Shown: positions 1-56,788 of the stretch, piece by piece
Position numbering within the stretch: the first letter of the stretch is position 1
How the letters are laid out: each line of letters starts with the position of its first letter
Origin: a virus
Lineage: Duplodnaviria; Caudoviricetes
Length of the DNA: 56,788 bases
Reading direction: 5' to 3' (one strand)
IMG/VR virus record: IMGVR_UViG_3300042868_005444
Coordinates: 1-56,788 of that record
Translations under genes and position numbers: made by a program
The notes under the pieces: generated by a model
Databases searched by the model: none
The model's input: the letters and a program-made list of their open reading frames with translations, nothing else
Told to the model about the DNA's origin: nothing

Positions 1-134
1 ACAAGGGTGTCGCGACCTATGAGCGCCTGACCGAGTGGAACGACCACGGCTGGGCAACCGTCCGCGTGAGCGACACGTCCTCGGGCCACGGCTGGCAGGG
101 CGACAAGCACAAGTCCTCGTGGGAGAAACTGTGA
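1..134 (+). CDS. 3' end of a hypothetical protein (truncated by window start)
   Basis: Open frame from nt 3 (KGVATYERL...SWEKL*); its TGA overlaps the ATG of the next gene (TGATG). Confidence 0.6.
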   Translation, partial: KGVATYERLTEWNDHGWATVRVSDTSSGHGWQGDKHKSSWEKL

Positions 135-397
135 TGTTCGTGATCCGCTCGATGTCCACCACAGATTGGAACGGCCGCGACCCGGTCGTTCCCTACCACG
201 TCTACCTGATGAAGCCAGAGCACCGCGCCGGTGCATACTGGACCAGCTACGGGCGGCAGATCATGCACTTTGACACGCTGGAGGCCGCCGAGGCCGAGTG
301 GAAGCGCATCGGCATCGACAAGCGGGGTCGCCGCGACATCGCCCCTATCGACTGCAAAGTCCCCGTCTGGGACGCCATCAACTATCAGCCGGAGTAA
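134..397 (+). CDS. hypothetical protein (87 aa)
   Basis: ATG at 134 coupled to upstream stop, GGAG upstream; phage-like codon usage. ORF track start at 35 is probably over-extended. Confidence 0.7.
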   Translation: MFVIRSMSTTDWNGRDPVVPYHVYLMKPEHRAGAYWTSYGRQIMHFDTLEAAEAEWKRIGIDKRGRRDIAPIDCKVPVWDAINYQPE

Positions 398-402
398 TCA
401 CC

Positions 403-1032
403 ATGACCAACTACCAGACCCCGACCGCCGAAACCTATGAGGGCCTCGACAAGGCCTTCAACCACTTCAACGAGCACCTGTTCGAGAACCGCCTGCCGCC
501 GGTGCTGTTCACCCTGACCCGCAAGGGCAAGGCCAACGGCTACTTCTGGCCCGAGCAGTTCAAGCACCGCGCCGATGGCGACACCACCCACGAGATCGCC
601 CTGAACCCCAACACCATGGGCCGCGATCTGGTCGACGTCCTGTCCACGCTGGTGCACGAGATGACCCACCTCGAGCAGGAAGAGTACGGCAAGCCCGGCA
701 AGAAGGGTCACCACAACCGCGAGTGGGTTGGCTTGATGGAGCGCGTCGGCCTGATCCCGAGCGACACCGGCGCACCGGGCGGCAAGCAGACCGGCCGAAA
801 GATGACCCACTACATCGACATGGCGGGTGACTTCCTGACCGCGTTCGACAAGCTGATGCCGTTCGATCTGCCCTACTTCACGCAGCCCGCCGGTGCCACT
901 GCGGCCAAGAAGAAGGACCTGTCGAAGGTCAAGCGCGAGTGCCCATGCTGCAGCGCCAAGGCGTGGGCTAAACAGGGCATGCGGGTCATCTGCGGTGACT
1001 GCGAAGAGCTCATGATCGAGGAGGAGGTGTGA
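403..1032 (+). CDS. SprT-like zinc metalloprotease with C-terminal Zn ribbon
   Basis: LVHEMTH (HExxH), downstream HNREW, C-terminal CPCC...CGDC; GGAG RBS before ATG 403. Confidence 0.85.
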   Translation: MTNYQTPTAETYEGLDKAFNHFNEHLFENRLPPVLFTLTRKGKANGYFWPEQFKHRADGDTTHEIALNPNTMGRDLVDVLSTLVHEMTHLEQEEYGKPGKKGHHNREWVGLMERVGLIPSDTGAPGGKQTGRKMTHYIDMAGDFLTAFDKLMPFDLPYFTQPAGATAAKKKDLSKVKRECPCCSAKAWAKQGMRVICGDCEELMIEEEV

Positions 1033-1039
1033 GACAATC

Positions 1040-1168
1040 ATGACCGACCTCGAGCGCCACCTGATCGAGATGGGCATCATTGCTCATCCAAAACCAACCG
1101 AGAGAGCAGCCTGCTATGCCCCACCCCAATGGAAGCCGAGTTACCCCAATGAAGACCCGCCGTTCTGA
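1040..1168 (+). CDS. small hypothetical protein (42 aa; not in ORF track)
   Basis: MTDLERHLIEMGII...NEDPPF*, preceded by GGAGGT; fills the gap after the SprT-like gene. Confidence 0.55.
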   Translation: MTDLERHLIEMGIIAHPKPTERAACYAPPQWKPSYPNEDPPF

Positions 1169-1304
1169 GGTCAAGAAGATCACGGTGTACGTCCCGAACA
1201 GGGGCGTCACCACCTCCATCGAGGGCAAGTTGCCCAGCGTTCCGGTGAGCCTGTCGATGCCCCCGTGGGTGTCAAAATCAATCAAGGGAGAGAAATCAGC
1301 ATGA
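1149..1304 (+). CDS. small hypothetical protein
   Basis: MKTRRSEV... frame of ORF 1080-1304; stop overlaps next ATG (ATGA). Confidence 0.5.
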   Translation: MKTRRSEVKKITVYVPNRGVTTSIEGKLPSVPVSLSMPPWVSKSIKGEKSA

Positions 1305-1486
1305 CCTATATGGCGGTCCTTTGGATCACGATGCACGGCGGCCTGCTGGAGGGGAGCATCTACGGTGTTCCGTTCCTGACCGAGAAAGCCTGCAAAGCCG
1401 CAATGCGCCCCATCGGCGACAGCCTCGACTATGACTACAGCATGGAGTGCACTGTGCTCCCCATTGAACAGGAGATAAAATCGTGA
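1301..1486 (+). CDS. hypothetical protein with hydrophobic N-terminus and two Cys
   Basis: MTYMAVLWIT...; GGGAG RBS; 4-bp overlaps at both ends. Confidence 0.65.
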   Translation: MTYMAVLWITMHGGLLEGSIYGVPFLTEKACKAAMRPIGDSLDYDYSMECTVLPIEQEIKS

Positions 1487-2076
1487 ACCTCAACAAGACC
1501 CACAAGGCCGAGATCATCAACAAGATCATGGCCGACATCCCCCAGACTGACTACGGCAAGATCATCCGTGACCTTGTGCAGGCTGCCGCCTATCGTCTGA
1601 TGCCGGACGAGGTGAAGGCCGTCTACGACAACGAGGACCTGCGTCAGTTTCTGGCCCAGCGCCATTGCATAGCCTCTGGCAGCCGCACTGGCAACATCGG
1701 AAACATCTACTGGTGCGGCCCTCACAGCTATTCAAGCTTCTACCTGAACCGCCCTCATTTTCACAGCGAAGAGGGCAAGCTCACCCAGAAGCTCCTCAAC
1801 GAGGTCCAAGTTCCGGTGGCCGAGGCCGTGAGGCGCGCGGAAGAGCAGGGCAAGGCCCGCAATTCGATGCGCGAGAAGCTCTACACCATGCTGGCGGGCA
1901 TCCGCACGTTGAAGCAGGCCAAGGACATGCTTGAGGTCGAGCTGCACAAGTACCTGCCTGTCGAGCCACCCAAGGACGCTGCCCAGAAGGCGGCGCAGGC
2001 ATCGACGGCGCTGGTGCCGTATGTCGTGGCGAACCTGCGTGAGATGGGGTGGCCCAAGACAGAGGAGGCTGCGTGA
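1483..2076 (+). CDS. Nmad5-like (nucleotide modification-associated domain 5) protein
   Basis: 197 aa; N-terminal MNLNKTHKAEII and C-terminal IRTLKQA...ELHKYLP resemble the Nmad5 pattern (recognised by eye). Confidence 0.6.
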   Translation: MNLNKTHKAEIINKIMADIPQTDYGKIIRDLVQAAAYRLMPDEVKAVYDNEDLRQFLAQRHCIASGSRTGNIGNIYWCGPHSYSSFYLNRPHFHSEEGKLTQKLLNEVQVPVAEAVRRAEEQGKARNSMREKLYTMLAGIRTLKQAKDMLEVELHKYLPVEPPKDAAQKAAQASTALVPYVVANLREMGWPKTEEAA

Positions 2077-2270
2077 TGAAGCTTGCAACCCTAAAATACA
2101 ATGAGTGGATCGAAGAGGGAGAGGTCAAGTGGGACCCGGGCGTCGACCTGACGGTTCCGGACGTCGTGATGCTTGACGCTTTGCGGGACTGCATCTTGAT
2201 CTTGAGCGAAGCCTACAACGACCTGCACAAGGTCACTTTTTCAGAGAAGATAACGGGAGCCTCAGAATGA
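2076..2270 (+). CDS. hypothetical protein
   Basis: ATG overlapping upstream TGA; GGAGG RBS. Confidence 0.65.
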   Translation: MKLATLKYNEWIEEGEVKWDPGVDLTVPDVVMLDALRDCILILSEAYNDLHKVTFSEKITGASE

Positions 2271-2539
2271 ACGCTGGCAAGAACATGACAGAAGAGCACC
2301 TCGAGGCCGTCATGGCTGCGATGCCGGACAATATGGACATATCAGAGCTTTGCGCCCTGACGCTGACCATCCACGCCGCGTACCTCGACACCCAAGTCGA
2401 GATCATCTCGGCCCTCATCTCGACGGTCTACACCTACGGGATGTCTCAGGGGATCGGCAGCGAGGCGATCTCGCGTGGTCTTCGGCTTTCTGCAGACATG
2501 CACGATGAGCAGGCCGCCAACAAAACAACCACCCACTGA
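2267..2539 (+). CDS. hypothetical protein
   Basis: 90-aa ORF with ATGA overlap in a tightly packed operon. Confidence 0.7.
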   Translation: MNAGKNMTEEHLEAVMAAMPDNMDISELCALTLTIHAAYLDTQVEIISALISTVYTYGMSQGIGSEAISRGLRLSADMHDEQAANKTTTH

Positions 2540-2549
2540 GGATGATGAT

Positions 2550-2771
2550 ATGTTTAGCATGAAGAAGACAGAAGTGCCGTTTATCCGAGACATGAAGACG
2601 TCCGCCGCCGGTGGGGTGATGGTCATAGACGCCGTGCGTTCGATGCCCTCGAGGGCTGCCTGCAACGCGGTCTACACGGCTCTGGCCGACAAGCGGGACC
2701 TGAGCGCCGAGGACCTCGAGACACTGTCCAACCGCATCGGGCGGCTGGCTTGGGAGAGGGCACGGGTATGA
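2550..2771 (+). CDS. hypothetical protein
   Basis: MFSMKKTEVP... after GAGG; stop overlaps next start. Confidence 0.65.
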   Translation: MFSMKKTEVPFIRDMKTSAAGGVMVIDAVRSMPSRAACNAVYTALADKRDLSAEDLETLSNRIGRLAWERARV

Positions 2772-2950
2772 CCGGGCTTCACCCAGACTACGGGCTGACC
2801 GACCAGCTTCGCGTTGAGGCCCTGCGCTCTGCCGCGCGCTTCGGAGTAAAGAAGGCTGCGGCTCTTTATAGCGTATCAGCGCCAAGCATCTACAAGTGGC
2901 GCAAGGTGCCAGCGTTGATGAAGCAGATGAGGGAGGTGGACGATGAGTGA
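2768..2950 (+). CDS. small HTH DNA-binding protein
   Basis: GVKKAAALYSVSAPSIYKWRK is a helix-turn-helix pattern. Confidence 0.7.
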   Translation: MTGLHPDYGLTDQLRVEALRSAARFGVKKAAALYSVSAPSIYKWRKVPALMKQMREVDDE

Positions 2951-3248
2951 CGCACCAGAACGGATTTGGGTTGCTCCTTGGCGCGAAGGCGATTGGAGCG
3001 AGGGGGATTGGGACGACAACGAGGGCAAGACGCTGAACGATAAGCCTTGCATCGAATACGTCCGCACCGACCGCATCGAAGCCCTGACGGACAAGCTGTC
3101 GAAGGCGGAAGCTGGGCTGCTCGCCATTGCTAAGCGCGATGAGCAAATGATCTGGGGCGAAGACTATGAGGTGGAAGAAGCATTCAAAGATATGCGCGAC
3201 ATCTCCTGCGCCACCCTCGCAGAGATCAAAGGAGAGAGCTATGAGTGA
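2943..3248 (+). CDS. hypothetical protein, paralog A (MSDAPERIW N-terminus)
   Basis: GGAGG RBS; N-terminal APERIW...IEYVRxD module followed by coiled coil. Confidence 0.75.
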   Translation: MSDAPERIWVAPWREGDWSEGDWDDNEGKTLNDKPCIEYVRTDRIEALTDKLSKAEAGLLAIAKRDEQMIWGEDYEVEEAFKDMRDISCATLAEIKGESYE

Positions 3249-3372
3249 CGCACCAGAACGGATTTGGGTGGCGACTTGGCGCGAAGGCGATTGGAGCGAG
3301 GGCAAGACGCTCAACGACAAGCCCTGCATCGAATACGTCCGCGCCGACCGCATCGAAGCCTTGACCGAACAA
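2943..3372 (+). repeat. direct repeat of ~130-150 bp (2943-3092 vs 3241-3369)
   Basis: Both copies begin atgagtgacgcaccagaacggatttgggt; the first carries a 21-bp in-frame insertion. Confidence 0.9.
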
Positions 3373-3612
3373 CTCGCCGCCGCACGTCAGGACGCCAAGT
3401 TTGCGGAAGATGAGTTGGAACTGCAAGAACAAGAAGCCTGCATGATGGAGAACGACTACATCAAGCTTGAGAAGGAGCGGGACGCGCTTCAATCTGCACT
3501 AGGCCGCATCCGCTCTGTTCCAGAAAGAATTTTACGCGGCGTTCCTGTTTGCGATTTGGCAGAAACACTGGCCGAAGCTGACAGCGCGTTGAACAAAGGA
3601 GGAGAGCCATGA
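3241..3612 (+). CDS. hypothetical coiled-coil protein, paralog B (MSDAPERIW N-terminus)
   Basis: ATG at 3241 after GGAGAG; first ~42 aa nearly identical to 2943-3248. Confidence 0.75.
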   Translation: MSDAPERIWVATWREGDWSEGKTLNDKPCIEYVRADRIEALTEQLAAARQDAKFAEDELELQEQEACMMENDYIKLEKERDALQSALGRIRSVPERILRGVPVCDLAETLAEADSALNKGGEP

Positions 3613-3794
3613 CTGACCTAGACAAGCGCATGCACTTCCTCTGCGGTGAGTGCAACACCAACTTCTCCACCGAGGACGTGTTCCCGATGGACGTGAAGAA
3701 GCTGTCCAAGCTGGTGCGGGAAACCAAATGCCCGACCTGCGGGGCCGGGGCCAAGAAACTTTACATGAGGGCAGCCAATGATCCTACAGCTTAA
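3609..3794 (+). CDS. Zn-ribbon protein
   Basis: CGEC...CPTC; GGAG RBS. Confidence 0.75.
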   Translation: MTDLDKRMHFLCGECNTNFSTEDVFPMDVKKLSKLVRETKCPTCGAGAKKLYMRAANDPTA

Positions 3795-3987
3795 CCCACC
3801 GATCCCGCTGGACACGCCCAAAGGACCCGCTCTGGCGCACCTCGTCATCGACTATGGGCCGGAGCACAACCTGTTCTGGGTCTGCTTTGGCGACCGCGAC
3901 GGCGAGTGCTGGACGTGGGACAACTCCAAGGTCCGGGGCCAGAAGAACATCACGCACGGCAGGCTGGTGGAGGAAGATCAGGGATGA
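3778..3987 (+). CDS. hypothetical phage protein
   Basis: MILQLNPPIPLDTPKG...IDYG...W; packed in operon. Confidence 0.75.
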   Translation: MILQLNPPIPLDTPKGPALAHLVIDYGPEHNLFWVCFGDRDGECWTWDNSKVRGQKNITHGRLVEEDQG

Positions 3988-4175
3988 GGCCCTGCCCGAC
4001 CTGCGGTGAGCAGCCGACCGTGACCATCCACGCGCCCGAGGAGTACGAATTCGTCGGATCGTGTCGCATTCACTGCTGCGACCATTACGTCTGTGCTGAC
4101 GGGATGGTGGATGCCATAGAGGCGTGGAACGAGGGGCCGAGGCCGATCCACATAGGGGAGATCACGTCGCTATGA
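3984..4175 (+). CDS. Lar-like Zn-finger protein
   Basis: RPCPTCG...C..CC...AIEAWN, a pattern typical of restriction-alleviation Lar-like proteins. Confidence 0.55.
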   Translation: MRPCPTCGEQPTVTIHAPEEYEFVGSCRIHCCDHYVCADGMVDAIEAWNEGPRPIHIGEITSL

Positions 4176-4339
4176 GCCGGGGCGAGAGTGACAGCCCAGC
4201 TGCACGGGCCCTGAGGGATGCCGGGTATCGCAAGCTGCCCGGCTGGTGGGTCACGCAGGACCAGTACGACCTCATCGTTTATATGTGCGAGGGCAACCTC
4301 AAGGACATCGAGCGGATCAAGCGTGACAGTGAGCGATGA
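4172..4339 (+). CDS. hypothetical protein
   Basis: MSRGESDSPAARALRDAGYRKLPGWWV...; GGGGAG RBS. Confidence 0.65.
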   Translation: MSRGESDSPAARALRDAGYRKLPGWWVTQDQYDLIVYMCEGNLKDIERIKRDSER

Positions 4340-4416
4340 TGCCCGCCCTCCCTTGACGCCACCTGTCACTATATGCGAATGTGAACACGCAAATTGTTAA
4401 GTTGGAGACACCAGAA

Positions 4417-4632
4417 ATGTCCGAACACGAAAAACTACCAGCGGACATCGTCCGTGAGGTCATCGACGAACAGCTCAAGCGCATTCGTCTGGCTCTAGAC
4501 GACCGGAACCTGTCTAAGGTGGCCGCCGGATCGGGCCTTCACGAGAACACCGTACGATACATCGCGAGCGGTAAGGGGGAGACACCCACCCTTGCAACGC
4601 TGGAAAAACTCGGCAATTACCTTTTTAAGTGA
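4417..4632 (+). CDS. XRE/Cro-like HTH regulator
   Basis: LSKVAAGSGLHENTVRYIASG...PTLATLEKL; ATG 4417 after GGAG (GTG 4381 is an alternative start). Confidence 0.8.
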   Translation: MSEHEKLPADIVREVIDEQLKRIRLALDDRNLSKVAAGSGLHENTVRYIASGKGETPTLATLEKLGNYLFK

Positions 4633-4660
4633 GGGGAGCTGCCAACAAAAGGAAAACCGG

Positions 4661-4927
4661 GTGACCATATTCTTCTTTACCATGAACATGCATGCCCGCA
4701 GTGGCACCCCAACCCACATGGTGGTCGGCACCGTCAAGGGGATCAACACCATCTCCGAGATGCACGAGCTCCTCGACCAAAGCGACTTCATCAAGGTCGA
4801 GGAGTACTACCGCGCCGGTGAGACATCGCCGAAGCGCGGCACCGTCACGAGCCCTGACGGCACGGAATACTACAGCGTCGGGGAGACCATCATCAACGTC
4901 ATGTACATCGGCAAGGTCAAGCTCTGA
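4661..4927 (+). CDS. hypothetical protein
   Basis: GTG start after AAGGA; coding-like codon usage. Confidence 0.6.
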   Translation: MTIFFFTMNMHARSGTPTHMVVGTVKGINTISEMHELLDQSDFIKVEEYYRAGETSPKRGTVTSPDGTEYYSVGETIINVMYIGKVKL

Positions 4928-4979
4928 CCTTGACCATGACGCCTTTACCCGGCAAAACTTGAAAAAAGGCTGGTGTAAA

Positions 4980-5312
4980 ATGACGTGGAAAAAGATGGGA
5001 AGTAACTTCAAAGAGGCGGCCAGACGGTCTGTCCCCTGCGTGTCCCGCAACAGGAAAAACCCCGATATCGCCTACGTCATGATGCCGGTGGAGATGGCCA
5101 AGGGCGAGCGCGTGTCGGTCTATCACGACGGCGGGTCAAAGATCGCGCTTGAGTTCGGCCCCGACGGCGACTTCGTTGTACGGCGCGCAAGCCATCGCAG
5201 CTATTCCGTCAGGGTCACGATCCCAAGGAGGCTCGCGCATGTGATCCCCTTTGGCCTTCGCAACGTGTCCCTGCAGCCGAACGGCGAGGGTCTCTGGGTC
5301 ATCGACCTTTAG
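4980..5312 (+). CDS. hypothetical protein (possible AbrB-like beta fold)
   Basis: MTWKKMG...; RVTIPRRLA segment; last gene of the + operon, stop overlaps the convergent late gene. Confidence 0.6.
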   Translation: MTWKKMGSNFKEAARRSVPCVSRNRKNPDIAYVMMPVEMAKGERVSVYHDGGSKIALEFGPDGDFVVRRASHRSYSVRVTIPRRLAHVIPFGLRNVSLQPNGEGLWVIDL

Positions 5313-5767
5313 ACGTCGGCGTACCGCGTGAAGAAGTCGTCCACCTCTTCAGGAGAACGCCCCTGAGCCATGCTCATCATCTGCACCAGTGGGTCGAGGC
5401 GCAGAACCTCTGAGGGCCGCGTAGCGCGGGCTCTGGCGGCAAAGCGCTGGTCTGCCGGGACAAGGTTGATGGTCGCCTCCACCGACGGGGGCAGTACACC
5501 GGTCAGCCATCCGTTCCCGTCCGCCTCAGTGATCCACTGCTCGGTGACAAGGCCGATCAGCATCTGGGCGAAGGACAGCCGCATGTCGGTGCGCGGGTCG
5601 TAGGGCTCAGGCTCGGGGACTGGGTCCACAGCGACCTCGACCAGCTCGTACTCGCCGTTCGACCAGCCCGCGTAGGCGGGAGACACGACGTCACCGTTGG
5701 GGAGAGGGAACTGGGAGCCGGGAAGTACTGGCTTGATAATCTCCCCGTCTTTAATCAGGTTCAGCAT
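5309..5767 (-). CDS. putative tail-fibre assembly/accessory protein
   Basis: Last gene of fibre cluster; LSFAQ...LV...WIT and EVDDFF C-terminus resemble fibre-adjacent proteins. Confidence 0.55.
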   Translation of the reverse strand: MLNLIKDGEIIKPVLPGSQFPLPNGDVVSPAYAGWSNGEYELVEVAVDPVPEPEPYDPRTDMRLSFAQMLIGLVTEQWITEADGNGWLTGVLPPSVEATINLVPADQRFAARARATRPSEVLRLDPLVQMMSMAQGRSPEEVDDFFTRYADV

Positions 5768-5771
5768 TTGA

Positions 5772-6437
5772 TTAACTCCACGCGGCTATGCTCATCGTCG
5801 ATTGCGACGATGCAGACTTGGTGACCGTTGCAGTGAAAGGCCCTATGTTGAGCCCATTTGCATAAGCAGAAGATGCGCTGCTGTCTTCAGTTACGGCGTC
5901 GAACGCCTCGATCATCGGACTGGACCAACTGTGGGTTACTTCAGCGTAGGTGAAGCACACCGAAATAACGCTGTCACCAGACGATGAGTTTGTCGTCGCA
6001 GAGATAGTTGTCCCAGTAGTTGCGTCCGTAGACCCAACGGAAGTGGGTGCCTGAGAAGACCAACCGGTGACATTGAACACGCTGATCTGGCAGCGACCGG
6101 GTGTCCCGCCGCCAGCCAGAGACACCACTATGTCGGCGGTCGCCCCTGATGGAACGAGGAGGTATGCTATAGCGCAGTTTGTGTTTGAGGCGCTTCTTAC
6201 GGCAATGGTTGCAGACGTTCCACCGATAGATATGGCGTTAATGAAATATGATCCCGATGCGAGTTGGTTAATGGCAGCGGTCACGACAACAAGCCTGTCT
6301 GCCGACGCGGTTCCGATTGCGGTGCCCGCAAAGGTATAAGTGAACGTGTTTGAGCCGCTGCGCGCCGAGGTGACATAAGTCACCGTCGCAGCCCCGTCCG
6401 AATTTTGAGGCATCACCGGCATCAGAGGGAAGGTCAT
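5772..6437 (-). CDS. beta-rich virion protein, putative receptor-binding/adhesin (paralog of 23051-23812)
   Basis: Start MTFPLMP overlaps upstream stop; S/T/A-rich; YTF...IGxAxAxRxVxV motif shared with 23051-23812. Confidence 0.6.
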   Translation of the reverse strand: MTFPLMPVMPQNSDGAATVTYVTSARSGSNTFTYTFAGTAIGTASADRLVVVTAAINQLASGSYFINAISIGGTSATIAVRSASNTNCAIAYLLVPSGATADIVVSLAGGGTPGRCQISVFNVTGWSSQAPTSVGSTDATTGTTISATTNSSSGDSVISVCFTYAEVTHSWSSPMIEAFDAVTEDSSASSAYANGLNIGPFTATVTKSASSQSTMSIAAWS

Positions 6438-7558
6438 TGCAAAGCCACCGTGTTTGCCGCAGTGAAGCCATTGCATTTTGTGATGTAGACGAAAAAGTCA
6501 TGCCCGTTCGTGGTTGTGAACGGGTTGCCGGTCACCCTGTTGAAGCCGCTCATGGTGATTGCACCCGCTGACCCGCTGTTGGTGATCTGGATGACCAACG
6601 TGTAATCCCCAGCGGCAGATGGCGCTGCAAGAGTGAAGGCACCACCATTGGTGATGGTCTTCATGTTACCGCCGACCGGTGTGGGGGTGTAAGTGCCGCT
6701 CGAAATGGTGCCGTCCGCGTCCGCTGTCGTGGTGATACCGGCATAGGTAAGGGGTTGCACTGCGGTGTTAGTGGCGGAGCGCCCTGTGATGACATTGTTC
6801 CCAGCGAGCGTCATCGCTCCGACTGACGTGATGCGAGCAATCTCAGCGGCGGTCGCACCGGCAGCCATCAGGCGCAAGACGAAATCAAAATCCTCTGAAC
6901 CCGAAGCAACGTCGGTGGTGATTGCAGAAATCTGCATGCCGGTTTCAGTGTTCCCGGCGGCGGTTTCTGTAGCAAACGACATGGTCGTGCCAATACCAGC
7001 TGCTGGCGTCCCGCTCGACTGGCTGTCAAGGATCAGAACTTCGGTCGCCGTGTTGGTCGCCGCAGTGGTCGCTGTGATGTCCAGAGCGGTTCCGTTGTAG
7101 GTCAGGCCGGTCGAACCCGTAAGAACGCCGCCCGAAGAGTAGGCCACGCTCGCGTCTGGGACGGACGCGACAATATCATCAGAAGCGCGGATGTTCGTGC
7201 CGTCTGAGTAAACAGTTCGCGCGAACCCTTGCGGTGCGACGAAGGTGGTTCCAGCGCCACCGCTGGAGATCGTGACGGTAAAGGCACCCGTAGTTCCGTT
7301 TCGTACGATCCACTGACCACCAACCCCAGATGGGATTTGGTAGTTGACGTTTGCCGTCAGTGTTCCGGTGAACGTCAGGATCAGTTTTTGGTACTCTGCT
7401 GTGGTTAGGACGACAGGCGTGGTGCCAACGCCGGTGACGCTCTTGGTGGTGTTGCCGCCAAGAGCGGCGTCCAAGACCCCGAAGTTAGCGTTCAGGGGGA
7501 CGTCCCAGTTCGTGGAGTTTAGAGCTGGTTGATCGAGGTCTTTGTTGGTCGTTGCCAT
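6434..7558 (-). CDS. tail fibre/spike-like structural protein
   Basis: 374 aa, T/G/A-rich beta composition; N-terminal WDVPLNANF...LD anchor-like segment. Confidence 0.65.
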   Translation of the reverse strand: MATTNKDLDQPALNSTNWDVPLNANFGVLDAALGGNTTKSVTGVGTTPVVLTTAEYQKLILTFTGTLTANVNYQIPSGVGGQWIVRNGTTGAFTVTISSGGAGTTFVAPQGFARTVYSDGTNIRASDDIVASVPDASVAYSSGGVLTGSTGLTYNGTALDITATTAATNTATEVLILDSQSSGTPAAGIGTTMSFATETAAGNTETGMQISAITTDVASGSEDFDFVLRLMAAGATAAEIARITSVGAMTLAGNNVITGRSATNTAVQPLTYAGITTTADADGTISSGTYTPTPVGGNMKTITNGGAFTLAAPSAAGDYTLVIQITNSGSAGAITMSGFNRVTGNPFTTTNGHDFFVYITKCNGFTAANTVALQ

Positions 7559-9459
7559 CAGATGCTCCTGTTCGCGACTTCCAAGGCGTGTGCGATGTGG
7601 TTGTCAGACATGTCGAGGAGGCTTTCGGTCCCCTTGCTGATACCCTTCTTAGCACGTTCTGCGGCCATGACCAACTGATCTGCCATCTTGTCGTGCGGCA
7701 TGCCCACCCGACCACCGGACATGCGACCCTCGCGTTCGTCGACTGCTGCGCCCACCTGAGACGCCACGTTCGACACCGGCGCAGTGACGTAACCGCGCGC
7801 CCGGCTGATGGGATCGTTGATGGCCCGCTCCGCCCGGCCAAGAGCATACTGGCTGTACGCGCCGAGCTTAGGTGACGATGCCAGCGCGCCGGGGATTGCA
7901 GCGGCAGCGATGCCGGGGTGAGTAGCGCCAAAAGCAAGTGCAGCCAACGGGCCGCCGAGGCCAGCAATCGTCGAGTTCAGTCGCTCACCAAGGAGGTCGC
8001 TCATCGCGTCACCGGCAATGGAGTAGCGAAGGTTTTGGCCAGACGGTGTGCCTTCCAGCTTGGAGAACATCTCATTGCCGTACTTGCTGTTGAAAGCTCT
8101 TGCGACCTTCCTTGCTCTACCAGCGTCGGACATCATGGATGTGCCAAAGTCCTTGCGGACGTTGTTGAGCTGGTGCTTGTACTCCTGCCAGCCACGCATC
8201 ATGTCGCCATATGCTGGGTCCGTATCAGCCATGGAGTTCACAAGGCTTGCGGCCAGATCGTTGACGCGACCACGCAGGCTCGGGTCTTCGATCTGTTTCG
8301 TGAGCTTGTCGATGTTCTTCTTGACGACATCCAGCTCCTGAATGGTGCGACCTGTGTCTGACGGATGCGTCAAGGCGCTGTCGATCTGGAAGATGGCGTC
8401 GTTGGCCGCCTGAATATCAGACGGCTTATAAGTAACCGGTGCCCGAAGAACCGTGTTGGGGTTCAGCATGTTGTAAAGCGTTTCACGAGCTGCCGTCGGG
8501 GCAGTCATGTCGACCGGCTGAGAACGAGCAAAAGCTGTCGCCTGAGACGACATGTAGGCGTTGCTCGCCTCCTCGGCCATGTCGTCGATTGCCTTTTCCA
8601 GACCCTGAGCAACATCACCCGTGAAGTTTGGGTTACCCTTCAAAGCGGTCATGAAGGCGTCTACCTTTGCGGGGTCACCGCTCAGGCCGACCTCGCGAGC
8701 GATATTAAGCGTCTTGAGAGGCACACCGCTGGCCGCAGACTGGGCGGCCATCAAGGCGTATGGGGGAAGCTTTCCGACGGTGGTCGCTGCCTTACCAGTG
8801 AGGTTCAGCGCAGCCTGCACGGGGTCAAGGTTTGTAGCAACCCTGCTGATGGGACCAAGCTTGGAGGCTGAGCCCGCACCCAGAGAGGCCACACTTGCAA
8901 TGTCTGCTGCGTAAGACATAGGGTCTTCGGCAAGGCTCTTCCAGAATTGGCCCTCTTCGCCGCCGCCGTAGCGCTGCTTGTAATTGCCGATCAAGGCGTC
9001 GGCCATCATCTCGCGCTCAGCCTTAGCAGTCGGGTCGATGTCGTAGCCCATGGCTTCACCGGCAGCGCCGACAGCCTTAGAGCCAAGCCCGTAGCCGATC
9101 TCGCCGATGGTAGTGGCAGTGTCGATGGGGTTCATGACCGCGCCAGCAAAGCCCTCAAGAGCATTGTAGGTGCTTGGCCCGATGTTCTCCGCGACCCGTG
9201 GCAGGTACTCGCTCCACGGCATCTTGGCGTACTCGGCGGCGCTGATCTCGCCCTCAGGCATGCGACCTTGGCGAAGTCTTGTTGCGACATCCGCGCGGTT
9301 CATCATGGGCGCGGGAGCGGGAGGAGGTGGTGCCTCAGTGGTTGTCGGGGCGTTCGGGTCGGTCAGAACCCGATACTTGTCCGCGATGCTACCACCCCCT
9401 TGCGGGGATGGGGTTCTCTTTGCGAACTCGGATGCAGCACCCCAGTCAAGATCGGCCAT
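7558..9459 (-). CDS. putative internal virion (DNA ejection) protein
   Basis: ~633 aa Ala-rich helical protein with hydrophobic patches, directly after the SLT-bearing protein; C-terminal RMSGGRV motif. Confidence 0.6.
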   Translation of the reverse strand: MADLDWGAASEFAKRTPSPQGGGSIADKYRVLTDPNAPTTTEAPPPPAPAPMMNRADVATRLRQGRMPEGEISAAEYAKMPWSEYLPRVAENIGPSTYNALEGFAGAVMNPIDTATTIGEIGYGLGSKAVGAAGEAMGYDIDPTAKAEREMMADALIGNYKQRYGGGEEGQFWKSLAEDPMSYAADIASVASLGAGSASKLGPISRVATNLDPVQAALNLTGKAATTVGKLPPYALMAAQSAASGVPLKTLNIAREVGLSGDPAKVDAFMTALKGNPNFTGDVAQGLEKAIDDMAEEASNAYMSSQATAFARSQPVDMTAPTAARETLYNMLNPNTVLRAPVTYKPSDIQAANDAIFQIDSALTHPSDTGRTIQELDVVKKNIDKLTKQIEDPSLRGRVNDLAASLVNSMADTDPAYGDMMRGWQEYKHQLNNVRKDFGTSMMSDAGRARKVARAFNSKYGNEMFSKLEGTPSGQNLRYSIAGDAMSDLLGERLNSTIAGLGGPLAALAFGATHPGIAAAAIPGALASSPKLGAYSQYALGRAERAINDPISRARGYVTAPVSNVASQVGAAVDEREGRMSGGRVGMPHDKMADQLVMAAERAKKGISKGTESLLDMSDNHIAHALEVANRSI

Positions 9460-9460
9460 A

Positions 9461-12400
9461 TCACATTCCCCCAATAAAGTACCGGGCTAGGACCGGCGAG
9501 GTGTTTTCAGTGCCAAGCAGGGCAGACAACGCCATCTGCGCCTCTTCCTGAGACATTCTGCCAGAGTGGACGTCCGAAAGGAACTCCTTCACGAAGTCGC
9601 CCTTGGTCTTTCCGGTTTGGCCAACAGGCGTCGGATCGTCGGCCATCTTGAAGAGGTCCGTAAGGTTCGCTTTTTCCAGTTGGTGGAGTTGCGAGTATTC
9701 TTGGCCGAAGGCCGCATCCGCATTAACCAATGATCCACGACCGGTCGGCTGCTGCGACAGGTAGGCCGAATAGTAGTTGGCCCGGTCGATATCTTCTTGG
9801 TTGGCAAGCATGACCGATGCCGTGATGGCCGAGGCGGCATCCGGGGGCATGTTGAGGTCAGGGTAAACGGCGGAGACCTGTTGAAAGACGGACGCGGCGC
9901 GCTGTTGCTCAGGCGTCATGTCGCTCGCGCTAAGCGTGGCAAGTTTTTCCAATAGGGCACTCTGGGTCTCCGGAGACCCGAGGTCAGCCGTCCAGTTTTC
10001 TGGCAGGAACGTCACCAGAGGCTTAACGATGTTGTTGGCGTACCACTCGCCAGCCGTCCCCATGTTACCCTCGTTGATGGCGGAGCCGACGACGTAGGCC
10101 ATCTCGTTGACGTTCGGCTTGCCAGAGATTGCCGCCGAGCGCTCGGCGTTCACTGCCGGAAGGATTTGGCTGGTCTGCTTGACCGTCTCAAACCACTGTC
10201 CGGGCTGTGACCGCATCATCTCGCGGTCTCGAGCCAAAGCTTCTTGGGAAGCATCGCCCCACGCCACGTTCGATGGGATGCTTGGAGTGGCCGCTTCGCC
10301 GCCGGTCGGGACGCTTATAGTCCCGCTCAGATCAGGGCTGTTGAGGTCGAACCCGCTGCTCTGAGCAGACATGCCAACGCGGCGGATCATATCGTCAACC
10401 ATGCGTTCCCCGGTGGAGAGACGGCTGTTGTCGAGGAAATCCCAGAACGGAACAAGGCCGTTCTCGGTCATAATCATGTTTACACCATCGACAGGGAAGA
10501 TGCTTTCCTTCGCGGTCTGCATGGTGGTCTGGAGAGCCTGAGCATCGAGGCCACGGATGTCTGCAGCCTGCTTCTCAAGGCCAGCGTAGGTGTTTGCCGC
10601 GCCGCCGATACCCTGAATGATCGACGAGCCAAGGTAAAGAGACGGCGAGGAGGCCATGGTCCCGAGGCCAGACAGGATCGACAGCAAGGCGTTTTTGTTC
10701 ACCTTACCATCGTCATTGTAAAACATCTTGCCAAGGGCGTTGCGCTCTCCATACGGTTTTTCAGGCTTGAGACCAAGGCCACCGGCGTATTCCTCACCAG
10801 CCGACGCACCGCCAGCGTTACCTGCGACACCTCTGGATGCCGAGCCCATGCCAGTGACGGAGGCAACGTAGTTTTGCGTTTCCTCGGGAAGGTAATCAAG
10901 ATAGCTTCCGCCCATGGCTCCAGCGCGGTCAAGAGCACTGCGCAGACGACCCGGTCCAGCATTGTATGCTGCGGATGCGAGATCAAGGCTGCCGAAGCGG
11001 TCGTACATGTTCAAGAAGTATGCTTCACCAAGGGCAGCGTTGTAATCCGCGTCGGTGCGGAAGCGCTCTTCGTCCCACGGGAGGCCAGCCATTTTGGCCG
11101 CCTCAGGCCCAGTGGCAGGCATAACCTGACCGATGCCAATTGCGCCCGCAGACGACGTGAGCGGATTGCCGTTGCTGTCAAATTGCCTGCCGCCACTTTC
11201 CTGAGTGATGATCTTCGTACGATAGAACTCGGACGGATCAATTGCCGCAGGGCGCTCTTCCGGCTGTGCGGCGGGGACAAGACCCGGCTGGACAGTGGGT
11301 CTTACATCGGAGCGACCAATCGCAGCGGCGGCAAGACCGGCCAGATCGCCTGCCGGAATAGGTTCGCGGGTTGGCGTCGGGCTTACTTCCGCTGCGGGCG
11401 TCACCCGCGCATCCGGCAGGTCACCGAGGTTCATGGGTCTTGGCACGTCACCGGCCATCAGGCGGCGGCGGATGATCTCCTCTTCTGCCTCCGGCCCACC
11501 ACCCACTCGGTATCCCTGACGGACAACGCCGCCCTGATAGAATTTGTCAGCCTGACCATAGTCGACGCGCTTCATGCCGTCAGAGCCTGTCATCACGGCG
11601 TCAGGGTGCTTGCGCTCGACTTCATCGGCCATGAAGCCGATGTGCGTCTGCTCGCGATCATCACCCTTGTACTTAAACTTGTAGATCGGCATTCCGTCGT
11701 CGGTTTTCCCGATCCGGCGAATTTCATGCTTCATGCGGCGGTCGGACAAGGCGAACAGGTTTGCAACTGCCAAGGCGGTATTCGCCGCATTGCCAATCTT
11801 GCTCATGGTGCTTTCAGGCTGCCCCGGCGCGGAGCCCGGCTGCATGATCTGGTTCTTCTTGGCTTCCTCTTGGGACTTCACCGTATCGGAGAGATAGCCT
11901 TCCTTCTGCACGGGGTTCTCAGCGGGCTTGAGGCCGCCCTCAAGGTAGGCCGGGCCGCCGGAAGCGTAGCCAACGACGCCGCCGCGCGAGTTTTCGCTTT
12001 CACGGTTCTTCTGAAAAAGCTCCCAGAACTCGCCGCCTTTGCCGAACTTGTCCTTCAAGTCGATCATGCTGTTGCCGAAGTTGGCTGCCGCCTCCAGCTG
12101 CTGGGCTGCGGACATGCGGGCGTTTTCGAGGCCGGAACTGTCAGCAATCATCAGCTCACCAACCGGGAGGTAGGCCTGCGGGACATAGCCCCCAGCGCCC
12201 GGCTGAGAACCTACGCTTGAGCCGTATGGGCCAGCAACACCACCGCCACCGGCCTTGGTTGCGCGGTCGTAGTCGACCGACTTGTAGCCGGAAGGCTCAG
12301 TGTTCACGGCGTCAGGTTTAACTTTCTCAACCTCGTCGGCCATGAAGCCAACGTGGGTCTGCTCACTGTCGTCGCCCTTGTACTTGAAGCTGTAGATCGG

Positions 12401-13285
12401 CAGGCCATCGTCGGTCTTGCCGATGCGCTTGATGTCATGCTTCAGGCGGCGATCTGACCAGAAGGAGGTCGGCTGCGTGGTGGTCGTGGTCGATCCAGAC
12501 AGCGCGCCGGTGCCCATGGCGATGTTCGCGAGGAACTGCGCCACTTGGAACGGGTAGGCTTGCTGCTGTTGGAACTGGTTGTAGAGCGCGCTGAGGCCAG
12601 CCTGTTCGGTCTGCTGACCGAGGGTGCCCGCGTTGATCTGCGCTTCCGCACCCTGCAGGCCGAGGCCCTGAGCCATCTGGCCAAGACCAGCCATTTGCTG
12701 ACCACCAGACAGAAGGCGAGCAAGGTTGGCCTGCTCTGCACCAAGGTTCAGGCCCTGCTGTTGCTGAGCCGTCTGCAGCGCTTGTTGGTAATTCTGTGCG
12801 TTCAAACCAGCCAAGGTCGCGCCGGTGGCCATACCCTGCTGTTGGGCGAGGTTCGCCGCCGCAATACCGGCGCGGTCACCACCAAAGGCACCGCTTGAGA
12901 TCGCCGTGCCGAGCGCGCCAGACTGCGCCTGCTCTTGCTCCTGACGCATGCGGGCCATCGTCGCGTTGATGACGTCCTGCTGGTACGGGTTCATGTATTT
13001 GCTGATCTCAAGATCAGCGGGGTTTGCCGCAGCCATGCCGGAGCGCGTAGCGTCCGTGGCTTCACCGATGTACGGCTGGTAGGCTCCTGCAGCGGCGTTG
13101 ACGTTGCCGATGCCCATCTGCTGCTGTTGGTTCAGCTGGGCAACAAACTTTGAGGGATCAGTGGAGTAAATCTGGAACGGCGTCTGGGCGACACTTTGGG
13201 CCTGAGCGTTCACCGCATTATAGCGGTCAAGCACCTCCTGCGGGATTTGGACCTGTTGTGTCGTTGTTGAAGTCTTGCCGCCCAT
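9461..13285 (-). CDS. large internal virion/ejection protein with two peptidase S74-like domains and a lytic transglycosylase (SLT) domain
   Basis: Gln/Gly-rich N-terminus; SDRRLK...GFMADEVE...VDY twice; IITQESGG...GIGQVMPAT...YNAGPG...ETQNYV. Confidence 0.85.
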   Translation of the reverse strand: MGGKTSTTTQQVQIPQEVLDRYNAVNAQAQSVAQTPFQIYSTDPSKFVAQLNQQQQMGIGNVNAAAGAYQPYIGEATDATRSGMAAANPADLEISKYMNPYQQDVINATMARMRQEQEQAQSGALGTAISSGAFGGDRAGIAAANLAQQQGMATGATLAGLNAQNYQQALQTAQQQQGLNLGAEQANLARLLSGGQQMAGLGQMAQGLGLQGAEAQINAGTLGQQTEQAGLSALYNQFQQQQAYPFQVAQFLANIAMGTGALSGSTTTTTQPTSFWSDRRLKHDIKRIGKTDDGLPIYSFKYKGDDSEQTHVGFMADEVEKVKPDAVNTEPSGYKSVDYDRATKAGGGGVAGPYGSSVGSQPGAGGYVPQAYLPVGELMIADSSGLENARMSAAQQLEAAANFGNSMIDLKDKFGKGGEFWELFQKNRESENSRGGVVGYASGGPAYLEGGLKPAENPVQKEGYLSDTVKSQEEAKKNQIMQPGSAPGQPESTMSKIGNAANTALAVANLFALSDRRMKHEIRRIGKTDDGMPIYKFKYKGDDREQTHIGFMADEVERKHPDAVMTGSDGMKRVDYGQADKFYQGGVVRQGYRVGGGPEAEEEIIRRRLMAGDVPRPMNLGDLPDARVTPAAEVSPTPTREPIPAGDLAGLAAAAIGRSDVRPTVQPGLVPAAQPEERPAAIDPSEFYRTKIITQESGGRQFDSNGNPLTSSAGAIGIGQVMPATGPEAAKMAGLPWDEERFRTDADYNAALGEAYFLNMYDRFGSLDLASAAYNAGPGRLRSALDRAGAMGGSYLDYLPEETQNYVASVTGMGSASRGVAGNAGGASAGEEYAGGLGLKPEKPYGERNALGKMFYNDDGKVNKNALLSILSGLGTMASSPSLYLGSSIIQGIGGAANTYAGLEKQAADIRGLDAQALQTTMQTAKESIFPVDGVNMIMTENGLVPFWDFLDNSRLSTGERMVDDMIRRVGMSAQSSGFDLNSPDLSGTISVPTGGEAATPSIPSNVAWGDASQEALARDREMMRSQPGQWFETVKQTSQILPAVNAERSAAISGKPNVNEMAYVVGSAINEGNMGTAGEWYANNIVKPLVTFLPENWTADLGSPETQSALLEKLATLSASDMTPEQQRAASVFQQVSAVYPDLNMPPDAASAITASVMLANQEDIDRANYYSAYLSQQPTGRGSLVNADAAFGQEYSQLHQLEKANLTDLFKMADDPTPVGQTGKTKGDFVKEFLSDVHSGRMSQEEAQMALSALLGTENTSPVLARYFIGGM

Positions 13286-13779
13286 TAGGAGCCCCCTTCA
13301 GCCCCTTCATTGAGGCCAGTTTTTGCACCGTAGAGGAAGTATACACCAGCTGGTGAGCCAAATACACGCTCATAAAGCCGAATTTTTGCTTCCGTCCGAG
13401 AACTTGAAAGAACGCCAATCGCCAAGGGTATACTCAGTCTATCTGCCGTCATCTTCGCGAACTCAGCAAGCTTCCGCGCCCTGCCGCCTTTGGCGGAACG
13501 ATATTCAGGGTCAACGTAGATCGCCTTCTCCTCGAGGATCAGTTCCTTGCTGTACCACATTTCACCCATGCTGAGAAGGACTGCTCCTTCTAACTTGCCA
13601 CCGACGGGCCCAAGGACACCGCAGATGCCTGTTTGGCGGGTCAGCGCACCCCAAACAACCAGTGCAAGCTTCTCTACGTCGGGCGGAACAACCGCGTTCT
13701 CCTGTGTCGCCGCAAGGGCGAGGGCCATCATACCGTTGAAGTCTTCTTCCACACCGGTACGAACCTCGACGTCATCCAT
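13285..13779 (-). CDS. GNAT-fold (acetyltransferase-like) virion morphogenesis protein
   Basis: IYVDPEYRSAKGGRARKL motif-A-like segment and RLYER; position between nozzle and ejection genes. Confidence 0.7.
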   Translation of the reverse strand: MDDVEVRTGVEEDFNGMMALALAATQENAVVPPDVEKLALVVWGALTRQTGICGVLGPVGGKLEGAVLLSMGEMWYSKELILEEKAIYVDPEYRSAKGGRARKLAEFAKMTADRLSIPLAIGVLSSSRTEAKIRLYERVFGSPAGVYFLYGAKTGLNEGAEGGS

Positions 13780-13783
13780 CAGT

Positions 13784-14365
13784 TTAGTCCTTCTTGGGCC
13801 CCGGCAGTGATTGCAGGGTTCTGATGGCCTTTTTTCGCATTTTTTTCACGAAGGCATCAAGGACTTTGTGCCCGTGATCGAGAGAACCGCCGCCGATGTG
13901 CTCGACGTCTTTGGGCGGGATGACGTACTCACCGCCAGCCGCAACGATTGGCACCGCGTCGACCTCGCCACCTGCAGCGCGTTTGGGTGCGGGCTGGCCG
14001 TAAGGCATCTCGCTGCCACCGTAGGGCATGGAGCCTGATCCTTGACCATACGGGCCGGGCACGGAGAAGATCGACTTGGCGACCTTGAAGCCCGCCATCG
14101 AATTGCCCTCACCCATGGCAGAGATGATGTCGGCGGGGATAACGTACGACCCAGACGCGACGTGCATGGGCAGGTGGTCCGTGCGACCGGCCACTGCGGA
14201 GTGGATCGGACCCTCGTGCGTTTTGATCCCACCGCCGCGCTTCATGCCCTCACGAGCCGTGCTCAGGGCAGCCGCAACAGCCTGATCCTGCGGATGGCCA
14301 GAGTGAACCATCTCGGAAATATTTTTGGAAATTGTTTCCTGCGAGCTTCCGGGCTTGAGCGGCAT
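13784..14365 (-). CDS. virion protein with duplicated D-x-x-P...G[SE]YVIP module and two GG motifs
   Basis: [18 protein letters not shown] and [19 protein letters not shown]; start MPLKPG after GAGGA. Confidence 0.7.
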
Positions 14366-14373
14366 GTCGTTCC

Positions 14374-14715
14374 TCACGAATAGACGATGGCGACGGTCTG
14401 CCCGGTGCCGGGCGCGACGACGATGCCGTTGTTGACGGGAATGTTCGCCTCGCCAACCCCAATGGTGGTGGGGATCGTCAAAAGCTTGTCGTTGGTGGCT
14501 GTGGCCGATGTAGCATCGTAAATCGCCCCAGTTCCCGATCCGGCGACGACAACAATCACCCGCGCGATCCGCCCTTGACCAGACTGCACCAGCGTTGCTG
14601 TGGTGATGTTGGTGTAAGACTTCGAACCCTCAACGTCCAGATATGTCTGGCCGAGCTGGTTGAGCGCTTTCACGATGTTCTGCGTCGTTGTGAGGATGTC
14701 GGATAGCGAGGCCAT
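14374..14715 (-). CDS. small structural protein
   Basis: 113 aa, beta-rich, in structural operon. Confidence 0.65.
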
Positions 14716-16991
14716 CAGAATTTCCCATCAGGTTGGAGGCGATACCGGATATTCCCGAGACGCCAGAAGGAGCCGAGATCGTTACTCTCAATCCGGATTG
14801 AAACGAGACGCCCACGAATTCTCGGGGTGATGAAGGTTGTGTTTCGTGTCACCAGATGTTCGGACACCTTGGGCGTCTGTCCGGGGTAGTCAACCACATA
14901 GAACGTGATCTTGACCTGAGCGTTCTGGGTGCCGCCATACAGGCCCCACTTCATGTCTGGCCACATCTGATCGACAAACGTTTTCAGGTCGCCTTCCTGC
15001 AGCGCAAAATACCCTGTCTGGATGTAGGCGTTGATTGCTGCGCCGTCCGCATCTTGCGTAACTTCGTGCTGATACACGACACGGTCCTCGCCTGCCCCAA
15101 TGGGTGGTCCAAGAACCGACTGGTCAATCCACGCGGTACGGGTCAGCTCGCCGAAATCCCACTGACCCAAGAGGGTGTTGAGCTTGACGTACTTGGTGGG
15201 GATGCCCCCAGAGCCGATTGTCGGGTAGTACCAAGTCACCTCACCAAAGCGGGCGTTTGTCGCGCAGACTACGCGGTCGACATTGTCTTCGTCGATGTCT
15301 TGGAAAATCACGTCCCAGATCGGGCAAGGGATTGGGCTGACACCACCGCCGCCCAGTGAGAAGAACTGGCTTTGGCTCATCCAGAAGATTGTTCCGCTGA
15401 GCGTGGCGGCGGCCTTTTTGCCGATCAACCCGCAACCCGTGCCGATCTCGTTGAACGACCAGACCAGCGGCAGACCAATGTACTGCATCGACCACACGCC
15501 AAGATCGGTCCACAGGATACCCTGTTGCGGCCCCTGCAAAGCAGAGATGATGCGGGAACCCTTGGGGATGCGGAATGAGCCAGCCTGATTGGCAACAGTC
15601 CCAACCCAGCTGCTGAAGTTGCCGATGTCGCACCAGCGGACCAACAGGGGGTCTTTGATCGCCGAGAAGGTGCTACCATAGGCAATGATCTGCCTCTGAG
15701 GCATAGCCACGAAGCAACCCTCGTTTACCTTTGGCGCGTTGGGTACGACCACTGCAGACTGGCCGCCGTCGGTCGGGCTCCAATAGTAAATCTCGCCGTT
15801 CTCAGGGTTTGCAATCAGAAGTTCGCCCCAGTTGTCGAGCGTCCAGTCTGTGGCACCGGCGAAGCCGAACCGGGTGATTGACAGGGTGCCCGCGACAGTC
15901 TGGTTCCCGAGGGTGGACGGAACAGTGAAGGATATGGTCGAAGTTGAGCCAACGGTTCTGGCCGTGGTTGTCCACGTCCCGTTGTATCCAGATGGTGTGA
16001 CACCACTAATCGTGATTTGAGTGTCAACAGGGATGTCGTAGCGACCGGAGAACGAGACGGTTGCAACGGTGCCGACGCAAGTAGCTGCGGTTGTGGCAAA
16101 AGTCCTTGTTCCGCTAGACGTCACACCTGTCCCGTAGCCGCCAGCGCCGTAACCGCCGCCGCCGTAACCAACCGACGGAGGAAGCGCCGACTGACCGATA
16201 TAATATGTGATGTGGGGCCGTCCGCCGTTCATAGACACGGTGGCAGCAGAGGTTGCCTCGTTCTCGGCAGCGATAACGAAGACCGAGCTGGATGTAACGC
16301 TTCGTACGATGTAGTTTCCATACAGCGTTATGCCGCCGACCGTTGTCGCAACAAGAACCGGGTAGGTCGAGCCAACCTGAAAGTTGTGGTCCGCAAGGGT
16401 CACGGATACCGATGCAGAGTTGGTAGCCGTTGTGAAGCTTGCTGTTGCGCCCCCGGCGGCGACCGTGCTTGTTGCGTTGACCGGTAGGCCGATCACGTTT
16501 CGAGAGAAAATCGAGTACCTGTCAGACGTCGACCCTTCGCACGAATAGAACCCAAACAGCACAAGACCGCCAATTGAAACGTGGGTCGACAAAAAGATGC
16601 TGTCGAAGCTGGTGATGTTTGAGCCAGTGTCGTCAATCTCCACTTCATTTGAGCCTGAAGTGGTGTTGAAATCCATCGCGGGGTCTGCGTTGTAGGACTG
16701 AGGCGATATGTCTTCAACATCAGCGCCATTGAAAGAGTAAACCCCGTCTTCAGCGCCGATTGCAAGCCAACGCTGATCGTTCGTGTCAGCCCAAGCCCAC
16801 AGTGCCCGCACGATAGCCGTCATGGGTTCGGATATGTACCGATCCCAGCCACCGATCTTTTGGGGCAGCCCAAGACCATTCCTGTCCGGAACGAACCGGA
16901 TCAGGTTGCTTTCGGAGATCGCAGCCTCGTTGAGGGCAGGCGTCCTATTCTGGTCGACGCCGGGAATGAGCTTTAGTGATGCGTGTGGCAT
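14715..16991 (-). CDS. tail tubular protein B / nozzle (P22 gp10-like DNA stabilisation protein)
   Basis: 758 aa with propeller-like Trp/Gly repeats (VRWCD...W...QAGSF, W.F..IGTGCGL), C-terminal RGRLVSIRIES...WRLG. Confidence 0.75.
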   Translation of the reverse strand: MPHASLKLIPGVDQNRTPALNEAAISESNLIRFVPDRNGLGLPQKIGGWDRYISEPMTAIVRALWAWADTNDQRWLAIGAEDGVYSFNGADVEDISPQSYNADPAMDFNTTSGSNEVEIDDTGSNITSFDSIFLSTHVSIGGLVLFGFYSCEGSTSDRYSIFSRNVIGLPVNATSTVAAGGATASFTTATNSASVSVTLADHNFQVGSTYPVLVATTVGGITLYGNYIVRSVTSSSVFVIAAENEATSAATVSMNGGRPHITYYIGQSALPPSVGYGGGGYGAGGYGTGVTSSGTRTFATTAATCVGTVATVSFSGRYDIPVDTQITISGVTPSGYNGTWTTTARTVGSTSTISFTVPSTLGNQTVAGTLSITRFGFAGATDWTLDNWGELLIANPENGEIYYWSPTDGGQSAVVVPNAPKVNEGCFVAMPQRQIIAYGSTFSAIKDPLLVRWCDIGNFSSWVGTVANQAGSFRIPKGSRIISALQGPQQGILWTDLGVWSMQYIGLPLVWSFNEIGTGCGLIGKKAAATLSGTIFWMSQSQFFSLGGGGVSPIPCPIWDVIFQDIDEDNVDRVVCATNARFGEVTWYYPTIGSGGIPTKYVKLNTLLGQWDFGELTRTAWIDQSVLGPPIGAGEDRVVYQHEVTQDADGAAINAYIQTGYFALQEGDLKTFVDQMWPDMKWGLYGGTQNAQVKITFYVVDYPGQTPKVSEHLVTRNTTFITPRIRGRLVSIRIESNDLGSFWRLGNIRYRLQPDGKF

Positions 16992-16994
16992 CTC

Positions 16995-17744
16995 TTACCC
17001 CCGTGTCGGAGACGCGATTGGCGTCGGTGACTGTGACGACCAAGCGGGGCCTTCGTACTTCTTGCGGGCTTCCTCGACACCGGCGCTGCGCAGGAGGGTC
17101 TGGTACTGGCTTTCGTACGATTGCGCCATCTGCGGGTCGTCCGACTGACGGCCAAAGTTCCGCTGGTAAGCGGAGATGTACACCATCGACGCCATGATGA
17201 GCAGGTCGGGGAAGTATTGGCTGATGAACGTCACTGGGTTAGCCGCCGACATCTCATTGGGTCGGTAAGTTGCGACAACTTCAACGTAGTAGGTCTGATC
17301 CGGAACCGGGCCCACGAAGAAGAGGTTCTCGTTGAACGCAGCGTAGTACTGCGGCTGCCCACGAGACGCGGTCGCGTTTGAGCCGTAAACGACGTCCAGA
17401 TATTCTTTCGTCGTGGGCAGGAGCGTGACGCGCGAGGCGTTTGCCCCGTTGGGGTCGGTCTGTCCAGCTGGGGTGATGATGTTGATCTGTTCCGAAACCA
17501 CGATGCTGCCCGAGCCGTTTGGCAGGGTCATTGGGAACGACAGGTTTCGGTTTCCAGCATTGAGCAGGATCGACGGCGACGTGAAGGCCGTCGACGTGCT
17601 CATGAGATCGAGGTCGCGGTAGATGCGCAACTCGGCGTAGTCGATCATCGCCGGGAGGATCGTAACGAAGTTCACGTCGGCAGGATCGACGACCGCCATC
17701 TCGGCGATCTGCGTCACATATGTGCTATAGGTCAGTCCGGTCAC
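16995..17744 (-). CDS. head-tail adaptor / tail tubular protein A-like
   Basis: IDYAELRIYRDL, GQPQYYA, GPVPDQTY, PDLLI pattern; immediately upstream of nozzle gene. Confidence 0.7.
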   Translation of the reverse strand: MTGLTYSTYVTQIAEMAVVDPADVNFVTILPAMIDYAELRIYRDLDLMSTSTAFTSPSILLNAGNRNLSFPMTLPNGSGSIVVSEQINIITPAGQTDPNGANASRVTLLPTTKEYLDVVYGSNATASRGQPQYYAAFNENLFFVGPVPDQTYYVEVVATYRPNEMSAANPVTFISQYFPDLLIMASMVYISAYQRNFGRQSDDPQMAQSYESQYQTLLRSAGVEEARKKYEGPAWSSQSPTPIASPTRG

Positions 17745-17776
17745 GTCTGCACCCCTCGAGTTTGGGCGATCTTACA

Positions 17777-18631
17777 TCAACCGAGGAGTTTAGCCAATGT
17801 CTTAGGGCCAGCAACTCCGTCGGCAGTCAATCCATTTGCAGCCTGCCACTTTTTCAGGGCCGCCTCGGTGCCGGGACCGAAGTCTCCATCAGCCGCAAGG
17901 CCTAGCTTGGCCTGCATCTTCTTGACCTCTTCCCCTTTGGAGCCGCGCCGCAGGGTGCCGCCCGATGGGACTGCAGAGGCGGCAGGTGCAGTGATCTTGC
18001 CACCCATAGCGGCCATGGCACGAGCATAGCGCGCCTGCCGATCCGCCAACCCGATGTTCCCGCCGTTGATGATCTTGGTGATGCGCACCACGTCTCCGGG
18101 TTCTGCATCAGCAACTTCGTTCAAGCCCTTGGTTTTCCAGAACCACAGAGCCGAGGCTAGAGCACCCTCTTTCGTCTCCAGCCACTCTGCGGCTTCCTCC
18201 GGGGTGATGTCGTAGTCTTTGGCAAAGCGGGTATAGTTGTCACGGCCGGTGAGGGCTTTCAGGCCCCTGCCAATAAATTTGGCTCCATCACCGGGCTGGG
18301 TGTTGCCAAGCTTGCTAGTGCGGTTCTCGTCCATGTACACATAGTTTGCCAGTTTCTCTGGGTTTCGGGCGTACTCTGCGGGGTTGCGCTTGCCGGGGCC
18401 GAAGTAACGCGGGAACACCTTGAGCAAGGTCTCCTCGCGGTAGTTCAGGTTCTCCTTGAGTGCGTTGAAGTCCATGCTTTCATGGGCGCACTGGCTGACG
18501 AACGCGGCAATGCGCTTGTCGGTCGTGATGCCGTACTTGGGCAGTGCCTTGTTCAACTCCTCGCACCAAGCTTCGATTTCCTTATTGGTGGGGATCATCG
18601 CGCGCAGCTGGTCTACGGTCAGAAGGGTCAT
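17777..18631 (-). CDS. endolysin, glycoside hydrolase family 19 with C-terminal peptidoglycan-binding domain
   Basis: AAFVSQCAHES, GDGAKFIGRG...LTGRDNY, ITKIINGG; LRRGSKG...DGDFGPGT...DGVAGPKT. Confidence 0.9.
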   Translation of the reverse strand: MTLLTVDQLRAMIPTNKEIEAWCEELNKALPKYGITTDKRIAAFVSQCAHESMDFNALKENLNYREETLLKVFPRYFGPGKRNPAEYARNPEKLANYVYMDENRTSKLGNTQPGDGAKFIGRGLKALTGRDNYTRFAKDYDITPEEAAEWLETKEGALASALWFWKTKGLNEVADAEPGDVVRITKIINGGNIGLADRQARYARAMAAMGGKITAPAASAVPSGGTLRRGSKGEEVKKMQAKLGLAADGDFGPGTEAALKKWQAANGLTADGVAGPKTLAKLLG

Positions 18632-18641
18632 TCAAAATCTC

Positions 18642-19049
18642 CTATTCGCACCACGAGGACTTGGCCTCGCCTTTGTAGGGACGGGCTAGGCCCGCCGAGA
18701 TCAAGCTTTCAGAGAGGCTCTGGTGGTCCAGATAGACGTCACCCAGCACACGGCCACCATACTTATCCCACTTGAGAATTTTGATATCGACCTCGAGGGC
18801 GTTGGCGACAGCGTTCTTGGTAAATGCGCTGGCCTTCTTTGCCAGAGCAGCCTCGGCATCGCACTGGGCGCGGGGTGCTTTCTCCGGCGTGTCGATGCCC
18901 ATCACACGGATCGACAGCTTGGGCGGGAGGGGCGACGGGAGAAAATCCACCGCAATCTCCACCGTATCGCCGTCGATCACTCTGGTGATCTCATAGGGTG
19001 TGGCCAGCGCAGGGGTTGCTGACAGGAGCAGGGCAACGAGCCACCTCAT
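18642..19049 (-). CDS. thermonuclease (SNase-family) with N-terminal signal peptide
   Basis: RVIDGDT, IRVMGIDTPE, DKYGGRVLG, LISAGLA; signal MRWLVALLLSATPALA. Confidence 0.9.
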   Translation of the reverse strand: MRWLVALLLSATPALATPYEITRVIDGDTVEIAVDFLPSPLPPKLSIRVMGIDTPEKAPRAQCDAEAALAKKASAFTKNAVANALEVDIKILKWDKYGGRVLGDVYLDHQSLSESLISAGLARPYKGEAKSSWCE

Positions 19050-19273
19050 TTCTTGGGTCTCTTGATCGGCACCTTCTTCGTGACGGCGTCCAGCACAGCT
19101 TCCTTTGCCATGTCCTTGCCCATGCCGCCGAGCAGATCACCCACGTTGCCAGTGGCTGCGACCTTGATCGCGTTCTCTACCGGGTCCGGCAGGTTCACCT
19201 TATCCAGCACTGCGTCCACGGCCTTTTCCTTGAGCTTGCGGCCAACAAGCATCCCGACGATGCGTCCGATCAT
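19046..19273 (-). CDS. hypothetical protein
   Basis: 75-aa amphipathic ORF with 4-bp overlaps. Confidence 0.65.
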   Translation of the reverse strand: MIGRIVGMLVGRKLKEKAVDAVLDKVNLPDPVENAIKVAATGNVGDLLGGMGKDMAKEAVLDAVTKKVPIKRPKK

Positions 19274-19491
19274 TCCGCAATCCCCCAGTCTTCAGCCAAG
19301 ACGTCCGTCTGGCTGGCCAGCCACGGAACCAGATCGTCCTGCGCGGTCTTCATGTAGATGTATGGCAGTGTCATCTTGCTGCCTGCGTCAGGAACTTGCA
19401 GCTCCAGCCACATACCCTTGCCGTTCCATCCAGTGCGCGATACGCGCTTGCCCTGCTTGAGGGCAACGATTGCGTCTCCAAAATCCATCAT
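19270..19491 (-). CDS. DUF2829 / Tad2-like anti-defence nucleotide sponge
   Basis: MDFGDAIVALKQGKRVSRTGWNGKGM...PWLASQTDVLAEDW is the DUF2829 signature. Confidence 0.85.
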   Translation of the reverse strand: MMDFGDAIVALKQGKRVSRTGWNGKGMWLELQVPDAGSKMTLPYIYMKTAQDDLVPWLASQTDVLAEDWGIAE

Positions 19492-19778
19492 TCGGTGTAC
19501 TCCTGTGTCGGCGGCTCGTCATTGCTGCCACCCTTTTGTTTGCCATTGCCTGCCGCCATCACGCCGCCGAGAGCGCCAACGATAAACGAGGCGATGGGGG
19601 TCAGCAGTTCAAAGAACTTGCGGTCATTCTCGCTCGACTCGCCCAGAGGCTGGGTCACGAAGACCAGCGAGTAGAGGATCACGAAGATGGTGCCGCCGAG
19701 GATCACGGTCAGAGCCACGCCAATAAAGTAGCGCAGCTTGGCTTCCATCACGTCAGGGTCGTTCTTGCTAGACATCAA
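19488..19778 (-). CDS. two-TM membrane protein, putative holin
   Basis: Two hydrophobic helices (FIGVALTVILGGTIFVILYSLVFV; LLTPIASFIVGALGGVMAA) near the endolysin. Confidence 0.6.
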   Translation of the reverse strand: MMSSKNDPDVMEAKLRYFIGVALTVILGGTIFVILYSLVFVTQPLGESSENDRKFFELLTPIASFIVGALGGVMAAGNGKQKGGSNDEPPTQEYTE

Positions 19779-19963
19779 TTACCTCCTGTCAGGGCGTCCG
19801 CGCACATGCCCGTGCGGAGACAGATGGGTGGGGTGCACTCGACCGCAGACCAGTTGTCCGGGTCTTGGCAGGGATAGCGATAGAACCCGTCACCAGACAG
19901 GTAGAAGATCGCGGCGATGGCGGCAGCGAAGGCCAGCCAGACATATGCCTCAAGCTTTATCAT
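19775..19963 (-). CDS. small membrane-anchored Cys-rich protein
   Basis: N-terminal TM then FYRYPCQDPDNW...ECTPPIC...C. Confidence 0.7.
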   Translation of the reverse strand: MIKLEAYVWLAFAAAIAAIFYLSGDGFYRYPCQDPDNWSAVECTPPICLRTGMCADALTGGN

Positions 19964-20391
19964 TGCATCGGGTTCCTTATCAGATCGTCCATCGCTTTCC
20001 ACAGGTCTTCGATCTCGGCGCTGTACTTGTCCAGCTTGGCGTCGATGCCGCCAGTGATGCCCTCGGCTTTCTCCACCTTAGACCGCAGGTCCATCAACTC
20101 TTTCTGCTGCTCAAGGATCGTCCCCATCTGGGTCGAGATCGCCGACAGCTTCGGTGCAAGGCCGCGCACATCGTTGTCTTGGATTGCTTGCTCCAAGGTC
20201 TGCACCCGGCTGACCACATCCAGAACTTCGGCAACGCTTTCCTCCACGCCCCAGAACCTGTTCACCACATCGTAGCCGTAGTAGATCGTGCCGCTGATAC
20301 CAGACAGGACGGGCAGGGCTGCGGCAAGCCACCAGCCCTTGATGTCAAAACCTGCGATCCGCAGGCCGTTGGTTTCAGCCTCTTCGCTCAC
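19960..20391 (-). CDS. TM + coiled-coil protein (i-spanin-like architecture)
   Basis: N-terminal hydrophobic segment followed by long heptad-rich region. Confidence 0.55.
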   Translation of the reverse strand: MSEEAETNGLRIAGFDIKGWWLAAALPVLSGISGTIYYGYDVVNRFWGVEESVAEVLDVVSRVQTLEQAIQDNDVRGLAPKLSAISTQMGTILEQQKELMDLRSKVEKAEGITGGIDAKLDKYSAEIEDLWKAMDDLIRNPMQ

Positions 20392-21137
20392 GAACCGTAC
20401 CCGGCAGCGTAAACGTCGGCCAGCGTCACGGTGTCGGACCCAAGCAGTCCTTGCAGGCCGATGCTGTAGACCTGACCCATGCTCACGTTGATGATGTCAG
20501 CCGTGGCGCTGTAAACCACCGTAGCGCCATACAGGCTGGCCCCGGTGTTGGCCGCGTAGTTGTCCACCGAACCTGTCATGGTCGCATTGCGCGAGGCGGC
20601 CAAGAAGGCACCAGCATCGCGGGCATAGGTCTGCACAGCGCCGAGGGCCGAGTTGTAGTTGCTCACGTCGGCTGCGCTGATGGTCATGTCGTTGTTGGTC
20701 AAGATCGTCTGGAAGGCCATCTGCTGCTGCACAGTCTCAGCGTTGGCAGCCATGTTGGCGACGGCCTGCACCTCCATCAGAACCAAAGTCGCGGCAACGA
20801 GGTTATCCACAGCCGTATCGAGATTGACCATTGCCTGTTCGTGCCGATCCTGAAACAGGATTTCGGCGTTGTAGTACGTCGCGTCGATCACCCCCTGAAT
20901 GTCAGAGTTATAGTCGAGCCGCATCTGCTCGGTGACGGTCGCTGTCTGCATGATGCCGGGAGCAAGGATGCTGCCGTCGTCTGCGTAGTAGGTCGCACCA
21001 GCCGTCAGGCTCTGAGCCGCACTCAGCTGGTCAAGGATTGTCTGGGCCGACCCCTGTAGATTGGTTATCGTCGGATCGGCGTGAGCGGCGGAAGCGCTCA
21101 GACAGAGTAGGGCCACTGTTCTCTTGAGGTACGACAT
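20388..21137 (-). CDS. exported hypothetical protein
   Basis: Signal peptide MSYLKRTVALLCLSASAAHA; acidic helical body. Confidence 0.7.
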   Translation of the reverse strand: MSYLKRTVALLCLSASAAHADPTITNLQGSAQTILDQLSAAQSLTAGATYYADDGSILAPGIMQTATVTEQMRLDYNSDIQGVIDATYYNAEILFQDRHEQAMVNLDTAVDNLVAATLVLMEVQAVANMAANAETVQQQMAFQTILTNNDMTISAADVSNYNSALGAVQTYARDAGAFLAASRNATMTGSVDNYAANTGASLYGATVVYSATADIINVSMGQVYSIGLQGLLGSDTVTLADVYAAGYGS

Positions 21138-21744
21138 CGGGCAGTTCCTCTCCAATGCGAAGGAAGGTGTCCCAGAAGGACCGATCTTGGGCATATCCTA
21201 CCACATAGGTATGCGGGTTGTCACGCATGGCCAGATAGCCATCACGGCCCACCAGCAGCTTGCCCGTCTCAATTGAATAGATTGGGCAGGGTGTTGATGC
21301 CAAGGCCATCGCCTTGAAGACGTTGGCGTTGTCGCACATCACCGAAATCCCGCTGACCTGCAGGCCAAGCCCGCCAGCCTCCTGCGGTGTTCCGAGCAGC
21401 CTCGCGTCCTTGCGGCGGTTGCACTCTGGGTCTTGCTCCATGCTGCCCTCGGCACGGCCAAAGATGCTGATCTGGAAAGCCTGCTGCTTCGGGATCAGGC
21501 AGCTATCATTGCCACCGCCGCCCATGACTGTCGGTGCTGCGGCTGTCGGCACGGGCGTCGAGAACGGAGACGAGCCAGCGCCGTTATAGTTCTTGGTCTC
21601 GCTGGTCGAGATGTTGCCGCTGTCGATGGTGGAGTTGGTGTTGCCGGAGTTGGTGTTCAGATCACCGCTGACTTGGGCGCTGGCCGTGGCTGTCAGTAGA
21701 CAGAGCAGAGCGCACCCATAACGTCCCGCGTATCGCCGGAGCAT
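21031..21744 (-). CDS. exported Cys-containing hypothetical protein
   Basis: Signal peptide MLRRY...ALLCLLTATASA; PTAAAP...SC...DPECNRRK...VMC...AMALASTPCP. Confidence 0.7.
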   Translation of the reverse strand: MLRRYAGRYGCALLCLLTATASAQVSGDLNTNSGNTNSTIDSGNISTSETKNYNGAGSSPFSTPVPTAAAPTVMGGGGNDSCLIPKQQAFQISIFGRAEGSMEQDPECNRRKDARLLGTPQEAGGLGLQVSGISVMCDNANVFKAMALASTPCPIYSIETGKLLVGRDGYLAMRDNPHTYVVGYAQDRSFWDTFLRIGEELPDVVPQENSGPTLSERFRRSRRSDDNQSTGVGPDNP

Positions 21745-21908
21745 AGCAGCTCGTTGGCCGCGTCGCCGTGCGCCATGTAATAGAGCGTTTCCGCGTTCTG
21801 TCTGATCTCGCACTGGCGGTCCCCCTCTGGGCAGGCCGTCGTGTAGGCCACCGACGACACACTAACAGGGCCGCACCCAGCGACCAAGAGGACGAGTGCT
21901 AGTCTCAT
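21693..21908 (-). CDS. small lipoprotein
   Basis: Lipobox MRLALVLLVAG|C; four further Cys. Confidence 0.7.
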   Translation of the reverse strand: MRLALVLLVAGCGPVSVSSVAYTTACPEGDRQCEIRQNAETLYYMAHGDAANELLCSGDTRDVMGALCSVY

Positions 21909-22147
21909 TTGGCAAGGCTCCGCATCAGTTCGTCAATCTTCTTGTCGAGGTTGTCGATGCGCGCGATCAACATGTTCATGCTGGACTGCACGTCGGTCTT
22001 TGTGACGTACTCCCTCGCCATGTCCTCGCGAGTTCGGTTGAGCAAAATCTGCAGCCGCTGCACCTCGTCGGAATGACCTTTTAAAACCCAGCCGACAAGG
22101 CCGAGGACAGCGGAAAGAGCTGCGCTCCAGAGCATCTCAGGCGTCAT
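21905..22147 (-). CDS. single-TM coiled-coil protein (holin/antiholin-like)
   Basis: MTPEMLWSAALSAVLGLVGWVL then REYVTK...IDNLDKKID. Confidence 0.65.
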   Translation of the reverse strand: MTPEMLWSAALSAVLGLVGWVLKGHSDEVQRLQILLNRTREDMAREYVTKTDVQSSMNMLIARIDNLDKKIDELMRSLAK

Positions 22148-22986
22148 TACTTCCACTCCGTTCCTGTCCAATACCGTAGGGGTTTTCGGACCCAGTTTGT
22201 GCCGTTCCACACTTTAACCGGATAAGCTTGCCACCAAAAGCCGTTCCAGTAAAAGAACACACCTTTTGTCAAGACGCTTACAAAACCAACTTGGCCTTGC
22301 GCCGTGACGCCGGTTGGGAAAACCTTTGCCCCGGCTTGAGCGAGGGCTTGGCCGACTTGCCCGAGAGCCTGAACCCCGCTCGGAAAGACGTTTGCGGTGC
22401 CGATTACGGTGGCCTGACCAACCTGACCGGTGGCTGAAACACCAGTGACGAAAGCTCGAGTTGCGGTGTCGGCCTCGGCAATTCCAACTTGACCAGTGGC
22501 CTGTAGGCCCACAACGGTTATGACCGCAGAACCGTTGACGGTAACTGATCCGACTTGACCAGCTGCAGACACGCCCGTTACCATAAACGTCGATCCGCCA
22601 GTTGCGGTCGCCGTTCCAACTTCACCTGTGGCAAAAATACCAACTGGGTTTACGGTTGCTGCACCAATAACCGTTACAAAACCAATCTGGCCGTCAGCTT
22701 GAACACCGATTGGGAAAACCTTGGCATTGGCGGAACCCTCCGCTTGACCAACTTCACCTGTCGCGAACAGGCCGCTTACCAAGAACGTGGCGTCTCCCGC
22801 AACGTCCGCTATTCCGACTTCACCGGTGGAAAAGATGCCCGTGGGAAAGACAAATGCTTCGCCAATTAGGGTTACGGAGCCAACTTGCCCTGTGGCTGAA
22901 ACACCATCCAAAAGAACGGATACGCTTACGCCTGTTTCGGAAAGAGCCGAGAACGGGGCTGCGGAGAAGGGACTAAAGCCAAACAT
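22147..22986 (-). CDS. repeat-rich fibre/whisker-like structural protein
   Basis: About 11-12 copies of a ~19-aa unit GxxAxG[QE]VG; Trp-rich C-terminus (YWNG, VWNG, YWTG). Confidence 0.75.
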   Translation of the reverse strand: MFGFSPFSAAPFSALSETGVSVSVLLDGVSATGQVGSVTLIGEAFVFPTGIFSTGEVGIADVAGDATFLVSGLFATGEVGQAEGSANAKVFPIGVQADGQIGFVTVIGAATVNPVGIFATGEVGTATATGGSTFMVTGVSAAGQVGSVTVNGSAVITVVGLQATGQVGIAEADTATRAFVTGVSATGQVGQATVIGTANVFPSGVQALGQVGQALAQAGAKVFPTGVTAQGQVGFVSVLTKGVFFYWNGFWWQAYPVKVWNGTNWVRKPLRYWTGTEWK

Positions 22987-23050
22987 GATGTCCCTCCTCT
23001 CTCGGGTTTATGGCAATGTATCAGGAACGCGGGGTGTCGTCACGAGGCAC

Positions 23051-23812
23051 CTAGCCCCACACCACAAGGATGGCCTCCCCGGAAATGGTTCCCGGTCCTC
23101 CGGTAAAAGTTCCAGATATGGTACCCCCCGGAGAGTTAGAGGCGCTGGCAATACCATCTTCGGTACCACCGAAGTCAAACTGCCCATTGTTGGTCATGCC
23201 GCTGACGCCAATTGTAGCGCTTGGCTCGATGCAGTTCCAAACTGCTATTCCACCCATTCCAATGCGGCTTGTGAACGATACGGTGGTTGGCGAGAATGGC
23301 GTCTTTCTCGCACTGACGTTTGTTCCAAGCGGCGTAGTGGAAGTCTGACCCGTGATCCTGAAAGTTCGCAGGTTGCATTGACCTGCGGTCGTGTTCATTG
23401 TGACGACAAAGTTTGCCGTGGTTCCGCTAGGAAAGGCCGCATAAAACAAGGCACTCGAAATGTTTCCCGTGCTGGCCTTCGTCATGGCCGAGCCATTTAT
23501 CGTGCAGCTTGTTGGAAAAAACCCAGAGTTTGTGCTGACAGACACCGCCACAACCCTATTTGCTGCTGCAGCGCCGATGGAGATAGTATTAAAGGTGTAC
23601 GAAGCGGCGTTCCCAGTGCTACCGCCACCGCTGACGTAGGCAACAGATACGTTTGAACCCTTTCCCCTCAGGTCGTTCATGCTGATGGCACCTGACGGTA
23701 TTCCGGCCAGTGACCTGACTGCAGCCTCGTTGAGGTTTAACGACGCTGTCGCCGACCGCCCAAGCTCAGTGTTCACCTGAGACATGCTGATAGTGCCTGT
23801 CGGAAGTACCAT
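23051..23812 (-). CDS. putative fibre-tip adhesin (paralog of 5772-6437)
   Basis: N-terminal GTISMSQVNTELG...ISMNDLRGK cap, directly downstream of the S74-bearing fibre; beta-rich body. Confidence 0.65.
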   Translation of the reverse strand: MVLPTGTISMSQVNTELGRSATASLNLNEAAVRSLAGIPSGAISMNDLRGKGSNVSVAYVSGGGSTGNAASYTFNTISIGAAAANRVVAVSVSTNSGFFPTSCTINGSAMTKASTGNISSALFYAAFPSGTTANFVVTMNTTAGQCNLRTFRITGQTSTTPLGTNVSARKTPFSPTTVSFTSRIGMGGIAVWNCIEPSATIGVSGMTNNGQFDFGGTEDGIASASNSPGGTISGTFTGGPGTISGEAILVVWG

Positions 23813-23813
23813 G

Positions 23814-25772
23814 TCAGCCCCCCAGCTTGGCGCGGAGCTCGTCGATCTGGACCTGCTGCTCCTTGATGGCCTCGATCAGAAGGCCGACCATGTTCCCATA
23901 GGCGAGGCTCAGATGCTCTCCATTGTCCATGACCGCCTCCGGCAGAACCTTCTGCACCTCCTGTGCAATCAACCCCGTCTGACGCTGCCCGCTGTCTATG
24001 CGGGTGTAGGTGTAGCCCGTCAAGGACTGCACCTTCTCTATGGCGTCCGTAATTGGCTCAAGGTCTTCCTTCAAGCGGATGTCAGAGTATGCGGTTACGT
24101 TGTTGGCCATCGTCAGGTTACCGGCCATGTCCATCTGGAGGAGGTTTGCCGGAGCCGACCACCCACCAATGCGGAATACGTTGTCGCTGTCTAGGCCCAT
24201 GTTGATGGCGTAGACGCCCGCACGGTGGAACGCCATGATAGCGCCGCCACTTGAGGAGTAGGCTTGGAGTGGAGGGTTTGAACCAGAAGTGTTCTGGTTT
24301 GACTGGAATTGCTGAATGCCAGTCCAAGTATATGTCCCGCCTACAGCGCTGCTGATACTGGTTGTGTTTGATGCTGTCGCAGCGTTTCCGCTGATGGCGA
24401 TACCCCACGTCCCAGTGGCACCGGTTCCGTTGGTTTGGGGCGCACCGATGAGTGCTGGCGTGACGGTGGTCGAGGCAAGGCTTGTGACGTGCCCAAAGCC
24501 GTCAAGGCTCACGTCCTGAATGAACGTAGCGCCCGTGTTGTCAACACTGCCCTGCGATGAGGTGTCGGCGTGGGACAGGCCGTCAGTGTCCTGTGTGAGT
24601 CCACCACCAGCTGCAACGGAGAAGGTCGTCCCCGTGAGGCCAATGCCACCACCAGCCGTGTAGGTGGTGTCTGTCGATGTGATCGTGAAATTCGGGTACG
24701 TTCCCGTGATCGTCGTGGCACCGCCTTGGGTGAGGGAAACAACCTGATCCGGCGCGGTGTTCGTGATGACGTTGTTGGTGACGGAGATACCCGTACCAGC
24801 CGTGTAAACCGCCGTGGCCGCGATCTGCGTGAACGTGATGTTCGTCGTCCCAAAGGTAATTGTGCCTTCGGTGTTGCAGACGTAGAGCTCACCAGCGCCT
24901 GTGTTGCCCTGCTGCACGAAGAATGCGTCACCAGCACCCAAGGCATTGGGGTCGCTGGGGGCGTAGGTGTCAGTATCTGACGAGCGGGTTAGAACCCAGT
25001 TCGTGCTTCCGGAGCCGGTATTGGTGACCACATAGACGCCGTTCTGGGTCTGGTTGGTCTGTTGATATACCAACACACGGTCATTCGTTGCCACCGTCAC
25101 GCCGTCGATTACGAGAGCCACCTGCGTCCCTGCGTTGGTCAGCGTGGCTCCAACGCCAGAGGTACCGTTGTTGTAGGTGGCGTTCAGATTGATCGGGGAC
25201 TCGACCCGCACAGGCGCATGGTAGTGGATGCCAGCCGAAGCGATGGTGTCCACATACTCCTTGGTCGCTGCCTGCAATGGCAGGGTTGGGTCGGCAGGGA
25301 GAAGCACAGGGACCGTCGTGGTGATGGTGCTGTTCTCGACCTTGAAGCGCTCAGCGCCCCCGGTCTCCACGGACATCGTGTTTGCAGCAGGAAAAAGAAT
25401 GGCCGTATCGGTGTCCCCGGTGTGGGCGATCCTGTCGGAAACAAGAAGGTATCCCGAAGCATCCAAGTAAGAGGATTTGGATGCAGCGTACGAAAGAAAT
25501 ATGTCTTTTGTTCCGGCTGACCAGTTTACGGCAGAACCAGAATTACTAGACGACAAGATTGTCGTGCGAGCCATCGTTGGTCCGGTCGTTGAGTACGTCC
25601 CAATACCGACCTCCCAACTAATCCCATCTGTCACGGCGTAATACGTCGTGTCGGAGTTCGCCATAACTGCCCCAAACGATTGGAAGCCGGTCTTAGCCCC
25701 CAAAAGGGTGTAAGAAGACGTCCCTGTGGTCAGGGTTGTTTCCTGTACGCGGTCGGCGACAATGAGAGCCAT
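23814..25772 (-). CDS. tail fibre with C-terminal peptidase S74 intramolecular chaperone
   Basis: T/G-rich; AATKEYVD knob motif; VTAYSDIRLK...GLIAQEV...YGNMVGLLIEAIKE coiled coil. Confidence 0.9.
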   Translation of the reverse strand: MALIVADRVQETTLTTGTSSYTLLGAKTGFQSFGAVMANSDTTYYAVTDGISWEVGIGTYSTTGPTMARTTILSSSNSGSAVNWSAGTKDIFLSYAASKSSYLDASGYLLVSDRIAHTGDTDTAILFPAANTMSVETGGAERFKVENSTITTTVPVLLPADPTLPLQAATKEYVDTIASAGIHYHAPVRVESPINLNATYNNGTSGVGATLTNAGTQVALVIDGVTVATNDRVLVYQQTNQTQNGVYVVTNTGSGSTNWVLTRSSDTDTYAPSDPNALGAGDAFFVQQGNTGAGELYVCNTEGTITFGTTNITFTQIAATAVYTAGTGISVTNNVITNTAPDQVVSLTQGGATTITGTYPNFTITSTDTTYTAGGGIGLTGTTFSVAAGGGLTQDTDGLSHADTSSQGSVDNTGATFIQDVSLDGFGHVTSLASTTVTPALIGAPQTNGTGATGTWGIAISGNAATASNTTSISSAVGGTYTWTGIQQFQSNQNTSGSNPPLQAYSSSGGAIMAFHRAGVYAINMGLDSDNVFRIGGWSAPANLLQMDMAGNLTMANNVTAYSDIRLKEDLEPITDAIEKVQSLTGYTYTRIDSGQRQTGLIAQEVQKVLPEAVMDNGEHLSLAYGNMVGLLIEAIKEQQVQIDELRAKLGG

Positions 25773-26218
25773 TAAGCAATCCGGATGATGGCATCAGATG
25801 CGGTTGCTGCGGGGAATACGATGGTAAAATCGCCCGTGGTCGACGTCTTATCGGAGCCAAAGTCCAGAACGACCACCGAAGGGTTCGTGTAGGTGTGAGT
25901 TGGGCTCGTATTGTAAATCAAAGCCCCCCGCGCCGTAATTGTGGCACTGGTAAAGGTTAGATCGGCAAAGTCCGTAAAAGCGGTGGTCCCACCCGAACTT
26001 GGGTCGATGTTGGTCAATGATCCGCCACCAGCCGAATACGATCCGCTGTTGGGAACCTCATCAGACGAAGTGTAAGCCGTGGTGGCCGCGTTCAAAGTTG
26101 CGGCGCTGGTATAAAGCGCCAACTTAAAAATGTCTCCACCCGTGGCGCGAAAATCATGCACGGCTTCCAACAGCTGCTGCTTGAAGCTGGTGCACATAAA
26201 GTTCCCTGTAAAAGCCAT
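25772..26218 (-). CDS. virion structural protein
   Basis: SFKQQLL...FKLALYT...Y.AGG..L...DFAD...ARGALIYN...LDFGSDK pattern seen in phage structural genes. Confidence 0.7.
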   Translation of the reverse strand: MAFTGNFMCTSFKQQLLEAVHDFRATGGDIFKLALYTSAATLNAATTAYTSSDEVPNSGSYSAGGGSLTNIDPSSGGTTAFTDFADLTFTSATITARGALIYNTSPTHTYTNPSVVVLDFGSDKTSTTGDFTIVFPAATASDAIIRIA

Positions 26219-26514
26219 CAGAGCCTCCTGATAAGTTCAGCAAGGTCAGAATGACCTTCGCGTTTCAACGCATTGTACACGGTTGTGCGGTCAGAAGCGA
26301 TAGCCTGACGCATGTAGTGAACCAGAACCATTCGCATGCGCTCCCTGAAGGCTTTCGCCTGTGCCGCAATCTCGGGCGGCGCGGTGTCTGAGATCGAGAT
26401 CAGCTTGTTCAGAGCAAGGTCTGTCACCTCTTCCGGGGTCATTCCGCGTCCGCTTGTGGCGACCACGTCAACCTTAATCGGTGCAGGCATATCAAGCGCA
26501 GGTGTCCAACTCAT
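26218..26514 (-). CDS. hypothetical phage protein
   Basis: 98-aa ORF, GAGGA RBS, in structural operon. Confidence 0.7.
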   Translation of the reverse strand: MSWTPALDMPAPIKVDVVATSGRGMTPEEVTDLALNKLISISDTAPPEIAAQAKAFRERMRMVLVHYMRQAIASDRTTVYNALKREGHSDLAELIRRL

Positions 26515-26523
26515 GTTTATTCC

Positions 26524-26874
26524 TCAATTAGTGTCTACCCAAAGGTCTCCGACCGAAGGGCTTAGCGGGGGCGTGGGTCCAACGGCCAAGTTTACTGTTG
26601 ATGCAGTCCCAAGACCAGTGATGTCGGTGTTTGGGATGGTTGGGCGACCCTCAAGCTGCACGACACCTGCCCCAAAGACGTAACCGGTAAGGCTCATAGC
26701 TCCCGTACCACCCTGCGGCACAGTAATGACGTTTCCGAACACGTCGCTCTGGACGAAATCGGCAATCTGTTGGGATGTCAAACGAACCGACTGGTCGTTC
26801 TGGACGCTCTCAAAGAGTTCCGTGCCGTCCAGCGCAGTGCCGGGCGGCAGCTGTGTGATTTTTACGTCAGCCAT
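26524..26874 (-). CDS. short fibre-like structural protein
   Basis: MADVKITQLP N-terminus, VPQGGTGA repeat, GDLWVDT C-terminus. Confidence 0.65.
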   Translation of the reverse strand: MADVKITQLPPGTALDGTELFESVQNDQSVRLTSQQIADFVQSDVFGNVITVPQGGTGAMSLTGYVFGAGVVQLEGRPTIPNTDITGLGTASTVNLAVGPTPPLSPSVGDLWVDTN

Positions 26875-26877
26875 TGG

Positions 26878-27264
26878 TTACGCTCCCGTGATCCGGTCAT
26901 CTTCGAGTTCGGTGATGCGATAATCCTCGTTGCCGGGGACCAAAAGACCGACGACGACCGACACGCCCTGTGCTGTCTCGGTGATGCGGTAGTCGGTGGT
27001 CGCCAAAGAGTAGGTCTCCGGGCGCGGATTGAGGATCGGCGGCGGGTCTCCGGGCAACGTCAGGCTGCGAAGTTGCGACTGCATCTGGTCGAGGCAGTGG
27101 CGGCACACCAAAATGCGCTTGTTTTGCACCGTTGCCCCAGCCCAGTCGTACTGGAACTGGAGGTTGACGTGGTTATACCTGAAGCCACACCGGTCGCAGA
27201 TCGCGTGGGCCTGCGGATTTACCGATGATGTTCTGGCGCGACCTGCGATTGACCCGTATGCCAT
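26878..27264 (-). CDS. Zn-finger virion morphogenesis protein
   Basis: ICDRCGF...VCRHC...PRPE. Confidence 0.75.
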   Translation of the reverse strand: MAYGSIAGRARTSSVNPQAHAICDRCGFRYNHVNLQFQYDWAGATVQNKRILVCRHCLDQMQSQLRSLTLPGDPPPILNPRPETYSLATTDYRITETAQGVSVVVGLLVPGNEDYRITELEDDRITGA

Positions 27265-27267
27265 GCG

Positions 27268-27960
27268 TCACCTGTAATATCCGCCGACCAGCGGCGAGAT
27301 GTAGACGTTCGACGTCTCGATGTTCTGGTCAGCTGCGATCTTGTAGCTCTCGTCGGCCTGCGCCTTCAGTGCGACAGCGATCTCTGGCTTCCAGATGCGG
27401 GCCAGACGATAGGTGAGGCCGTCAGCGAAGGCTTCAAGCCACAGATACGGGATTTCGACCTGCGTGTTGCCAGCCATGGAGCTGTCTTGGAGCTGGCGAA
27501 CCCGGTAGTACTTGATCTTCTGGACGGACTGACCATCCGGAACCGGCCACACAGTGAACGTCGGGGACAGCGTACGGTCAAACCAGAAGACGGTCGGTGC
27601 GCCCTGCACGGTCTTGTTGGAGTACGAGGCGTATTCCGAACGGCTGATGGGCATCAGGGGGCGGTCGATGGGCGGCGACGTGCCGTCATCGTGCCGGGCG
27701 TAGGCGTCCAGCATGACCACTGTGTTGCTGTCCACCGGATAAGTGTCTTGACCGGCAACAAGCGTGACTTCAATGAGGTCGACAGCCCAAAGGTTCACCC
27801 CTTGGTTAGCCCAGCGGGCGCACATCATGTTGGCGGCCATGCGAGCGGCCTCCATGTGCTCCTGCAGCAGAGCCGTGGGGCGGATGCCCACGTTCATGTA
27901 GGCGTAGATCGTGATCTCGCCGAGGCCGGGGTTGAAGTTATAGGTGCCAGTCGTTGCCAT
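27268..27960 (-). CDS. head-closure/adaptor protein
   Basis: WANQGVNLW, ISRSEY...NK...GAP, VWPVPD pattern; head-tail joining position. Confidence 0.7.
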   Translation of the reverse strand: MATTGTYNFNPGLGEITIYAYMNVGIRPTALLQEHMEAARMAANMMCARWANQGVNLWAVDLIEVTLVAGQDTYPVDSNTVVMLDAYARHDDGTSPPIDRPLMPISRSEYASYSNKTVQGAPTVFWFDRTLSPTFTVWPVPDGQSVQKIKYYRVRQLQDSSMAGNTQVEIPYLWLEAFADGLTYRLARIWKPEIAVALKAQADESYKIAADQNIETSNVYISPLVGGYYR

Positions 27961-28745
27961 CAGAGGCTCCCGTCATTCTTGATGAGGATGATCTGAAAGT
28001 ACGACGAGACGTCGTTATTGGTCCCAGTACCCTTCGCGGTCGCAGTGATGCACTCGCCCTCCAAAATCTTAATAGGATAGGAGAACTCATAAGCCGAAGT
28101 ACCATTCGACACAGTGGTCACGGCTGCGGTTCTGACGATACCGTCTTGTCCGCGCTGTTTGAGGCGGCCAGTGATGTACTGGTTTCCGCTTGAATTGCCG
28201 GTGGAGATGCTGCCGGTCGTAAGGTAGCCCGTGTACCCGGTCGGGCAGGTCCAATGCCCAACAAGAGACAGGTTGTCCCCGATACCCATGGCGCTGTAAA
28301 TCGTCGCCGGTACACCAGCGGTGACAGTTCCGGTCCCAGCATAAATCGTCCCGGCATTGACGCCGCCGGAACCGATTGAGGTGACAGTCATCTGCTCGAT
28401 TGCATCGTACGAGTGGACTGTCGTGACGGCGGTTTGACCGCTCAGTGTAACCGTCTCAGAAACAAAACCGCCCGTTCCGTTGATGCCGAGGATGTAGACC
28501 GTACGAGCCCCAGTCCCCAGCGCGGTGTCATTCGCGCTTGTCGAGCTGATCGTCATCTGTACCGGGGACGCGGGATGCGTGAGAATTCCCGTGGCAGGCC
28601 ACACCGTAACCTCGGTGCTGTCAACGTCTGGGTTATGCCCAAAAACATGGATGATGCTGTGGAACGTGATTTGCCCACGACCAACCTGCAGCTCGAAAGG
28701 TTCGAACCGACCGTTCTGGGTGATTGAGGGAATTGTTACGGTCAT
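27960..28745 (-). CDS. virion structural protein
   Basis: FELQVGRGQI...FGHNPDVD, SSTSANDT..GTGARTV; beta-rich. Confidence 0.7.
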   Translation of the reverse strand: MTVTIPSITQNGRFEPFELQVGRGQITFHSIIHVFGHNPDVDSTEVTVWPATGILTHPASPVQMTISSTSANDTALGTGARTVYILGINGTGGFVSETVTLSGQTAVTTVHSYDAIEQMTVTSIGSGGVNAGTIYAGTGTVTAGVPATIYSAMGIGDNLSLVGHWTCPTGYTGYLTTGSISTGNSSGNQYITGRLKQRGQDGIVRTAAVTTVSNGTSAYEFSYPIKILEGECITATAKGTGTNNDVSSYFQIILIKNDGSL

Positions 28746-29006
28746 TTAGCAGTCCCACGCCCTGAGGCTTTTATTGATCCGACTATTCGGGTCTTTGGCG
28801 GTCTTTTCGCTGGTTAGCTTGCTCTTCATGCCAGACATTCTGGCACAAAAAGAGGCCTTTCGCCCAGCATCTTTTTCGGTCTTCGGCTTTGGGGCCGGTG
28901 GCTTCAAGTTCATGCCTTGCGCCTTGGCGGAGGCGCGGCCTTTCGCGTTCAGGCCGCCTTCGGGGTTCTTCCCCTCCGCCCTTGTCCATGCTGGAGACTT
29001 TGCCAT
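28746..29006 (-). CDS. small basic hypothetical protein
   Basis: MAKSPAW.R.EGKNP.GGLN...SFCARM...SLRAWDC. Confidence 0.75.
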   Translation of the reverse strand: MAKSPAWTRAEGKNPEGGLNAKGRASAKAQGMNLKPPAPKPKTEKDAGRKASFCARMSGMKSKLTSEKTAKDPNSRINKSLRAWDC

Positions 29007-29314
29007 CAGCGTATTCCAGCCTGAACGATATAGGCGGTGACGGTGCCAGTGCCCGACGTCACGTTGATTGACAGGGCGTGGTGCGGAACCGTGATGGAGC
29101 CGTTGGCGTCTGCCGTTTTGGCCGAAAAGCCAGCGTCAACGGCCCAGACAGAAGGCGTCCCAGTGGACGGATCGTCCATCGAGATTTCGATGTTGAAGGT
29201 CGCGGTGCCGGTTACGGTCGCAACAATGCCGACGTTGAAGGGGTTCTGGAAGCTGTCAGACGCGATGATGGCGCTGCGGCCAGTCCCGGTCTTGCTGATA
29301 GTGATCGGGGTCAT
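29006..29314 (-). CDS. small beta-rich structural protein
   Basis: 102 aa, AAGGA RBS. Confidence 0.7.
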   Translation of the reverse strand: MTPITISKTGTGRSAIIASDSFQNPFNVGIVATVTGTATFNIEISMDDPSTGTPSVWAVDAGFSAKTADANGSITVPHHALSINVTSGTGTVTAYIVQAGIR

Positions 29315-29334
29315 GTTCGCATCCTTTCACGGTG

Positions 29335-29360
29335 AGTGAGAAGGGGCCTTTCGGCCCCTC
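29335..29360 (-). terminator. probable intrinsic terminator
   Basis: AGGGGCC-GAAA-GGCCCCT hairpin followed by TCTC on the - strand, just after stop at 29364; weak U-tract. Confidence 0.6.
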
Positions 29361-29363
29361 CCA

Positions 29364-29540
29364 TTAGTACTTTGCCTTGGGGGCAGCTGCCGACATCAGC
29401 GGCATGCCGTGGACAGCGGTGCCGCCAATCACGTTCTTGCTGCCGGTGGCGACGTGAGCAGACGTATTGCCGCTCTTGTCGGTGCCAGTTTTGACCGTCT
29501 TGGTGACAGACATGGCGGGTTTTTTGTTACCAACGCGCAT
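29364..29540 (-). CDS. small basic hypothetical protein
   Basis: AAGGAG RBS before ATG 29540 (MRVGNKK...). Confidence 0.6.
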   Translation of the reverse strand: MRVGNKKPAMSVTKTVKTGTDKSGNTSAHVATGSKNVIGGTAVHGMPLMSAAAPKAKY

Positions 29541-29552
29541 TGATGTCACTCC

Positions 29553-30008
29553 TTACGGCTGCTGAGCGTAAACGAGGGTCACGTTGACGTAACCGGCGGT
29601 TGTTGCGCCGGTCGGGGTTACAGTGACCACAACGGGGGCCGTGGTTGGGGCCGGTACGCCCAAGACGGACACGTTCGACATGGCCGCCAGCTGCGCTGCG
29701 GTGAAGGTCGGACGAACACGACCAGCGGTTTTGGCGTCAACACCGGAAGCGTACTGGGTGCCAGCTGCGGCGGTGCCGACCGAGAGGACAGCGGTGGTCG
29801 CCGAGTTGAAGGCGGTCAGAACGTCCACGATGATGTCGATGATTTTCGACCCAGCGGGGATGTAGAGTGTCGACGAGACAGCGGTGGTGCTGTTCTGAGT
29901 GATCGAGGTTTCCTGCTCGAGAACGGCAAAGCCGAGGTTCGGGCCGTTGGTTTCACCGGTTTTAAGGGTGCCAGACCGCACGGGTCCGGAGAAAGTGGTG
30001 GTACCCAT
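29553..30008 (-). CDS. capsid-associated (decoration/fibre-like) protein
   Basis: MGTTTFSGPV start after GGAG; beta-rich; directly after the capsid gene. Confidence 0.7.
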   Translation of the reverse strand: MGTTTFSGPVRSGTLKTGETNGPNLGFAVLEQETSITQNSTTAVSSTLYIPAGSKIIDIIVDVLTAFNSATTAVLSVGTAAAGTQYASGVDAKTAGRVRPTFTAAQLAAMSNVSVLGVPAPTTAPVVVTVTPTGATTAGYVNVTLVYAQQP

Positions 30009-30090
30009 TCGGGCATCTCCTTGCACAATGACCGCCCTGTCTGTGCAACGTCCGCTGGGCGCGGTCAGGACGGAGTTTCAGCCCAGTTGA
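30009..30090 (-). promoter_or_regulatory. candidate structured RNA leader (H-type pseudoknot abutting RBS)
   Basis: Crossing stems CCGUCCUG/CAGGGCGG (30073-30066 / 30039-30032) and UUGCACA/UGUGCAA (30048-30042 / 30027-30021); GGAG at 30020-30017. Confidence 0.45.
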
Positions 30091-30117
30091 AGAGGAAGGG
30101 GAGCCCAAAGGCTCCCC
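30089..30117 (-). terminator. probable intrinsic terminator after major capsid gene
   Basis: GGGGAGCC-TTTG-GGCTCCCC followed by TTCCTCTT. Confidence 0.65.
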
Positions 30118-30130
30118 CAAGTTTTCGCCA

Positions 30131-31042
30131 TTACGAGGGGAACGAACCGAAGATCGAACGCCAGTTGTAGTAGCCGAACGAGTAACGCTCGTAGCCTTTG
30201 ACGAGGAGGTTATCCGTCACGAAATCGACTTGCATGTCGGTTTCGAACTTCACGCGCTCCATGTACGACAGGCCGTCGATGTTGGTCAGCAGGAACCAAG
30301 CGCCGGTCGAGGTCAAGAAGTCGTTGACCATGTAGCCTTCCGGCAAGCCGCCAGCGGTCGACATGATCGCGTTGACGTCGTTGTCGGCGGTGCCCGGACG
30401 CAGTTCCGTCTTGGTCAGGCGGATTGCGACGGGTTCCAGCTGCGGCGGAACGATCAGCTTACGACCGCGAGCGAACACCTTCAGGCCTGCCTGATCGCGG
30501 AAGTTGGACCGGATCGAGATCATGCCGTTCAGCAGGGTCGCTTCGTTCAGTTCAACGTCCGTGGTCGGGCGGTTTGCAACAGTGCCGCCGTCGATGGGGT
30601 GGCTGGTAGAGATCAGAGCCACGCCGTCACCACCGATTGCACCGTTGTAGGTGGTCGCGGTGTTCAGGACGTTTGCGCCGTAGATTTCCTTGGTCTGCTG
30701 GAAGCTCTCGATCAGACCGAGGTTCGACGGTGCGAACTGGGTTTTGTACAGGTTGTCGTCGACAGCTTTGCGAGTGATCGCGTAGCCCAAGCCGATTTCA
30801 ACGTGCTCTTGGTTGTAGATGAAGCGCTCACCGGCGTTGTTGTCGAACGCAGTTTGGCCACCTTCAGTCTTCAACTGCGCAAAGCCAAGGTAGCGCATCT
30901 CGGCAGTACGCTCGAGAGCCATCTTGGAATTGTGCTTCGTGAAGATTTTGTCGTACTGAGACGGGATCATCTCGTACTTGCCTTCAACGCCACGGAGGCC
31001 GGGGAGCAGAAGGTCTTTAATGGCAGAAAGATTAACAGCCAT
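30131..31042 (-). CDS. major capsid protein
   Basis: 303 aa; LLPGL...Y, KTEG, LGYAIT...DDNLY, GDGVAL..TSHP, KLIVPPQL, ERYSFG..NWR; strong codon bias; position after scaffold. Confidence 0.9.
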   Translation of the reverse strand: MAVNLSAIKDLLLPGLRGVEGKYEMIPSQYDKIFTKHNSKMALERTAEMRYLGFAQLKTEGGQTAFDNNAGERFIYNQEHVEIGLGYAITRKAVDDNLYKTQFAPSNLGLIESFQQTKEIYGANVLNTATTYNGAIGGDGVALISTSHPIDGGTVANRPTTDVELNEATLLNGMISIRSNFRDQAGLKVFARGRKLIVPPQLEPVAIRLTKTELRPGTADNDVNAIMSTAGGLPEGYMVNDFLTSTGAWFLLTNIDGLSYMERVKFETDMQVDFVTDNLLVKGYERYSFGYYNWRSIFGSFPS

Positions 31043-31054
31043 GTTTCATGCTCC

Positions 31055-31636
31055 TCAGATGCCGGTCAGCTGTTTGGTGCTGACGTTGTTGAAGGCCACG
31101 ATGACAAGGTTATAAGCCCCTGCCTCGGTGCCGGGTGCGCCGGGCGGATCAATGTCCAAGCTCACGATGCGGAAGGGCAGCGTGGCCGTGGTGTTGACCG
31201 TCGACATGTCGACAGATGCGCCGGAAATACCGCTTGCGGTGTTGCCGGTACCAATAGCGAAGTTCACGTTCGCATTGATGTCGGCAGCGGTTGCGCCGGT
31301 TGCGCCGGTCTGAGCGATGAAACGGGCGTTCGGATCGTTGACGATGTAACCCTCGACAGTCTGCGAGGAGGCAACATCCGAGCCGGGCCAGTAGTTCGAC
31401 CAGACGGTGCGCTTCTGCGCAACCGAGAGGTACTTACAGCCTTGGAAGACGCCAGCGATCTGGGTCGTGCCGGGAGCACCGACAACGACATATCCGTTGG
31501 CATCGGGAAGGACGGGGTCGCCATAGAAAATGGCGGAGGCATTATAGGCAATACGGACAGCGACTTGCTCGTAGGTCGGAGCTGAGCCATTGCCGCTGTA
31601 CTGCCGGAAACCGAAAGGCGCGGAGGTGTTCGCCAT
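31055..31636 (-). CDS. capsid cement/decoration-like protein
   Basis: MANTSAPFGFR...IFYGDPV...GVFQGCKY; immediately upstream of MCP; AGGAG RBS before ATG 31636. Confidence 0.75.
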   Translation of the reverse strand: MANTSAPFGFRQYSGNGSAPTYEQVAVRIAYNASAIFYGDPVLPDANGYVVVGAPGTTQIAGVFQGCKYLSVAQKRTVWSNYWPGSDVASSQTVEGYIVNDPNARFIAQTGATGATAADINANVNFAIGTGNTASGISGASVDMSTVNTTATLPFRIVSLDIDPPGAPGTEAGAYNLVIVAFNNVSTKQLTGI

Positions 31637-31639
31637 AAC

Positions 31640-31728
31640 GGGTATCTCCTTTGCAGGAGGTCCATCATCGCGCACCGGGGCGAGTGTAGAACCGGGGGTT
31701 TCAATCTCCCGCACCGGGGGGAGAGTGG
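31640..31728 (-). promoter_or_regulatory. structured 5' leader of capsid operon with two identical-loop hairpins and an RBS-sequestering hairpin
   Basis: UCUCCC-CCCGGUGC-GGGAGA (31724-31705), UCGC-CCCGGUGC-GCGA (31683-31668), CUCCU-GCAA-AGGAG (31659-31646). Confidence 0.6.
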
Positions 31729-31732
31729 CCGT

Positions 31733-31761
31733 ATAGTGTCACGTCACGCCTCGATTGTCAA
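31733..31761 (-). promoter_or_regulatory. sigma70-type promoter for capsid operon
   Basis: TTGACA (31761-31756) - 17 bp - CACTAT (31738-31733). Confidence 0.65.
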
Positions 31762-31781
31762 AGGCAAGAAAAAACCTGCCC

Positions 31782-32009
31782 TCACTCGAACTTCGAGCAG
31801 GCAATGGCCAATTTCGCATCAAAGGGGACACCGCGCGTTTTTGTGTGGACGAACACCAGCTTGCACTGGTCCCTCAAGGGTGATGAATGCTTCGGCCTTG
31901 AGTGACCACCGCACCACTTGCAGTCGATGCACTTCTTCCCGAGATCAGGGTTTGCCCAAGTCAACTGACCCGGAACGGTCATTTTCATTCTCTCGGCGAG
32001 GTCCGTCAT
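31782..32009 (-). CDS. small Cys-rich (Zn-binding) protein
   Basis: KCIDCKWC...C...ACSKF; start uncertain. Confidence 0.55.
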   Translation of the reverse strand: MTDLAERMKMTVPGQLTWANPDLGKKCIDCKWCGGHSRPKHSSPLRDQCKLVFVHTKTRGVPFDAKLAIACSKFE

Positions 32010-32145
32010 CGGCCACCCCATTCATAAATGTTGAAACGTACGGCTCAAGACTGTCCCAAGCATCTTGAACGGCGGGAGTTCCCTCCCGCCGTATCGCTTT
32101 TCTCAACCTGTCGATCTTGTTGTAGATCGTGACGGCGCGGATCAT
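31945..32145 (-). CDS. hypothetical protein
   Basis: ATGA overlap with upstream stop; 66 aa. Confidence 0.5.
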   Translation of the reverse strand: MIRAVTIYNKIDRLRKAIRREGTPAVQDAWDSLEPYVSTFMNGVADDGPRRENENDRSGSVDLGKP

Positions 32146-32672
32146 GCTTCAGGGATGGGCATCGCCTCGTAGCCCTTCTTGATCTTCGCCATTTCGTTGC
32201 CCTTGTTGGAGCGTTCGAACTGACCAGCCGGGGTTGCAGAGAGCTGTTCTTCCTTGGCACGGACCTGCAGGCGGGCTCGGCGAAGCTCAAGTTGGCGAAC
32301 CTCGTCCGTGATCTCTGCGGGGCGCTCCATGAGAACCATCCCCTTGCGGGTGATCTCGAGTTCTTTGTAGCCAGCTGGCATCATCTCAGGGTGCCGTGAG
32401 GCAGGCACAGGTTCCCAGCCATCACGCGCCAGCTTGACTTGGTGGGCCGGGTCTTCCGCCCCGAGGATAGTCTTGGTCTTCCACTCGTAGGTCCAGCCGT
32501 CAGGGATGACGCCGGGCTCAACGAAGAACTCGTCAGTGCCGTCGTCCAAGCTGCCGTCGCGGTGAGCACGATGCTCTGCGGCCTTACGGGCAGCCCTTTC
32601 GCGGGGGCTTTCTTCAGCCACGGATGCTTCGGGACGCATCGCGGGGCGCACACGCTCAAATTTATCGCTCAT
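32142..32672 (-). CDS. conserved head-module protein
   Basis: IPDGWTYEWK...GWEPV...HPE...GMVLMERP; between scaffold and capsid genes. Confidence 0.75.
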   Translation of the reverse strand: MSDKFERVRPAMRPEASVAEESPRERAARKAAEHRAHRDGSLDDGTDEFFVEPGVIPDGWTYEWKTKTILGAEDPAHQVKLARDGWEPVPASRHPEMMPAGYKELEITRKGMVLMERPAEITDEVRQLELRRARLQVRAKEEQLSATPAGQFERSNKGNEMAKIKKGYEAMPIPEA

Positions 32673-33532
32673 TGCAGCTTACCTTCCTTCTGGAGTGCGA
32701 TCTTGTTCTTGGCATAATCGTCGTGCTTCATGCCCATCATGTCGGCCATTTCACGCTCCGCAGCCGTCAATCGTACGACGTTCGTGCGGTTCGATCCACC
32801 ACGGCTGACGGGCGCAGCGGCGGGCGCTGCATCGCGGCGAGACACGACCTTGGCCGCAGACGAAGAGGCTTCCTCGTCAACGGATGAAGCAACCCTTCTG
32901 CCGACGTTCAGGGTCTGCTCGATTGCCGAGAAGTACCCATCGGTGTCAGGAGCGTGGCCGTCAGCGACCGCCAGCTCGTGTGCCGCGATCATCTTGCGGT
33001 TCAGGCGGCTGTCCTTAACAAACTCTGGGTGGGCGCGAACCCAGTCTGCCGAACGAGGCGTCAGGCGGGCAGCGAAGGCCTCCACGGGATCAGCCGACTG
33101 CGGAGGCAGAGGTTGTACCTTGGGCTTGGCCTTCATTGCCTCAAGGCCGTTGGTCAGCTGCTGCAGCTGCGTTGCGGCCTCGTTGATCTCGTCGTTGATG
33201 CTGGCGGCCCGCTCGAACTCACCGGCACGGAGAGCCTGAGCGTAGTTGGCCCTTAGGATTTCCTTGTCGCGGTTGAGCGTCTGGATCGCGTTGGTCACCA
33301 GATGGATTTCGCTCTCGTCCTTGTCGATGCGCGCCGACCGCTCACGCTCTTCGGCATCGCGGGCCATGCGCTCTGCGGCCTCACGGCGCGACCGTTCGGC
33401 CTCAAGTTGGCGCTGGAGATCGGCAATGCCGTCTTCGGGCTTTACGATTTTGACCTCTTCAGCCGCCTCATCGGGCTGCTCTTCGGTCTCTACCGTGATT
33501 TCCAGATCGTCTTGGTCTTCAATGTCGGACAT
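32669..33532 (-). CDS. putative capsid scaffolding protein
   Basis: Acidic N-terminus, long coiled coil, W...HPEF, C-terminal VRLTAAEREMA..MGM...YAK; start MSDIED after AAGGAG. Confidence 0.75.
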   Translation of the reverse strand: MSDIEDQDDLEITVETEEQPDEAAEEVKIVKPEDGIADLQRQLEAERSRREAAERMARDAEERERSARIDKDESEIHLVTNAIQTLNRDKEILRANYAQALRAGEFERAASINDEINEAATQLQQLTNGLEAMKAKPKVQPLPPQSADPVEAFAARLTPRSADWVRAHPEFVKDSRLNRKMIAAHELAVADGHAPDTDGYFSAIEQTLNVGRRVASSVDEEASSSAAKVVSRRDAAPAAAPVSRGGSNRTNVVRLTAAEREMADMMGMKHDDYAKNKIALQKEGKLQ

Positions 33533-33543
33533 GAATTGTCTCC

Positions 33544-33933
33544 TTACCAGACTGCGTCGGGGTGCGGAACGCGGCCCCTGATGTTGATGTCGTCGAAGAT
33601 GCGGCACAAGACGCCGTTCACGGTGATGGACCAGCCGTCGGACGGGCGGAATACCAGCCAGTCGTGGTCTTTGAAGTCGACGCCGGAGAACCAGTTGCCG
33701 TCCTGCTCGAAGGCCTGCGGGCCGGTTTTCACAAGGAGGCCGACCTTCGACTGGAAGCGGTCCTCGTCGGTGTGTTTGTCCGTCAGATACAGACCTGATT
33801 TCGTCTTCTGCGGGCGGATGTAGACCGCCAGAAGGACTTGGTTGTGGAACAGCTCAATCTCGGAGAGGTCGCCCAAGTCCTCGAGGAGTTTGTTCTTGGG
33901 GTCTTCGTCGTGGCTCATCATCATGTGCGGCAT
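33544..33933 (-). CDS. GroES/Cpn10-like co-chaperonin
   Basis: VLL...KTKSGLYL (mobile loop)...GLLVKTGP...DWLVF...G..CRIFDDINI. Confidence 0.8.
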   Translation of the reverse strand: MPHMMMSHDEDPKNKLLEDLGDLSEIELFHNQVLLAVYIRPQKTKSGLYLTDKHTDEDRFQSKVGLLVKTGPQAFEQDGNWFSGVDFKDHDWLVFRPSDGWSITVNGVLCRIFDDINIRGRVPHPDAVW

Positions 33934-33940
33934 TTGGTTC

Positions 33941-34141
33941 CTATCGCTTTCTCACGTTGGCTTCGGCCTCGTCCATCAGGTCGAGGATTTCAGACTGCTC
34001 ACTCAGTCTTCCGACGTGTTCACGGTATTGCTCGAACGTCCCAATCGCAAGACCAGACGTTACATTCTCGATCATGTTTTTTCTACGATCTTCAATGAGC
34101 TTGGTCAGCTCGCGCCGAAAGGCGTCCAGTGTCGTAAGCAT
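33941..34141 (-). CDS. hypothetical head-module protein
   Basis: 66 aa helical, FEQYREHVG; upstream of GroES-like gene. Confidence 0.7.
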   Translation of the reverse strand: MLTTLDAFRRELTKLIEDRRKNMIENVTSGLAIGTFEQYREHVGRLSEQSEILDLMDEAEANVRKR

Positions 34142-34175
34142 GTGTCATCCTGATTATCATCATTTTATGGGGTGA

Positions 34176-34203
34176 TCCCCGGCAGGGGAGTATCTGCCGG
34201 GGA
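34176..34203. repeat. perfect 10-bp inverted repeat (hairpin) after the GG-rich gene
   Basis: TCCCCGGCAG-8 nt-CTGCCGGGGA; no U-tract, so terminator versus mRNA-stability element is undecided. Confidence 0.6.
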
Positions 34204-34214
34204 CCGAGGACCGA

Positions 34215-35468
34215 TTAAGCCTTGGCGTTTTTGCCGTACTTTTCGATCTTCTCGAGACGACCCTCGCCGGAGCCAGCGCCGTACTTCATCTTCGGGTAGA
34301 CCTTGCCGCCATCCTTGCGAGCCATCGGCATCGGCATGGGCGGACGGCCCGGCATTGCGCCACCCGGAGGTGCGACATTGGCGGCACCGGCCAGCGCTGC
34401 GCCGAGACCCGGAGGCATACCGCCGGGGGCGGGCATGGGCATCGGAGGAGCGGCTGCAGCGGCGGGCATCGGCATCGGTGGACGCGGCATCGGCATCGGC
34501 TGAGGAGGCATCATGCCTTCCTTGGCTTCACCGCGCGGAGAGATGATGATGTTGATGTTGGTCTTGCCAACCTTGCCACCGGACTTGCGAGCAGTGCGCT
34601 CCGAAGCCTTGAACGCCTCGGCAGTCGGGGCACCCTTGGAACCCGGCTTGCGCATCTTCTCTTTCGAGCCGTCTTCGATGCGCTCACGCTTGGCGTGGAT
34701 GTTGGCATAGAGGCCGCCACCGTTCTTCTTCGGCGCGTCGTGCTTCTTGTCCTCGGGAGAGGCTTCCCACTCCTTCATCGACATGCCGTGCTTCTTGGCC
34801 AGCATTTTGTCTTCAGCGATGTCCTTCTTGGACCCCTCGACCATGCCACCGCGCTTCTTGGGCTCGCGGCCACCCTCGTCCGGGCCAGCCGAAGAGATCG
34901 CGTTCTGGTCCGAGCCACCCTGCATCGAGCCACCGTTCTTCTTGGCCGTACGACCGCCATCCTTGCGGCGGGTCATGTCGCCCTGACGGCGCTGTTCTTC
35001 GCGCATCAGGTCGTTGCCCTCTTTGATCTGCTCGGGCGTTTGCTTCATCGAGGTGCGCTCTGGCTTCGGCAGGGCCTCATAGGGGTTCAGGCCGGTGGTC
35101 AACTTGCCTTCGCCCTTGGGTTCCAACACACCGCCGCCCATCTTGCCAACACGGCCACCCTTCTTGAAGCCGCCGACGTGCTTCTTGCCTTCGCGCTCGT
35201 CATTTGCGGCCTTCTGATCGGTGTTGGCCAGACCGATGCGGCCACCGTTCATGCGGGGCTTGCGGTCAGCGCGTGTCGCGCAGGCCATGCCTTCGACCTT
35301 GCCGCCGGTCTTAAATGCGCGGCGCGAGATCGGGCGCATACCCGTCTTGGCTTCGCTGTCAAGCGGTTCAGCTGGGGTGAAGGTCGAGCTGTCGACCTTG
35401 GCAGACGAGGAGGACGCAAGGCGTTTTGCCTTGTCCTTCATCGCTGCGCGCAGAGTTTTGGCGTCCAT
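34215..35468 (-). CDS. Lys/Gly/Met-rich low-complexity protein with ~10 xxxGG motifs (putative internal head protein)
   Basis: 417 aa from MDAK (GAGGAG RBS); [70 protein letters not shown]; Pro/Met-rich tail. Confidence 0.8.
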
Positions 35469-35484
35469 TGCGTTCTCCTCGAGG

Positions 35485-38196
35485 TTATCCGGCGTCCCGG
35501 TCGTGCCGTGCAGTATAGCGCGAAGTGAGAGACATTGCACGGTCGATGTGCCCCTGACCCCGAACAGGCTTTTTCGTGTCGCACGACTTCAGCCAGTGCT
35601 TGAATTCCTTCATCGACATGCGGACCACGGCGCGTTGCCGCTCGGGCCCTTTGCCGTCGGAAAAGCCGTCACGGTACGCCTTGGTGGCGTCTTCGCGGGT
35701 CCGATACCCCAGCATGACCTTGTGCTCGTCAAAGTCGCCGGTGCGCAGATCGTGTTGGTCAATGATGAAGACGTGGTCGCTCTCGCTGTCCGGGCCGATG
35801 CAGACGTCAACGTGGTCACCATCCGCCCCCTCGGTGCGCTTAATGTAGCCGTAGTCGTACGGGAGCTTGACTGACCACTTGTGCCCATTCGGGTCCACGC
35901 CTGACCGCGTCTGACCCTTCATGCTCTCGAGGGTGATCGGCAGGCCTTGGAAGCTGATGTGCCCCTTGAGGTAGTTGCCCGCCTTCTTCTGAGCCTCGGT
36001 CGGATCGGGCAGCACTGCGCCGCCGGTGTTGAAGCCGTAGCGGCTTTGGCGCTCAAGGCCTCGGCCCACGCTTTCGATGAAGCGTTCGTTGATCGGCTGG
36101 AGCTGTTTCTGCTCCTCGGTCAGCTTGCGATATGTCGCCCGACCCTTGTCATCCTGAGAGTACGGGTGAACGATCTGGCCCTTTTTGGTGGGCTTGCCGA
36201 TGAGGGCCTCGGTTACGTCAGGCATGGCGTACTGGCGCTGAACCAGCGGAACGTCGGCAACGTACTCACCGGCAGATGGGTCGGTGTAGGTCGAGTGCTT
36301 GAACGCCGTCTCCTCGCCACGCAGCTTGTCGGGGTCAAACTGAACGATCCGGTGGCCCAGCATGTTTCCGGGCGTGGTCAGAAGTTCTGGGTCGGTGATT
36401 GCGGCCCGCGTGACACCAACATGCGGGAAGCCACGGTCACGCCAGTAGCTGCTGTCCATGAATTTGATGAGGCCAGCCCGGTGTACGCCGGGGAGGTTGC
36501 GAGCAAAATCGGATGCCTCTTTGGAGTTCAGGATGCCGGGCCAGCTCTCCATCGCCGCAGCGCCTTTGGCGCGATCCGCCGGGTCCATATGAAGGCCGGA
36601 GCGAACCGCCGCGTCGAATTCTGCGGCGTCGTCTTTGTGGATGGCGTCCTTGTCGATCTGGGCCGCGACCGCGTCGAACATGTTGTGCGAGCTGTCAACG
36701 GAACGAGGCCCCATCGGGGCGAGAACACCGTACACGGGGCCCTTTTTGGCCGCCTCCCTGATCTTCTTGTTGAAAGATGTCGTGTGGGCCGCGCTATTTG
36801 CCCATACCGCACCGGGGTTCGGCTCAAGCATGTACTTGGGCCCCGCATGCAGGTCGACGTCCCAGTTAAGCTTCTTGTTATTGATGTGGGTCAGGCGACC
36901 AAGGTTTGACCGGTCACCGCCGACGTTGATAAGAGTACCACCCTTGATCTTCTGGTAGGCCTGCTCCCAAGTCATCGGGTTCCGCTGCTTCAAGTTGACG
37001 CCCGGAATGTCAGAAATCTGCGTCTGAACGTCGGTTGGTGCCATCGACTGTTTGACTTTGTAGTAGCTGCCGGTCCCTGTCTCGCCCGCCGTCTTTGTCT
37101 TCATGGTTTCAGCAATAGCCAAAGCCTTTTTGACCATCGCCGGGTCATCTGAAAACGGCGTGTTGATGCGACCAATGGCTTTCTGGATGTCATCACGGCT
37201 TGCATCCATACCCGGCAGGCCGATAGCGGCAAGCGCGCGGGTCAAAGGGTGGTCTTCAATGCTTCCACCGTCCGCATACCCGATCCGACCACCGTTTTTC
37301 GCGCCCCGCATGGCCCGCATGACGTCGTCGTGGGTGGTTTCCTCGTTTCCGGCCTTGTCCCAAATCGCGTGGTGGGTCAAATGCTGCCGGAAAGGCTCCA
37401 AACCGGGGTCCATTTTGGGATTTAGGGCCGCCTGACGGGCTGCGAGGCGGTCAACAGCCGCATACCCGGCCTTCGCCATGGGCTTTTTGGCCTCAGAGGT
37501 GGGCATTCCGGTCTGCAGGATGACCTGACGGGCGTCAAGGGTCGGCTGATCGCCCCGACCAAGCATGGAAGCGACAAAACCAGCTTTCGCCGTGCCAATC
37601 CCACGCATATCCTTGGAGAAATTGCGCCATTCCTCGGGTGAAGACTGGCCGGTGAGGGCCCGTGCGACCAGATCGGACACCTCTTTGTGGCGCGGGCCGA
37701 GGTTTTGGACGGCCCACGGCAGGGCATCCAGCTCCGCGTTCAGGCCAAACGGCTTCATGACCTGCTGGGCATGCGCCACAGCCTCTTCGTCGACCTTTCC
37801 GCGCTCGGCTTGGTCGAGATAACGCTGCCCCATGGGGGTGTGCAACCACTCACCCATCGCGCCCTCGGGGCGGATCATACCGGTCATGCCGGGCGGAAGA
37901 TCAAGACCGGCGGCGCGGACCTTGTCTGCGGTCTGGGCGCGGCGCTGGATCGACGAGCGAGTGATCGCATAGGCCTTGATGAGGTCGCGCGGGGTCAGGC
38001 CACCCTTGGTTGCCCGGCGCGCGGTCTCGTCCATGAAGGCACCGAAGCGCTCGACGTGGCTCGGGATTTCGGGAAGGCCACCCAGCTTCTCCTGAACGTC
38101 GCGCAGGGGGCTCCAGTTCCAATCCTTCATCTTGGGGTTCTCCGGGTCTTGATACCCGGAGACAAGATCGAGTGCGCGCTTTACGGCATCAGACAT
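35485..38196 (-). CDS. modular (polyvalent-type) protein: HhH-GPD glycosylase-like + unknown + inorganic pyrophosphatase-like domain
   Basis: [17 protein letters not shown]...LDARQV...HHAIWD; [13 protein letters not shown]...[17 protein letters not shown]...DQ...FDEHKVMLG; domains separated by YADGG and FNTGG. Confidence 0.75.
35512..35540 (-). promoter_or_regulatory. putative sigma70-type promoter
   Basis: GTGCAA (35540-35535) - 17 bp - TATACT (35517-35512), about 45 nt upstream of ATG 35468. Confidence 0.45.
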
Positions 38197-38236
38197 GGAT
38201 GGCCCCCTGTACGTTGCCGGGGAGCATATCAGATCA

Positions 38237-40009
38237 TCACCGCTTGGTGAAGCGTCTGGTCAGGGCGAGGGCCGCGTCGACCGAACCACCCCGCTTGAAG
38301 GCCGAAAAACCCTTGTCGAGGATGCTGTTTTTCATGGTTTCGGTCATCGGCAGGTGGAAGCCCTGATAGTCGCCATCATTGCTTTGCAGCGTGATTGGCT
38401 CGCCGGGCTTGGCCGATGGGTCGTGCTGCTTGGCCAAGGCCATCACGCTCTTCGGCACGATGTTGTCGTAGTAGCCCTTCATGCCCTCGCCGCCAACCTT
38501 CAGGTCTTCCCCTGCAAGGTTGTGAGAATATATGCTCGGGTCTTGACCAAACGCCGCATCGCCTCCACGCTTTTCTGAGCTCAGGAGCTTCTGCGCAACC
38601 TCCTTGCCAATCAGGGAACCGAGGTGATTTTCGTCTTTAACTTGCTCGGAAAAGGCCCTGCGCCCATCATTATCCCAAGCGTTCAGCGTACCGAAGGAGC
38701 TGGCATTGGGGTCTCGAATGAGCTGTAGAGCCGAAACCTGCTTTTCCAGTCCGTAACGGTCGGCCTGCGCCTGTCCGGGGGTGAAGACCACGCCGTCATA
38801 GTTGCCCAGTGCGGCCTCGCGCAGGACGTTTTTCAGCGCAAGATCGGTCCAGTGCTGGGTGTTCTGGACGTAAGGGGCGGCGGGTGGGCCAACCGACTTT
38901 GCAGTATCAATGTCTGCCGACTGATCCTCGGGTATGGTGCGGTAGGCATCCCATGCCTCAGAGTAGGATGGATGTCGAGAAAGGACTTCCTTTGTCTTCT
39001 TGTTGAAAACCTCATAGGGGTTTTCGGGGTCGGAGAACCCTTTGTCACGCCCCTCTTGCCCCCAGTCGGACTGCAGCTCCTCTACATGCAACAGGCGTTT
39101 TCCGATACCCGGAGCCGAGTGGTGCTTGCTGAAGGGGAAGTTCATGACCCGCGCAAACGAGGCCGCCTCTTCCGGAGAAACCACGCCGTCTTTGACGCCC
39201 TGATCTGCGGCGTACGATCCGAGGTCTCTGATCCCAACCTTAAAATGATCTGCTAGCTTTTGAGCGATGGGCCGCACAGTTTCGCGGTCTTCACCAACCA
39301 TGCGGTCGGACATGCGGATGTGGGCCAGTACGTTCGGGTGATCGGACCAATGGCTTGAGCGATACGATCCCGTGTCCGGGTTTCTTCGCTTCACCGTGGT
39401 GGTGTTGTAGTCACCACCGTGCCGGTCGTAGAACTCGTCTGCAGCCAACTGCGCCTCGTCCAGCGTCTCATACTGGCCAAATCTGGCGTAATCCGGGTGC
39501 GAGGTGTGGACTTCGTAGTGTTCTGCGGGCTTGCCCGTTGGTCTTTCCAGCCGAAGCAGCCTCTCGCGGTAGTATCTGCCGTCGGGGATCGTGTAGTCCC
39601 CATATTGCGTGTCGGCGGTATCGAGGTAGTCATCGTCGCTTTCATAGCGCGAAGTTTCAACATTGGGTCGGCTTGTACGCCGCTGGCTGATACGATTGTA
39701 TTCAACCTCTTCTTCTGGAGACAACTGATCGCGGCTTATAAGCTCAGACCCGCGCCTCTCGTCGTCACGGGTCGTGTATCGGGGGTTCTCGCCGTACTGG
39801 GTGACGCCAAGGTTTGGAATGGCGTCTTCAAAGTGCTTGGCCAGAGCCTCGCGGGTGATAGGGCCGGTGGGCGGCTTTGCGTTGTCGATCTCGACCTGCT
39901 TGATCCCAAGCTTCTTGGCCGCGCCGATCATCTGTTCGGCGGTGCCTTTTTCCTGCGGCAGGGAGCGAATGATCTGGGCGGCTTTGGAGTAGAGGCCGTG
40001 CTTGTTCAT
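38237..40009 (-). CDS. polyvalent-protein-type protein with EExQSDW domain
   Basis: LYSKA...KGTAEQ, SHW...NVLAHIR..DR, LHVEELQSDWGQ, W..LALK, GMKGYYD; ends FKRGGSV. Confidence 0.7.
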   Translation of the reverse strand: MNKHGLYSKAAQIIRSLPQEKGTAEQMIGAAKKLGIKQVEIDNAKPPTGPITREALAKHFEDAIPNLGVTQYGENPRYTTRDDERRGSELISRDQLSPEEEVEYNRISQRRTSRPNVETSRYESDDDYLDTADTQYGDYTIPDGRYYRERLLRLERPTGKPAEHYEVHTSHPDYARFGQYETLDEAQLAADEFYDRHGGDYNTTTVKRRNPDTGSYRSSHWSDHPNVLAHIRMSDRMVGEDRETVRPIAQKLADHFKVGIRDLGSYAADQGVKDGVVSPEEAASFARVMNFPFSKHHSAPGIGKRLLHVEELQSDWGQEGRDKGFSDPENPYEVFNKKTKEVLSRHPSYSEAWDAYRTIPEDQSADIDTAKSVGPPAAPYVQNTQHWTDLALKNVLREAALGNYDGVVFTPGQAQADRYGLEKQVSALQLIRDPNASSFGTLNAWDNDGRRAFSEQVKDENHLGSLIGKEVAQKLLSSEKRGGDAAFGQDPSIYSHNLAGEDLKVGGEGMKGYYDNIVPKSVMALAKQHDPSAKPGEPITLQSNDGDYQGFHLPMTETMKNSILDKGFSAFKRGGSVDAALALTRRFTKR

Positions 40010-42960
40010 TTGATCGCTCCGCCATTGGCTCGATAGATGTTGGGGTCTTCCGGGTCAAAGCTCGCCGCGTCCTTGTGTTTGATCGCGGTCGGCTTGAAGA
40101 CGACGATCTCGGAGACGCCATTTCGACCCTTGCGGATTACGCCATCATGGCCATTGGCCAAGGCCGAATTTGTAAACTGATCGACCTCATGCGGCTTCAG
40201 GTTGTCCCAAGCGTTCATTTTGTCGGCACCCGTCATGACGCCAAAGTCCTGAAGCTTTCGCATTGTGCCGTGAGCTTTTTCTGGGGAGGATACATCCCAG
40301 ATAAAAGGGTTCTTCAAGGCGGCATGAAGGGGGCCCATGACCGATCCGTCGCCGCGATCCTCCTTATCGGCATAATACTCTGCATCACCCTTACGGGCCG
40401 TCAGATAGTGGCCGCGACCGTAAAAGCCGGGATCGCGTTGACCCAGCTTCTCGTCCTTAAACTCGCTGAACCCTTCGCTGGGCGTACCGTGCCAGAGCTC
40501 CAAAGGCTTGCCCTGCTCGTCCTGCAGGTCTTCGTGGATACCCTCGAACATGGCGGCACCGCCAGCGGCGAACGCGCCACGCGGCAGTCGCGGCAGGTCG
40601 GCTGTGCCAGCGGCGTCGTTGATGGCCTTGACCTCTTCGTCCGGCAGGACACGGTTGACTTTCATGTTGCCGCCAATCAGCCAGTTGCCGGTCATGTTCG
40701 GGTTGGTCTTGTAGCGATAGAACCCGCCCAGCGGGACTTGATCGGTAATGTGAGCCTTCACACCCTTACCACGGCTGTCAGCCACCGACTGCCAGTCCTT
40801 GTCGGCTGCCATCTCGACCTCGGCCCAGACGTGGTTGTCGGGCCGGTAATCGGGTTTCTTCAGGCTCGGGTCGGACTTGCCACCGATGTGGGTCGCCATA
40901 GGCAGATCACCAGCATGCCATCCGGGTCGGTATGCCAGATCGCCGAGCTTGGACTTGACCTTGCCCTGCGACTTGCCCTGCGGACCCTCTTCGGCCTCAA
41001 GCCACTCACCCATCGGGACGGGCTTGTCGGCGTTGACGAACAGCGGGTAGAGATTGCCATCACCCTTGGTGCGGAACAGCTTGTAGGCCTTCACGGTCTT
41101 CTGCGGGACGCTCACCTCGCCGCCCTCTGCCTTCGTAATGTCAGGGTCGGCGGGGTCGAACTTTGTGGCCGACAGGGCGCTCTTCACCTGCTCGGGCTTG
41201 AACGCGACATATTCTTTCGTCCCGTCACCCCTGTCAGCAATAATTCCGTCGAACCCAGAGTTGCGGATGGTGTCGTGAAGCTCGTGATGGCCCCACTGGT
41301 TGACCATCGTGCCGTGAGGTGTGTCGCTCAGGAAGACGTCACGCATGGTGGCCGTGCCGTCGTCCAGCTTCTTCATGACAGCCCGCGCCTGTTCGCGCTC
41401 ATTCTGCGGGAGATTGTACTTGTTGAAGACGTTTTTGATGTAATCGACCCACGCCGGGTGTCTCAGAACGTCATCGGTAAACGGCTGCTTCATGCTAACA
41501 TGCAGCTTCATGACCTGCCCGTACGGCCTGACCTCGGGCTGGTCAGCGCGGATGCCCTGCGCGTAACCGCTCGCCGTCTTCGGGCTGTCGCTCAGGTAGA
41601 TGCCGGGCCCGTAGTTACCATACTGAGATGGCTTGAACGCGCGGAAGTCTTGACCAGCGATGTTGCGGTCAGTGGCCTCTTGGTCCACCTCAGAGGTCCA
41701 CTTTCCGTCGCCCTGATAGTTTTGTTTTTCGACAATCTTGGGTGCGTTGCCGTGATACAGCTCGTCGGGCACGTCCGGGTGGTTGCCCTTCATAAATTCG
41801 ACAGCGCCCCCACGGGCCTTCACGGCGCGCAGGTCGCCCATCTTCTGGTAGCCAGCGGCCCTGACGCCGTCGAGGTACGCGGTTCCCTCTTGGAACCCGT
41901 CCACACCCTCTTTGCCGGTCTGATACCGCAGCATCGGGATGTACTGCTTGCCCTCGTGCTCGATGATCGTAGGATCAGTGCCCATCCGCTCAAAGCTGCG
42001 CAGGGCCATGGTGGTGGGCTTCCACGCCTGCATGTATCGCCCGGTGATACGCATGGGGTGCGCGCTGCCCTGCAGGGTATCGCCGACCTCGTAGCCGTCG
42101 AACACACCGGCGTCGACCGCCTTCTGGTGCGCTTCCATGGCGTGGGTCATCCGGGTGTGAATGTCGTCCATCACGCCGGTGTGGAACGTCTGCAGCTGCT
42201 TCTGTTCGCGCGCCTGACCCAGATCGGCAACCTCACCACCATCCGCATAGCCGTAACGCTGCGATGCCCAGCCCTGCGCCCAGTCGGGGATGCTGTCGCG
42301 GCTGTGAGACGGGCCCCATGCGCGCTCGCCGCCGACGTCGAAGTGCATGTTGTTGTCGTAGAAGCCGAAGCCCCGAAACCCTGCGTTCCATGCTGCGTCT
42401 GCGAGGGCCAGCTTGTCCTCTGGCGACCAGCCGGTGGTGTTCACATCATAGGCGTTGCCGTGGGTGTGCTGGCTGTCCTTGGCTCCGCCGACACGCTCGT
42501 TGTGCTCAGGGTCGCGGTACGCGCTGACGATGCCGAAGTCCTGCCCACCCCAGCCCTTGCGCAGTGCTTCCATCGCGGCGGTGGCCTCGGGCGTTAGGCC
42601 CTCCGCTTTCGCTTCAACGCGATCCGCGTGGGGCTTGGGCTCTTCTCCCTTCTTGGGATACACCAGATCGGCAATGCCGGTGGCGGAGTTGCCGATGCTG
42701 GCGAGGCTGCCGAGGGCGTCAAGGAGGCCCGGCTGGCGCTGGGCTGGCAATGCACCGGCGACCGCGAGGCGACCAACCGGCAGGGCTGCGGCTGGAACAT
42801 AGCCGCCGTTGGCATGCACCTGACGCGGGACGTTGGGAAGATACTTGGACGGTGCGATCTGGCCTTCGGCCCGTTCAACGGCGGTCTTGGCCCGGCGCTT
42901 CTCGAGAATGCCACCCAGTGTCAGCTTGGCGGCCCGGATGGCTTTCTCGTGATCCATCAT
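40006..42960 (-). CDS. modular (polyvalent-type) protein: peptidase M15 + unknown + ART-like + unknown + ART-like
   Basis: SAYRDPEHNERVGGAKDSQH..GNAYD...HFD; LYHG...GPGIYLS...GFDGI...EYVAFKPEQVKS; LWHGT...GRGHYLT...GHDGV...EIVVFKP; six GG motifs at domain borders. Confidence 0.8.
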   Translation of the reverse strand: MMDHEKAIRAAKLTLGGILEKRRAKTAVERAEGQIAPSKYLPNVPRQVHANGGYVPAAALPVGRLAVAGALPAQRQPGLLDALGSLASIGNSATGIADLVYPKKGEEPKPHADRVEAKAEGLTPEATAAMEALRKGWGGQDFGIVSAYRDPEHNERVGGAKDSQHTHGNAYDVNTTGWSPEDKLALADAAWNAGFRGFGFYDNNMHFDVGGERAWGPSHSRDSIPDWAQGWASQRYGYADGGEVADLGQAREQKQLQTFHTGVMDDIHTRMTHAMEAHQKAVDAGVFDGYEVGDTLQGSAHPMRITGRYMQAWKPTTMALRSFERMGTDPTIIEHEGKQYIPMLRYQTGKEGVDGFQEGTAYLDGVRAAGYQKMGDLRAVKARGGAVEFMKGNHPDVPDELYHGNAPKIVEKQNYQGDGKWTSEVDQEATDRNIAGQDFRAFKPSQYGNYGPGIYLSDSPKTASGYAQGIRADQPEVRPYGQVMKLHVSMKQPFTDDVLRHPAWVDYIKNVFNKYNLPQNEREQARAVMKKLDDGTATMRDVFLSDTPHGTMVNQWGHHELHDTIRNSGFDGIIADRGDGTKEYVAFKPEQVKSALSATKFDPADPDITKAEGGEVSVPQKTVKAYKLFRTKGDGNLYPLFVNADKPVPMGEWLEAEEGPQGKSQGKVKSKLGDLAYRPGWHAGDLPMATHIGGKSDPSLKKPDYRPDNHVWAEVEMAADKDWQSVADSRGKGVKAHITDQVPLGGFYRYKTNPNMTGNWLIGGNMKVNRVLPDEEVKAINDAAGTADLPRLPRGAFAAGGAAMFEGIHEDLQDEQGKPLELWHGTPSEGFSEFKDEKLGQRDPGFYGRGHYLTARKGDAEYYADKEDRGDGSVMGPLHAALKNPFIWDVSSPEKAHGTMRKLQDFGVMTGADKMNAWDNLKPHEVDQFTNSALANGHDGVIRKGRNGVSEIVVFKPTAIKHKDAASFDPEDPNIYRANGGAIK

Positions 42961-45275
42961 TCTTCCCTTTTCTTAGCGTTGACCTGCATGGCCAGCTTCA
43001 GGATATCAGATTTATGGTCGAACATCCGCATGTCGCGCTCGTGCTGCATCTTGACTGCGTCGTTCATGCGGTCGCGGTCCATGTCCATCTGCTTTGCCTG
43101 CAGGTCTTTCTCACGGTCTAGATCGCGGTTCTCGTCGTTCATCGCGTCACGGCGGATCGAGTGCTCGATCTGCTTGGCCCGGTTCTCCTCGGCCATCATC
43201 TTCAGCTGCAGCTCAGCCGGATCGGGACCAACCGCCCCGCCTTGCGCACGGGCGACCTCGGGTTTTTGAGCCTTCAGCATGTCAGCCTGCGCCCGCAGCG
43301 TGTCGGCGTCGGCCTTCTGCTTGGCGATCTTGATCTCCTCGATGCCCTTGAGGAGCTCCGGCGGCGGCTGGTTGCGATCCTGCTCGGGCTTGAGGAACTG
43401 CTCGGGGTTCGACCAGCCGATGGCGCGCAGGGCGGCCTTGTCAACGGCCACGGCGTCGTACAGACCCGGACTTGCCGACTGCAGCTGCTTCAGAGCCATG
43501 ATCTTCATGACGCGCTGGGCGTGGCTGGCGGTGTTCGGGTCGGCCTGAGGCACCAGTTCGACGTCGTCCAGAGCCTTTATGAGAAGCTCGATGTTCCACT
43601 CTACAGACGGCTTGCGGTTGCGCTCCCAGAAGCTTTCGGGGTGCTCGCGGAAACAATCGCGCAGGAGGGCGAACTCTTCGGCCTGAGCCGAGTGCATCCG
43701 CTTGTGGACCGAGTTGAGAACCTTGGTGGCCTGCTCGATCATGGCCAGCGTGGTGCCAACCGGCGCATCTGCCCGACCTTCGCCGACCTGCAGCTCAGAC
43801 GTACCGCCGACGCGCATGCCGGTGCTTGCGATGTTTTCGGTCAGGGCCATCAGAGCCTGCGACGGCTCTTTGTACGGCAGTGCCATAATGGCTTGGTTGA
43901 TCGGCTGGCCACCGGTCTTCACCTGAGCCGCGCCGCCGGGCGGGATGCGGAAGATGTTGGTGTTCTGGCGCGATCCGGTGTCCGAGATCAGGAAGCCGGG
44001 GAAGTTGGCGAACATACCAGCGTCCAGAAGCTCACGCCACGCAGCGGTGACCGCGTTCGTAGTGTTGCCGAGAATGTGCAGCAGGCCGATGTCGTAGAAG
44101 CCAAAGCCCGGCACGAAAGTGTACTTGACGAAGGTTTTGCGGGCCTCGGGCAGCTCTGCGGTGTCTTCGTTGTAGTTCCGTACGATGCTCAAAATCTCAC
44201 GCGACGACACGTCGATGGTCACGCGGTACGGGATTTCCAGACCGGACGGCTTGCCCTTGAACTTGTGCTCAAAGCCCTTGATGTCCAGCTCGCAATAGAC
44301 CTCGTAGATTTCGCGGTCGCGGTCGTCCGGGTTCATGGTATCGGTGGAGATACCCTGCTGCGCGGCCTTGGCTTCCTGAACGCTGTCGGGGCTGGTGATG
44401 AGCGGGGTCGCCAGCTCGATGTCGCGGTAGACACCGAGGATTTGCAGGCGCTTCACGGTCGACGGCTTGAGGTAGACGCGGTGCGTCACCCGGCGGGAGT
44501 TGGACAGGTCGGTGGCCGCGTTGTTGACGATCAGGTCGTCCGCGTTGACGCTCTCGGACACCGGGCGGTTCCGCAGCGGGCAGAAGTACACCTTCTTGAA
44601 CGACGTGCCGCCGAACCCCAGCAAAAGGAACATGCGGTCTGTATCCGGGTAATATTCTGTCGCGGTGGACGTCAGGTAGTGGTTGAAGTCCTTCTCGAAA
44701 GCGTCGGCCATCTGGTCTCGGGCGGCGGAGCTTGCGTTGCCGTCGTCCCTGATCTTCACCGGTCCGTCGGTCGGCAGCATCTCGGAGCGGGCGTTGGCTT
44801 GGAAGCGCAGCACGGCTTCCTGCAAGAGCGGGTGGCGAACCTTCGACATGCCTTCGACCGGCGCACCGTCGTTGCTACCCTGAATGCCGGGCAGCTCGAT
44901 CTTGAGACCCAGAAGCTTCATACCCTGCGCCCGATCCTCGACCCACTCCTTGCGGCTCATGAGGTCATCGCTGATCCCGCGCAGAAGGTCTTCGGAGATG
45001 TGGCCCAGCTCCATGCTGTCGATGTCGTCGACAAGGTTGCGGAACCAGCGGGTGTCCTTCTCCTCCTCGTTCTCAGAGATCGGCTTGCCATCCAGCGAGA
45101 TGGTGATCGAACCGTCACCGTGCTCGATGCTCAGGAGCGAGCCGTCATCCGAAAACTGGGGGACATCGACGTCCTCATCGGTGTTCTCGACCGTGACGTC
45201 CATTGCAGTGATTGCAGCGTCTTCAGGGTCATGTTCAAGGCGTACGGCGGGGTTCAGGCCGGGAACGAGAGGCAT
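42957..45275 (-). CDS. portal protein
   Basis: 772 aa; HPLLQEAVLRFQA.A..E..P..GPVK, GTSFKKVY, FYDIGL.H, APVGTTLA..E; downstream of terminase. Confidence 0.9.
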   Translation of the reverse strand: MPLVPGLNPAVRLEHDPEDAAITAMDVTVENTDEDVDVPQFSDDGSLLSIEHGDGSITISLDGKPISENEEEKDTRWFRNLVDDIDSMELGHISEDLLRGISDDLMSRKEWVEDRAQGMKLLGLKIELPGIQGSNDGAPVEGMSKVRHPLLQEAVLRFQANARSEMLPTDGPVKIRDDGNASSAARDQMADAFEKDFNHYLTSTATEYYPDTDRMFLLLGFGGTSFKKVYFCPLRNRPVSESVNADDLIVNNAATDLSNSRRVTHRVYLKPSTVKRLQILGVYRDIELATPLITSPDSVQEAKAAQQGISTDTMNPDDRDREIYEVYCELDIKGFEHKFKGKPSGLEIPYRVTIDVSSREILSIVRNYNEDTAELPEARKTFVKYTFVPGFGFYDIGLLHILGNTTNAVTAAWRELLDAGMFANFPGFLISDTGSRQNTNIFRIPPGGAAQVKTGGQPINQAIMALPYKEPSQALMALTENIASTGMRVGGTSELQVGEGRADAPVGTTLAMIEQATKVLNSVHKRMHSAQAEEFALLRDCFREHPESFWERNRKPSVEWNIELLIKALDDVELVPQADPNTASHAQRVMKIMALKQLQSASPGLYDAVAVDKAALRAIGWSNPEQFLKPEQDRNQPPPELLKGIEEIKIAKQKADADTLRAQADMLKAQKPEVARAQGGAVGPDPAELQLKMMAEENRAKQIEHSIRRDAMNDENRDLDREKDLQAKQMDMDRDRMNDAVKMQHERDMRMFDHKSDILKLAMQVNAKKREE

Positions 45276-45314
45276 ATCATGGTCCCTTCAGGGGTCAGGT
45301 TGCGGGCGATCTTA

Positions 45315-45710
45315 TCAGGTCGCCTCGATTTCTTCCAGTAGAAGGTAGGCACCAGCAAGGTAGTTGATTGCACCCAGCAATTCGCGCTGAGCCGCGTCGG
45401 GTTCCATGCGGCTGCTCTCCTGCGCCTTCTTGATGGCCTGACCGAGACAGAACCCCGGACCAACCATGCGCCCGATCTCCATCATGGGCTGACGGTCAAA
45501 GGGCTTGTCGTTGGCGTGGCGCTCTTTGCCCTTGCCAACGGACGCCTGTTCGAGCGCCATCTTCAGGACGTAACGCAGGGAGTAATAGTCGTCCACCACC
45601 GCGCTCTGCACTTCGGAACCGATGTCGGGACAAACGTGTTCGCAGCTTTCAACCACAGCTTCGCCGCAGTGCCTACAGAAAACGGTTTCCAATTCGCCCC
45701 ACTTAGCCAT
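45315..45710 (-). CDS. hypothetical protein (possible all-alpha nucleotide-metabolism fold)
   Basis: QA..GKGKERHA...F..QP...GQAIKK..E...ELLGAINY; adjacent to dCTP deaminase. Fold assignment is a guess. Confidence 0.6.
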   Translation of the reverse strand: MAKWGELETVFCRHCGEAVVESCEHVCPDIGSEVQSAVVDDYYSLRYVLKMALEQASVGKGKERHANDKPFDRQPMMEIGRMVGPGFCLGQAIKKAQESSRMEPDAAQRELLGAINYLAGAYLLLEEIEAT

Positions 45711-46194
45711 TGATCGCTCCTACCGGCTTGTCCGCTTGGTTTTGGTACTTTCCTTCGTACGATACATTCTCCACCAGATGGTGGAAGACGACCTGCGCAA
45801 TGCCCGCGCCTGCGGGGATGAACAGCGGCTCCGAGCCATGATAGACCAGCTCAAGGGTCAGGAAGCCCTTCCAGCCGGGCTCGATGACCGTGTTAAAGAC
45901 CGACAGGCCGCGCCGGGCCCATGTCGACTTGTCATGCACGATGCCCACGAGGTAGTCTGGCATGTTGAACTCCTCGATAGCCGAGGCGATGCAGAACCTC
46001 TGGCCAACGTGAATACCGTCGACCGTGACGCGGGCAGGCATGGTGTCAGGCACCCTGAAGTCGATGGCCTGCTTGATCCGGATGTCGTAGCCCGCCTCGC
46101 CGAGGCCGTGCGACACGCCGTGCAGGCGCACTTTGCCGGGCAACATGTCTTTGATGGGCGCAGCCTCGAGGAGGTACTTGCCGTTGAGGATCAC
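45703..46194 (-). CDS. dcd: dCTP deaminase (trimeric dUTPase superfamily)
   Basis: GYDIR, DKSTWARRG, IEPGWKGFLTLEL, IAQVVF, YEGKYQNQ; GTG start. Confidence 0.85.
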   Translation of the reverse strand: MILNGKYLLEAAPIKDMLPGKVRLHGVSHGLGEAGYDIRIKQAIDFRVPDTMPARVTVDGIHVGQRFCIASAIEEFNMPDYLVGIVHDKSTWARRGLSVFNTVIEPGWKGFLTLELVYHGSEPLFIPAGAGIAQVVFHHLVENVSYEGKYQNQADKPVGAING

Positions 46195-46427
46195 TTCGGC
46201 TCACCTTTTGTAGCGGCTTTGACGGCCCACATGGCAGCGCTTTCGATGTCCGTCTGGGCCAAAGCCTTGAGGCGGGTACGTTCCGCGTCGATGCCCCACT
46301 CATGCGACCCTGCCGGGATGCTGTCGATTAGGTCGATCAGGTCAGCGGCAGCGCGCTTGATCTTGGCAACCATGTCGTCATTTGACGGGTTGAAGGCGAT
46401 GCCAACCCTGTATTCACCCATTGTCAT
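46191..46427 (-). CDS. Acb2/Tad1-like helical hairpin protein (putative cyclic-nucleotide sponge)
   Basis: R..ALAQTDIESAAMWAVKA C-terminal helix signature. Confidence 0.6.
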   Translation of the reverse strand: MTMGEYRVGIAFNPSNDDMVAKIKRAAADLIDLIDSIPAGSHEWGIDAERTRLKALAQTDIESAAMWAVKAATKGEPK

Positions 46428-46443
46428 TTCTTAGTCCCTTTCA

Positions 46444-46776
46444 TCAGTTCATGGTCATGGTTTCTTGTTCGCGCAACACCCAATCGCTCTCACTGGCGAT
46501 CCTGATGACCCGCACGATGGTGTTCAGCATGCTGGAGGAGACCTCGAGGTTGTCCATGAAGACGACCGTGCCATGCTCGTTGAACACCCGGACAGCCTCC
46601 CTTACGCCGCCGAGGTCGTTAATCACCTCGCCATGAGGCAACTTACCAGCCAACTCGGCCTCAATGGGCCCGGTTGGCCCGAAGGCAAAGAAGGGCAGAA
46701 TTTCTCCCGTTGGCTCGTACTCAGCAATGCCAGCCGTGAAGGCGGCATTCTTGTTGCCCAGCAGAATGATGCTCAA
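46444..46776 (-). CDS. hypothetical protein
   Basis: 110 aa, TTG start after GGAGG, overlapping upstream stop. Confidence 0.6.
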   Translation of the reverse strand: MSIILLGNKNAAFTAGIAEYEPTGEILPFFAFGPTGPIEAELAGKLPHGEVINDLGGVREAVRVFNEHGTVVFMDNLEVSSSMLNTIVRVIRIASESDWVLREQETMTMN

Positions 46777-46958
46777 AGCTCGCCTCCCATTTCTTCAACG
46801 AAGCGGCGCAGGCCTTCTTGGGCTGCCGCACCCTCATCGGCCTTCCGCATGATGTAAGTGCGAACCTCGCCCTCGTGATCGCCACGACCATTGACCGTGA
46901 CTGTAAACGATCCGATTTCGCACGGATCGACGGTTGCATCACACAGTACGCGCTTCAT
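46773..46958 (-). CDS. hypothetical protein
   Basis: 61 aa, GGAG RBS. Confidence 0.65.
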   Translation of the reverse strand: MKRVLCDATVDPCEIGSFTVTVNGRGDHEGEVRTYIMRKADEGAAAQEGLRRFVEEMGGEL

Positions 46959-47013
46959 GGTATCGGGCTCCCTACATCACCAGATGGGATAAACGCACAC
47001 TGGCTCTGTTATG

Positions 47014-48651
47014 TCAAACCCCATACAGGGAACGATCATCGTTGCCGGTAAACTTCTGGGCGTCCTCAAGCTCGGCCATGCGCTCGGGTGCGCGGGTCAG
47101 CAGGCCGATCTGGCGCAGGTGGCCGACGCTCATCGAGACGGTGTCGACGAGGTCATCGTTCTTGCCCTTGGGGAAGACGCTGCACTGACGGATCACCAGC
47201 TCGGCCCAATCCTTGTCGGGCGCATAGACCATGCCCTCGGCGAAGATGTGCTGCACGGCATACAGGCGGGCCATCTTGTCGAGGGTCTTGGGGTCGTACA
47301 TCTGCACACCGAAGTCCTCGCTGGCCATCAGGCGGCGGACTTCCTGCGCCACGCTGTGACCGGCGGCCTTGTTCTCGATCAGAAGCTTGTCGACCTTCAT
47401 GCGGCTGCAAGTCGACATGACCTTCTCGGCCAGCTCGTGCAGCTCCAGCTTGGCCTGCCACGCATACATCAGCATGAGCTTCGGCACCGGCCCGAGGCTC
47501 TCGGACTGGTAGCTGGTGCGCAGTTCGATGGTTCGGCCGTACCGGTCGACCGAACGTGTAGACTGCACCTCATCCGACCCGGAGAACACACCCCAGACCG
47601 TCAGGGCGCTGAAGTCGTTCTCGGCCTTGGTGGTGTACGCGGTGTCGAGGCTGGCAATGACGTACTCGATGCCCGGGTATTCCTTGCGATCCCACAGCTG
47701 CCACCAATGGTCCTTGATGATACCGCCGCCGCGAGGCTCGGGCTGCTGCTGATACTGTCCCGCTGTAGCGTACGGACCCATTGCTGCTTCGTCCCGGTCG
47801 ACCACGTCCTCTGGGAAGCGGTCAGGGAACAGAAGCTCACCCTCTTCCTCGCGCGGATCGGCGTAACCGAGCATGGTGGCGCTGGCCCGGGTCGGGTCGT
47901 AGCGCATGGGCAGCATGATGTGGTCATAGCCCATGGCGTTCGACAGGATCACGCCCGAGACGTCCTCCTCGTGCAGGCGCTGCATCACCACGACGATGGC
48001 CGATCTGTCGGGGTTGTTCAGGCGGCTCGTGACGGCCTCCTTGAACAGCTGGGTCACCGTGTTGCGCTGGGCATCGCTGTTCGCGCCGCTGACGCTGTGC
48101 GGGTCGTCGATGATGACGCGGTCGCCACGATAGCCGGTGATGCCCTCGAATGCGCAGGCCTGTCTCGAGCCGGTCGCGGTGGTTTCGAACTTGCCCTTGG
48201 CGTCCTGATCCGGCGTCAGCTGGACGATGTCGCCCCAATGGCCCTGATACCACTCGGACTTGATGAGACGGCGCATCTTGACGCTGTCGCGCAGCGCAAG
48301 CTCTTGGCTGTGGCTGGCGCAGACGTACCGCATGTACGGCATCTTGCGCGGCCCCCATTCCCACGAGGGCCAGAACACGCCGATCAGCAGCGACTTCATG
48401 GTGCCGGGCGGCACGTTCACCAGCAGGCGGTTGTAGAACGTGTCGTCATCGAACTGGTGGCCTTCGGTGATAGCCTCGAGGTGCGCGCAGATGAAGTCGA
48501 TGTGCCAGCCGTGCGTGTACGGCTGGCCCGGTTCGATCACATGCCACGCGGCCTTCACAAACTCGGCAAGCGAAAGCTCACACTTCCGCTTCTCGATGAT
48601 CTTCAAAAGGGCCGCAGGATCGACCGCAAAGGGAAGATCAATCTTTCCCAA
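47014..48651 (-). CDS. terL: terminase large subunit
   Basis: NVPPGTMKS (Walker A), VIIDDPH (Walker B), MQRLH, GQYQQ.P, SLDTA, IENKAAG, DDLVD (RNase H-like nuclease). Start placed at TTG 48651, uncertain. Confidence 0.95.
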   Translation of the reverse strand: MGKIDLPFAVDPAALLKIIEKRKCELSLAEFVKAAWHVIEPGQPYTHGWHIDFICAHLEAITEGHQFDDDTFYNRLLVNVPPGTMKSLLIGVFWPSWEWGPRKMPYMRYVCASHSQELALRDSVKMRRLIKSEWYQGHWGDIVQLTPDQDAKGKFETTATGSRQACAFEGITGYRGDRVIIDDPHSVSGANSDAQRNTVTQLFKEAVTSRLNNPDRSAIVVVMQRLHEEDVSGVILSNAMGYDHIMLPMRYDPTRASATMLGYADPREEEGELLFPDRFPEDVVDRDEAAMGPYATAGQYQQQPEPRGGGIIKDHWWQLWDRKEYPGIEYVIASLDTAYTTKAENDFSALTVWGVFSGSDEVQSTRSVDRYGRTIELRTSYQSESLGPVPKLMLMYAWQAKLELHELAEKVMSTCSRMKVDKLLIENKAAGHSVAQEVRRLMASEDFGVQMYDPKTLDKMARLYAVQHIFAEGMVYAPDKDWAELVIRQCSVFPKGKNDDLVDTVSMSVGHLRQIGLLTRAPERMAELEDAQKFTGNDDRSLYGV

Positions 48652-49087
48652 GCGACTTCTGCAGCGCAGCCCCCAGAACCTCCAGCTCATCGAGCGAGAG
48701 GTTCGAAACATCCAGTTGCTGAGACGTCTTGATGGCAGGCATGTCGTCAGAACCACCAACGGCAACCTTGTCACCGTAGATGGTGGCGTTCCACTTGCCG
48801 ATCAGACGCAGCCTCGTGTCAATGCGGACGCGCCTGTCAGCTGGATCAGCTTTCTTTTCGTCTGCGATCTCGATGCATTCATCGGCCAGAGCATGCGTCC
48901 CGTCGACCTTCGCGCGCGCGACAAGGTCACCAAATTCGGGGTGCCGCCGCTGCCAACGCAACACGCTCATGTAACACGGCATGCCCTCTTCCTTGCAGAT
49001 GACCTTCATCGGCTTACCATCGGCAAGCTTGTCGAGGATCATCTCGGCGATCTCTTGATTGTAATCAGTCGGTCTTCCTGCGGGCAT
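48638..49087 (-). CDS. terS: terminase small subunit
   Basis: GRPTDY...I...LADG.....IC...GMP....V..W......F HTH; ADE...IAD; RIDTR; directly upstream of terL. Confidence 0.9.
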   Translation of the reverse strand: MPAGRPTDYNQEIAEMILDKLADGKPMKVICKEEGMPCYMSVLRWQRRHPEFGDLVARAKVDGTHALADECIEIADEKKADPADRRVRIDTRLRLIGKWNATIYGDKVAVGGSDDMPAIKTSQQLDVSNLSLDELEVLGAALQKSLGKD

Positions 49088-49153
49088 AGCTTAGCCTCTC
49101 ATGTTGATTGCCCAAAGGTACACCGACGCAGAGGGCTTGTCGAGTTTGGCCTC

Positions 49154-49447
49154 TCAGGCGCGTCCCATCTTCTCGAGCGCCCTCTTCACGGCGGCCTCGC
49201 TGCAAGACCAGACCGCGTTGCTTGGCTTCTTGGTCGCACGAACCTTCGGCACCTTGGCCTCTTGGAGAACACCATAGTCCCCGAAGAAGGGCGCGTCGTG
49301 CAGCGGCAGAACCACCCCGAACCGCTCACATGCAGCGTCCACCGACTTGCTATGCAGACCATAGTACCGGGCCGTTTTCGTCACCGTCCAGTTCCGCTCG
49401 CATGCGGCCTTCATCATGTCGATTGAGATGCGTTTTCCACCGGCCAT
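49154..49447 (-). CDS. HTH DNA-binding protein
   Basis: WTVTKTARYYGLHSKSV..ACERFG; AAGGA RBS. Confidence 0.65.
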   Translation of the reverse strand: MAGGKRISIDMMKAACERNWTVTKTARYYGLHSKSVDAACERFGVVLPLHDAPFFGDYGVLQEAKVPKVRATKKPSNAVWSCSEAAVKRALEKMGRA

Positions 49448-49589
49448 TGTTCTTGTCCTTTGATGATAAGTTTTACTGTTCTGCCCGAGAAAAATGCCCA
49501 GCCGCGAGGCTGGGCTAAGTCAAGGCAGGCGATCCCATGGAGAGGTCGTGGGGTGACGATAGCCCGAAGCCTCGAGCCGATCAAGAAAA

Positions 49590-49915
49590 CATTATTGCGG
49601 CAATTATGCGGAGTTATGTGGACACCACCTGTCCGCAAAACTCGGCATCGTTATCTCCTTGTTTTACTAGACACCACGCCCGGGGGGGGGGCGGGGGGCT
49701 ATATATATGCGGGTCTTTGCCCACCCCCTCCTTCTCTCTTGCACCCCCACCTTAGCGCCCCCGCCTCTTCGGGAGAGGGCATTTGTCCGCGAAACTAAAT
49801 GTTTTTGCCATTTTGTCGTTTGCTTTCAATCACTTGAGTTAAAAAGGTGGCTGTCCACATAATAGGGCAGAATTGAAAGGGCTTGAATGTAACTGTTTTG
49901 TCCGTATTATTAACA
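49590..49915. repeat. iteron-like repeats; candidate replication origin
   Basis: TGTCC-core repeats at 49630, 49784, 49852, 49899 (+) and 49624 (-), inside an AT-richer non-coding gap next to the primase-helicase gene. Confidence 0.55.
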
Positions 49916-49943
49916 AAACGTGCAAACAAGGAAAGGACAATGC

Positions 49944-50219
49944 ATGAAAATTGACAAATTCCCACCCATGACGGGCGGCAGGAAGCGTGTCATCAGCACC
50001 CCCTTCACCAGAGAGTGGGTCTTGGAGCTGATCGATCTGCAGGGAGGGTCCCCAACTATCCGGGAAATCTTTGAGGCGTACCGCAGCGCAGAGGCAGATA
50101 GGGGGCGGACAATCTTGGCCTTTCAGGCTGCGTTTGATGACGGCGACATTGAGTGCCATCACACCAGTGTCGGAAAAAGAGGCAGGCCGAGATACGAGTT
50201 TAGGGTTGCAAAAAAATAG
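49944..50219 (+). CDS. small winged-helix protein resembling the primase-helicase C-terminus
   Basis: AAGGA RBS; PTIREIFEAYR...GDIEC...GKRGRP aligns by eye with VTARDLSENVR...KGIAC...GQPGRP of 50240-52540. Confidence 0.65.
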   Translation: MKIDKFPPMTGGRKRVISTPFTREWVLELIDLQGGSPTIREIFEAYRSAEADRGRTILAFQAAFDDGDIECHHTSVGKRGRPRYEFRVAKK

Positions 50220-50240
50220 GGGGCCATTGGCCCCCTTTCT
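50210..50240. terminator. bidirectional intrinsic terminator
   Basis: AAAAAAT-AGGGGGCC-ATT-GGCCCCCT-TTC between convergent stops. Confidence 0.75.
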
Positions 50241-52540
50241 CATTCCCCCGGTGCGAACCACGCCATCCTTGGCCTGCCGGGCTGTCCCTCGTTCACATTC
50301 CGACACGCGATGCCCTTGTCCTGCACCAGAGTGTCCAAAACGTCCTGCCGCTTGCGGGGCTCGAGGTTGGCAAACGCCCGGACATTCTCGGACAGATCAC
50401 GGGCCGTGACACCACGCAAACCGGCCGCCTCGATCTTGGCGTACACCGCCTTGCAGGCTGCCTCAAACGGGCCGTCAGCGAGGGACTTGCGCAGCGCAGC
50501 CACAGCGCGGCCCGAGTAGAAGGTCGCGTAGTCTATGGCCCACTGCAGGCTCGTGGCGCTGATCTGCTCCTCACGCCGCGATCTGGCAACGATCAGGGCC
50601 AAGCGCTGGGCGATCTCCTTTGTCCGGCCGAACATGGCCTCAAGGCCATACCGCTCGTGCTCATCCATCTTGCGCAGGAGATCGATATCGCAGGCGCGCA
50701 GAAGCTCATGGCACTCTGGCGCAAAGGGCAGCATGGTCGGGGCTGGAGCGATGTCGAACGTCTCGCCCGGGCCGAAGTTGCCATCGGATGCTGTGGCACA
50801 CTCTTGGGCCCACTCACAGAGCCGCTCGCCGGGATCGATGCTGCGCACGATGCGGGACGGTTGGCGGCCGATGTAGCTCTCCACAATGATGAAGCGCCCC
50901 AAGAAGCCGTCAGTGACGTAGCGGCTGGACAGGTTGTCGTAGAGGGTGCTGGGCGTTGTCATGCTCATCAGGGTCAGGCTGGGGCAGCGCACCACCTTAT
51001 CAAGCTCCTTTGCCTGCTTTTCGGTGATGCCCATCTTGGAATAGCCCTGCGGGCGGAGAGTGCTTGTCTGGCGACCGAACACCTCCATCAGGATGGTCTG
51101 GGCGTCGGTCTTGTGGTGGTTGCCTGCAGCCTGCGCCGTTTGAAGGACGCGGCCAAGCTCATCGATGATGCTCAGGTGGGTTGGCTGCGAGACAAGAGCC
51201 GAAAAAACACCGCTGGCGCTGGTATAACCGCTTGGGCCGATCAGGTGTTCGAGGCTGGACGCCTCGAGGAGACGCTCGAGGACGGTCTTGGTGTGCTCCT
51301 TGCCTGCAGCGGACTTGCCCACGTTGACAAAATACAGCCCTGACATGTTTGACTGATCGGTCACCCACCGACGGCCCATCACGATGGAACCGAAGGCCAG
51401 AGCCGCCTGAACAGCGAACTGTGGCTGCTCCTTGGGGGCGGTGGTGTTGTAGTAATGGACAGCCTCTTGCAGGATGCCGGGAATGCCAAGCAGGTGCTCG
51501 GGGATGTCGGACAGGGGCCCCTCTGCCTCTTTGGGCTTGGCGAGAATTTGGGCGGCGACCTTCCGGCCGTGCTCGATTTTCTCAGGCTCATACTCGTGCA
51601 CCGGGTCAGACGACACGTTCAAGAAATTGGCGGCATCTTTCACAGCCTTAATCACATCGCCGCCATGCTCATAATAGGACCAAAGCTCAAAGGCATCGAA
51701 GGTGTGGGCGCTGTCGAACGGGTCGGATGCGTGGTGGCTGTAAGCCCGGCCGTCATCGAACAGGATCACACCGGCGAGGCCGCTCTTGCTGTTGGGGGAC
51801 AGGTAACGCTTGCGGGCCGTAGGCCGGTAACCGTAGCGCACCAGAAGCTCGTGCATGTCGTGGACATCGTTAAAAGCATCGATGACGCTGGTGCGTTCGC
51901 TGGGGGCGCGGGGCTTGCGCGGGGGCTGGAAATCCTTTGCCGGTGCCCATGGGCAAATCTGCTGGAGCTGGGTGCGGAAGCGATCCCACTCAGTCCAGAG
52001 CGTCAGGAGTGGCGCGGGTATCTCGGGCAGGCCATCAAACACGCTCGGGCCAGCCCAAGTGTACGGGTTGCCGGTGTCGGGGTGGATCGATGGGGGCAGG
52101 ACGTCCTGAACAGACCCGGCGCGAAGCTCAAAAACCACCTCGGTACGGCGGGGATCGTCCTTGGACGGCCAACTGATTTTATGTGTCTTTAGACCTTCTG
52201 GCGCGCGAAAAAGCACCTTGCCGCGATCCGGTCGACCGACGATCTTTGGGGCCGATGCGATGATCGCGTCATAGTCGATCCCGAGGGCCTCAAAGATCAG
52301 GCGCGTGTAGGCCACGTTGTCCACGTCAAGGGCGCAGGTGCCAGACGGCCCATGCAGCAGACCCATGTTGTGCGACGGGTTGGACGTAAAATATGCCTCG
52401 GCCTTGTCTGGGCTGGAGATCGCGCGCTCCGGCTGCTGCCATCCAAACGCTGTCGGGCCCTTTGTCCCGGCAGGCATGGCGACCAGATACCACCCAAGTT
52501 CTGACGTGTAGCGCCGAGCAAGGGATGCTGCATCACTCAT
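50240..52540 (-). CDS. bifunctional primase-polymerase (Prim-Pol) fused to helicase-like P-loop domain
   Basis: KGP...W, NMGL......ALDVD, LPPSIHPDTGNPYTW; GKSAAGKE (Walker A), IIDELG (Walker B), DGFLGRF; C-terminal wHTH. Confidence 0.85.
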   Translation of the reverse strand: MSDAASLARRYTSELGWYLVAMPAGTKGPTAFGWQQPERAISSPDKAEAYFTSNPSHNMGLLHGPSGTCALDVDNVAYTRLIFEALGIDYDAIIASAPKIVGRPDRGKVLFRAPEGLKTHKISWPSKDDPRRTEVVFELRAGSVQDVLPPSIHPDTGNPYTWAGPSVFDGLPEIPAPLLTLWTEWDRFRTQLQQICPWAPAKDFQPPRKPRAPSERTSVIDAFNDVHDMHELLVRYGYRPTARKRYLSPNSKSGLAGVILFDDGRAYSHHASDPFDSAHTFDAFELWSYYEHGGDVIKAVKDAANFLNVSSDPVHEYEPEKIEHGRKVAAQILAKPKEAEGPLSDIPEHLLGIPGILQEAVHYYNTTAPKEQPQFAVQAALAFGSIVMGRRWVTDQSNMSGLYFVNVGKSAAGKEHTKTVLERLLEASSLEHLIGPSGYTSASGVFSALVSQPTHLSIIDELGRVLQTAQAAGNHHKTDAQTILMEVFGRQTSTLRPQGYSKMGITEKQAKELDKVVRCPSLTLMSMTTPSTLYDNLSSRYVTDGFLGRFIIVESYIGRQPSRIVRSIDPGERLCEWAQECATASDGNFGPGETFDIAPAPTMLPFAPECHELLRACDIDLLRKMDEHERYGLEAMFGRTKEIAQRLALIVARSRREEQISATSLQWAIDYATFYSGRAVAALRKSLADGPFEAACKAVYAKIEAAGLRGVTARDLSENVRAFANLEPRKRQDVLDTLVQDKGIACRNVNEGQPGRPRMAWFAPGE

Positions 52541-52709
52541 TGATGTCGCCCTTCAGGTAGTCTGACAGCTTGGTCAGGGTCGCCAGCGTCACGTTTTTGC
52601 CGCCGTCGGCGACATGCTTGACGGTCGGATAAGAAAGTCCGCACCTATCGGCTACAACAGCTAGACGTCTGTCCTTCAGCATCTCCTGTATCTTGTGTAG
52701 TTCCAGCAT
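52533..52709 (-). CDS. Cro-like HTH protein (58 aa; not in ORF track)
   Basis: MLELHKIQEMLKDRRLAVVADRCGLSYPTVKHVADGGKNVTLATLTKLSDYL...; GAGG RBS; stop overlaps primase start. Confidence 0.8.
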   Translation of the reverse strand: MLELHKIQEMLKDRRLAVVADRCGLSYPTVKHVADGGKNVTLATLTKLSDYLKGDINE

Positions 52710-52714
52710 TTTTT

Positions 52715-52800
52715 GGCCTCTTTTTTAATATCGTGAAAAACATCTTGCACATGCTGAAAGTTTCTGCAAGTGTGCTGGTGTTGGATGTGAAAAAGAGAGG
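52715..52800. promoter_or_regulatory. divergent promoter region
   Basis: AT-rich gap between divergent genes; inverted CTTGCA...TGCAAG (52744-52770) gives a TTGCA -35-like box on each strand. Confidence 0.5.
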
Positions 52801-52805
52801 ACTGG

Positions 52806-53183
52806 ATGACCAACGTGCAAGCACTTGCGCGTGACTGGCTCAATGCCAAGCGCGCAGAAAACGAGGCCAACGCGGCCCGCATCAAGATCGAGGATCAACT
52901 GGCAGAAGCGCTGGATGTTCCCGACGAAGGTGGCAAGACCCACAAGATCGAAGGCTTCAAGATCACGCTCACCCAGCCGGTGGCGCGCAAGCTTGATTAT
53001 ACGGTCTGGGAAACGGTGAAGCATCATGTCTCGGAAGACCTCGCCCCTATCAAGGTGAAGTTTGAGGCTGATGCGGCTGGCTGTAAGTGGCTGGCCGCCA
53101 ATGACGCAGCGACGTGGCGCAAGATCGCGCCCGCGTTTGAAACCAAGCCGGGCAAGATCGGCGTGAAAGTGGAGGAGGTGTGA
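52806..53183 (+). CDS. hypothetical replication/recombination-module protein
   Basis: W..AK..E..A...R..IED; C-terminal ETKPGK; GAGG RBS. Confidence 0.75.
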   Translation: MTNVQALARDWLNAKRAENEANAARIKIEDQLAEALDVPDEGGKTHKIEGFKITLTQPVARKLDYTVWETVKHHVSEDLAPIKVKFEADAAGCKWLAANDAATWRKIAPAFETKPGKIGVKVEEV

Positions 53184-53380
53184 TGACTGACAATGAAGAA
53201 GTCCAATACCAACTGACGATCAGTCACTTGGGGACGTTCGACATCCCGATGTCGGCCGTCGAGAACGTGGACCTGACGAACACGGGAACGCAGGCCGCAA
53301 TTCTGGACTGCCTGACCCGGGACCAGATGGTTGGCGTCTTGGCTGCCCACAGTGGGGAGGTTGCTCAACATGGCAATTGA
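53180..53380 (+). CDS. hypothetical protein
   Basis: GGAGG RBS; overlaps on both sides. Confidence 0.6.
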   Translation: MMTDNEEVQYQLTISHLGTFDIPMSAVENVDLTNTGTQAAILDCLTRDQMVGVLAAHSGEVAQHGN

Positions 53381-54125
53381 CCTGAAAGCCCTGTCGAAGC
53401 CGAAAGGCGACAGGCCGCTCATCATGACGTTCTTCGGAGAGGCTGGCACGGGTAAGACCACGCTCGCCGCGATGATGCCGAAACCGGTGTTCATTCGTAC
53501 CGAAGACGGCACCATGAGCTTGATGGGCAACGACGAAGTGTCGCTGTTCGATGTGGCGACCACCACCAAAGATGTTCTGGACCAGATCGAGGCCCTTGCC
53601 ACGCAGGAGCACGACTTCAAGACCGTGGTTCTGGACAGCATCACCCAGCTTGCGACGATGATCGAGGCCGAGATCGTCGCGGCAGACCCGAAGGCAAAGA
53701 GCATTAACCAAGCCGGTGGCGGCTACGGGGCGGGCTATGCTGCAGCCGCAGAAAAGCACCGTCAGGTCCGCGAGTGGATGGGTGCCCTCGCCTATGAAAA
53801 GGGCATGAACGTCGTTTTCATCGGCCATGCCGACACAGAGACGCTGGACCTGCCCGACATGGATGCCTACGCGCGGTACACCGTGCGGATGCACAAAAAG
53901 TCCATGCCTCACTACATCGACAACGTGGACATCGTCGGCTTCATCCGCCTGAAGACGTTCACGCGCGGCGATGGCGACAAGAAGCGCGCAATCAGCACGG
54001 GCGAGCGGGAAATCATCTGCCACCCGGTAGCCTCTAACGTCTCAAAGAACCGGCTCGGCATCAGCGCCGCACTGCCCTTCAGCTTTGAGACCGGAAACCC
54101 TTTCGAAAAATTTGCAGCGAAGTAA
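53370..54125 (+). CDS. AAA_24 / Sak4-like ATPase
   Basis: GEAGTGKT, TEDG, VVLDS, GGYGAGY, FIGH, KNR. Confidence 0.85.
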   Translation: MAIDLKALSKPKGDRPLIMTFFGEAGTGKTTLAAMMPKPVFIRTEDGTMSLMGNDEVSLFDVATTTKDVLDQIEALATQEHDFKTVVLDSITQLATMIEAEIVAADPKAKSINQAGGGYGAGYAAAAEKHRQVREWMGALAYEKGMNVVFIGHADTETLDLPDMDAYARYTVRMHKKSMPHYIDNVDIVGFIRLKTFTRGDGDKKRAISTGEREIICHPVASNVSKNRLGISAALPFSFETGNPFEKFAAK

Positions 54126-54137
54126 GGAGAGAAAACG

Positions 54138-54614
54138 ATGCAATTCAACGGCTTTGACGCCAATCAGGTTGACCCCAACGTCGCCTACGAACCCCTGCCC
54201 GCCGGATGGTACAAGGCGGTCATCACCACCTCAGAGGAAAAGCCCACCAAGGCTCAGACCGGCAGCTACCTTCAGCTGTCGCTCGAGGTGATCGAGGGCC
54301 CGATGCAGGGTCGCAAGCTGACCGACCGGTTGAACCTGAACAACCCGAACGCAACAGCGACCGAGATCGCGTATCGTACGCTGTCGGCAATCTGCCACGC
54401 GGTTGGCATCATGACCCCCCGCACCTCCAGCGACCTACACGACAAGCCGCTGATGGTGAAGGTCAAGGTAAAGCCTGCTGACGGTCAGTACAGCGCGTCC
54501 AACGAGGTCGCGGGCTATGAGGCTGTCGGCAAGACCACCACGCAGGAGACGGTGTCGGCCGGTGCCTCGAGTGGTGCCTCTGGCGGTGCCACCCCGCCGT
54601 GGAAGCGCAAGTAA
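54138..54614 (+). CDS. DUF669-like single-stranded DNA-binding protein
   Basis: PLPAGWY...GSYLQL...G...GRKL.DRLNL...L..IC.A.G...NEV; C-terminal PPW. Confidence 0.8.
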   Translation: MQFNGFDANQVDPNVAYEPLPAGWYKAVITTSEEKPTKAQTGSYLQLSLEVIEGPMQGRKLTDRLNLNNPNATATEIAYRTLSAICHAVGIMTPRTSSDLHDKPLMVKVKVKPADGQYSASNEVAGYEAVGKTTTQETVSAGASSGASGGATPPWKRK

Positions 54615-54627
54615 CGTCAATCAAGAC

Positions 54628-54649
54628 CTAAGCCCCTGCGGGGGCTTAG
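54628..54649 (+). terminator. hairpin after SSB gene (possible weak terminator)
   Basis: CTAAGCCCC-TGCG-GGGGCTTAG; no U-tract. Confidence 0.45.
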
Positions 54650-54659
54650 TGCTGGATAG

Positions 54660-54866
54660 ATGGAGGCGCAAATGACGATAGGCGAATTGAAGAGGATTAT
54701 TGATGCAGTGCATGAGCTGCACGGCTCGGAGGCGAGGGCGGTTTTCGTATATCAGCGAGCGTCTGGACGCACAGGGATCGGCGACATCACGTCGTACCGT
54801 GTTGCCCTTGAGGCGCAGTCTGTTCACTTCAATGTGGATTACCCGCGCGGGGAGTTGGAGCAATGA
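54660..54866 (+). CDS. hypothetical protein
   Basis: 68 aa (likely start MTIGEL at 54672 after GGAGG). Confidence 0.6.
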   Translation: MEAQMTIGELKRIIDAVHELHGSEARAVFVYQRASGRTGIGDITSYRVALEAQSVHFNVDYPRGELEQ

Positions 54867-55180
54867 ACCTTGAAGGAAAAGTGAAGCACTTCAAGCCATA
54901 CAAGCTCCCACAGTATTACGACAAGCTGTCGTTTTCTGAGCGACACGCTGTTAGATCGCAATATGAAGCGCTGCAGTCCGGCCTATGCTATCACTGTGGT
55001 GGAAGTCTTGAATGTGATCCTCCAGAAAAAGTGCTGGAAAAGCCGATCAATACAAAACTTTTTCCAGCGTCCTTTAATTATAAAGGCGTTCACCTTCATC
55101 ACAGCCACCAAACTGGCCTGACGATTGGCGCAGTGCATGGATATTGCAACGCCGTTCTTTGGCAGTACCACGGGGAATGA
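54863..55180 (+). CDS. endonuclease VII-like (HNH/His-Me) protein
   Basis: QSGLCYHC...HLHHSHQTG...G..HGYCN; visibly more AT-rich than neighbours. Confidence 0.7.
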   Translation: MNLEGKVKHFKPYKLPQYYDKLSFSERHAVRSQYEALQSGLCYHCGGSLECDPPEKVLEKPINTKLFPASFNYKGVHLHHSHQTGLTIGAVHGYCNAVLWQYHGE

Positions 55181-55181
55181 C

Positions 55182-56135
55182 ATGAACCTTGAACAACACA
55201 TCACACCGGCCACGGTGAAGGCGATCTACGAGCACTATGTCGCTCAGCGCAAGGGCAGCCATCGGCCGCACCTCGGCGGGTCCCAGATCGGGAACGAGTG
55301 CGAACGGGCGCTGTGGTATCAGTTCCGCTGGGCTTGGTCGCCAGAGTTTGAGGGCCGCCAGCTTCGCCTGTTCGAGACCGGCGACCGTGAGGAAGAGCGG
55401 ATCGTGGCCAACCTGCGCGCTGTTGGCGTGACCGTATGGGACCGCGACCCCGAGACCGGAAAGCAAATCCGCTTCACGGCCTGCGATGGGCACTTCGCCC
55501 TGTCTTTGGACGGCGTCGGTGAGGGCTTCACTGAGAGCGGCAAGCCGCACACGCTCGAGTTCAAGACCATGAACGAGAAAAATTTTGCCGAGACCAAGGC
55601 CAAGGGCGTGAAAGAGACAAAGCCTGTCTACTGGGCGCAGTGTCAGATCGGCATGCACTTGGCAGAGATCGACCGCTGCGCGTTCTTCGCCGTGAACAAG
55701 AACACCGACGAAATCTACATGGAGCGGATCAAGTACGACGCAGCCGAGGCCCTGAAGCTCATGGCCAAGGCGGAGAGGATTGTGCATGCCGCCACGCCGC
55801 CTTCCCGGTTGTCGGATGAGCCATCGTTCTTCAAGTGCCGCTTCTGCCCATACAAGCCCGTCTGTCACGGCTGCAAGATACCAGAGGTCAGCTGCCGCAC
55901 CTGTGCACACGCCACCCCAGAGCGGGGCGGAGACGGGGCTTGGAGCTGCGCCAAGGGGCGAGACATGAAGCCGGGCTGTGAAGCTCATCTGTTTATCCCG
56001 CACATCATGCCGCCGGACCTCGAGGTCAGCGACACCGGCGAGGATTGGGTGGAGTACACCGACAAGGACACGGGAGAGGTCGTGAGGAACGAGAGCAACA
56101 GCGCTGCGCTATACGCCGGGAGGATGCAGGCATGA
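55182..56135 (+). CDS. Cas4-like PD-(D/E)xK exonuclease
   Basis: HLGGSQIG..C.R..W, LDG...LEFKT, Q.Q..M, CRFC.Y..VC. Confidence 0.8.
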   Translation: MNLEQHITPATVKAIYEHYVAQRKGSHRPHLGGSQIGNECERALWYQFRWAWSPEFEGRQLRLFETGDREEERIVANLRAVGVTVWDRDPETGKQIRFTACDGHFALSLDGVGEGFTESGKPHTLEFKTMNEKNFAETKAKGVKETKPVYWAQCQIGMHLAEIDRCAFFAVNKNTDEIYMERIKYDAAEALKLMAKAERIVHAATPPSRLSDEPSFFKCRFCPYKPVCHGCKIPEVSCRTCAHATPERGGDGAWSCAKGRDMKPGCEAHLFIPHIMPPDLEVSDTGEDWVEYTDKDTGEVVRNESNSAALYAGRMQA

Positions 56136-56788
56136 AGCTGAGAAAATATCAGGCGGATGCCATAGATGCCCTCTATCAGTACTGGGCCGATGGCCGGGGG
56201 GACAATCCCCTGATCGTCGCCCCGACCGGCGCAGGCAAGTCTGCCATCCTTGCCAAGCTGGTCGAGGATGCCATGGAGTACACCGGGACGCGCGTGATGA
56301 TCTTGACGCACGTCAAAGAGCTTCTCGAGCAGAATGCCAAGACCTTGCTCAAGATCGCCCCGCAGTCTGACATCGGGTTCTACTCCGCGAGTATTGGTCA
56401 GAAGCGTCTGGACAAGCCCATCACATTTGCCGGTATCCAGTCCGTCTATCAAGAGGCACCAAACATGGTGCCGCCGCCGGACTTGGTGCTCGTCGATGAG
56501 GCGCACCTGATCCCAAAGAACAGCGAGACGCGCTATGGTCGGTTCATAAAAGAGCTGAAACAGTGCAACCCGATGGTGAAGATCGTGGGGCTGACAGCGA
56601 CACCGTACCGGCTCGACAGCGGCTTTCTGCACAAGGGCAATGATGCGATATTTGACGGCATCGCGTATGACATCCCGGTCGGGATGCTGATGGATGAGGG
56701 ATACCTGTCCACCGTCATCTCAAAGGGCAGCCTCAACAAGATCGACCTGACCAACGTCAAGATGCGTGGCGGTGAATTCAATGAGACC
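56132..56788 (+). CDS. superfamily 2 (DEAH) helicase, truncated by window end
   Basis: LRKYQ, APTGAGKS, KELLEQ, VDEAH, GLTATPYR; open to the edge. Confidence 0.9.
   Translation, partial: MKLRKYQADAIDALYQYWADGRGDNPLIVAPTGAGKSAILAKLVEDAMEYTGTRVMILTHVKELLEQNAKTLLKIAPQSDIGFYSASIGQKRLDKPITFAGIQSVYQEAPNMVPPPDLVLVDEAHLIPKNSETRYGRFIKELKQCNPMVKIVGLTATPYRLDSGFLHKGNDAIFDGIAYDIPVGMLMDEGYLSTVISKGSLNKIDLTNVKMRGGEFNET

What the first reader, a model, noticed from the sequence alone, without database searches (positions are those of the whole stretch)
7700..43255. Double-glycine motif marks domain boundaries in eight virion proteins: candidate polyprotein-processing / capsid-cargo system
Seen: a motif roughly [FYRKH]-x-x-G-G-x-[VIA] recurs about 28-30 times. 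It occurs in the portal tail (RAQGGAV, ~43240), the 984-aa protein (HANGGYV ~42805, YADGGEV ~42240, KARGGAV ~41810, KAEGGEV ~41122, FAAGGAA ~40562, RANGGAI ~40022), the 590-aa protein (FKRGGSV ~38290), the 903-aa protein (AKNGGRI and YADGGSI ~37260-37300, FNTGGAV ~36022), the 417-aa protein (10 copies), the 193-aa protein (MKRGGGI, RAAGGEV), the 1274-aa protein (KAGGGGV, NSRGGVV, YASGGPA, FYQGGVV, YRVGGGP) and the ~633-aa protein (RMSGGRV). In the multidomain proteins each copy falls between two recognisable domains or at a terminus. Known: adenovirus protease and ASFV pS273R mature virion polyproteins at Gly-Gly sites, and lambda-type tape measure proteins carry [FY]ATGG motifs near their processed C-terminus. 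Inference: the motif is a maturation cleavage site and/or a prohead-loading tag, so enzymes can be strung together, packaged, released as separate units and injected. I recognise no canonical prohead protease in the window. Occasional look-alikes occur in non-virion proteins (primase YEHGGDV, TerL EPRGGGI), so enrichment needs a formal test.
Basis: partly seen in the sequence, partly recalled or inferred. Interest (0 to 1): 0.92.

Follow-up and report, generated by a model that had tools for sequence, protein, structure and literature searches.

The report
Double-glycine junction motif in phage cargo proteins
An uncultured freshwater phage lineage joins the enzyme modules of its injected virion proteins with one short conserved double-glycine motif, which looks like the site where phage T5 cuts its tape-measure protein and may therefore be a protein-cutting signal.

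Summary
The motif [FYRKHM]-x-x-G-G-x-[VIA] occurs 22 times in the eight named proteins.

The motif is under selection:
- 29 related metagenomic loci keep it in the post-portal polyvalent proteins and in a Lys-rich protein, and almost never in scaffold or capsid genes.
- In 148 distant homologues of the 633-aa internal protein, the two glycines are 2 of only 5 invariant columns.

The motif marks module borders:
- Homology blocks end at it.
- Segments cut at it are shuffled, duplicated, fused or free-standing between phages.
- AlphaFold2 places it in disordered linkers.

I also found a second signal, a terminal amphipathic helix of the type 'KA-L-x-L-T'.

Cleavage is not shown. It is supported only by analogy. 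T5 pb2 is cut after R1127, and that site reads R|AEGG. Lambda gpH carries FATGG and YATGG in its cleaved Gly-rich region. No prohead protease is present, and the SprT-like gene is not universal. A host protease or a non-cleaved docking tag both remain open. The motif grammar is new; the mechanism is unproven.

The parts
40006..42960 (-). Polyvalent cargo protein PV1, 984 aa. Layout: N-terminal anchor helix (aa 5-17, EKAIRAAKLTL) | motif | M15 peptidase | motif | unknown module | motif | ART-PolyVal | motif | phrog_30118 module | motif | ART-PolyVal | motif-K-stop. Motifs: HANGGYV nt 42796-42816, YADGGEV 42229-42249, KARGGAV 41800-41820, KAEGGEV 41113-41133, FAAGGAA 40552-40572, RANGGAI 40012-40032.
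   Evidence: Pfam: Peptidase_M15_3 at aa 120-206 (E 1.2e-14) and ART-PolyVal at aa 814-963 (E 2.3e-39). PHROG: phrog_30118 at aa 623-791. Motif coordinates. Module clusters. In the AlphaFold2 model of aa 604-984 the three motifs lie in segments with pLDDT below 50 and the ART domain has pLDDT of about 90.
38237..40009 (-). Cargo protein PV2, 590 aa (module c1, function unknown). It ends in the motif FKRGGSV (nt 38279-38299) followed by the tail helix DAALALTRRFTKR.
   Evidence: No Pfam or PHROG hit. The Atlas search gave only viral hypothetical clusters. The same module is fused inside longer polyvalent proteins in 12 related proteins.
35485..38196 (-). Polyvalent cargo protein PV3, 903 aa. 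N-terminal helix ([10 protein letters not shown]); motifs AKNGGRI (loose) and YADGGSI (nt 37258-37278); motif FNTGGAV (nt 36013-36033) directly before the InPase domain; C-terminal helix [11 protein letters not shown].
   Evidence: Pfam InPase at aa 734-870, E 8.3e-49. Motifs. The InPase module is a free-standing gene in L008 and L031 and is N-terminal in L044 and L048.
34215..35468 (-). Lys-rich, Gly/Ala/Pro-rich protein, 417 aa from Met25 of the 441-aa ORF, pI 10.1. It has 6 strict and 4-5 loose motif copies. The first (FKTGGKV) and last (RKDGGKV) are conserved across the family.
   Evidence: The family has at least 2959 homologues, all 'hypothetical' and without a Pfam domain. 119 of the 120 best homologues carry 3 or more motifs, median 6. 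Density is 13.8 per 1000 aa in 24 related proteins.
42957..45275 (-). Portal protein, 772 aa, with one motif copy, RAQGGAV (nt 43230-43250), in its C-terminal tail. This copy is weakly conserved.
   Evidence: Pfam SU10_portal (E 2.8e-11) and phrog_1216. A motif is present at this place in only 4 of 29 related loci.
13784..14365 (-). Small internal-core-cluster protein, 193 aa. Motifs MKRGGGI (nt 14225-14245) and RAAGGEV (nt 13961-13981), a duplicated G-x-Y-V-I-P-x-D element, and a C-terminal helix [10 protein letters not shown].
   Evidence: Five of six homologues scanned keep 1-3 motifs (the L095 homologue has none), and all six keep the same C-terminus. Similarity to the lambda gpH C-terminus is weak (BLASTP E 0.07, one comparison).
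9461..13285 (-). Internal virion / ejection polyprotein, 1274 aa. Layout: ejection-protein N-domain | S74 intramolecular chaperone | motif KAGGGGV (nt 12236-12256) | motif YASGGPA (nt 11948-11968) | second S74 | motif FYQGGVV (nt 11522-11542) | SLT transglycosylase | C-terminal region.
   Evidence: Pfam: Peptidase_S74 with 2 stretches (best aa 277-327) and SLT at aa 690-790. PHROG: phrog_6121 and phrog_4287. Motifs. Homologues in 6 relatives keep 1-3 motifs.
7558..9459 (-). All-helical internal protein, 633 aa. A single motif, RMSGGRV (nt 7705-7725), sits in a disordered linker and is followed by a conserved C-terminal two-helix hairpin of about 47 aa that ends in HIAHALEVANRSI.
   Evidence: AlphaFold2 mean pLDDT is 80.7; aa 559-586 have pLDDT below 50; helices at aa 589-615 and 619-632. 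Of 148 representatives at 27-53% identity, 137 have the motif, at a median of 54 aa from the C-terminus. G582 and G583 are 2 of the 5 invariant columns. No PDB fold match at E <= 0.001.
298..1032 (+). SprT-like zincin metallopeptidase (HEMTH). It is the only free-standing protease-like gene in the genome and is a weak candidate for a processing enzyme.
   Evidence: Pfam SprT-like, E 3.7e-8. HExxH at aa 120. It is present in only 3 of 5 complete relatives that carry the motif and is absent from a sixth complete one.
30131..33933 (-). Motif-free head genes that serve as internal controls: GroES-like (33544-33933), coiled-coil scaffold-like protein (32669-33532), 176-aa and 219-aa proteins, and the major capsid protein (30131-31042).
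   Evidence: In relatives these genes carry 1 motif in 11,979 aa.

Best explanation
The window is the whole 56.8-kb genome of a podophage-like virus with an SU10-type portal and adaptor. It belongs to a large uncultured lineage.

Shown: its internal, probably ejected, proteins are built with a two-part grammar. These proteins are three post-portal polyvalent proteins, a Lys-rich disordered protein and three internal-core-cluster proteins.
1. A short linear motif, consensus (P-R-x-x)-[K/Y/F/R/H]-[A/K]-x-G-G-x-[V/A/I], sits in disordered linkers at the C-terminal edge of each module.
2. One amphipathic 'K-A-[LIM]-x-[LIV]-[TSA]' helix sits at the N- or C-terminus of most polypeptides.

Inferred:
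- The terminal helix anchors the polypeptide to the assembling particle.
- The GG motif is a proteolytic processing site. It frees the anchor and separates the modules, either in the head or after ejection. A string of enzymes (M15, ART-PolyVal, InPase, SLT and unknown modules) would then travel on one ticket and act as separate units.
- The Lys-rich protein would be cut into basic peptides.
- The phage has no prohead protease of its own, so the cutter would be a host protease or an unrecognised activity. This matches what is reported for P22 gp7 (cut by host OpdA) and what remains unknown for lambda gpH and T5 pb2.
For: Motif is real and enriched:
- 21 copies against 2.4 expected; 0 of 2000 shuffles reach 21.

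Motif is selected at the protein level:
- The Gly codons vary, and the longest nucleotide run shared between copies is 12 nt.
- It is kept in 29 related loci, at 2.8 per 1000 aa in polyvalent proteins, 13.8 in the Lys-rich protein and 0.08 in neighbouring head genes.
- G582 and G583 are 2 of 5 invariant columns among 148 homologues at 23-51% identity.
- The motif sits at a fixed 53-56 aa from the C-terminus in 137 of 148 representatives.
- The GG is among the 5 nearly invariant columns of 26 ART modules.

Motif marks module borders:
- 16.5% of 1030 internal BLAST block ends lie within 5 aa of a motif, against 3.7% for random positions.
- Motif-cut segments form 60 clusters that are reordered, duplicated, fused or free-standing between phages.
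- Spacing between motifs has a median of 188 aa.
- All four motifs covered by the two AlphaFold2 models lie in segments with pLDDT below 50, next to confident domains.

Anchor helix:
- 49 of 58 polyvalent proteins have it at a terminus, against 0.83 expected. Downstream head proteins have it in 1 of 55.
- 26 of 45 proteins have their last motif within 50 aa of the C-terminus, against 7.1 expected.

Cleavage analogy:
- T5 pb2 is cut after R1127 (PMC10038345, passages), and the sequence there is FVPR|AEGGMMY.
- Lambda gpH loses a peptide of about 14 kDa from its Gly-rich C-terminal region. Its site and catalyst are unknown (PMC12617516, passages). That region holds FATGG (aa 733) and YATGGYV (aa 778).
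- P22 gp7 is cut by host OpdA, giving the mature N-terminus KGGKG (PMC8402733; sequence).
- Fused and split forms of the same modules appear interchangeable. This is expected if the fusions are separated after translation.
Against: - No cleavage was observed and no proteomic data exist. Apart from the metagenomic record MW202675.1, no record in the phage collection encodes a relative of the 633-aa or the 590-aa protein over most of its length.
- No protease is shared by all motif-bearing genomes. SprT-like is present in 3 of 5 complete relatives and absent from a sixth. M15 modules are missing from many loci. No virion protein has an HExxH motif.
- Several proteins end in the motif plus only 1-7 residues (…RANGGAIK-stop). 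There a cut would serve no purpose.
- Natural gene splits keep the motif on the upstream module, whereas T5 cuts before the Ala. The scissile bond, if any, may therefore differ from T5.
- P22 gp7 does not match the pattern exactly.
- OpdA is recalled to act only on short peptides. An inter-domain site in a 1000-aa protein is an unlikely substrate.
- The similarity to T5 and lambda rests on 5-7 residues.
Confidence: 0.45

Rival explanations
1. The motif is a docking tag or 'sticker' that is not cleaved. In this reading it binds a conserved particle component, such as the capsid interior, the scaffold, the portal or the Lys-rich protein. The Lys-rich protein, with 6-10 copies, would act as a multivalent glue that gathers motif-bearing cargo into the prohead. 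This would work like an encapsulin cargo-loading peptide or the repeat motifs of the carboxysome protein CsoS2 (both analogies recalled).
For: - The motif is kept at extreme C-termini, where cutting would be pointless.
- Natural gene splits leave the motif on the upstream module, as expected of a C-terminal tag.
- The Lys-rich protein is universal in the clade and carries the most copies.
- The capsid protein is unusually conserved: 83-91% identity in loci whose portals are 64-66% identical.
- No dedicated protease exists.
Against: - No receptor has been identified.
- The motif also occurs in T5 and lambda tail tape-measure proteins, which never meet a capsid interior, and in T5 it is a cut site.
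- One tag per polypeptide would be enough for loading, yet the motif recurs after nearly every module.
- The separate terminal helix already looks like the per-polypeptide signal.
Confidence: 0.25
2. The motif is a structural hinge or threading element. In this reading it is a flexible Gly-Gly joint with flanking residues, and it lets multi-domain proteins unfold and pass module by module through the portal and nozzle channel during ejection. It would involve neither cleavage nor docking.
For: - The motif is always in predicted disordered linkers between modules.
- It is restricted to proteins expected to leave through the tail: polyvalent proteins, the SLT-bearing internal protein, and the tape-measure proteins of T5 and lambda.
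Against: - A hinge does not need an 11-residue sequence with an invariant GG, a basic or aromatic residue at position 0, A or K at position 1 and V at position 6.
- A hinge does not need a fixed distance of 53-56 aa from the C-terminus across 137 homologues.
- Giant polyvalent proteins of other podophages have no copy: 0 in 3125 aa and 0 in 1203 aa.
Confidence: 0.12
3. The motif mimics a chaperonin-binding loop. It resembles the K-x-x-G-G-I-V segment of GroES mobile loops, and this phage group encodes its own GroES-like protein in the head module. In this reading the motifs would recruit host GroEL to hold or fold the cargo modules.
For: - The same search pattern picked out the GroES genes of two distant relatives: KTKGGII in Caulobacter phage RW and KTKGGLI in Pelagibacter phage HTVC027P (annotations).
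- A GroES-like gene (Pfam Cpn10, E 1.8e-5) lies two genes after the Lys-rich protein.
Against: - The motif has a single hydrophobic residue after the GG. It lacks the hydrophobic triplet that GroEL binds (recalled).
- The window's own GroES-like loop reads KSGLYL, without GG.
- RW and HTVC027P have the GroES gene but lack the motif grammar.
Confidence: 0.05
4. The motif is a by-product of chance, composition or recombination. In this reading it reflects Gly/Lys-rich composition, or is a scar of DNA-level recombination between cassettes.
For: - The proteins are Gly-rich. GG dipeptides are themselves slightly over-represented in the eight proteins: 80 observed against 61 expected.
Against: - 0 of 2000 composition-preserving shuffles reach the observed count.
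- The copies share no nucleotide sequence.
- The GG is invariant across homologues at 23-51% identity.
- The motif is absent from neighbouring genes of the same genomes.
Confidence: 0.02

Closest known systems
Polyvalent proteins of phages and conjugative elements (Iyer, Burroughs, Anand, de Souza, Aravind 2017, PMC5512222)
   Same: These are multi-domain proteins encoded next to virion genes. They carry ART-PolyVal, InPase and peptidoglycan-hydrolase domains, are thought to be delivered with the DNA, and are predicted to be processed into separate units.
   Different: That paper proposes in-cis zincin metallopeptidase domains as the processing agents. In the text I searched it never uses the words 'glycine' or 'linker'. 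Here no HExxH domain is present in the virion proteins. A clade-specific junction motif and a terminal helix are present, and two polyvalent proteins of other lineages lack them. The paper's supplementary files could not be seen.
Maturation cleavage of siphophage tape-measure proteins (T5 pb2 cut after R1127; lambda gpH cut into gpH* and gpHC)
   Same: An ejected virion protein carries [R/F/Y]-A-x-G-G close to a C-terminal segment. That segment is split off and stays as a helical anchor or plug. The catalyst is unknown, and no phage tail protease is known (PMC10038345, PMC12617516).
   Different: These are tail-tube proteins with one or two copies, not capsid cargo with a copy after each module. 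T5 cuts before the Ala, whereas gene splits here leave the motif on the upstream piece. There is no detectable homology beyond the motif. The lambda cut site has not been mapped.
Prohead-protease maturation of head and internal proteins (T4 gp21 at L/I-x-E; phiKZ/SPN3US at A/S/G-x-E)
   Same: One short consensus site recurs in scaffold-like, internal and ejected proteins and removes targeting peptides. In T4 the core proteins are chopped into small peptides (recalled; PMC9026906 and PMC10052503 were seen only in search listings).
   Different: [quoted passage not shown] Here no such protease is recognisable and the site is Gly-Gly based.
Gly-Gly-directed viral polyprotein processing (adenovirus protease, ASFV pS273R; clan CE)
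   Same: Virion core polyproteins and basic DNA-associated proteins are cut at x-x-G-G-x sites (recalled).
   Different: These are eukaryotic viruses with a virus-encoded clan-CE cysteine protease and a hydrophobic P4 residue. No such protease was found among the ORFs scanned, and the corresponding position here is Ala or Lys.
P22 ejection protein gp7 processed by host oligopeptidase A
   Same: An ejection protein of a podophage without a prohead protease is trimmed by a host enzyme right next to a Gly-Gly (E20|KGGKGG).
   Different: It has a single N-terminal site that does not fit the pattern exactly. OpdA is recalled to act only on short peptides.

Membership tests
Polyvalent proteins (Iyer et al. 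2017) | Several unrelated effector domains in one polypeptide, including signature domains such as ART-PolyVal and InPase | tested here: met
   Pfam ART-PolyVal E 2.3e-39 (2 stretches), Peptidase_M15_3 E 1.2e-14, InPase E 8.3e-49. Architectures of 2-7 modules in 58 related proteins.
Polyvalent proteins (Iyer et al. 2017) | Encoded among virion or late genes of a phage, consistent with packaging and delivery | tested here: met
   The genes lie directly after the portal gene on the late strand. PHROG hits of the InPase region include 'minor head protein' and 'virion structural protein'. Packaging itself was not tested.
Polyvalent proteins (Iyer et al. 2017) | In-cis zincin-like metallopeptidase proposed for self-processing | tested here: not met
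   No HExxH in any of the eight proteins and no MPTase family in Pfam. This feature is common in the family but not obligatory.
Prohead-protease maturation systems (T4 gp21, HK97, phiKZ types) | Phage-encoded prohead protease (S78/U35/U9/S80/ClpP-like) in the head module | tested here: not met
   No such family in about 60 ORFs scanned against Pfam and PHROGs. The only trace is a non-significant match to the Mu gpI C-terminus (E 0.39) in the scaffold-like protein. ORFs under 100 aa were not scanned.
Prohead-protease maturation systems (T4 gp21, HK97, phiKZ types) | Recurrent consensus site in scaffold, internal and ejected proteins | tested here: inconclusive
   A recurrent site with the right distribution exists, but cleavage at it is not shown and its sequence differs (GG, not x-E).
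Clan CE Gly-Gly proteases (adenain, ASFV pS273R) | Virus-encoded clan-CE cysteine protease | tested here: not met
   No Peptidase_C5, C63, C48 or C57 hit in any Pfam scan.
Tape-measure-type maturation cleavage (T5 pb2, lambda gpH) | [basic/aromatic]-A-x-G-G sequence at or near the cut, upstream of a C-terminal helical segment | tested here: met
   T5 R1127|AEGG with a 92-aa C-fragment. Lambda FATGG at aa 733 and YATGGYV at aa 778. Window 633-aa protein: RMSGGRV followed by a two-helix tail.
Tape-measure-type maturation cleavage (T5 pb2, lambda gpH) | Actual proteolytic cut during assembly | not testable with these tools
   This needs virion mass spectrometry. No cultured clade member was found.
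Tape-measure-type maturation cleavage (T5 pb2, lambda gpH) | Homology to tape-measure C-terminal regions | tested here: not met
   BLASTP of the 193-aa protein: E 0.07 against the lambda gpH C-terminus and no match against the T5 pb2 C-terminus. No Tape_meas_lam_C hit in Pfam.
Double-glycine leader peptides (bacteriocins, C39 peptidase transporters) | Short N-terminal leader ending in GG, plus a C39 peptidase-domain ABC transporter | tested here: not met
   The motifs are internal or C-terminal, and no C39 domain or transporter is present in the genome.
Encapsulin-type cargo-loading peptides | Short terminal peptide that binds the inside of an HK97-fold shell | not testable with these tools
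   One complex prediction was run and gave no verdict (see Tried and rejected). No other test was available.

The most novel reading that the evidence does not exclude
A single Gly-Gly maturation code, [basic/aromatic]-[A/K]-x-G-G-x-[V], is shared by siphophage tape-measure proteins (T5 pb2, lambda gpH) and by the ejected cargo of this podophage lineage. It is read by a host protease or by a still unrecognised activity, not by a phage prohead protease. Together with one terminal anchor helix, it lets phages load arbitrary anti-host enzyme modules as polyproteins on one packaging signal and release them as separate units. It would also explain the unidentified catalyst and unmapped cut site of the lambda gpH cleavage, known since 1974.
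Probability: 0.22. Interest if true: 0.9.

Novelty: new variant of a known kind. Interest (0 to 1): 0.72.

Why it matters
- It would give the first sequence rule for how polyvalent phage effector proteins are divided into working units. It would also explain why such modules can be fused, split and swapped so freely.
- It points to a concrete and cheap experiment on two textbook phages. The lambda gpH cut site and its catalyst are reported as unknown, and the T5 pb2 site was mapped only in 2023. Mutating AxGG, or changing the host protease background, would test whether this motif is the signal.
- The motif and the terminal helix could serve as search handles for finding injected phage proteins in metagenomes.
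- If they prove to be loading or release signals, they could serve as parts for packaging foreign proteins into phage heads.
- If the motif turns out not to be cleaved, it is still an unusually conserved short linear motif, with thousands of carriers in an abundant uncultured freshwater phage group, and its partner is unknown.

Tried and rejected
Complex prediction. I submitted capsid protein + scaffold-like protein + the last 50 aa of the 590-aa protein (motif plus tail helix). The result was 'no answer' (best score 0.07, mark 0.32). It counts neither for nor against binding.

Full-length alignment of the 984-aa protein with module fragments (A1). MAFFT smeared the fragments across the whole length, so I did not fold it. 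I used a two-module piece (A5) in its place.

SprT-like as the dedicated protease: rejected as a universal agent. It is present in 3 of 5 complete relatives, absent from a sixth complete one, and absent from 2 partial relatives.

M15 domain as the processing protease: rejected as a universal agent. The M15 cluster is present in about 10 of 29 loci, and locus L067 has no polyvalent protein at all but keeps the motif-rich Lys-rich protein.

In-cis zincin: rejected. There is no HExxH motif.

DNA-level repeat or recombination site: rejected.

General property of polyvalent proteins: rejected. There are 0 copies in the 3125-aa protein of Limnohabitans phage DC33 and 0 in the 1203-aa protein of Roseobacter phage CRP-212.

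Distant relatives with the same head module have no comparable pattern. These are Caulobacter phage RW and Pelagibacter phage HTVC027P.

Function of the 590-aa protein: the Atlas search returned only viral hypothetical clusters.

Fold of the 633-aa protein: no PDB match at E <= 0.001.

Homology of the 193-aa protein to tape-measure C-termini: not significant.

Literature:
- A search for the pentapeptides (FATGG and others) returned only primer strings.
- A search combining Gly-Gly, prohead protease and internal or ejected proteins returned 5 papers, none containing 'Gly-Gly'.
- I found no printed description of this motif. Most subscription journals are outside the library.
I did not see T5 figure S5G or the supplementary domain files of the polyvalent-protein paper.
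- The 1992 OpdA/P22 paper is not held.
- The specificity and size limit of OpdA, the T4 and phiKZ cut rules, the adenovirus and ASFV rules, the E. coli GroES loop sequence, and the CsoS2 and encapsulin analogies are all recalled and come from no call.

Full report
WHAT THE WINDOW IS

The 56,788-base window is the entire record held for this genome. It is a phage. Nearly all late genes lie on the minus strand:
- small and large terminase at 48.6-47.0 kb;
- an SU10-type portal at 42957-45275;
- three large proteins of 984, 590 and 903 aa;
- a Lys-rich protein;
- a GroES-like protein, a coiled-coil scaffold-like protein, two small proteins and the major capsid protein;
- an SU10-type adaptor and fibres;
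- a 758-aa virion protein;
- an internal-core-type cluster of 113 aa, 193 aa, a GNAT-like 164 aa, 1274 aa and 633 aa.

The nearest GenBank record is a metagenomic phage, MW202675.1, at 81% identity over 65% of 30-46 kb. IMG/VR holds at least 597 contigs that encode a related portal. Cultured phages share only a distant portal at about 30% identity. They include Pelagibacter phages HTVC027P and HTVC023P, Roseobacter phages CRP-901 and CRP-902 and Caulobacter phage RW.

CHECKING THE OBSERVATION

- The eight proteins hold 21 copies, against 2.42 +/- 1.53 in 2000 per-protein shuffles. The maximum was 9, and none reached 21.
- The other 33 ORFs hold 3 copies, against 2.84 expected.

This test is post hoc in both pattern and grouping. 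One of my 33 'other' ORFs was mis-called: 385-1080(-) overlaps the true SprT-like gene on the + strand. I therefore put more weight on independent sequences.

In 29 related loci with DNA downstream of the portal, the same pattern recurs in the post-portal proteins and in the Lys-rich protein, and hardly at all in the genes that follow. The densities are:
- 150 copies in 52,959 aa (2.8 per 1000) for the polyvalent proteins. This set still included six mis-assigned L047 ORFs, which I removed afterwards.
- 168 copies in 12,155 aa (13.8 per 1000) for the Lys-rich proteins.
- 1 copy in 11,979 aa (0.08 per 1000) for the GroES-like, scaffold and capsid genes.

The portal copy is the weakest. A motif at that place is seen in only 4 of the 29 loci.

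THE MOTIF IS SELECTED AT THE PROTEIN LEVEL

The copies share no nucleotide sequence. The Gly-Gly codons vary in line with codon usage, and the longest exact run shared by any two of the 22 copies is 12 nt, with a median of 6.

A logo built from 155 polyvalent-protein copies and 148 Lys-rich-protein copies shows an extended motif of about 11 residues:
- P or G at position -4 and R at -3;
- K, Y, F, R or H at position 0;
- A (55%) or K at position 1;
- any residue at position 2;
- G-G;
- any residue, then V (63%), A or I.

The 633-aa internal protein gives the cleanest test.
- A full HMMER scan of 1.84 billion representatives gave 974 hits at E <= 0.001.
- Of 148 full-length representatives at 27-53% identity, 137 carry the motif.
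- The motif lies at a median of 54 residues from the C-terminus, with a 10th-90th percentile range of 53-56.
- In the 148-row alignment only five columns of the whole protein are invariant: G483, G582, G583, D619 and L626. G582 and G583 are the motif glycines. D619 and L626 lie in the C-terminal helix.

Among 26 ART modules at 18-89% identity, the two motif glycines are 2 of 5 nearly invariant columns.

The Lys-rich protein family has at least 2959 members, none of them named and none with a Pfam domain. Of the 120 best, 119 carry three or more copies, with a median of six.

In six relatives of the internal-core cluster:
- the 633-aa homologue always has one RKxGGRV;
- the 1274-aa homologues keep 1-3 copies;
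- the 193-aa homologues keep 1-3 copies in five of the six;
- the fibres have none.

THE MOTIF MARKS MODULE BORDERS

In the 984-aa protein the six copies bracket the following:
- the M15 peptidase (Pfam aa 120-206);
- an unknown module;
- one ART-PolyVal copy;
- a phrog_30118 module (aa 623-791);
- a second ART-PolyVal copy (aa 814-963).

In the 903-aa protein, FNTGGAV (aa 722-728) directly precedes the InPase domain (aa 734-870). In the 1274-aa protein a copy follows each of the two S74 intramolecular-chaperone domains, ahead of the SLT domain.

Across 58 polyvalent proteins:
- 16.5% of 1030 distinct internal BLAST block ends lie within 5 aa of a motif, against 3.7% for random positions. Within 10 aa the figures are 26.4% and 7.2%.
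- Cutting at the motifs gives 181 segments in 60 clusters. These behave as cassettes.
- The ART module occurs one to three times per protein.
- The InPase module is C-terminal, N-terminal or a separate gene.
- The 590-aa module is a separate gene here and in three relatives, but sits inside longer proteins in twelve others.
- Two further modules (c6, c8) show the same fused-or-free behaviour.
- Motif spacing has a median of 188 aa in polyvalent proteins and 49.5 aa in the Lys-rich proteins.

AlphaFold2 gives the same picture.
- Residues 604-984 of the 984-aa protein were modelled with 26 rows. All three motifs fall in segments with pLDDT below 50 (1-13, 182-199, 375-381 of the fragment). The ART domain has pLDDT of about 90.
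- The 633-aa protein was modelled with 148 rows, mean pLDDT 80.7. It is an all-helical body, then a disordered stretch at aa 559-586 that holds the motif, then two confident helices at aa 589-615 and 619-632.

A SECOND SIGNAL

Nearly all polyvalent proteins begin or end with a short amphipathic helix. Examples are [31 protein letters not shown] and, at C-termini, [23 protein letters not shown] and VERALAVTRRK.

A pattern for this helix hits a terminus as follows:
- 49 of 58 polyvalent proteins, against 0.83 expected from 200 shuffles (maximum 4);
- 1 of 55 downstream head proteins;
- 2 of 25 Lys-rich proteins, whose N-termini carry a related basic helix.

The 633-aa family ends in ...KALEVANRSI, and the 193-aa family ends in ...[16 protein letters not shown].

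The last motif lies within 50 aa of the C-terminus in 26 of 45 motif-bearing polyvalent proteins, against 7.1 expected. A typical protein end is therefore 'module - GG motif - short helix'. This pattern is also post hoc.

WHAT IT IS NOT

- It is not a general trait of polyvalent proteins. The 3125-aa protein of Limnohabitans phage DC33 (21 GG dipeptides) and the 1203-aa protein of Roseobacter phage CRP-212 (13 GG dipeptides) have no copy.
- Caulobacter phage RW and Pelagibacter phage HTVC027P share the portal/GroES/scaffold/capsid module but lack the grammar.
- No prohead protease, clan-CE protease or C39 peptidase was found among about 60 ORFs scanned.
- No virion protein has HExxH. The in-cis zincin processing proposed for polyvalent proteins (PMC5512222, abstract and passages) therefore does not apply here.
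- The one free-standing protease-like gene, SprT-like at 298-1032(+), is present in only 3 of 5 complete motif-bearing relatives and absent from a sixth.

HOW IT MOST LIKELY WORKS

Shown: a conserved, clade-specific, disordered junction motif and a terminal helix occur in proteins that by position and domain content are internal or ejected virion proteins.

Inferred: the motif is a proteolytic processing site and the helix is an anchor. The inference rests on three precedents.

1. T5. The tape-measure protein pb2 is cut during tail assembly 'after R1127', between a hydrophobic stretch and the C-terminal part. The 92-residue C-fragment stays in the tail as a helical plug (PMC10038345, passages; PMC12617516, passages). 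In the T5 record the sequence is ...NSFVPR(1127)|AEGGMMYPG..., which is a motif-like site.
2. [quoted passage not shown] That region contains KFHFATGGFT (aa 733) and RGYATGGYV (aa 778). A cut before A734 would give 12.5 kDa.
3. P22. This podophage has no prohead protease. Its ejection protein gp7 is trimmed by the host oligopeptidase OpdA to a mature N-terminus Lys-Gly-Gly-Lys-Gly (PMC8402733; GenBank note; sequence ...SYPE|KGGKGG...).

[quoted passage not shown] I saw only the title, in reference lists.

Put together, the 633-aa protein looks like a podophage counterpart of this arrangement: a body, the motif, then a helical tail that could stay bound while the body is freed. The polyvalent proteins would be strings of enzymes separated in the same way. 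The free interchange of fused and split forms fits post-translational separation.

AGAINST THE CLEAVAGE READING

- Nothing has been measured.
- No universal protease is known.
- Several proteins end in the motif plus one to seven residues.
- Natural gene splits keep the motif on the upstream piece, unlike the T5 cut.
- P22 gp7 fits the pattern only loosely.
- OpdA is recalled to act on short peptides only.

RIVALS

- A non-cleaved docking or 'sticker' motif, with the Lys-rich protein as multivalent glue, is a serious rival at 0.25.
- A pure hinge is at 0.12.
- A GroES-loop mimic is at 0.05. The search pattern does pick out the mobile-loop-like KTKGGII and KTKGGLI of the GroES genes of RW and HTVC027P.
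- Chance or a recombination scar is at 0.02.

The single complex prediction gave no verdict and is reported only under Tried and rejected.

COMPARISON AND NOVELTY

The proteins are members of the polyvalent-protein class, since the signature domains are present. The motif grammar is not part of that class's description in the text I searched, and I found it nowhere else in print. Supplements and most subscription journals were out of reach.

The system works most like maturation of internal proteins in T4 or phiKZ-type heads and like tape-measure processing in T5 and lambda. It fails the membership tests for prohead-protease systems and for clan-CE Gly-Gly systems. I class it as a new variant of a known kind.

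VERDICT

- The mechanism, cleavage at the motif, is plausible at about 0.45 and is directly testable in T5 and lambda.
- Interest is 0.72.

Noticed in passing
window 33544-33933 (-): A GroES-like co-chaperonin (Pfam Cpn10 E 1.8e-5, phrog_3188) sits inside the head module between the Lys-rich protein and the scaffold-like protein. The same gene is annotated at the same place in Caulobacter phage RW and Pelagibacter phage HTVC027P.
   Followed up: partly
window 9461-13285 (-), aa 277-327 and about 505-571: Two Peptidase_S74 intramolecular-chaperone domains, which normally self-cleave at the C-terminus of tail fibres, lie inside the 1274-aa internal or ejection protein. Each starts with SDRR[LM]KH and each is followed by a GG motif. 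The tail fibre at 23814-25772 carries a normal C-terminal S74 domain.
   Followed up: partly
window 298-1032 (+): A SprT-like metallopeptidase gene (HEMTH) lies on the strand opposite to the late genes. In MW202675.1 the homologue (84% identity) sits just upstream of the small terminase gene on the same strand, so the region is inverted or rearranged here.
   Followed up: partly
window 30131-31042 (-); loci L047, L056, L067: The major capsid protein is 83-91% identical in loci whose portals are only 64-66% identical to the window's. This is unusually strong conservation relative to the rest of the head module.
   Followed up: no
window 34215-35468 (-), aa 252-295 of the 417-aa protein: The Lys-rich protein contains a conserved stretch of about 44 aa ([13 protein letters not shown]...[12 protein letters not shown]...) that matches the 50-position family phrog_16028 (E 4.5e-21). 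It also has a Pro/Met-rich PMPMP region. The function of both is unknown.
   Followed up: no
window 13784-14365 (-): The N-terminus of the 193-aa protein matches the small family phrog_2423 (E 2e-13). The protein holds a duplicated G-[SE]-Y-V-I-P-x-D element that faintly resembles GEFVFTKEA in the lambda gpH C-terminus (BLASTP E 0.07 in one comparison).
   Followed up: partly
window 13285-13779 (-), 17777-18631 (-), 18642-19049 (-): Three further genes lie among the structural genes: a GNAT-like acetyltransferase inside the internal-core cluster (weak Pfam and PHROG hits), a protein with a PG_binding_1 domain, and a staphylococcal-nuclease homologue.
   Followed up: no
L001 (MW202675.1) and L101 (PQ492659.1): Some public annotations look unreliable. 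In MW202675.1 the InPase polyvalent protein is labelled 'type I restriction enzyme', the Lys-rich protein 'yenB' and the scaffold-like protein 'endopeptidase clp ATP-binding subunit C', and the isolate is called Myoviridae sp. The taxonomy line of Limnohabitans phage DC33 reads Inoviridae, although the record is 39 kb and encodes a 3125-aa protein.
   Followed up: no
window 42796-42960 region (-), aa 56-100 of the 984-aa protein: Directly after the first motif comes a hydrophobic, Ala/Gly/Leu-rich stretch (PAAALPVGRLAVAGALPA...LLDALGSLASIGNSATGIADLV), ahead of the M15 domain. It could be a membrane-active segment.
   Followed up: no

Follow-up and report, generated by a model that had tools for sequence, protein, structure and literature searches.

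Two tape-measure-type modules in tandem in a small protein encoded in the putative ejection block of a short-tailed phage

One segment of the tape measure protein (TMP) of phage JBD30 has been predicted to form a “hook”, a hairpin plus two helices, and the authors of that report speculate that, after a cut at residue 1066, the hook holds the TMP within the baseplate as an anchor, their analogy being pb2* of phage T5, the anchor of which they name “a similar hook” (PMC11445458). According to the T5 study, the 42-43 residues before the cut at R1127 of pb2 lodge between hub subunits, in a crevice, after opening, and the sequence directly behind the cut is presented there as a muralytic metallopeptidase motif (PMC10038345). 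The hook elements of JBD30 gp46, Douge gp16 and lambda gpH share [FY]-A-x-G-G, D-x-[IVL]-P, G-E-[FY]-V and a helix with G-x-G, and they are absent from every TMP map, that of JBD30 showing the last 33 residues only and that of Douge residues 1658-1699. Podophage ejection proteins include gp13-gp16 of T7 and gp7/16/20 of P22. The protein described here has the same hook element as these siphophage TMPs and differs from them in that two copies of it account for most of a protein of 193 residues, which has neither the TMP_3 domain nor a long ruler region and is carried by a podovirus; nor was a tail-chaperone gene apparent upstream. The first copy further differs in that the Glu is replaced by Ser or Ala and that it has an invariant G-R-T-D of its own.

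The window, meaning the whole stretch of DNA analyzed, is an IMG/VR virus record of 56,788 bases with a completeness estimate of 93 %. Its phage gene content includes an SU10-type portal, two SU10-type adaptor paralogues, a nozzle-type protein, tail fibres, a terminase, a Prim-Pol and polyvalent proteins. The first-pass annotation had described a module standing alone in a phage with no tape measure, and this was confirmed, as no TMP family was found among the 41 window proteins scanned against Pfam and PHROGs; the only TMP-labelled PHROG match in the window falls on the SLT part of the 1274-aa protein. The features are listed in Table 1. The gene was taken from the open reading frame listing and its translation (193 codons plus stop); the ATG at 14365 is preceded by a GAGGAA-type ribosome site and the homologues open with identical MPLK residues, so the gene boundaries first assigned are right.

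Table 1 Coordinates of the tandem-module gene, its parts and its neighbours in the 56,788-base window
Feature	Position	Strand	Basis
Internal virion/ejection protein, 1274 aa, two Peptidase_S74 chaperone domains and an SLT transglycosylase domain	9461..13285	-	
GNAT-like acetyltransferase, 164 aa, closely coupled to the tandem-module gene	13285..13779	-	Acetyltransf_7 E 0.0024, below Pfam cut-off; phrog_1249 E 4.5e-5
Tandem TMP-type hook protein, whole gene, 193 aa	13784..14365	-	ORF and homologues
C-terminal tail L-P-G-P-K-K-D, residues 187-193, conserved	13787..13807	-	72-sequence alignment
Module 2, residues 134-186	13808..13966	-	AlphaFold, conservation, hhalign against TMP-only profile
GG motif 2, R-A-A-G-G, residues 129-133	13967..13981	-	Conservation and alignment with TMP F-A-x-G-G
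Gly/Pro/Tyr-rich linker, residues 101-128, length variable	13982..14065	-	pLDDT <50
Module 1, residues 50-100	14066..14218	-	AlphaFold, invariant columns, hhalign against TMP-only profile
GG motif 1, R-G-G-G, residues 43-46	14228..14239	-	G44, G45 conservation
N-terminal helical hairpin, residues 1-43, separable small domain	14237..14365	-	phrog_2423, AlphaFold
113-aa protein, between the nozzle gene and the tandem-module gene	14374..14715	-	No family match (Pfam, PHROGs)
Nozzle-type virion protein, 758 aa, “phage stabilization protein” in relatives	14715..16991	-	phrog_3287 E 1e-61

The protein belongs to a large family, of which 3253 members were found at E ≤ 1e-3 in a word-indexed search and, in an exhaustive search, 2788 sequences that each represent a cluster at 50 % identity, 276 of which reach E ≤ 1e-30. 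The protein alone had no match in Pfam at E ≤ 0.01 or in NCBIfam at E ≤ 1. When 46 family members were compared with Pfam at E ≤ 1, only DUF6496 (3/46), Phage_T7_Gp13 (1/46, E 0.04) and three other single weak matches were obtained, and their PHROGs matches were to families of unknown function, plus two TMP families in 2/46 and 1/46 members. The whole-family profile matched a single entry among PDB sequences, a ribosomal protein at E 0.31. The ESM Atlas returned only unnamed viral clusters for the protein, the nearest named one being crAss_CARG1 at 0.85, a lead only, for which Pfam gave no confirmation. The N-terminal hairpin matches phrog_2423 (E 2e-13), as do 36 of the 46 members, and its resemblance to DUF6496 is weak (the three members noted above in the Pfam search at E ≤ 1, best E 0.0023). 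The phrog_2423 hairpin is a mobile mini-domain, which occurs alone in Pseudomonas phages and also opens the prohead protease sequence in Acinetobacter phage BP10.

Beyond this hairpin the protein consists of two homologous modules of about 44 residues, and the window holds only these two copies. Copy 1 (about residues 60-100) has the core D63-x-L-P, G72-S-Y-V-I-P77 and G85-x-G87, and copy 2 (about residues 134-175) the core D136-x-V-P, G145-E-Y-V-I-P150 and G158-x-G160. Conservation was assessed on family alignments of 46 and 72 homologues, both of which show two strongly conserved blocks and, between them, a variable linker rich in Gly, Pro and Tyr; some homologues have as many as about 140 extra residues in this linker. 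Half-profiles taken from the 46-sequence alignment align with each other over 44 columns at a probability of 97.5 % (E 7e-12), so the duplication is more than chance and the two copies seen in the first-pass annotation are real. The regular expression written there for both copies fits overall, except for a one-residue register after YVIP, where copy 1 has A-D and five residues and copy 2 has P-K-D and four. The GG motif placed ahead of each copy is likewise a family feature, G44/G45 and G132/G133 being kept in at least 90 % of members; in the columns of GG motif 2, A130 is found in 59, G132 in 68 and G133 in 66 of 72 sequences.

The two copies are unequal in their conserved residues. Module 1 has a conserved lead-in H-x-G-P-I-x-S-x-V, G-R-T-D that is invariant (72/72) and G-E/Q-G-N that is nearly so, and module 2 has invariant A-G-G-E and nearly invariant G-H (69/72) and L-D (71/72). 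The polar residues N88 (71/72), D170 (71/72) and H166 (69/72) are almost as strictly kept as G-R-T-D, and in the C-terminal tail L187, P188 and P190 are present in 71, 66 and 70 of the 72 sequences. E146 is invariant (72/72), and the equivalent position 73 is Ser in 56, Ala in 15 and Thr in one of the 72, never Glu. The Glu/Ser difference between the copies pointed out earlier thus stands, whereas its interpretation as an active and an inactive half of a pseudo-dimer, drawn from the E/S pattern by itself, is not supported. In the single-copy comparison Glu or Asp occupies the Glu position in 8/8 modules from outside the window, and the Glu is simply the ancestral residue of single-copy TMP modules. 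Taken as a set, the invariant polar residues suggest a more specific role than that of a structural knob.

Kinship with TMPs was examined by profile comparison. A TMP-only profile, built from 13 annotated TMPs, aligned by hhalign with module 2, A-x-G-G included, at a probability of 96.5 % (E 8.1e-10) and with module 1 at 80.7 % (E 1.3e-5), R-A-A-G-G of the protein being matched with F-A-T-G-G of the profile. These matches to both modules bear out the C-terminal TMP segment that the first-pass annotation had described, a GG followed by DxxPxxxxxGE[FY]V, and, as judged from sequence profiles, the module is homologous to this GG-plus-GE[FY]V element near the TMP end. Module 2 has D-x-[ILV]-P, G-E-[FY]-V, the helix and G-x-G in full and module 1 has S73 for the Glu; A-x-G-G lies within about 20 residues upstream of the hairpin. 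The protein sequence used alone finds TMPs weakly (Gordonia phage TMPs, E about 0.4), and the protein is not a whole TMP, having 193 residues and no TMP Pfam family.

The element recurs in many TMPs. A profile of ten single modules, including those of the MP22, KS9 and Sting TMPs, was compared with PDB sequences and found the Douge gp16 TMP, with two copies (964-1003 and 1412-1450, E 3e-16), and JBD30 gp46 residues 1019-1067 (E 3e-13); lambda gpH has a divergent copy at about 732-776. The C-terminal module of a 759-aa protein of phage DSL-LC04 gave 313 phage records in tblastn at E ≤ 1e-3, and nearly all of the 60 listed are genes annotated as tape measure, from phages of Gordonia, Arthrobacter, Burkholderia, Pseudomonas, Vibrio and Mycobacterium, among others. 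Siphophages that infect Gram-negative bacteria have the element about 80-130 residues before the C-terminus of their TMPs, and in actinophage TMPs it is internal and sometimes repeated. Most of the 13 aligned TMPs have a second A-x-G-G after the element, so that the tag usually stands on both sides of it. Of the existing models, TIGR01541 (tape_meas_lam_C) spans lambda gpH 472-813 and thus includes the element, and PF09718 (Tape_meas_lam_C) covers gpH 627-701 and KS9 1114-1187, upstream of it. Neither model matched the tandem-module protein at E ≤ 1 (NCBIfam; Pfam), and in NCBIfam at E ≤ 1 neither matched the KS9 or MP22 TMP C-termini.

The T5 anchor is comparable in role and has no detectable relation in sequence. 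As the excerpted study presents it, it is a short C-proximal segment holding the expelled TMP in the opened hub; the pb2* anchor (1085-1127) has no detectable homology with the module profile, the hhalign probability being 0.3 %. The cut after R1127, placed on the T5 gene from the excerpted account, reads P-R/A-E-G-G, two residues before a GG tag, and is the sole TMP cleavage site mapped in the analysis. The pb2 C-terminal region was considered as a homologue of the module and rejected at the same hhalign probability (0.3 %), the likeness of its A-E-G-G and G-T-E-V-V-T-P to module 2 being by eye only. This pb2 stretch was also compared with the PROSITE zinc-carboxypeptidase pattern.

A structure was predicted with AlphaFold2 using the family alignment, giving a mean pLDDT of 81 for the full protein and of 82 for residues 47-193 (pTM 0.71), with both modules above 90 and the linker below 50 in the monomer. 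Each module is predicted to begin with a seven-residue strand, which a tight turn connects to one of three residues; a short helix and then a longer one follow. In module 1 these form a beta-hairpin at 64-70/74-76 and helices at 78-84 and 89-100, and in module 2 a beta-hairpin at 137-143/147-149, a helix at 151-157 and a long basic helix at 162-186. This hairpin with two helices agrees with the description of the JBD30 hook in the excerpted report (PMC11445458). Residues 1-43 form a separate helical hairpin (helices 9-21 and 26-44, pLDDT 83-95). A search of the PDB with Foldseek gave nothing at E ≤ 0.001, and the best VIA-align match of the core had Z 3.4; matches of the full model were confined to the N-terminal hairpin and generic (Z ~6 over 38 residues). 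In BFVD only uncharacterised proteins from uncultured phages with the same C-terminal domain were found, the top rows apparently being family members. No known fold is named here for the predicted core, and the fold is not claimed as new either. An AbrB/MazE-like half-barrel, proposed from a resemblance in the strand-I-P-helix-L-G pattern, was dropped, as no such chain was present in the VIA-align matches. Prediction of the core as a homotrimer scored 0.00 against a mark of 0.42 and speaks neither for nor against self-association.

Gene order around the protein was compared across 80 related IMG/VR loci, and each neighbour was scored only in loci whose flanking DNA reached far enough. The order adaptor, nozzle, (113-aa protein), tandem-module gene, GNAT-like gene, 1274-aa protein is fixed in all informative loci: the nozzle gene is upstream in 76/76, the GNAT-like gene directly downstream in 75/75 with gaps of -94 to +19 nt, and the 1274-aa protein, among whose family matches are “DNA ejection protein” and “internal virion protein”, downstream in 64/64, and the 113-aa protein is present in 50/76. 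Phage phiM5 shares the nozzle family, and according to its record annotation the nozzle homologue was detected in the particle proteome and the genes after it are internal virion proteins detected in particles. This annotation and the gene order together place the tandem-module gene in the ejection-protein block. As in T7, P22 and phiM5 (gp27-31), the gene follows the tail tube or nozzle and precedes a large SLT-bearing protein, and its product is presumed to share the fate of those ejection proteins, that is, to be packaged and then ejected; it differs from them in having no sequence similarity, the single Phage_T7_Gp13 match not being significant.

Relatives of the protein occur both as single modules and as fusions. 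With the family profile, single copies were found at the C-terminal ends of proteins of distant podophages sharing the nozzle family, namely gp82 of Pelagibacter phage HTVC027P (E 1e-5), the DSL-LC04 protein (E 8e-5) and a 294-aa protein of Synechococcus phage MinM2 (E 2.5e-12), and a 639-aa protein of MW202545 has two copies. Their genes lie downstream of the nozzle gene, within three genes of it (seven in HTVC027P). In the exhaustive search the core of the tandem-module protein (residues about 47-193) was found to be the C-terminal end of homologues of up to 1500 residues. The 25 longest carry ART-PolyVal (four, one of them below the Pfam cut-off), NUDIX (one), SLT (one, P0236), DUF7178 (one) or no Pfam family (18), and in the fusion homologues ART-PolyVal lies N-terminal to the double module. 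Pfam annotation of the family is otherwise sparse, being limited to ART-PolyVal in 3 of the 120 longer homologues listed. In P0319, ART-PolyVal is joined directly to the hook through N-I-Y-R-x-x-G-G, and the 984-aa protein of the phage itself, with Peptidase_M15 and two ART-PolyVal domains, ends in the same junction. Polyvalent-protein domains of such kind are held, in the excerpted text of one study, to be packaged and injected (PMC5512222). The tandem-module protein has no effector domain in Pfam and does not show the several effectors of a polyvalent protein.

In these fusions the double module acts as an unchanging end to which variable payloads are joined. A parallel is the MuF domain, also a constant virion-associated module fused to variable injected effectors such as ART. 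MuF is N-terminal and head-associated, whereas the present module is C-terminal, unrelated to it in sequence and shared with tail tape measures.

We consider the chances about even that the protein belongs to the virion and is ejected, and that its tandem TMP-type hook serves to dock or retain it in the tail channel or in the assembly of ejection proteins. It would be a virion-internal podophage protein expelled through the tail at infection, in effect the business end of a TMP without the ruler. Both modules would pack into one pseudo-dimeric knob with the flexible Gly/Pro/Tyr linker between them. As the particle is built, this knob would dock the protein either inside the tail channel or on the assembled ejection proteins, and after expulsion it may retain the chain at the tail exit, as proposed for the JBD30 and T5 TMPs. 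The N-terminal part would be the variable payload, here the 43-residue helical hairpin only and in relatives an ADP-ribosyltransferase, NUDIX, SLT or DUF7178 domain.

Several observations count against a hook of this kind. Podophage nozzles and siphophage hubs are not known to share a protein family, so a common docking partner is not obvious. The strict invariance of G-R-T-D, E146, N88, D170 and H166 is more than a simple structural hook needs. Phage phiM5 has the nozzle family without the module. The anchoring role of the TMP hook is itself a speculation of the JBD30 authors, the element is not seen in the TMP maps, and the T5 pb2* anchor shows no detectable homology to it.

An unlikely alternative is that the tandem module is an incorporation signal like MuF, which would bind the portal, scaffold or inner capsid to pack its payload and would have no role at the tail exit. 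Its place as a constant C-terminal end on variable effectors, as MuF is for polyvalent proteins, would suit such a signal, as would the N-terminal hairpin domain, which also begins the prohead protease in Acinetobacter phages. It would also suit such a signal that the phage packs several polyvalent proteins encoded beside the portal gene; however, the tandem-module gene sits with the nozzle and ejection genes and not with these portal-proximal genes, and the 984-aa, 903-aa and 590-aa proteins of the phage are without the module. In TMPs, moreover, the hook element lies in the tail and not in the head.

The GG motif is wider than the module. It had been noted earlier as a recurrent motif, and it was found to recur in putative internal proteins and to be enriched over shuffled sequences, using a pattern (bulky or basic residue, small or polar residue, any, G, G, any, then V/I/L/A/M) that was defined after seeing the data, so the following counts call for caution. 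Seven tags were observed in the 417-aa protein against 0.65 expected and six in the 984-aa protein against 0.86 expected, numbers reached by 0/300 shuffles in both cases; the 903-aa protein has three (0.57 expected, reached by 4/300 shuffles) and the tandem-module protein two (0.29 expected, reached by 9/300). With this post hoc pattern the density is 4.2 tags per 1000 residues in seven putative internal proteins and 0.85 in the other 33. Several tags of the 984-aa protein (for example at 241, 384, 800 and 980) are near Pfam domain edges. The tag may serve as a hinge, for cutting or for docking.

An unlikely, more general reading joins the A-x-G-G tag and the hook into one system of junction and dock, in which the tag would mark hinges or cut sites of tail-travelling proteins, the hook would recognise the tag or the channel and order the exit, and the tandem-hook protein would organise the podophage ejectosome. 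In siphophages the tagged parts would be segments of the TMP, and in podophages they would be polyvalent proteins and internal proteins. If this were true, TMPs and podophage ejection proteins would share an ancestral functional end.

It is decidedly unlikely that the module is a reader of the GG motif in other proteins, its hairpin capturing, by beta-strand addition, the x-A-x-G-G-x-[VI] tags at the module junctions of the internal proteins and stringing these proteins together for ordered ejection. The tag that stands in cis ahead of module 2 lies in the low-confidence linker of the monomer model, undocked on either module, and it may be only a hinge or a helix cap. Tags are present also in TMPs that lack other tagged proteins to read. 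In favour of a reader, every module has a tag beside it in cis, both in TMPs and in the tandem-module protein. A reader of this kind would also account for the enrichment of the tag, by the post hoc pattern, in the 417-aa, 984-aa and 903-aa proteins, and the end of the 984-aa protein in the exact junction that is fused to the hook in P0319.

The module may instead be an envelope-active element that binds or helps to cut peptidoglycan and so fixes ejected proteins in the cell wall, which is very unlikely. At 44 residues it is small for an enzyme, and no wall-binding or hydrolase family was matched in Pfam or NCBIfam. An Asp and a Glu are conserved in nearly all the modules compared, and the element is close to lytic domains in actinophage TMPs, as in the Sting TMP, where it is followed by an apparent start of an NlpC/P60-type domain (by eye only) and, further on, by a weak SLT match (E 3.8e-4, below the Pfam cut-off); SLT is present also in homologue P0236. 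The post-cut region of T5 pb2, which the T5 study presents as a muralytic metallopeptidase motif (PMC10038345), would be a precedent, but it is without detectable homology to the module, and in an alignment by eye only the His of its motif corresponds to invariant A143 of the tandem-module protein.

Cleavage by the module at neighbouring GG motifs, in itself or in other internal proteins, as the first-pass annotation had proposed, is highly improbable: the invariant T, D, E, N, H and D residues, the position of the T5 cut two residues before A-E-G-G, for which the excerpted study names no protease (PMC10038345), and the lack of a recognisable prohead protease among the 41 scanned window proteins would fit it, whereas no peptidase family was matched in Pfam (E ≤ 1) or NCBIfam, no protease was present among the structural matches (Foldseek against the PDB, VIA-align of the core), although a new kind of peptidase need not give such a match, copy 1, copy 2 and the single-copy TMP modules have different invariant residues save for one Asp and one Glu, and the 1274-aa protein already has S74 self-cleaving domains of its own.

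The protein represents an unannotated and very widespread domain family that links TMPs with podophage ejection proteins, and it is itself very widespread in short-tailed freshwater phages. One small element thus serves both long-tailed and short-tailed phages, and relatives attach injected effectors (ADP-ribosyltransferase, NUDIX, SLT) to the double module as a constant end. This bears on how podophages load and expel their internal proteins and on the role of the conserved C-proximal part of TMPs. A compact two-module domain of about 150 residues may suit structural and binding work better than a TMP of 1000 residues, and a defined function would help to annotate thousands of “hypothetical” phage proteins, as well as one segment in many TMPs.

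The 1274-aa internal virion protein has one Peptidase_S74 domain at residues 277-327 and an SLT domain at residues 690-790. It carries two Peptidase_S74 domains in addition to the SLT domain, an arrangement that suggests a polyprotein able to cut itself into three parts. Among the large proteins encoded next to the portal gene, the 984-aa protein has several GG tags, the recurrent A-x-G-G-type motif of the putative internal proteins, close to its domain borders, and the C-terminal ends of both this protein and the 590-aa protein lie at a GG tag or shortly past one. [quoted passage not shown]

The 417-aa protein, which was named in the first-pass annotation, has a run of Pro/Met repeats close to its C-terminus. 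A cassette of about 45 residues (first letters: [11 protein letters not shown]) is common to this protein and the inserts of some homologues of the 193-aa protein with two hook modules (P0059, P0080, P0092, P0143 and P0225). In Obolenskvirus phages the "prohead core protein protease" begins, at its extreme N-terminus, with phrog_2423, the hairpin domain of 40 residues that also opens the 193-aa protein; in Pseudomonas phages O4, TC6 and PA11 this domain is encoded by a small gene of its own, mostly adjoining the endolysin gene. The features are listed in the table below.

Features of the window and of one compared phage record
Feature	Position	Strand	Description
1274-aa internal virion protein	9461-13285	-	Two Peptidase_S74 intramolecular-chaperone domains; SLT domain
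GNAT-like gene, 164 aa	13285-13779	-	Coupled to the 193-aa protein gene
SU10_adaptor-type protein	16995-17744	-	E 1e-16; paralogue in same genome
SU10_adaptor-type protein	27268-27960	-	E 8e-12; paralogue in same genome
417-aa protein	34215-35468	-	Very basic; 15 GG dipeptides
Three large genes	35485-42960	-	Adjoin portal gene
984-aa protein	within 35485-42960	-	Peptidase_M15; two ART-PolyVal domains
590-aa protein	within 35485-42960	-	Without family match
903-aa protein	within 35485-42960	-	InPase
"Prohead core protein protease" gene	2507-3862 of L096 (Acinetobacter phage BP10)		Begins with phrog_2423 hairpin

In 26 of 76 related loci, or one in three, L025 and L027-L031 among them, the 113-aa gene between the nozzle gene and the gene for the 193-aa protein gives way to different coding sequence of approximately 0.9-1.7 kb. 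On the other side, the GNAT-like gene is coupled to the 193-aa protein gene in every related locus counted (75 of 75), and the spacing between the two genes ranges from -94 to +19 nt. An acetyltransferase within a block of ejection protein genes is unusual, and the GNAT-like protein may itself be injected.
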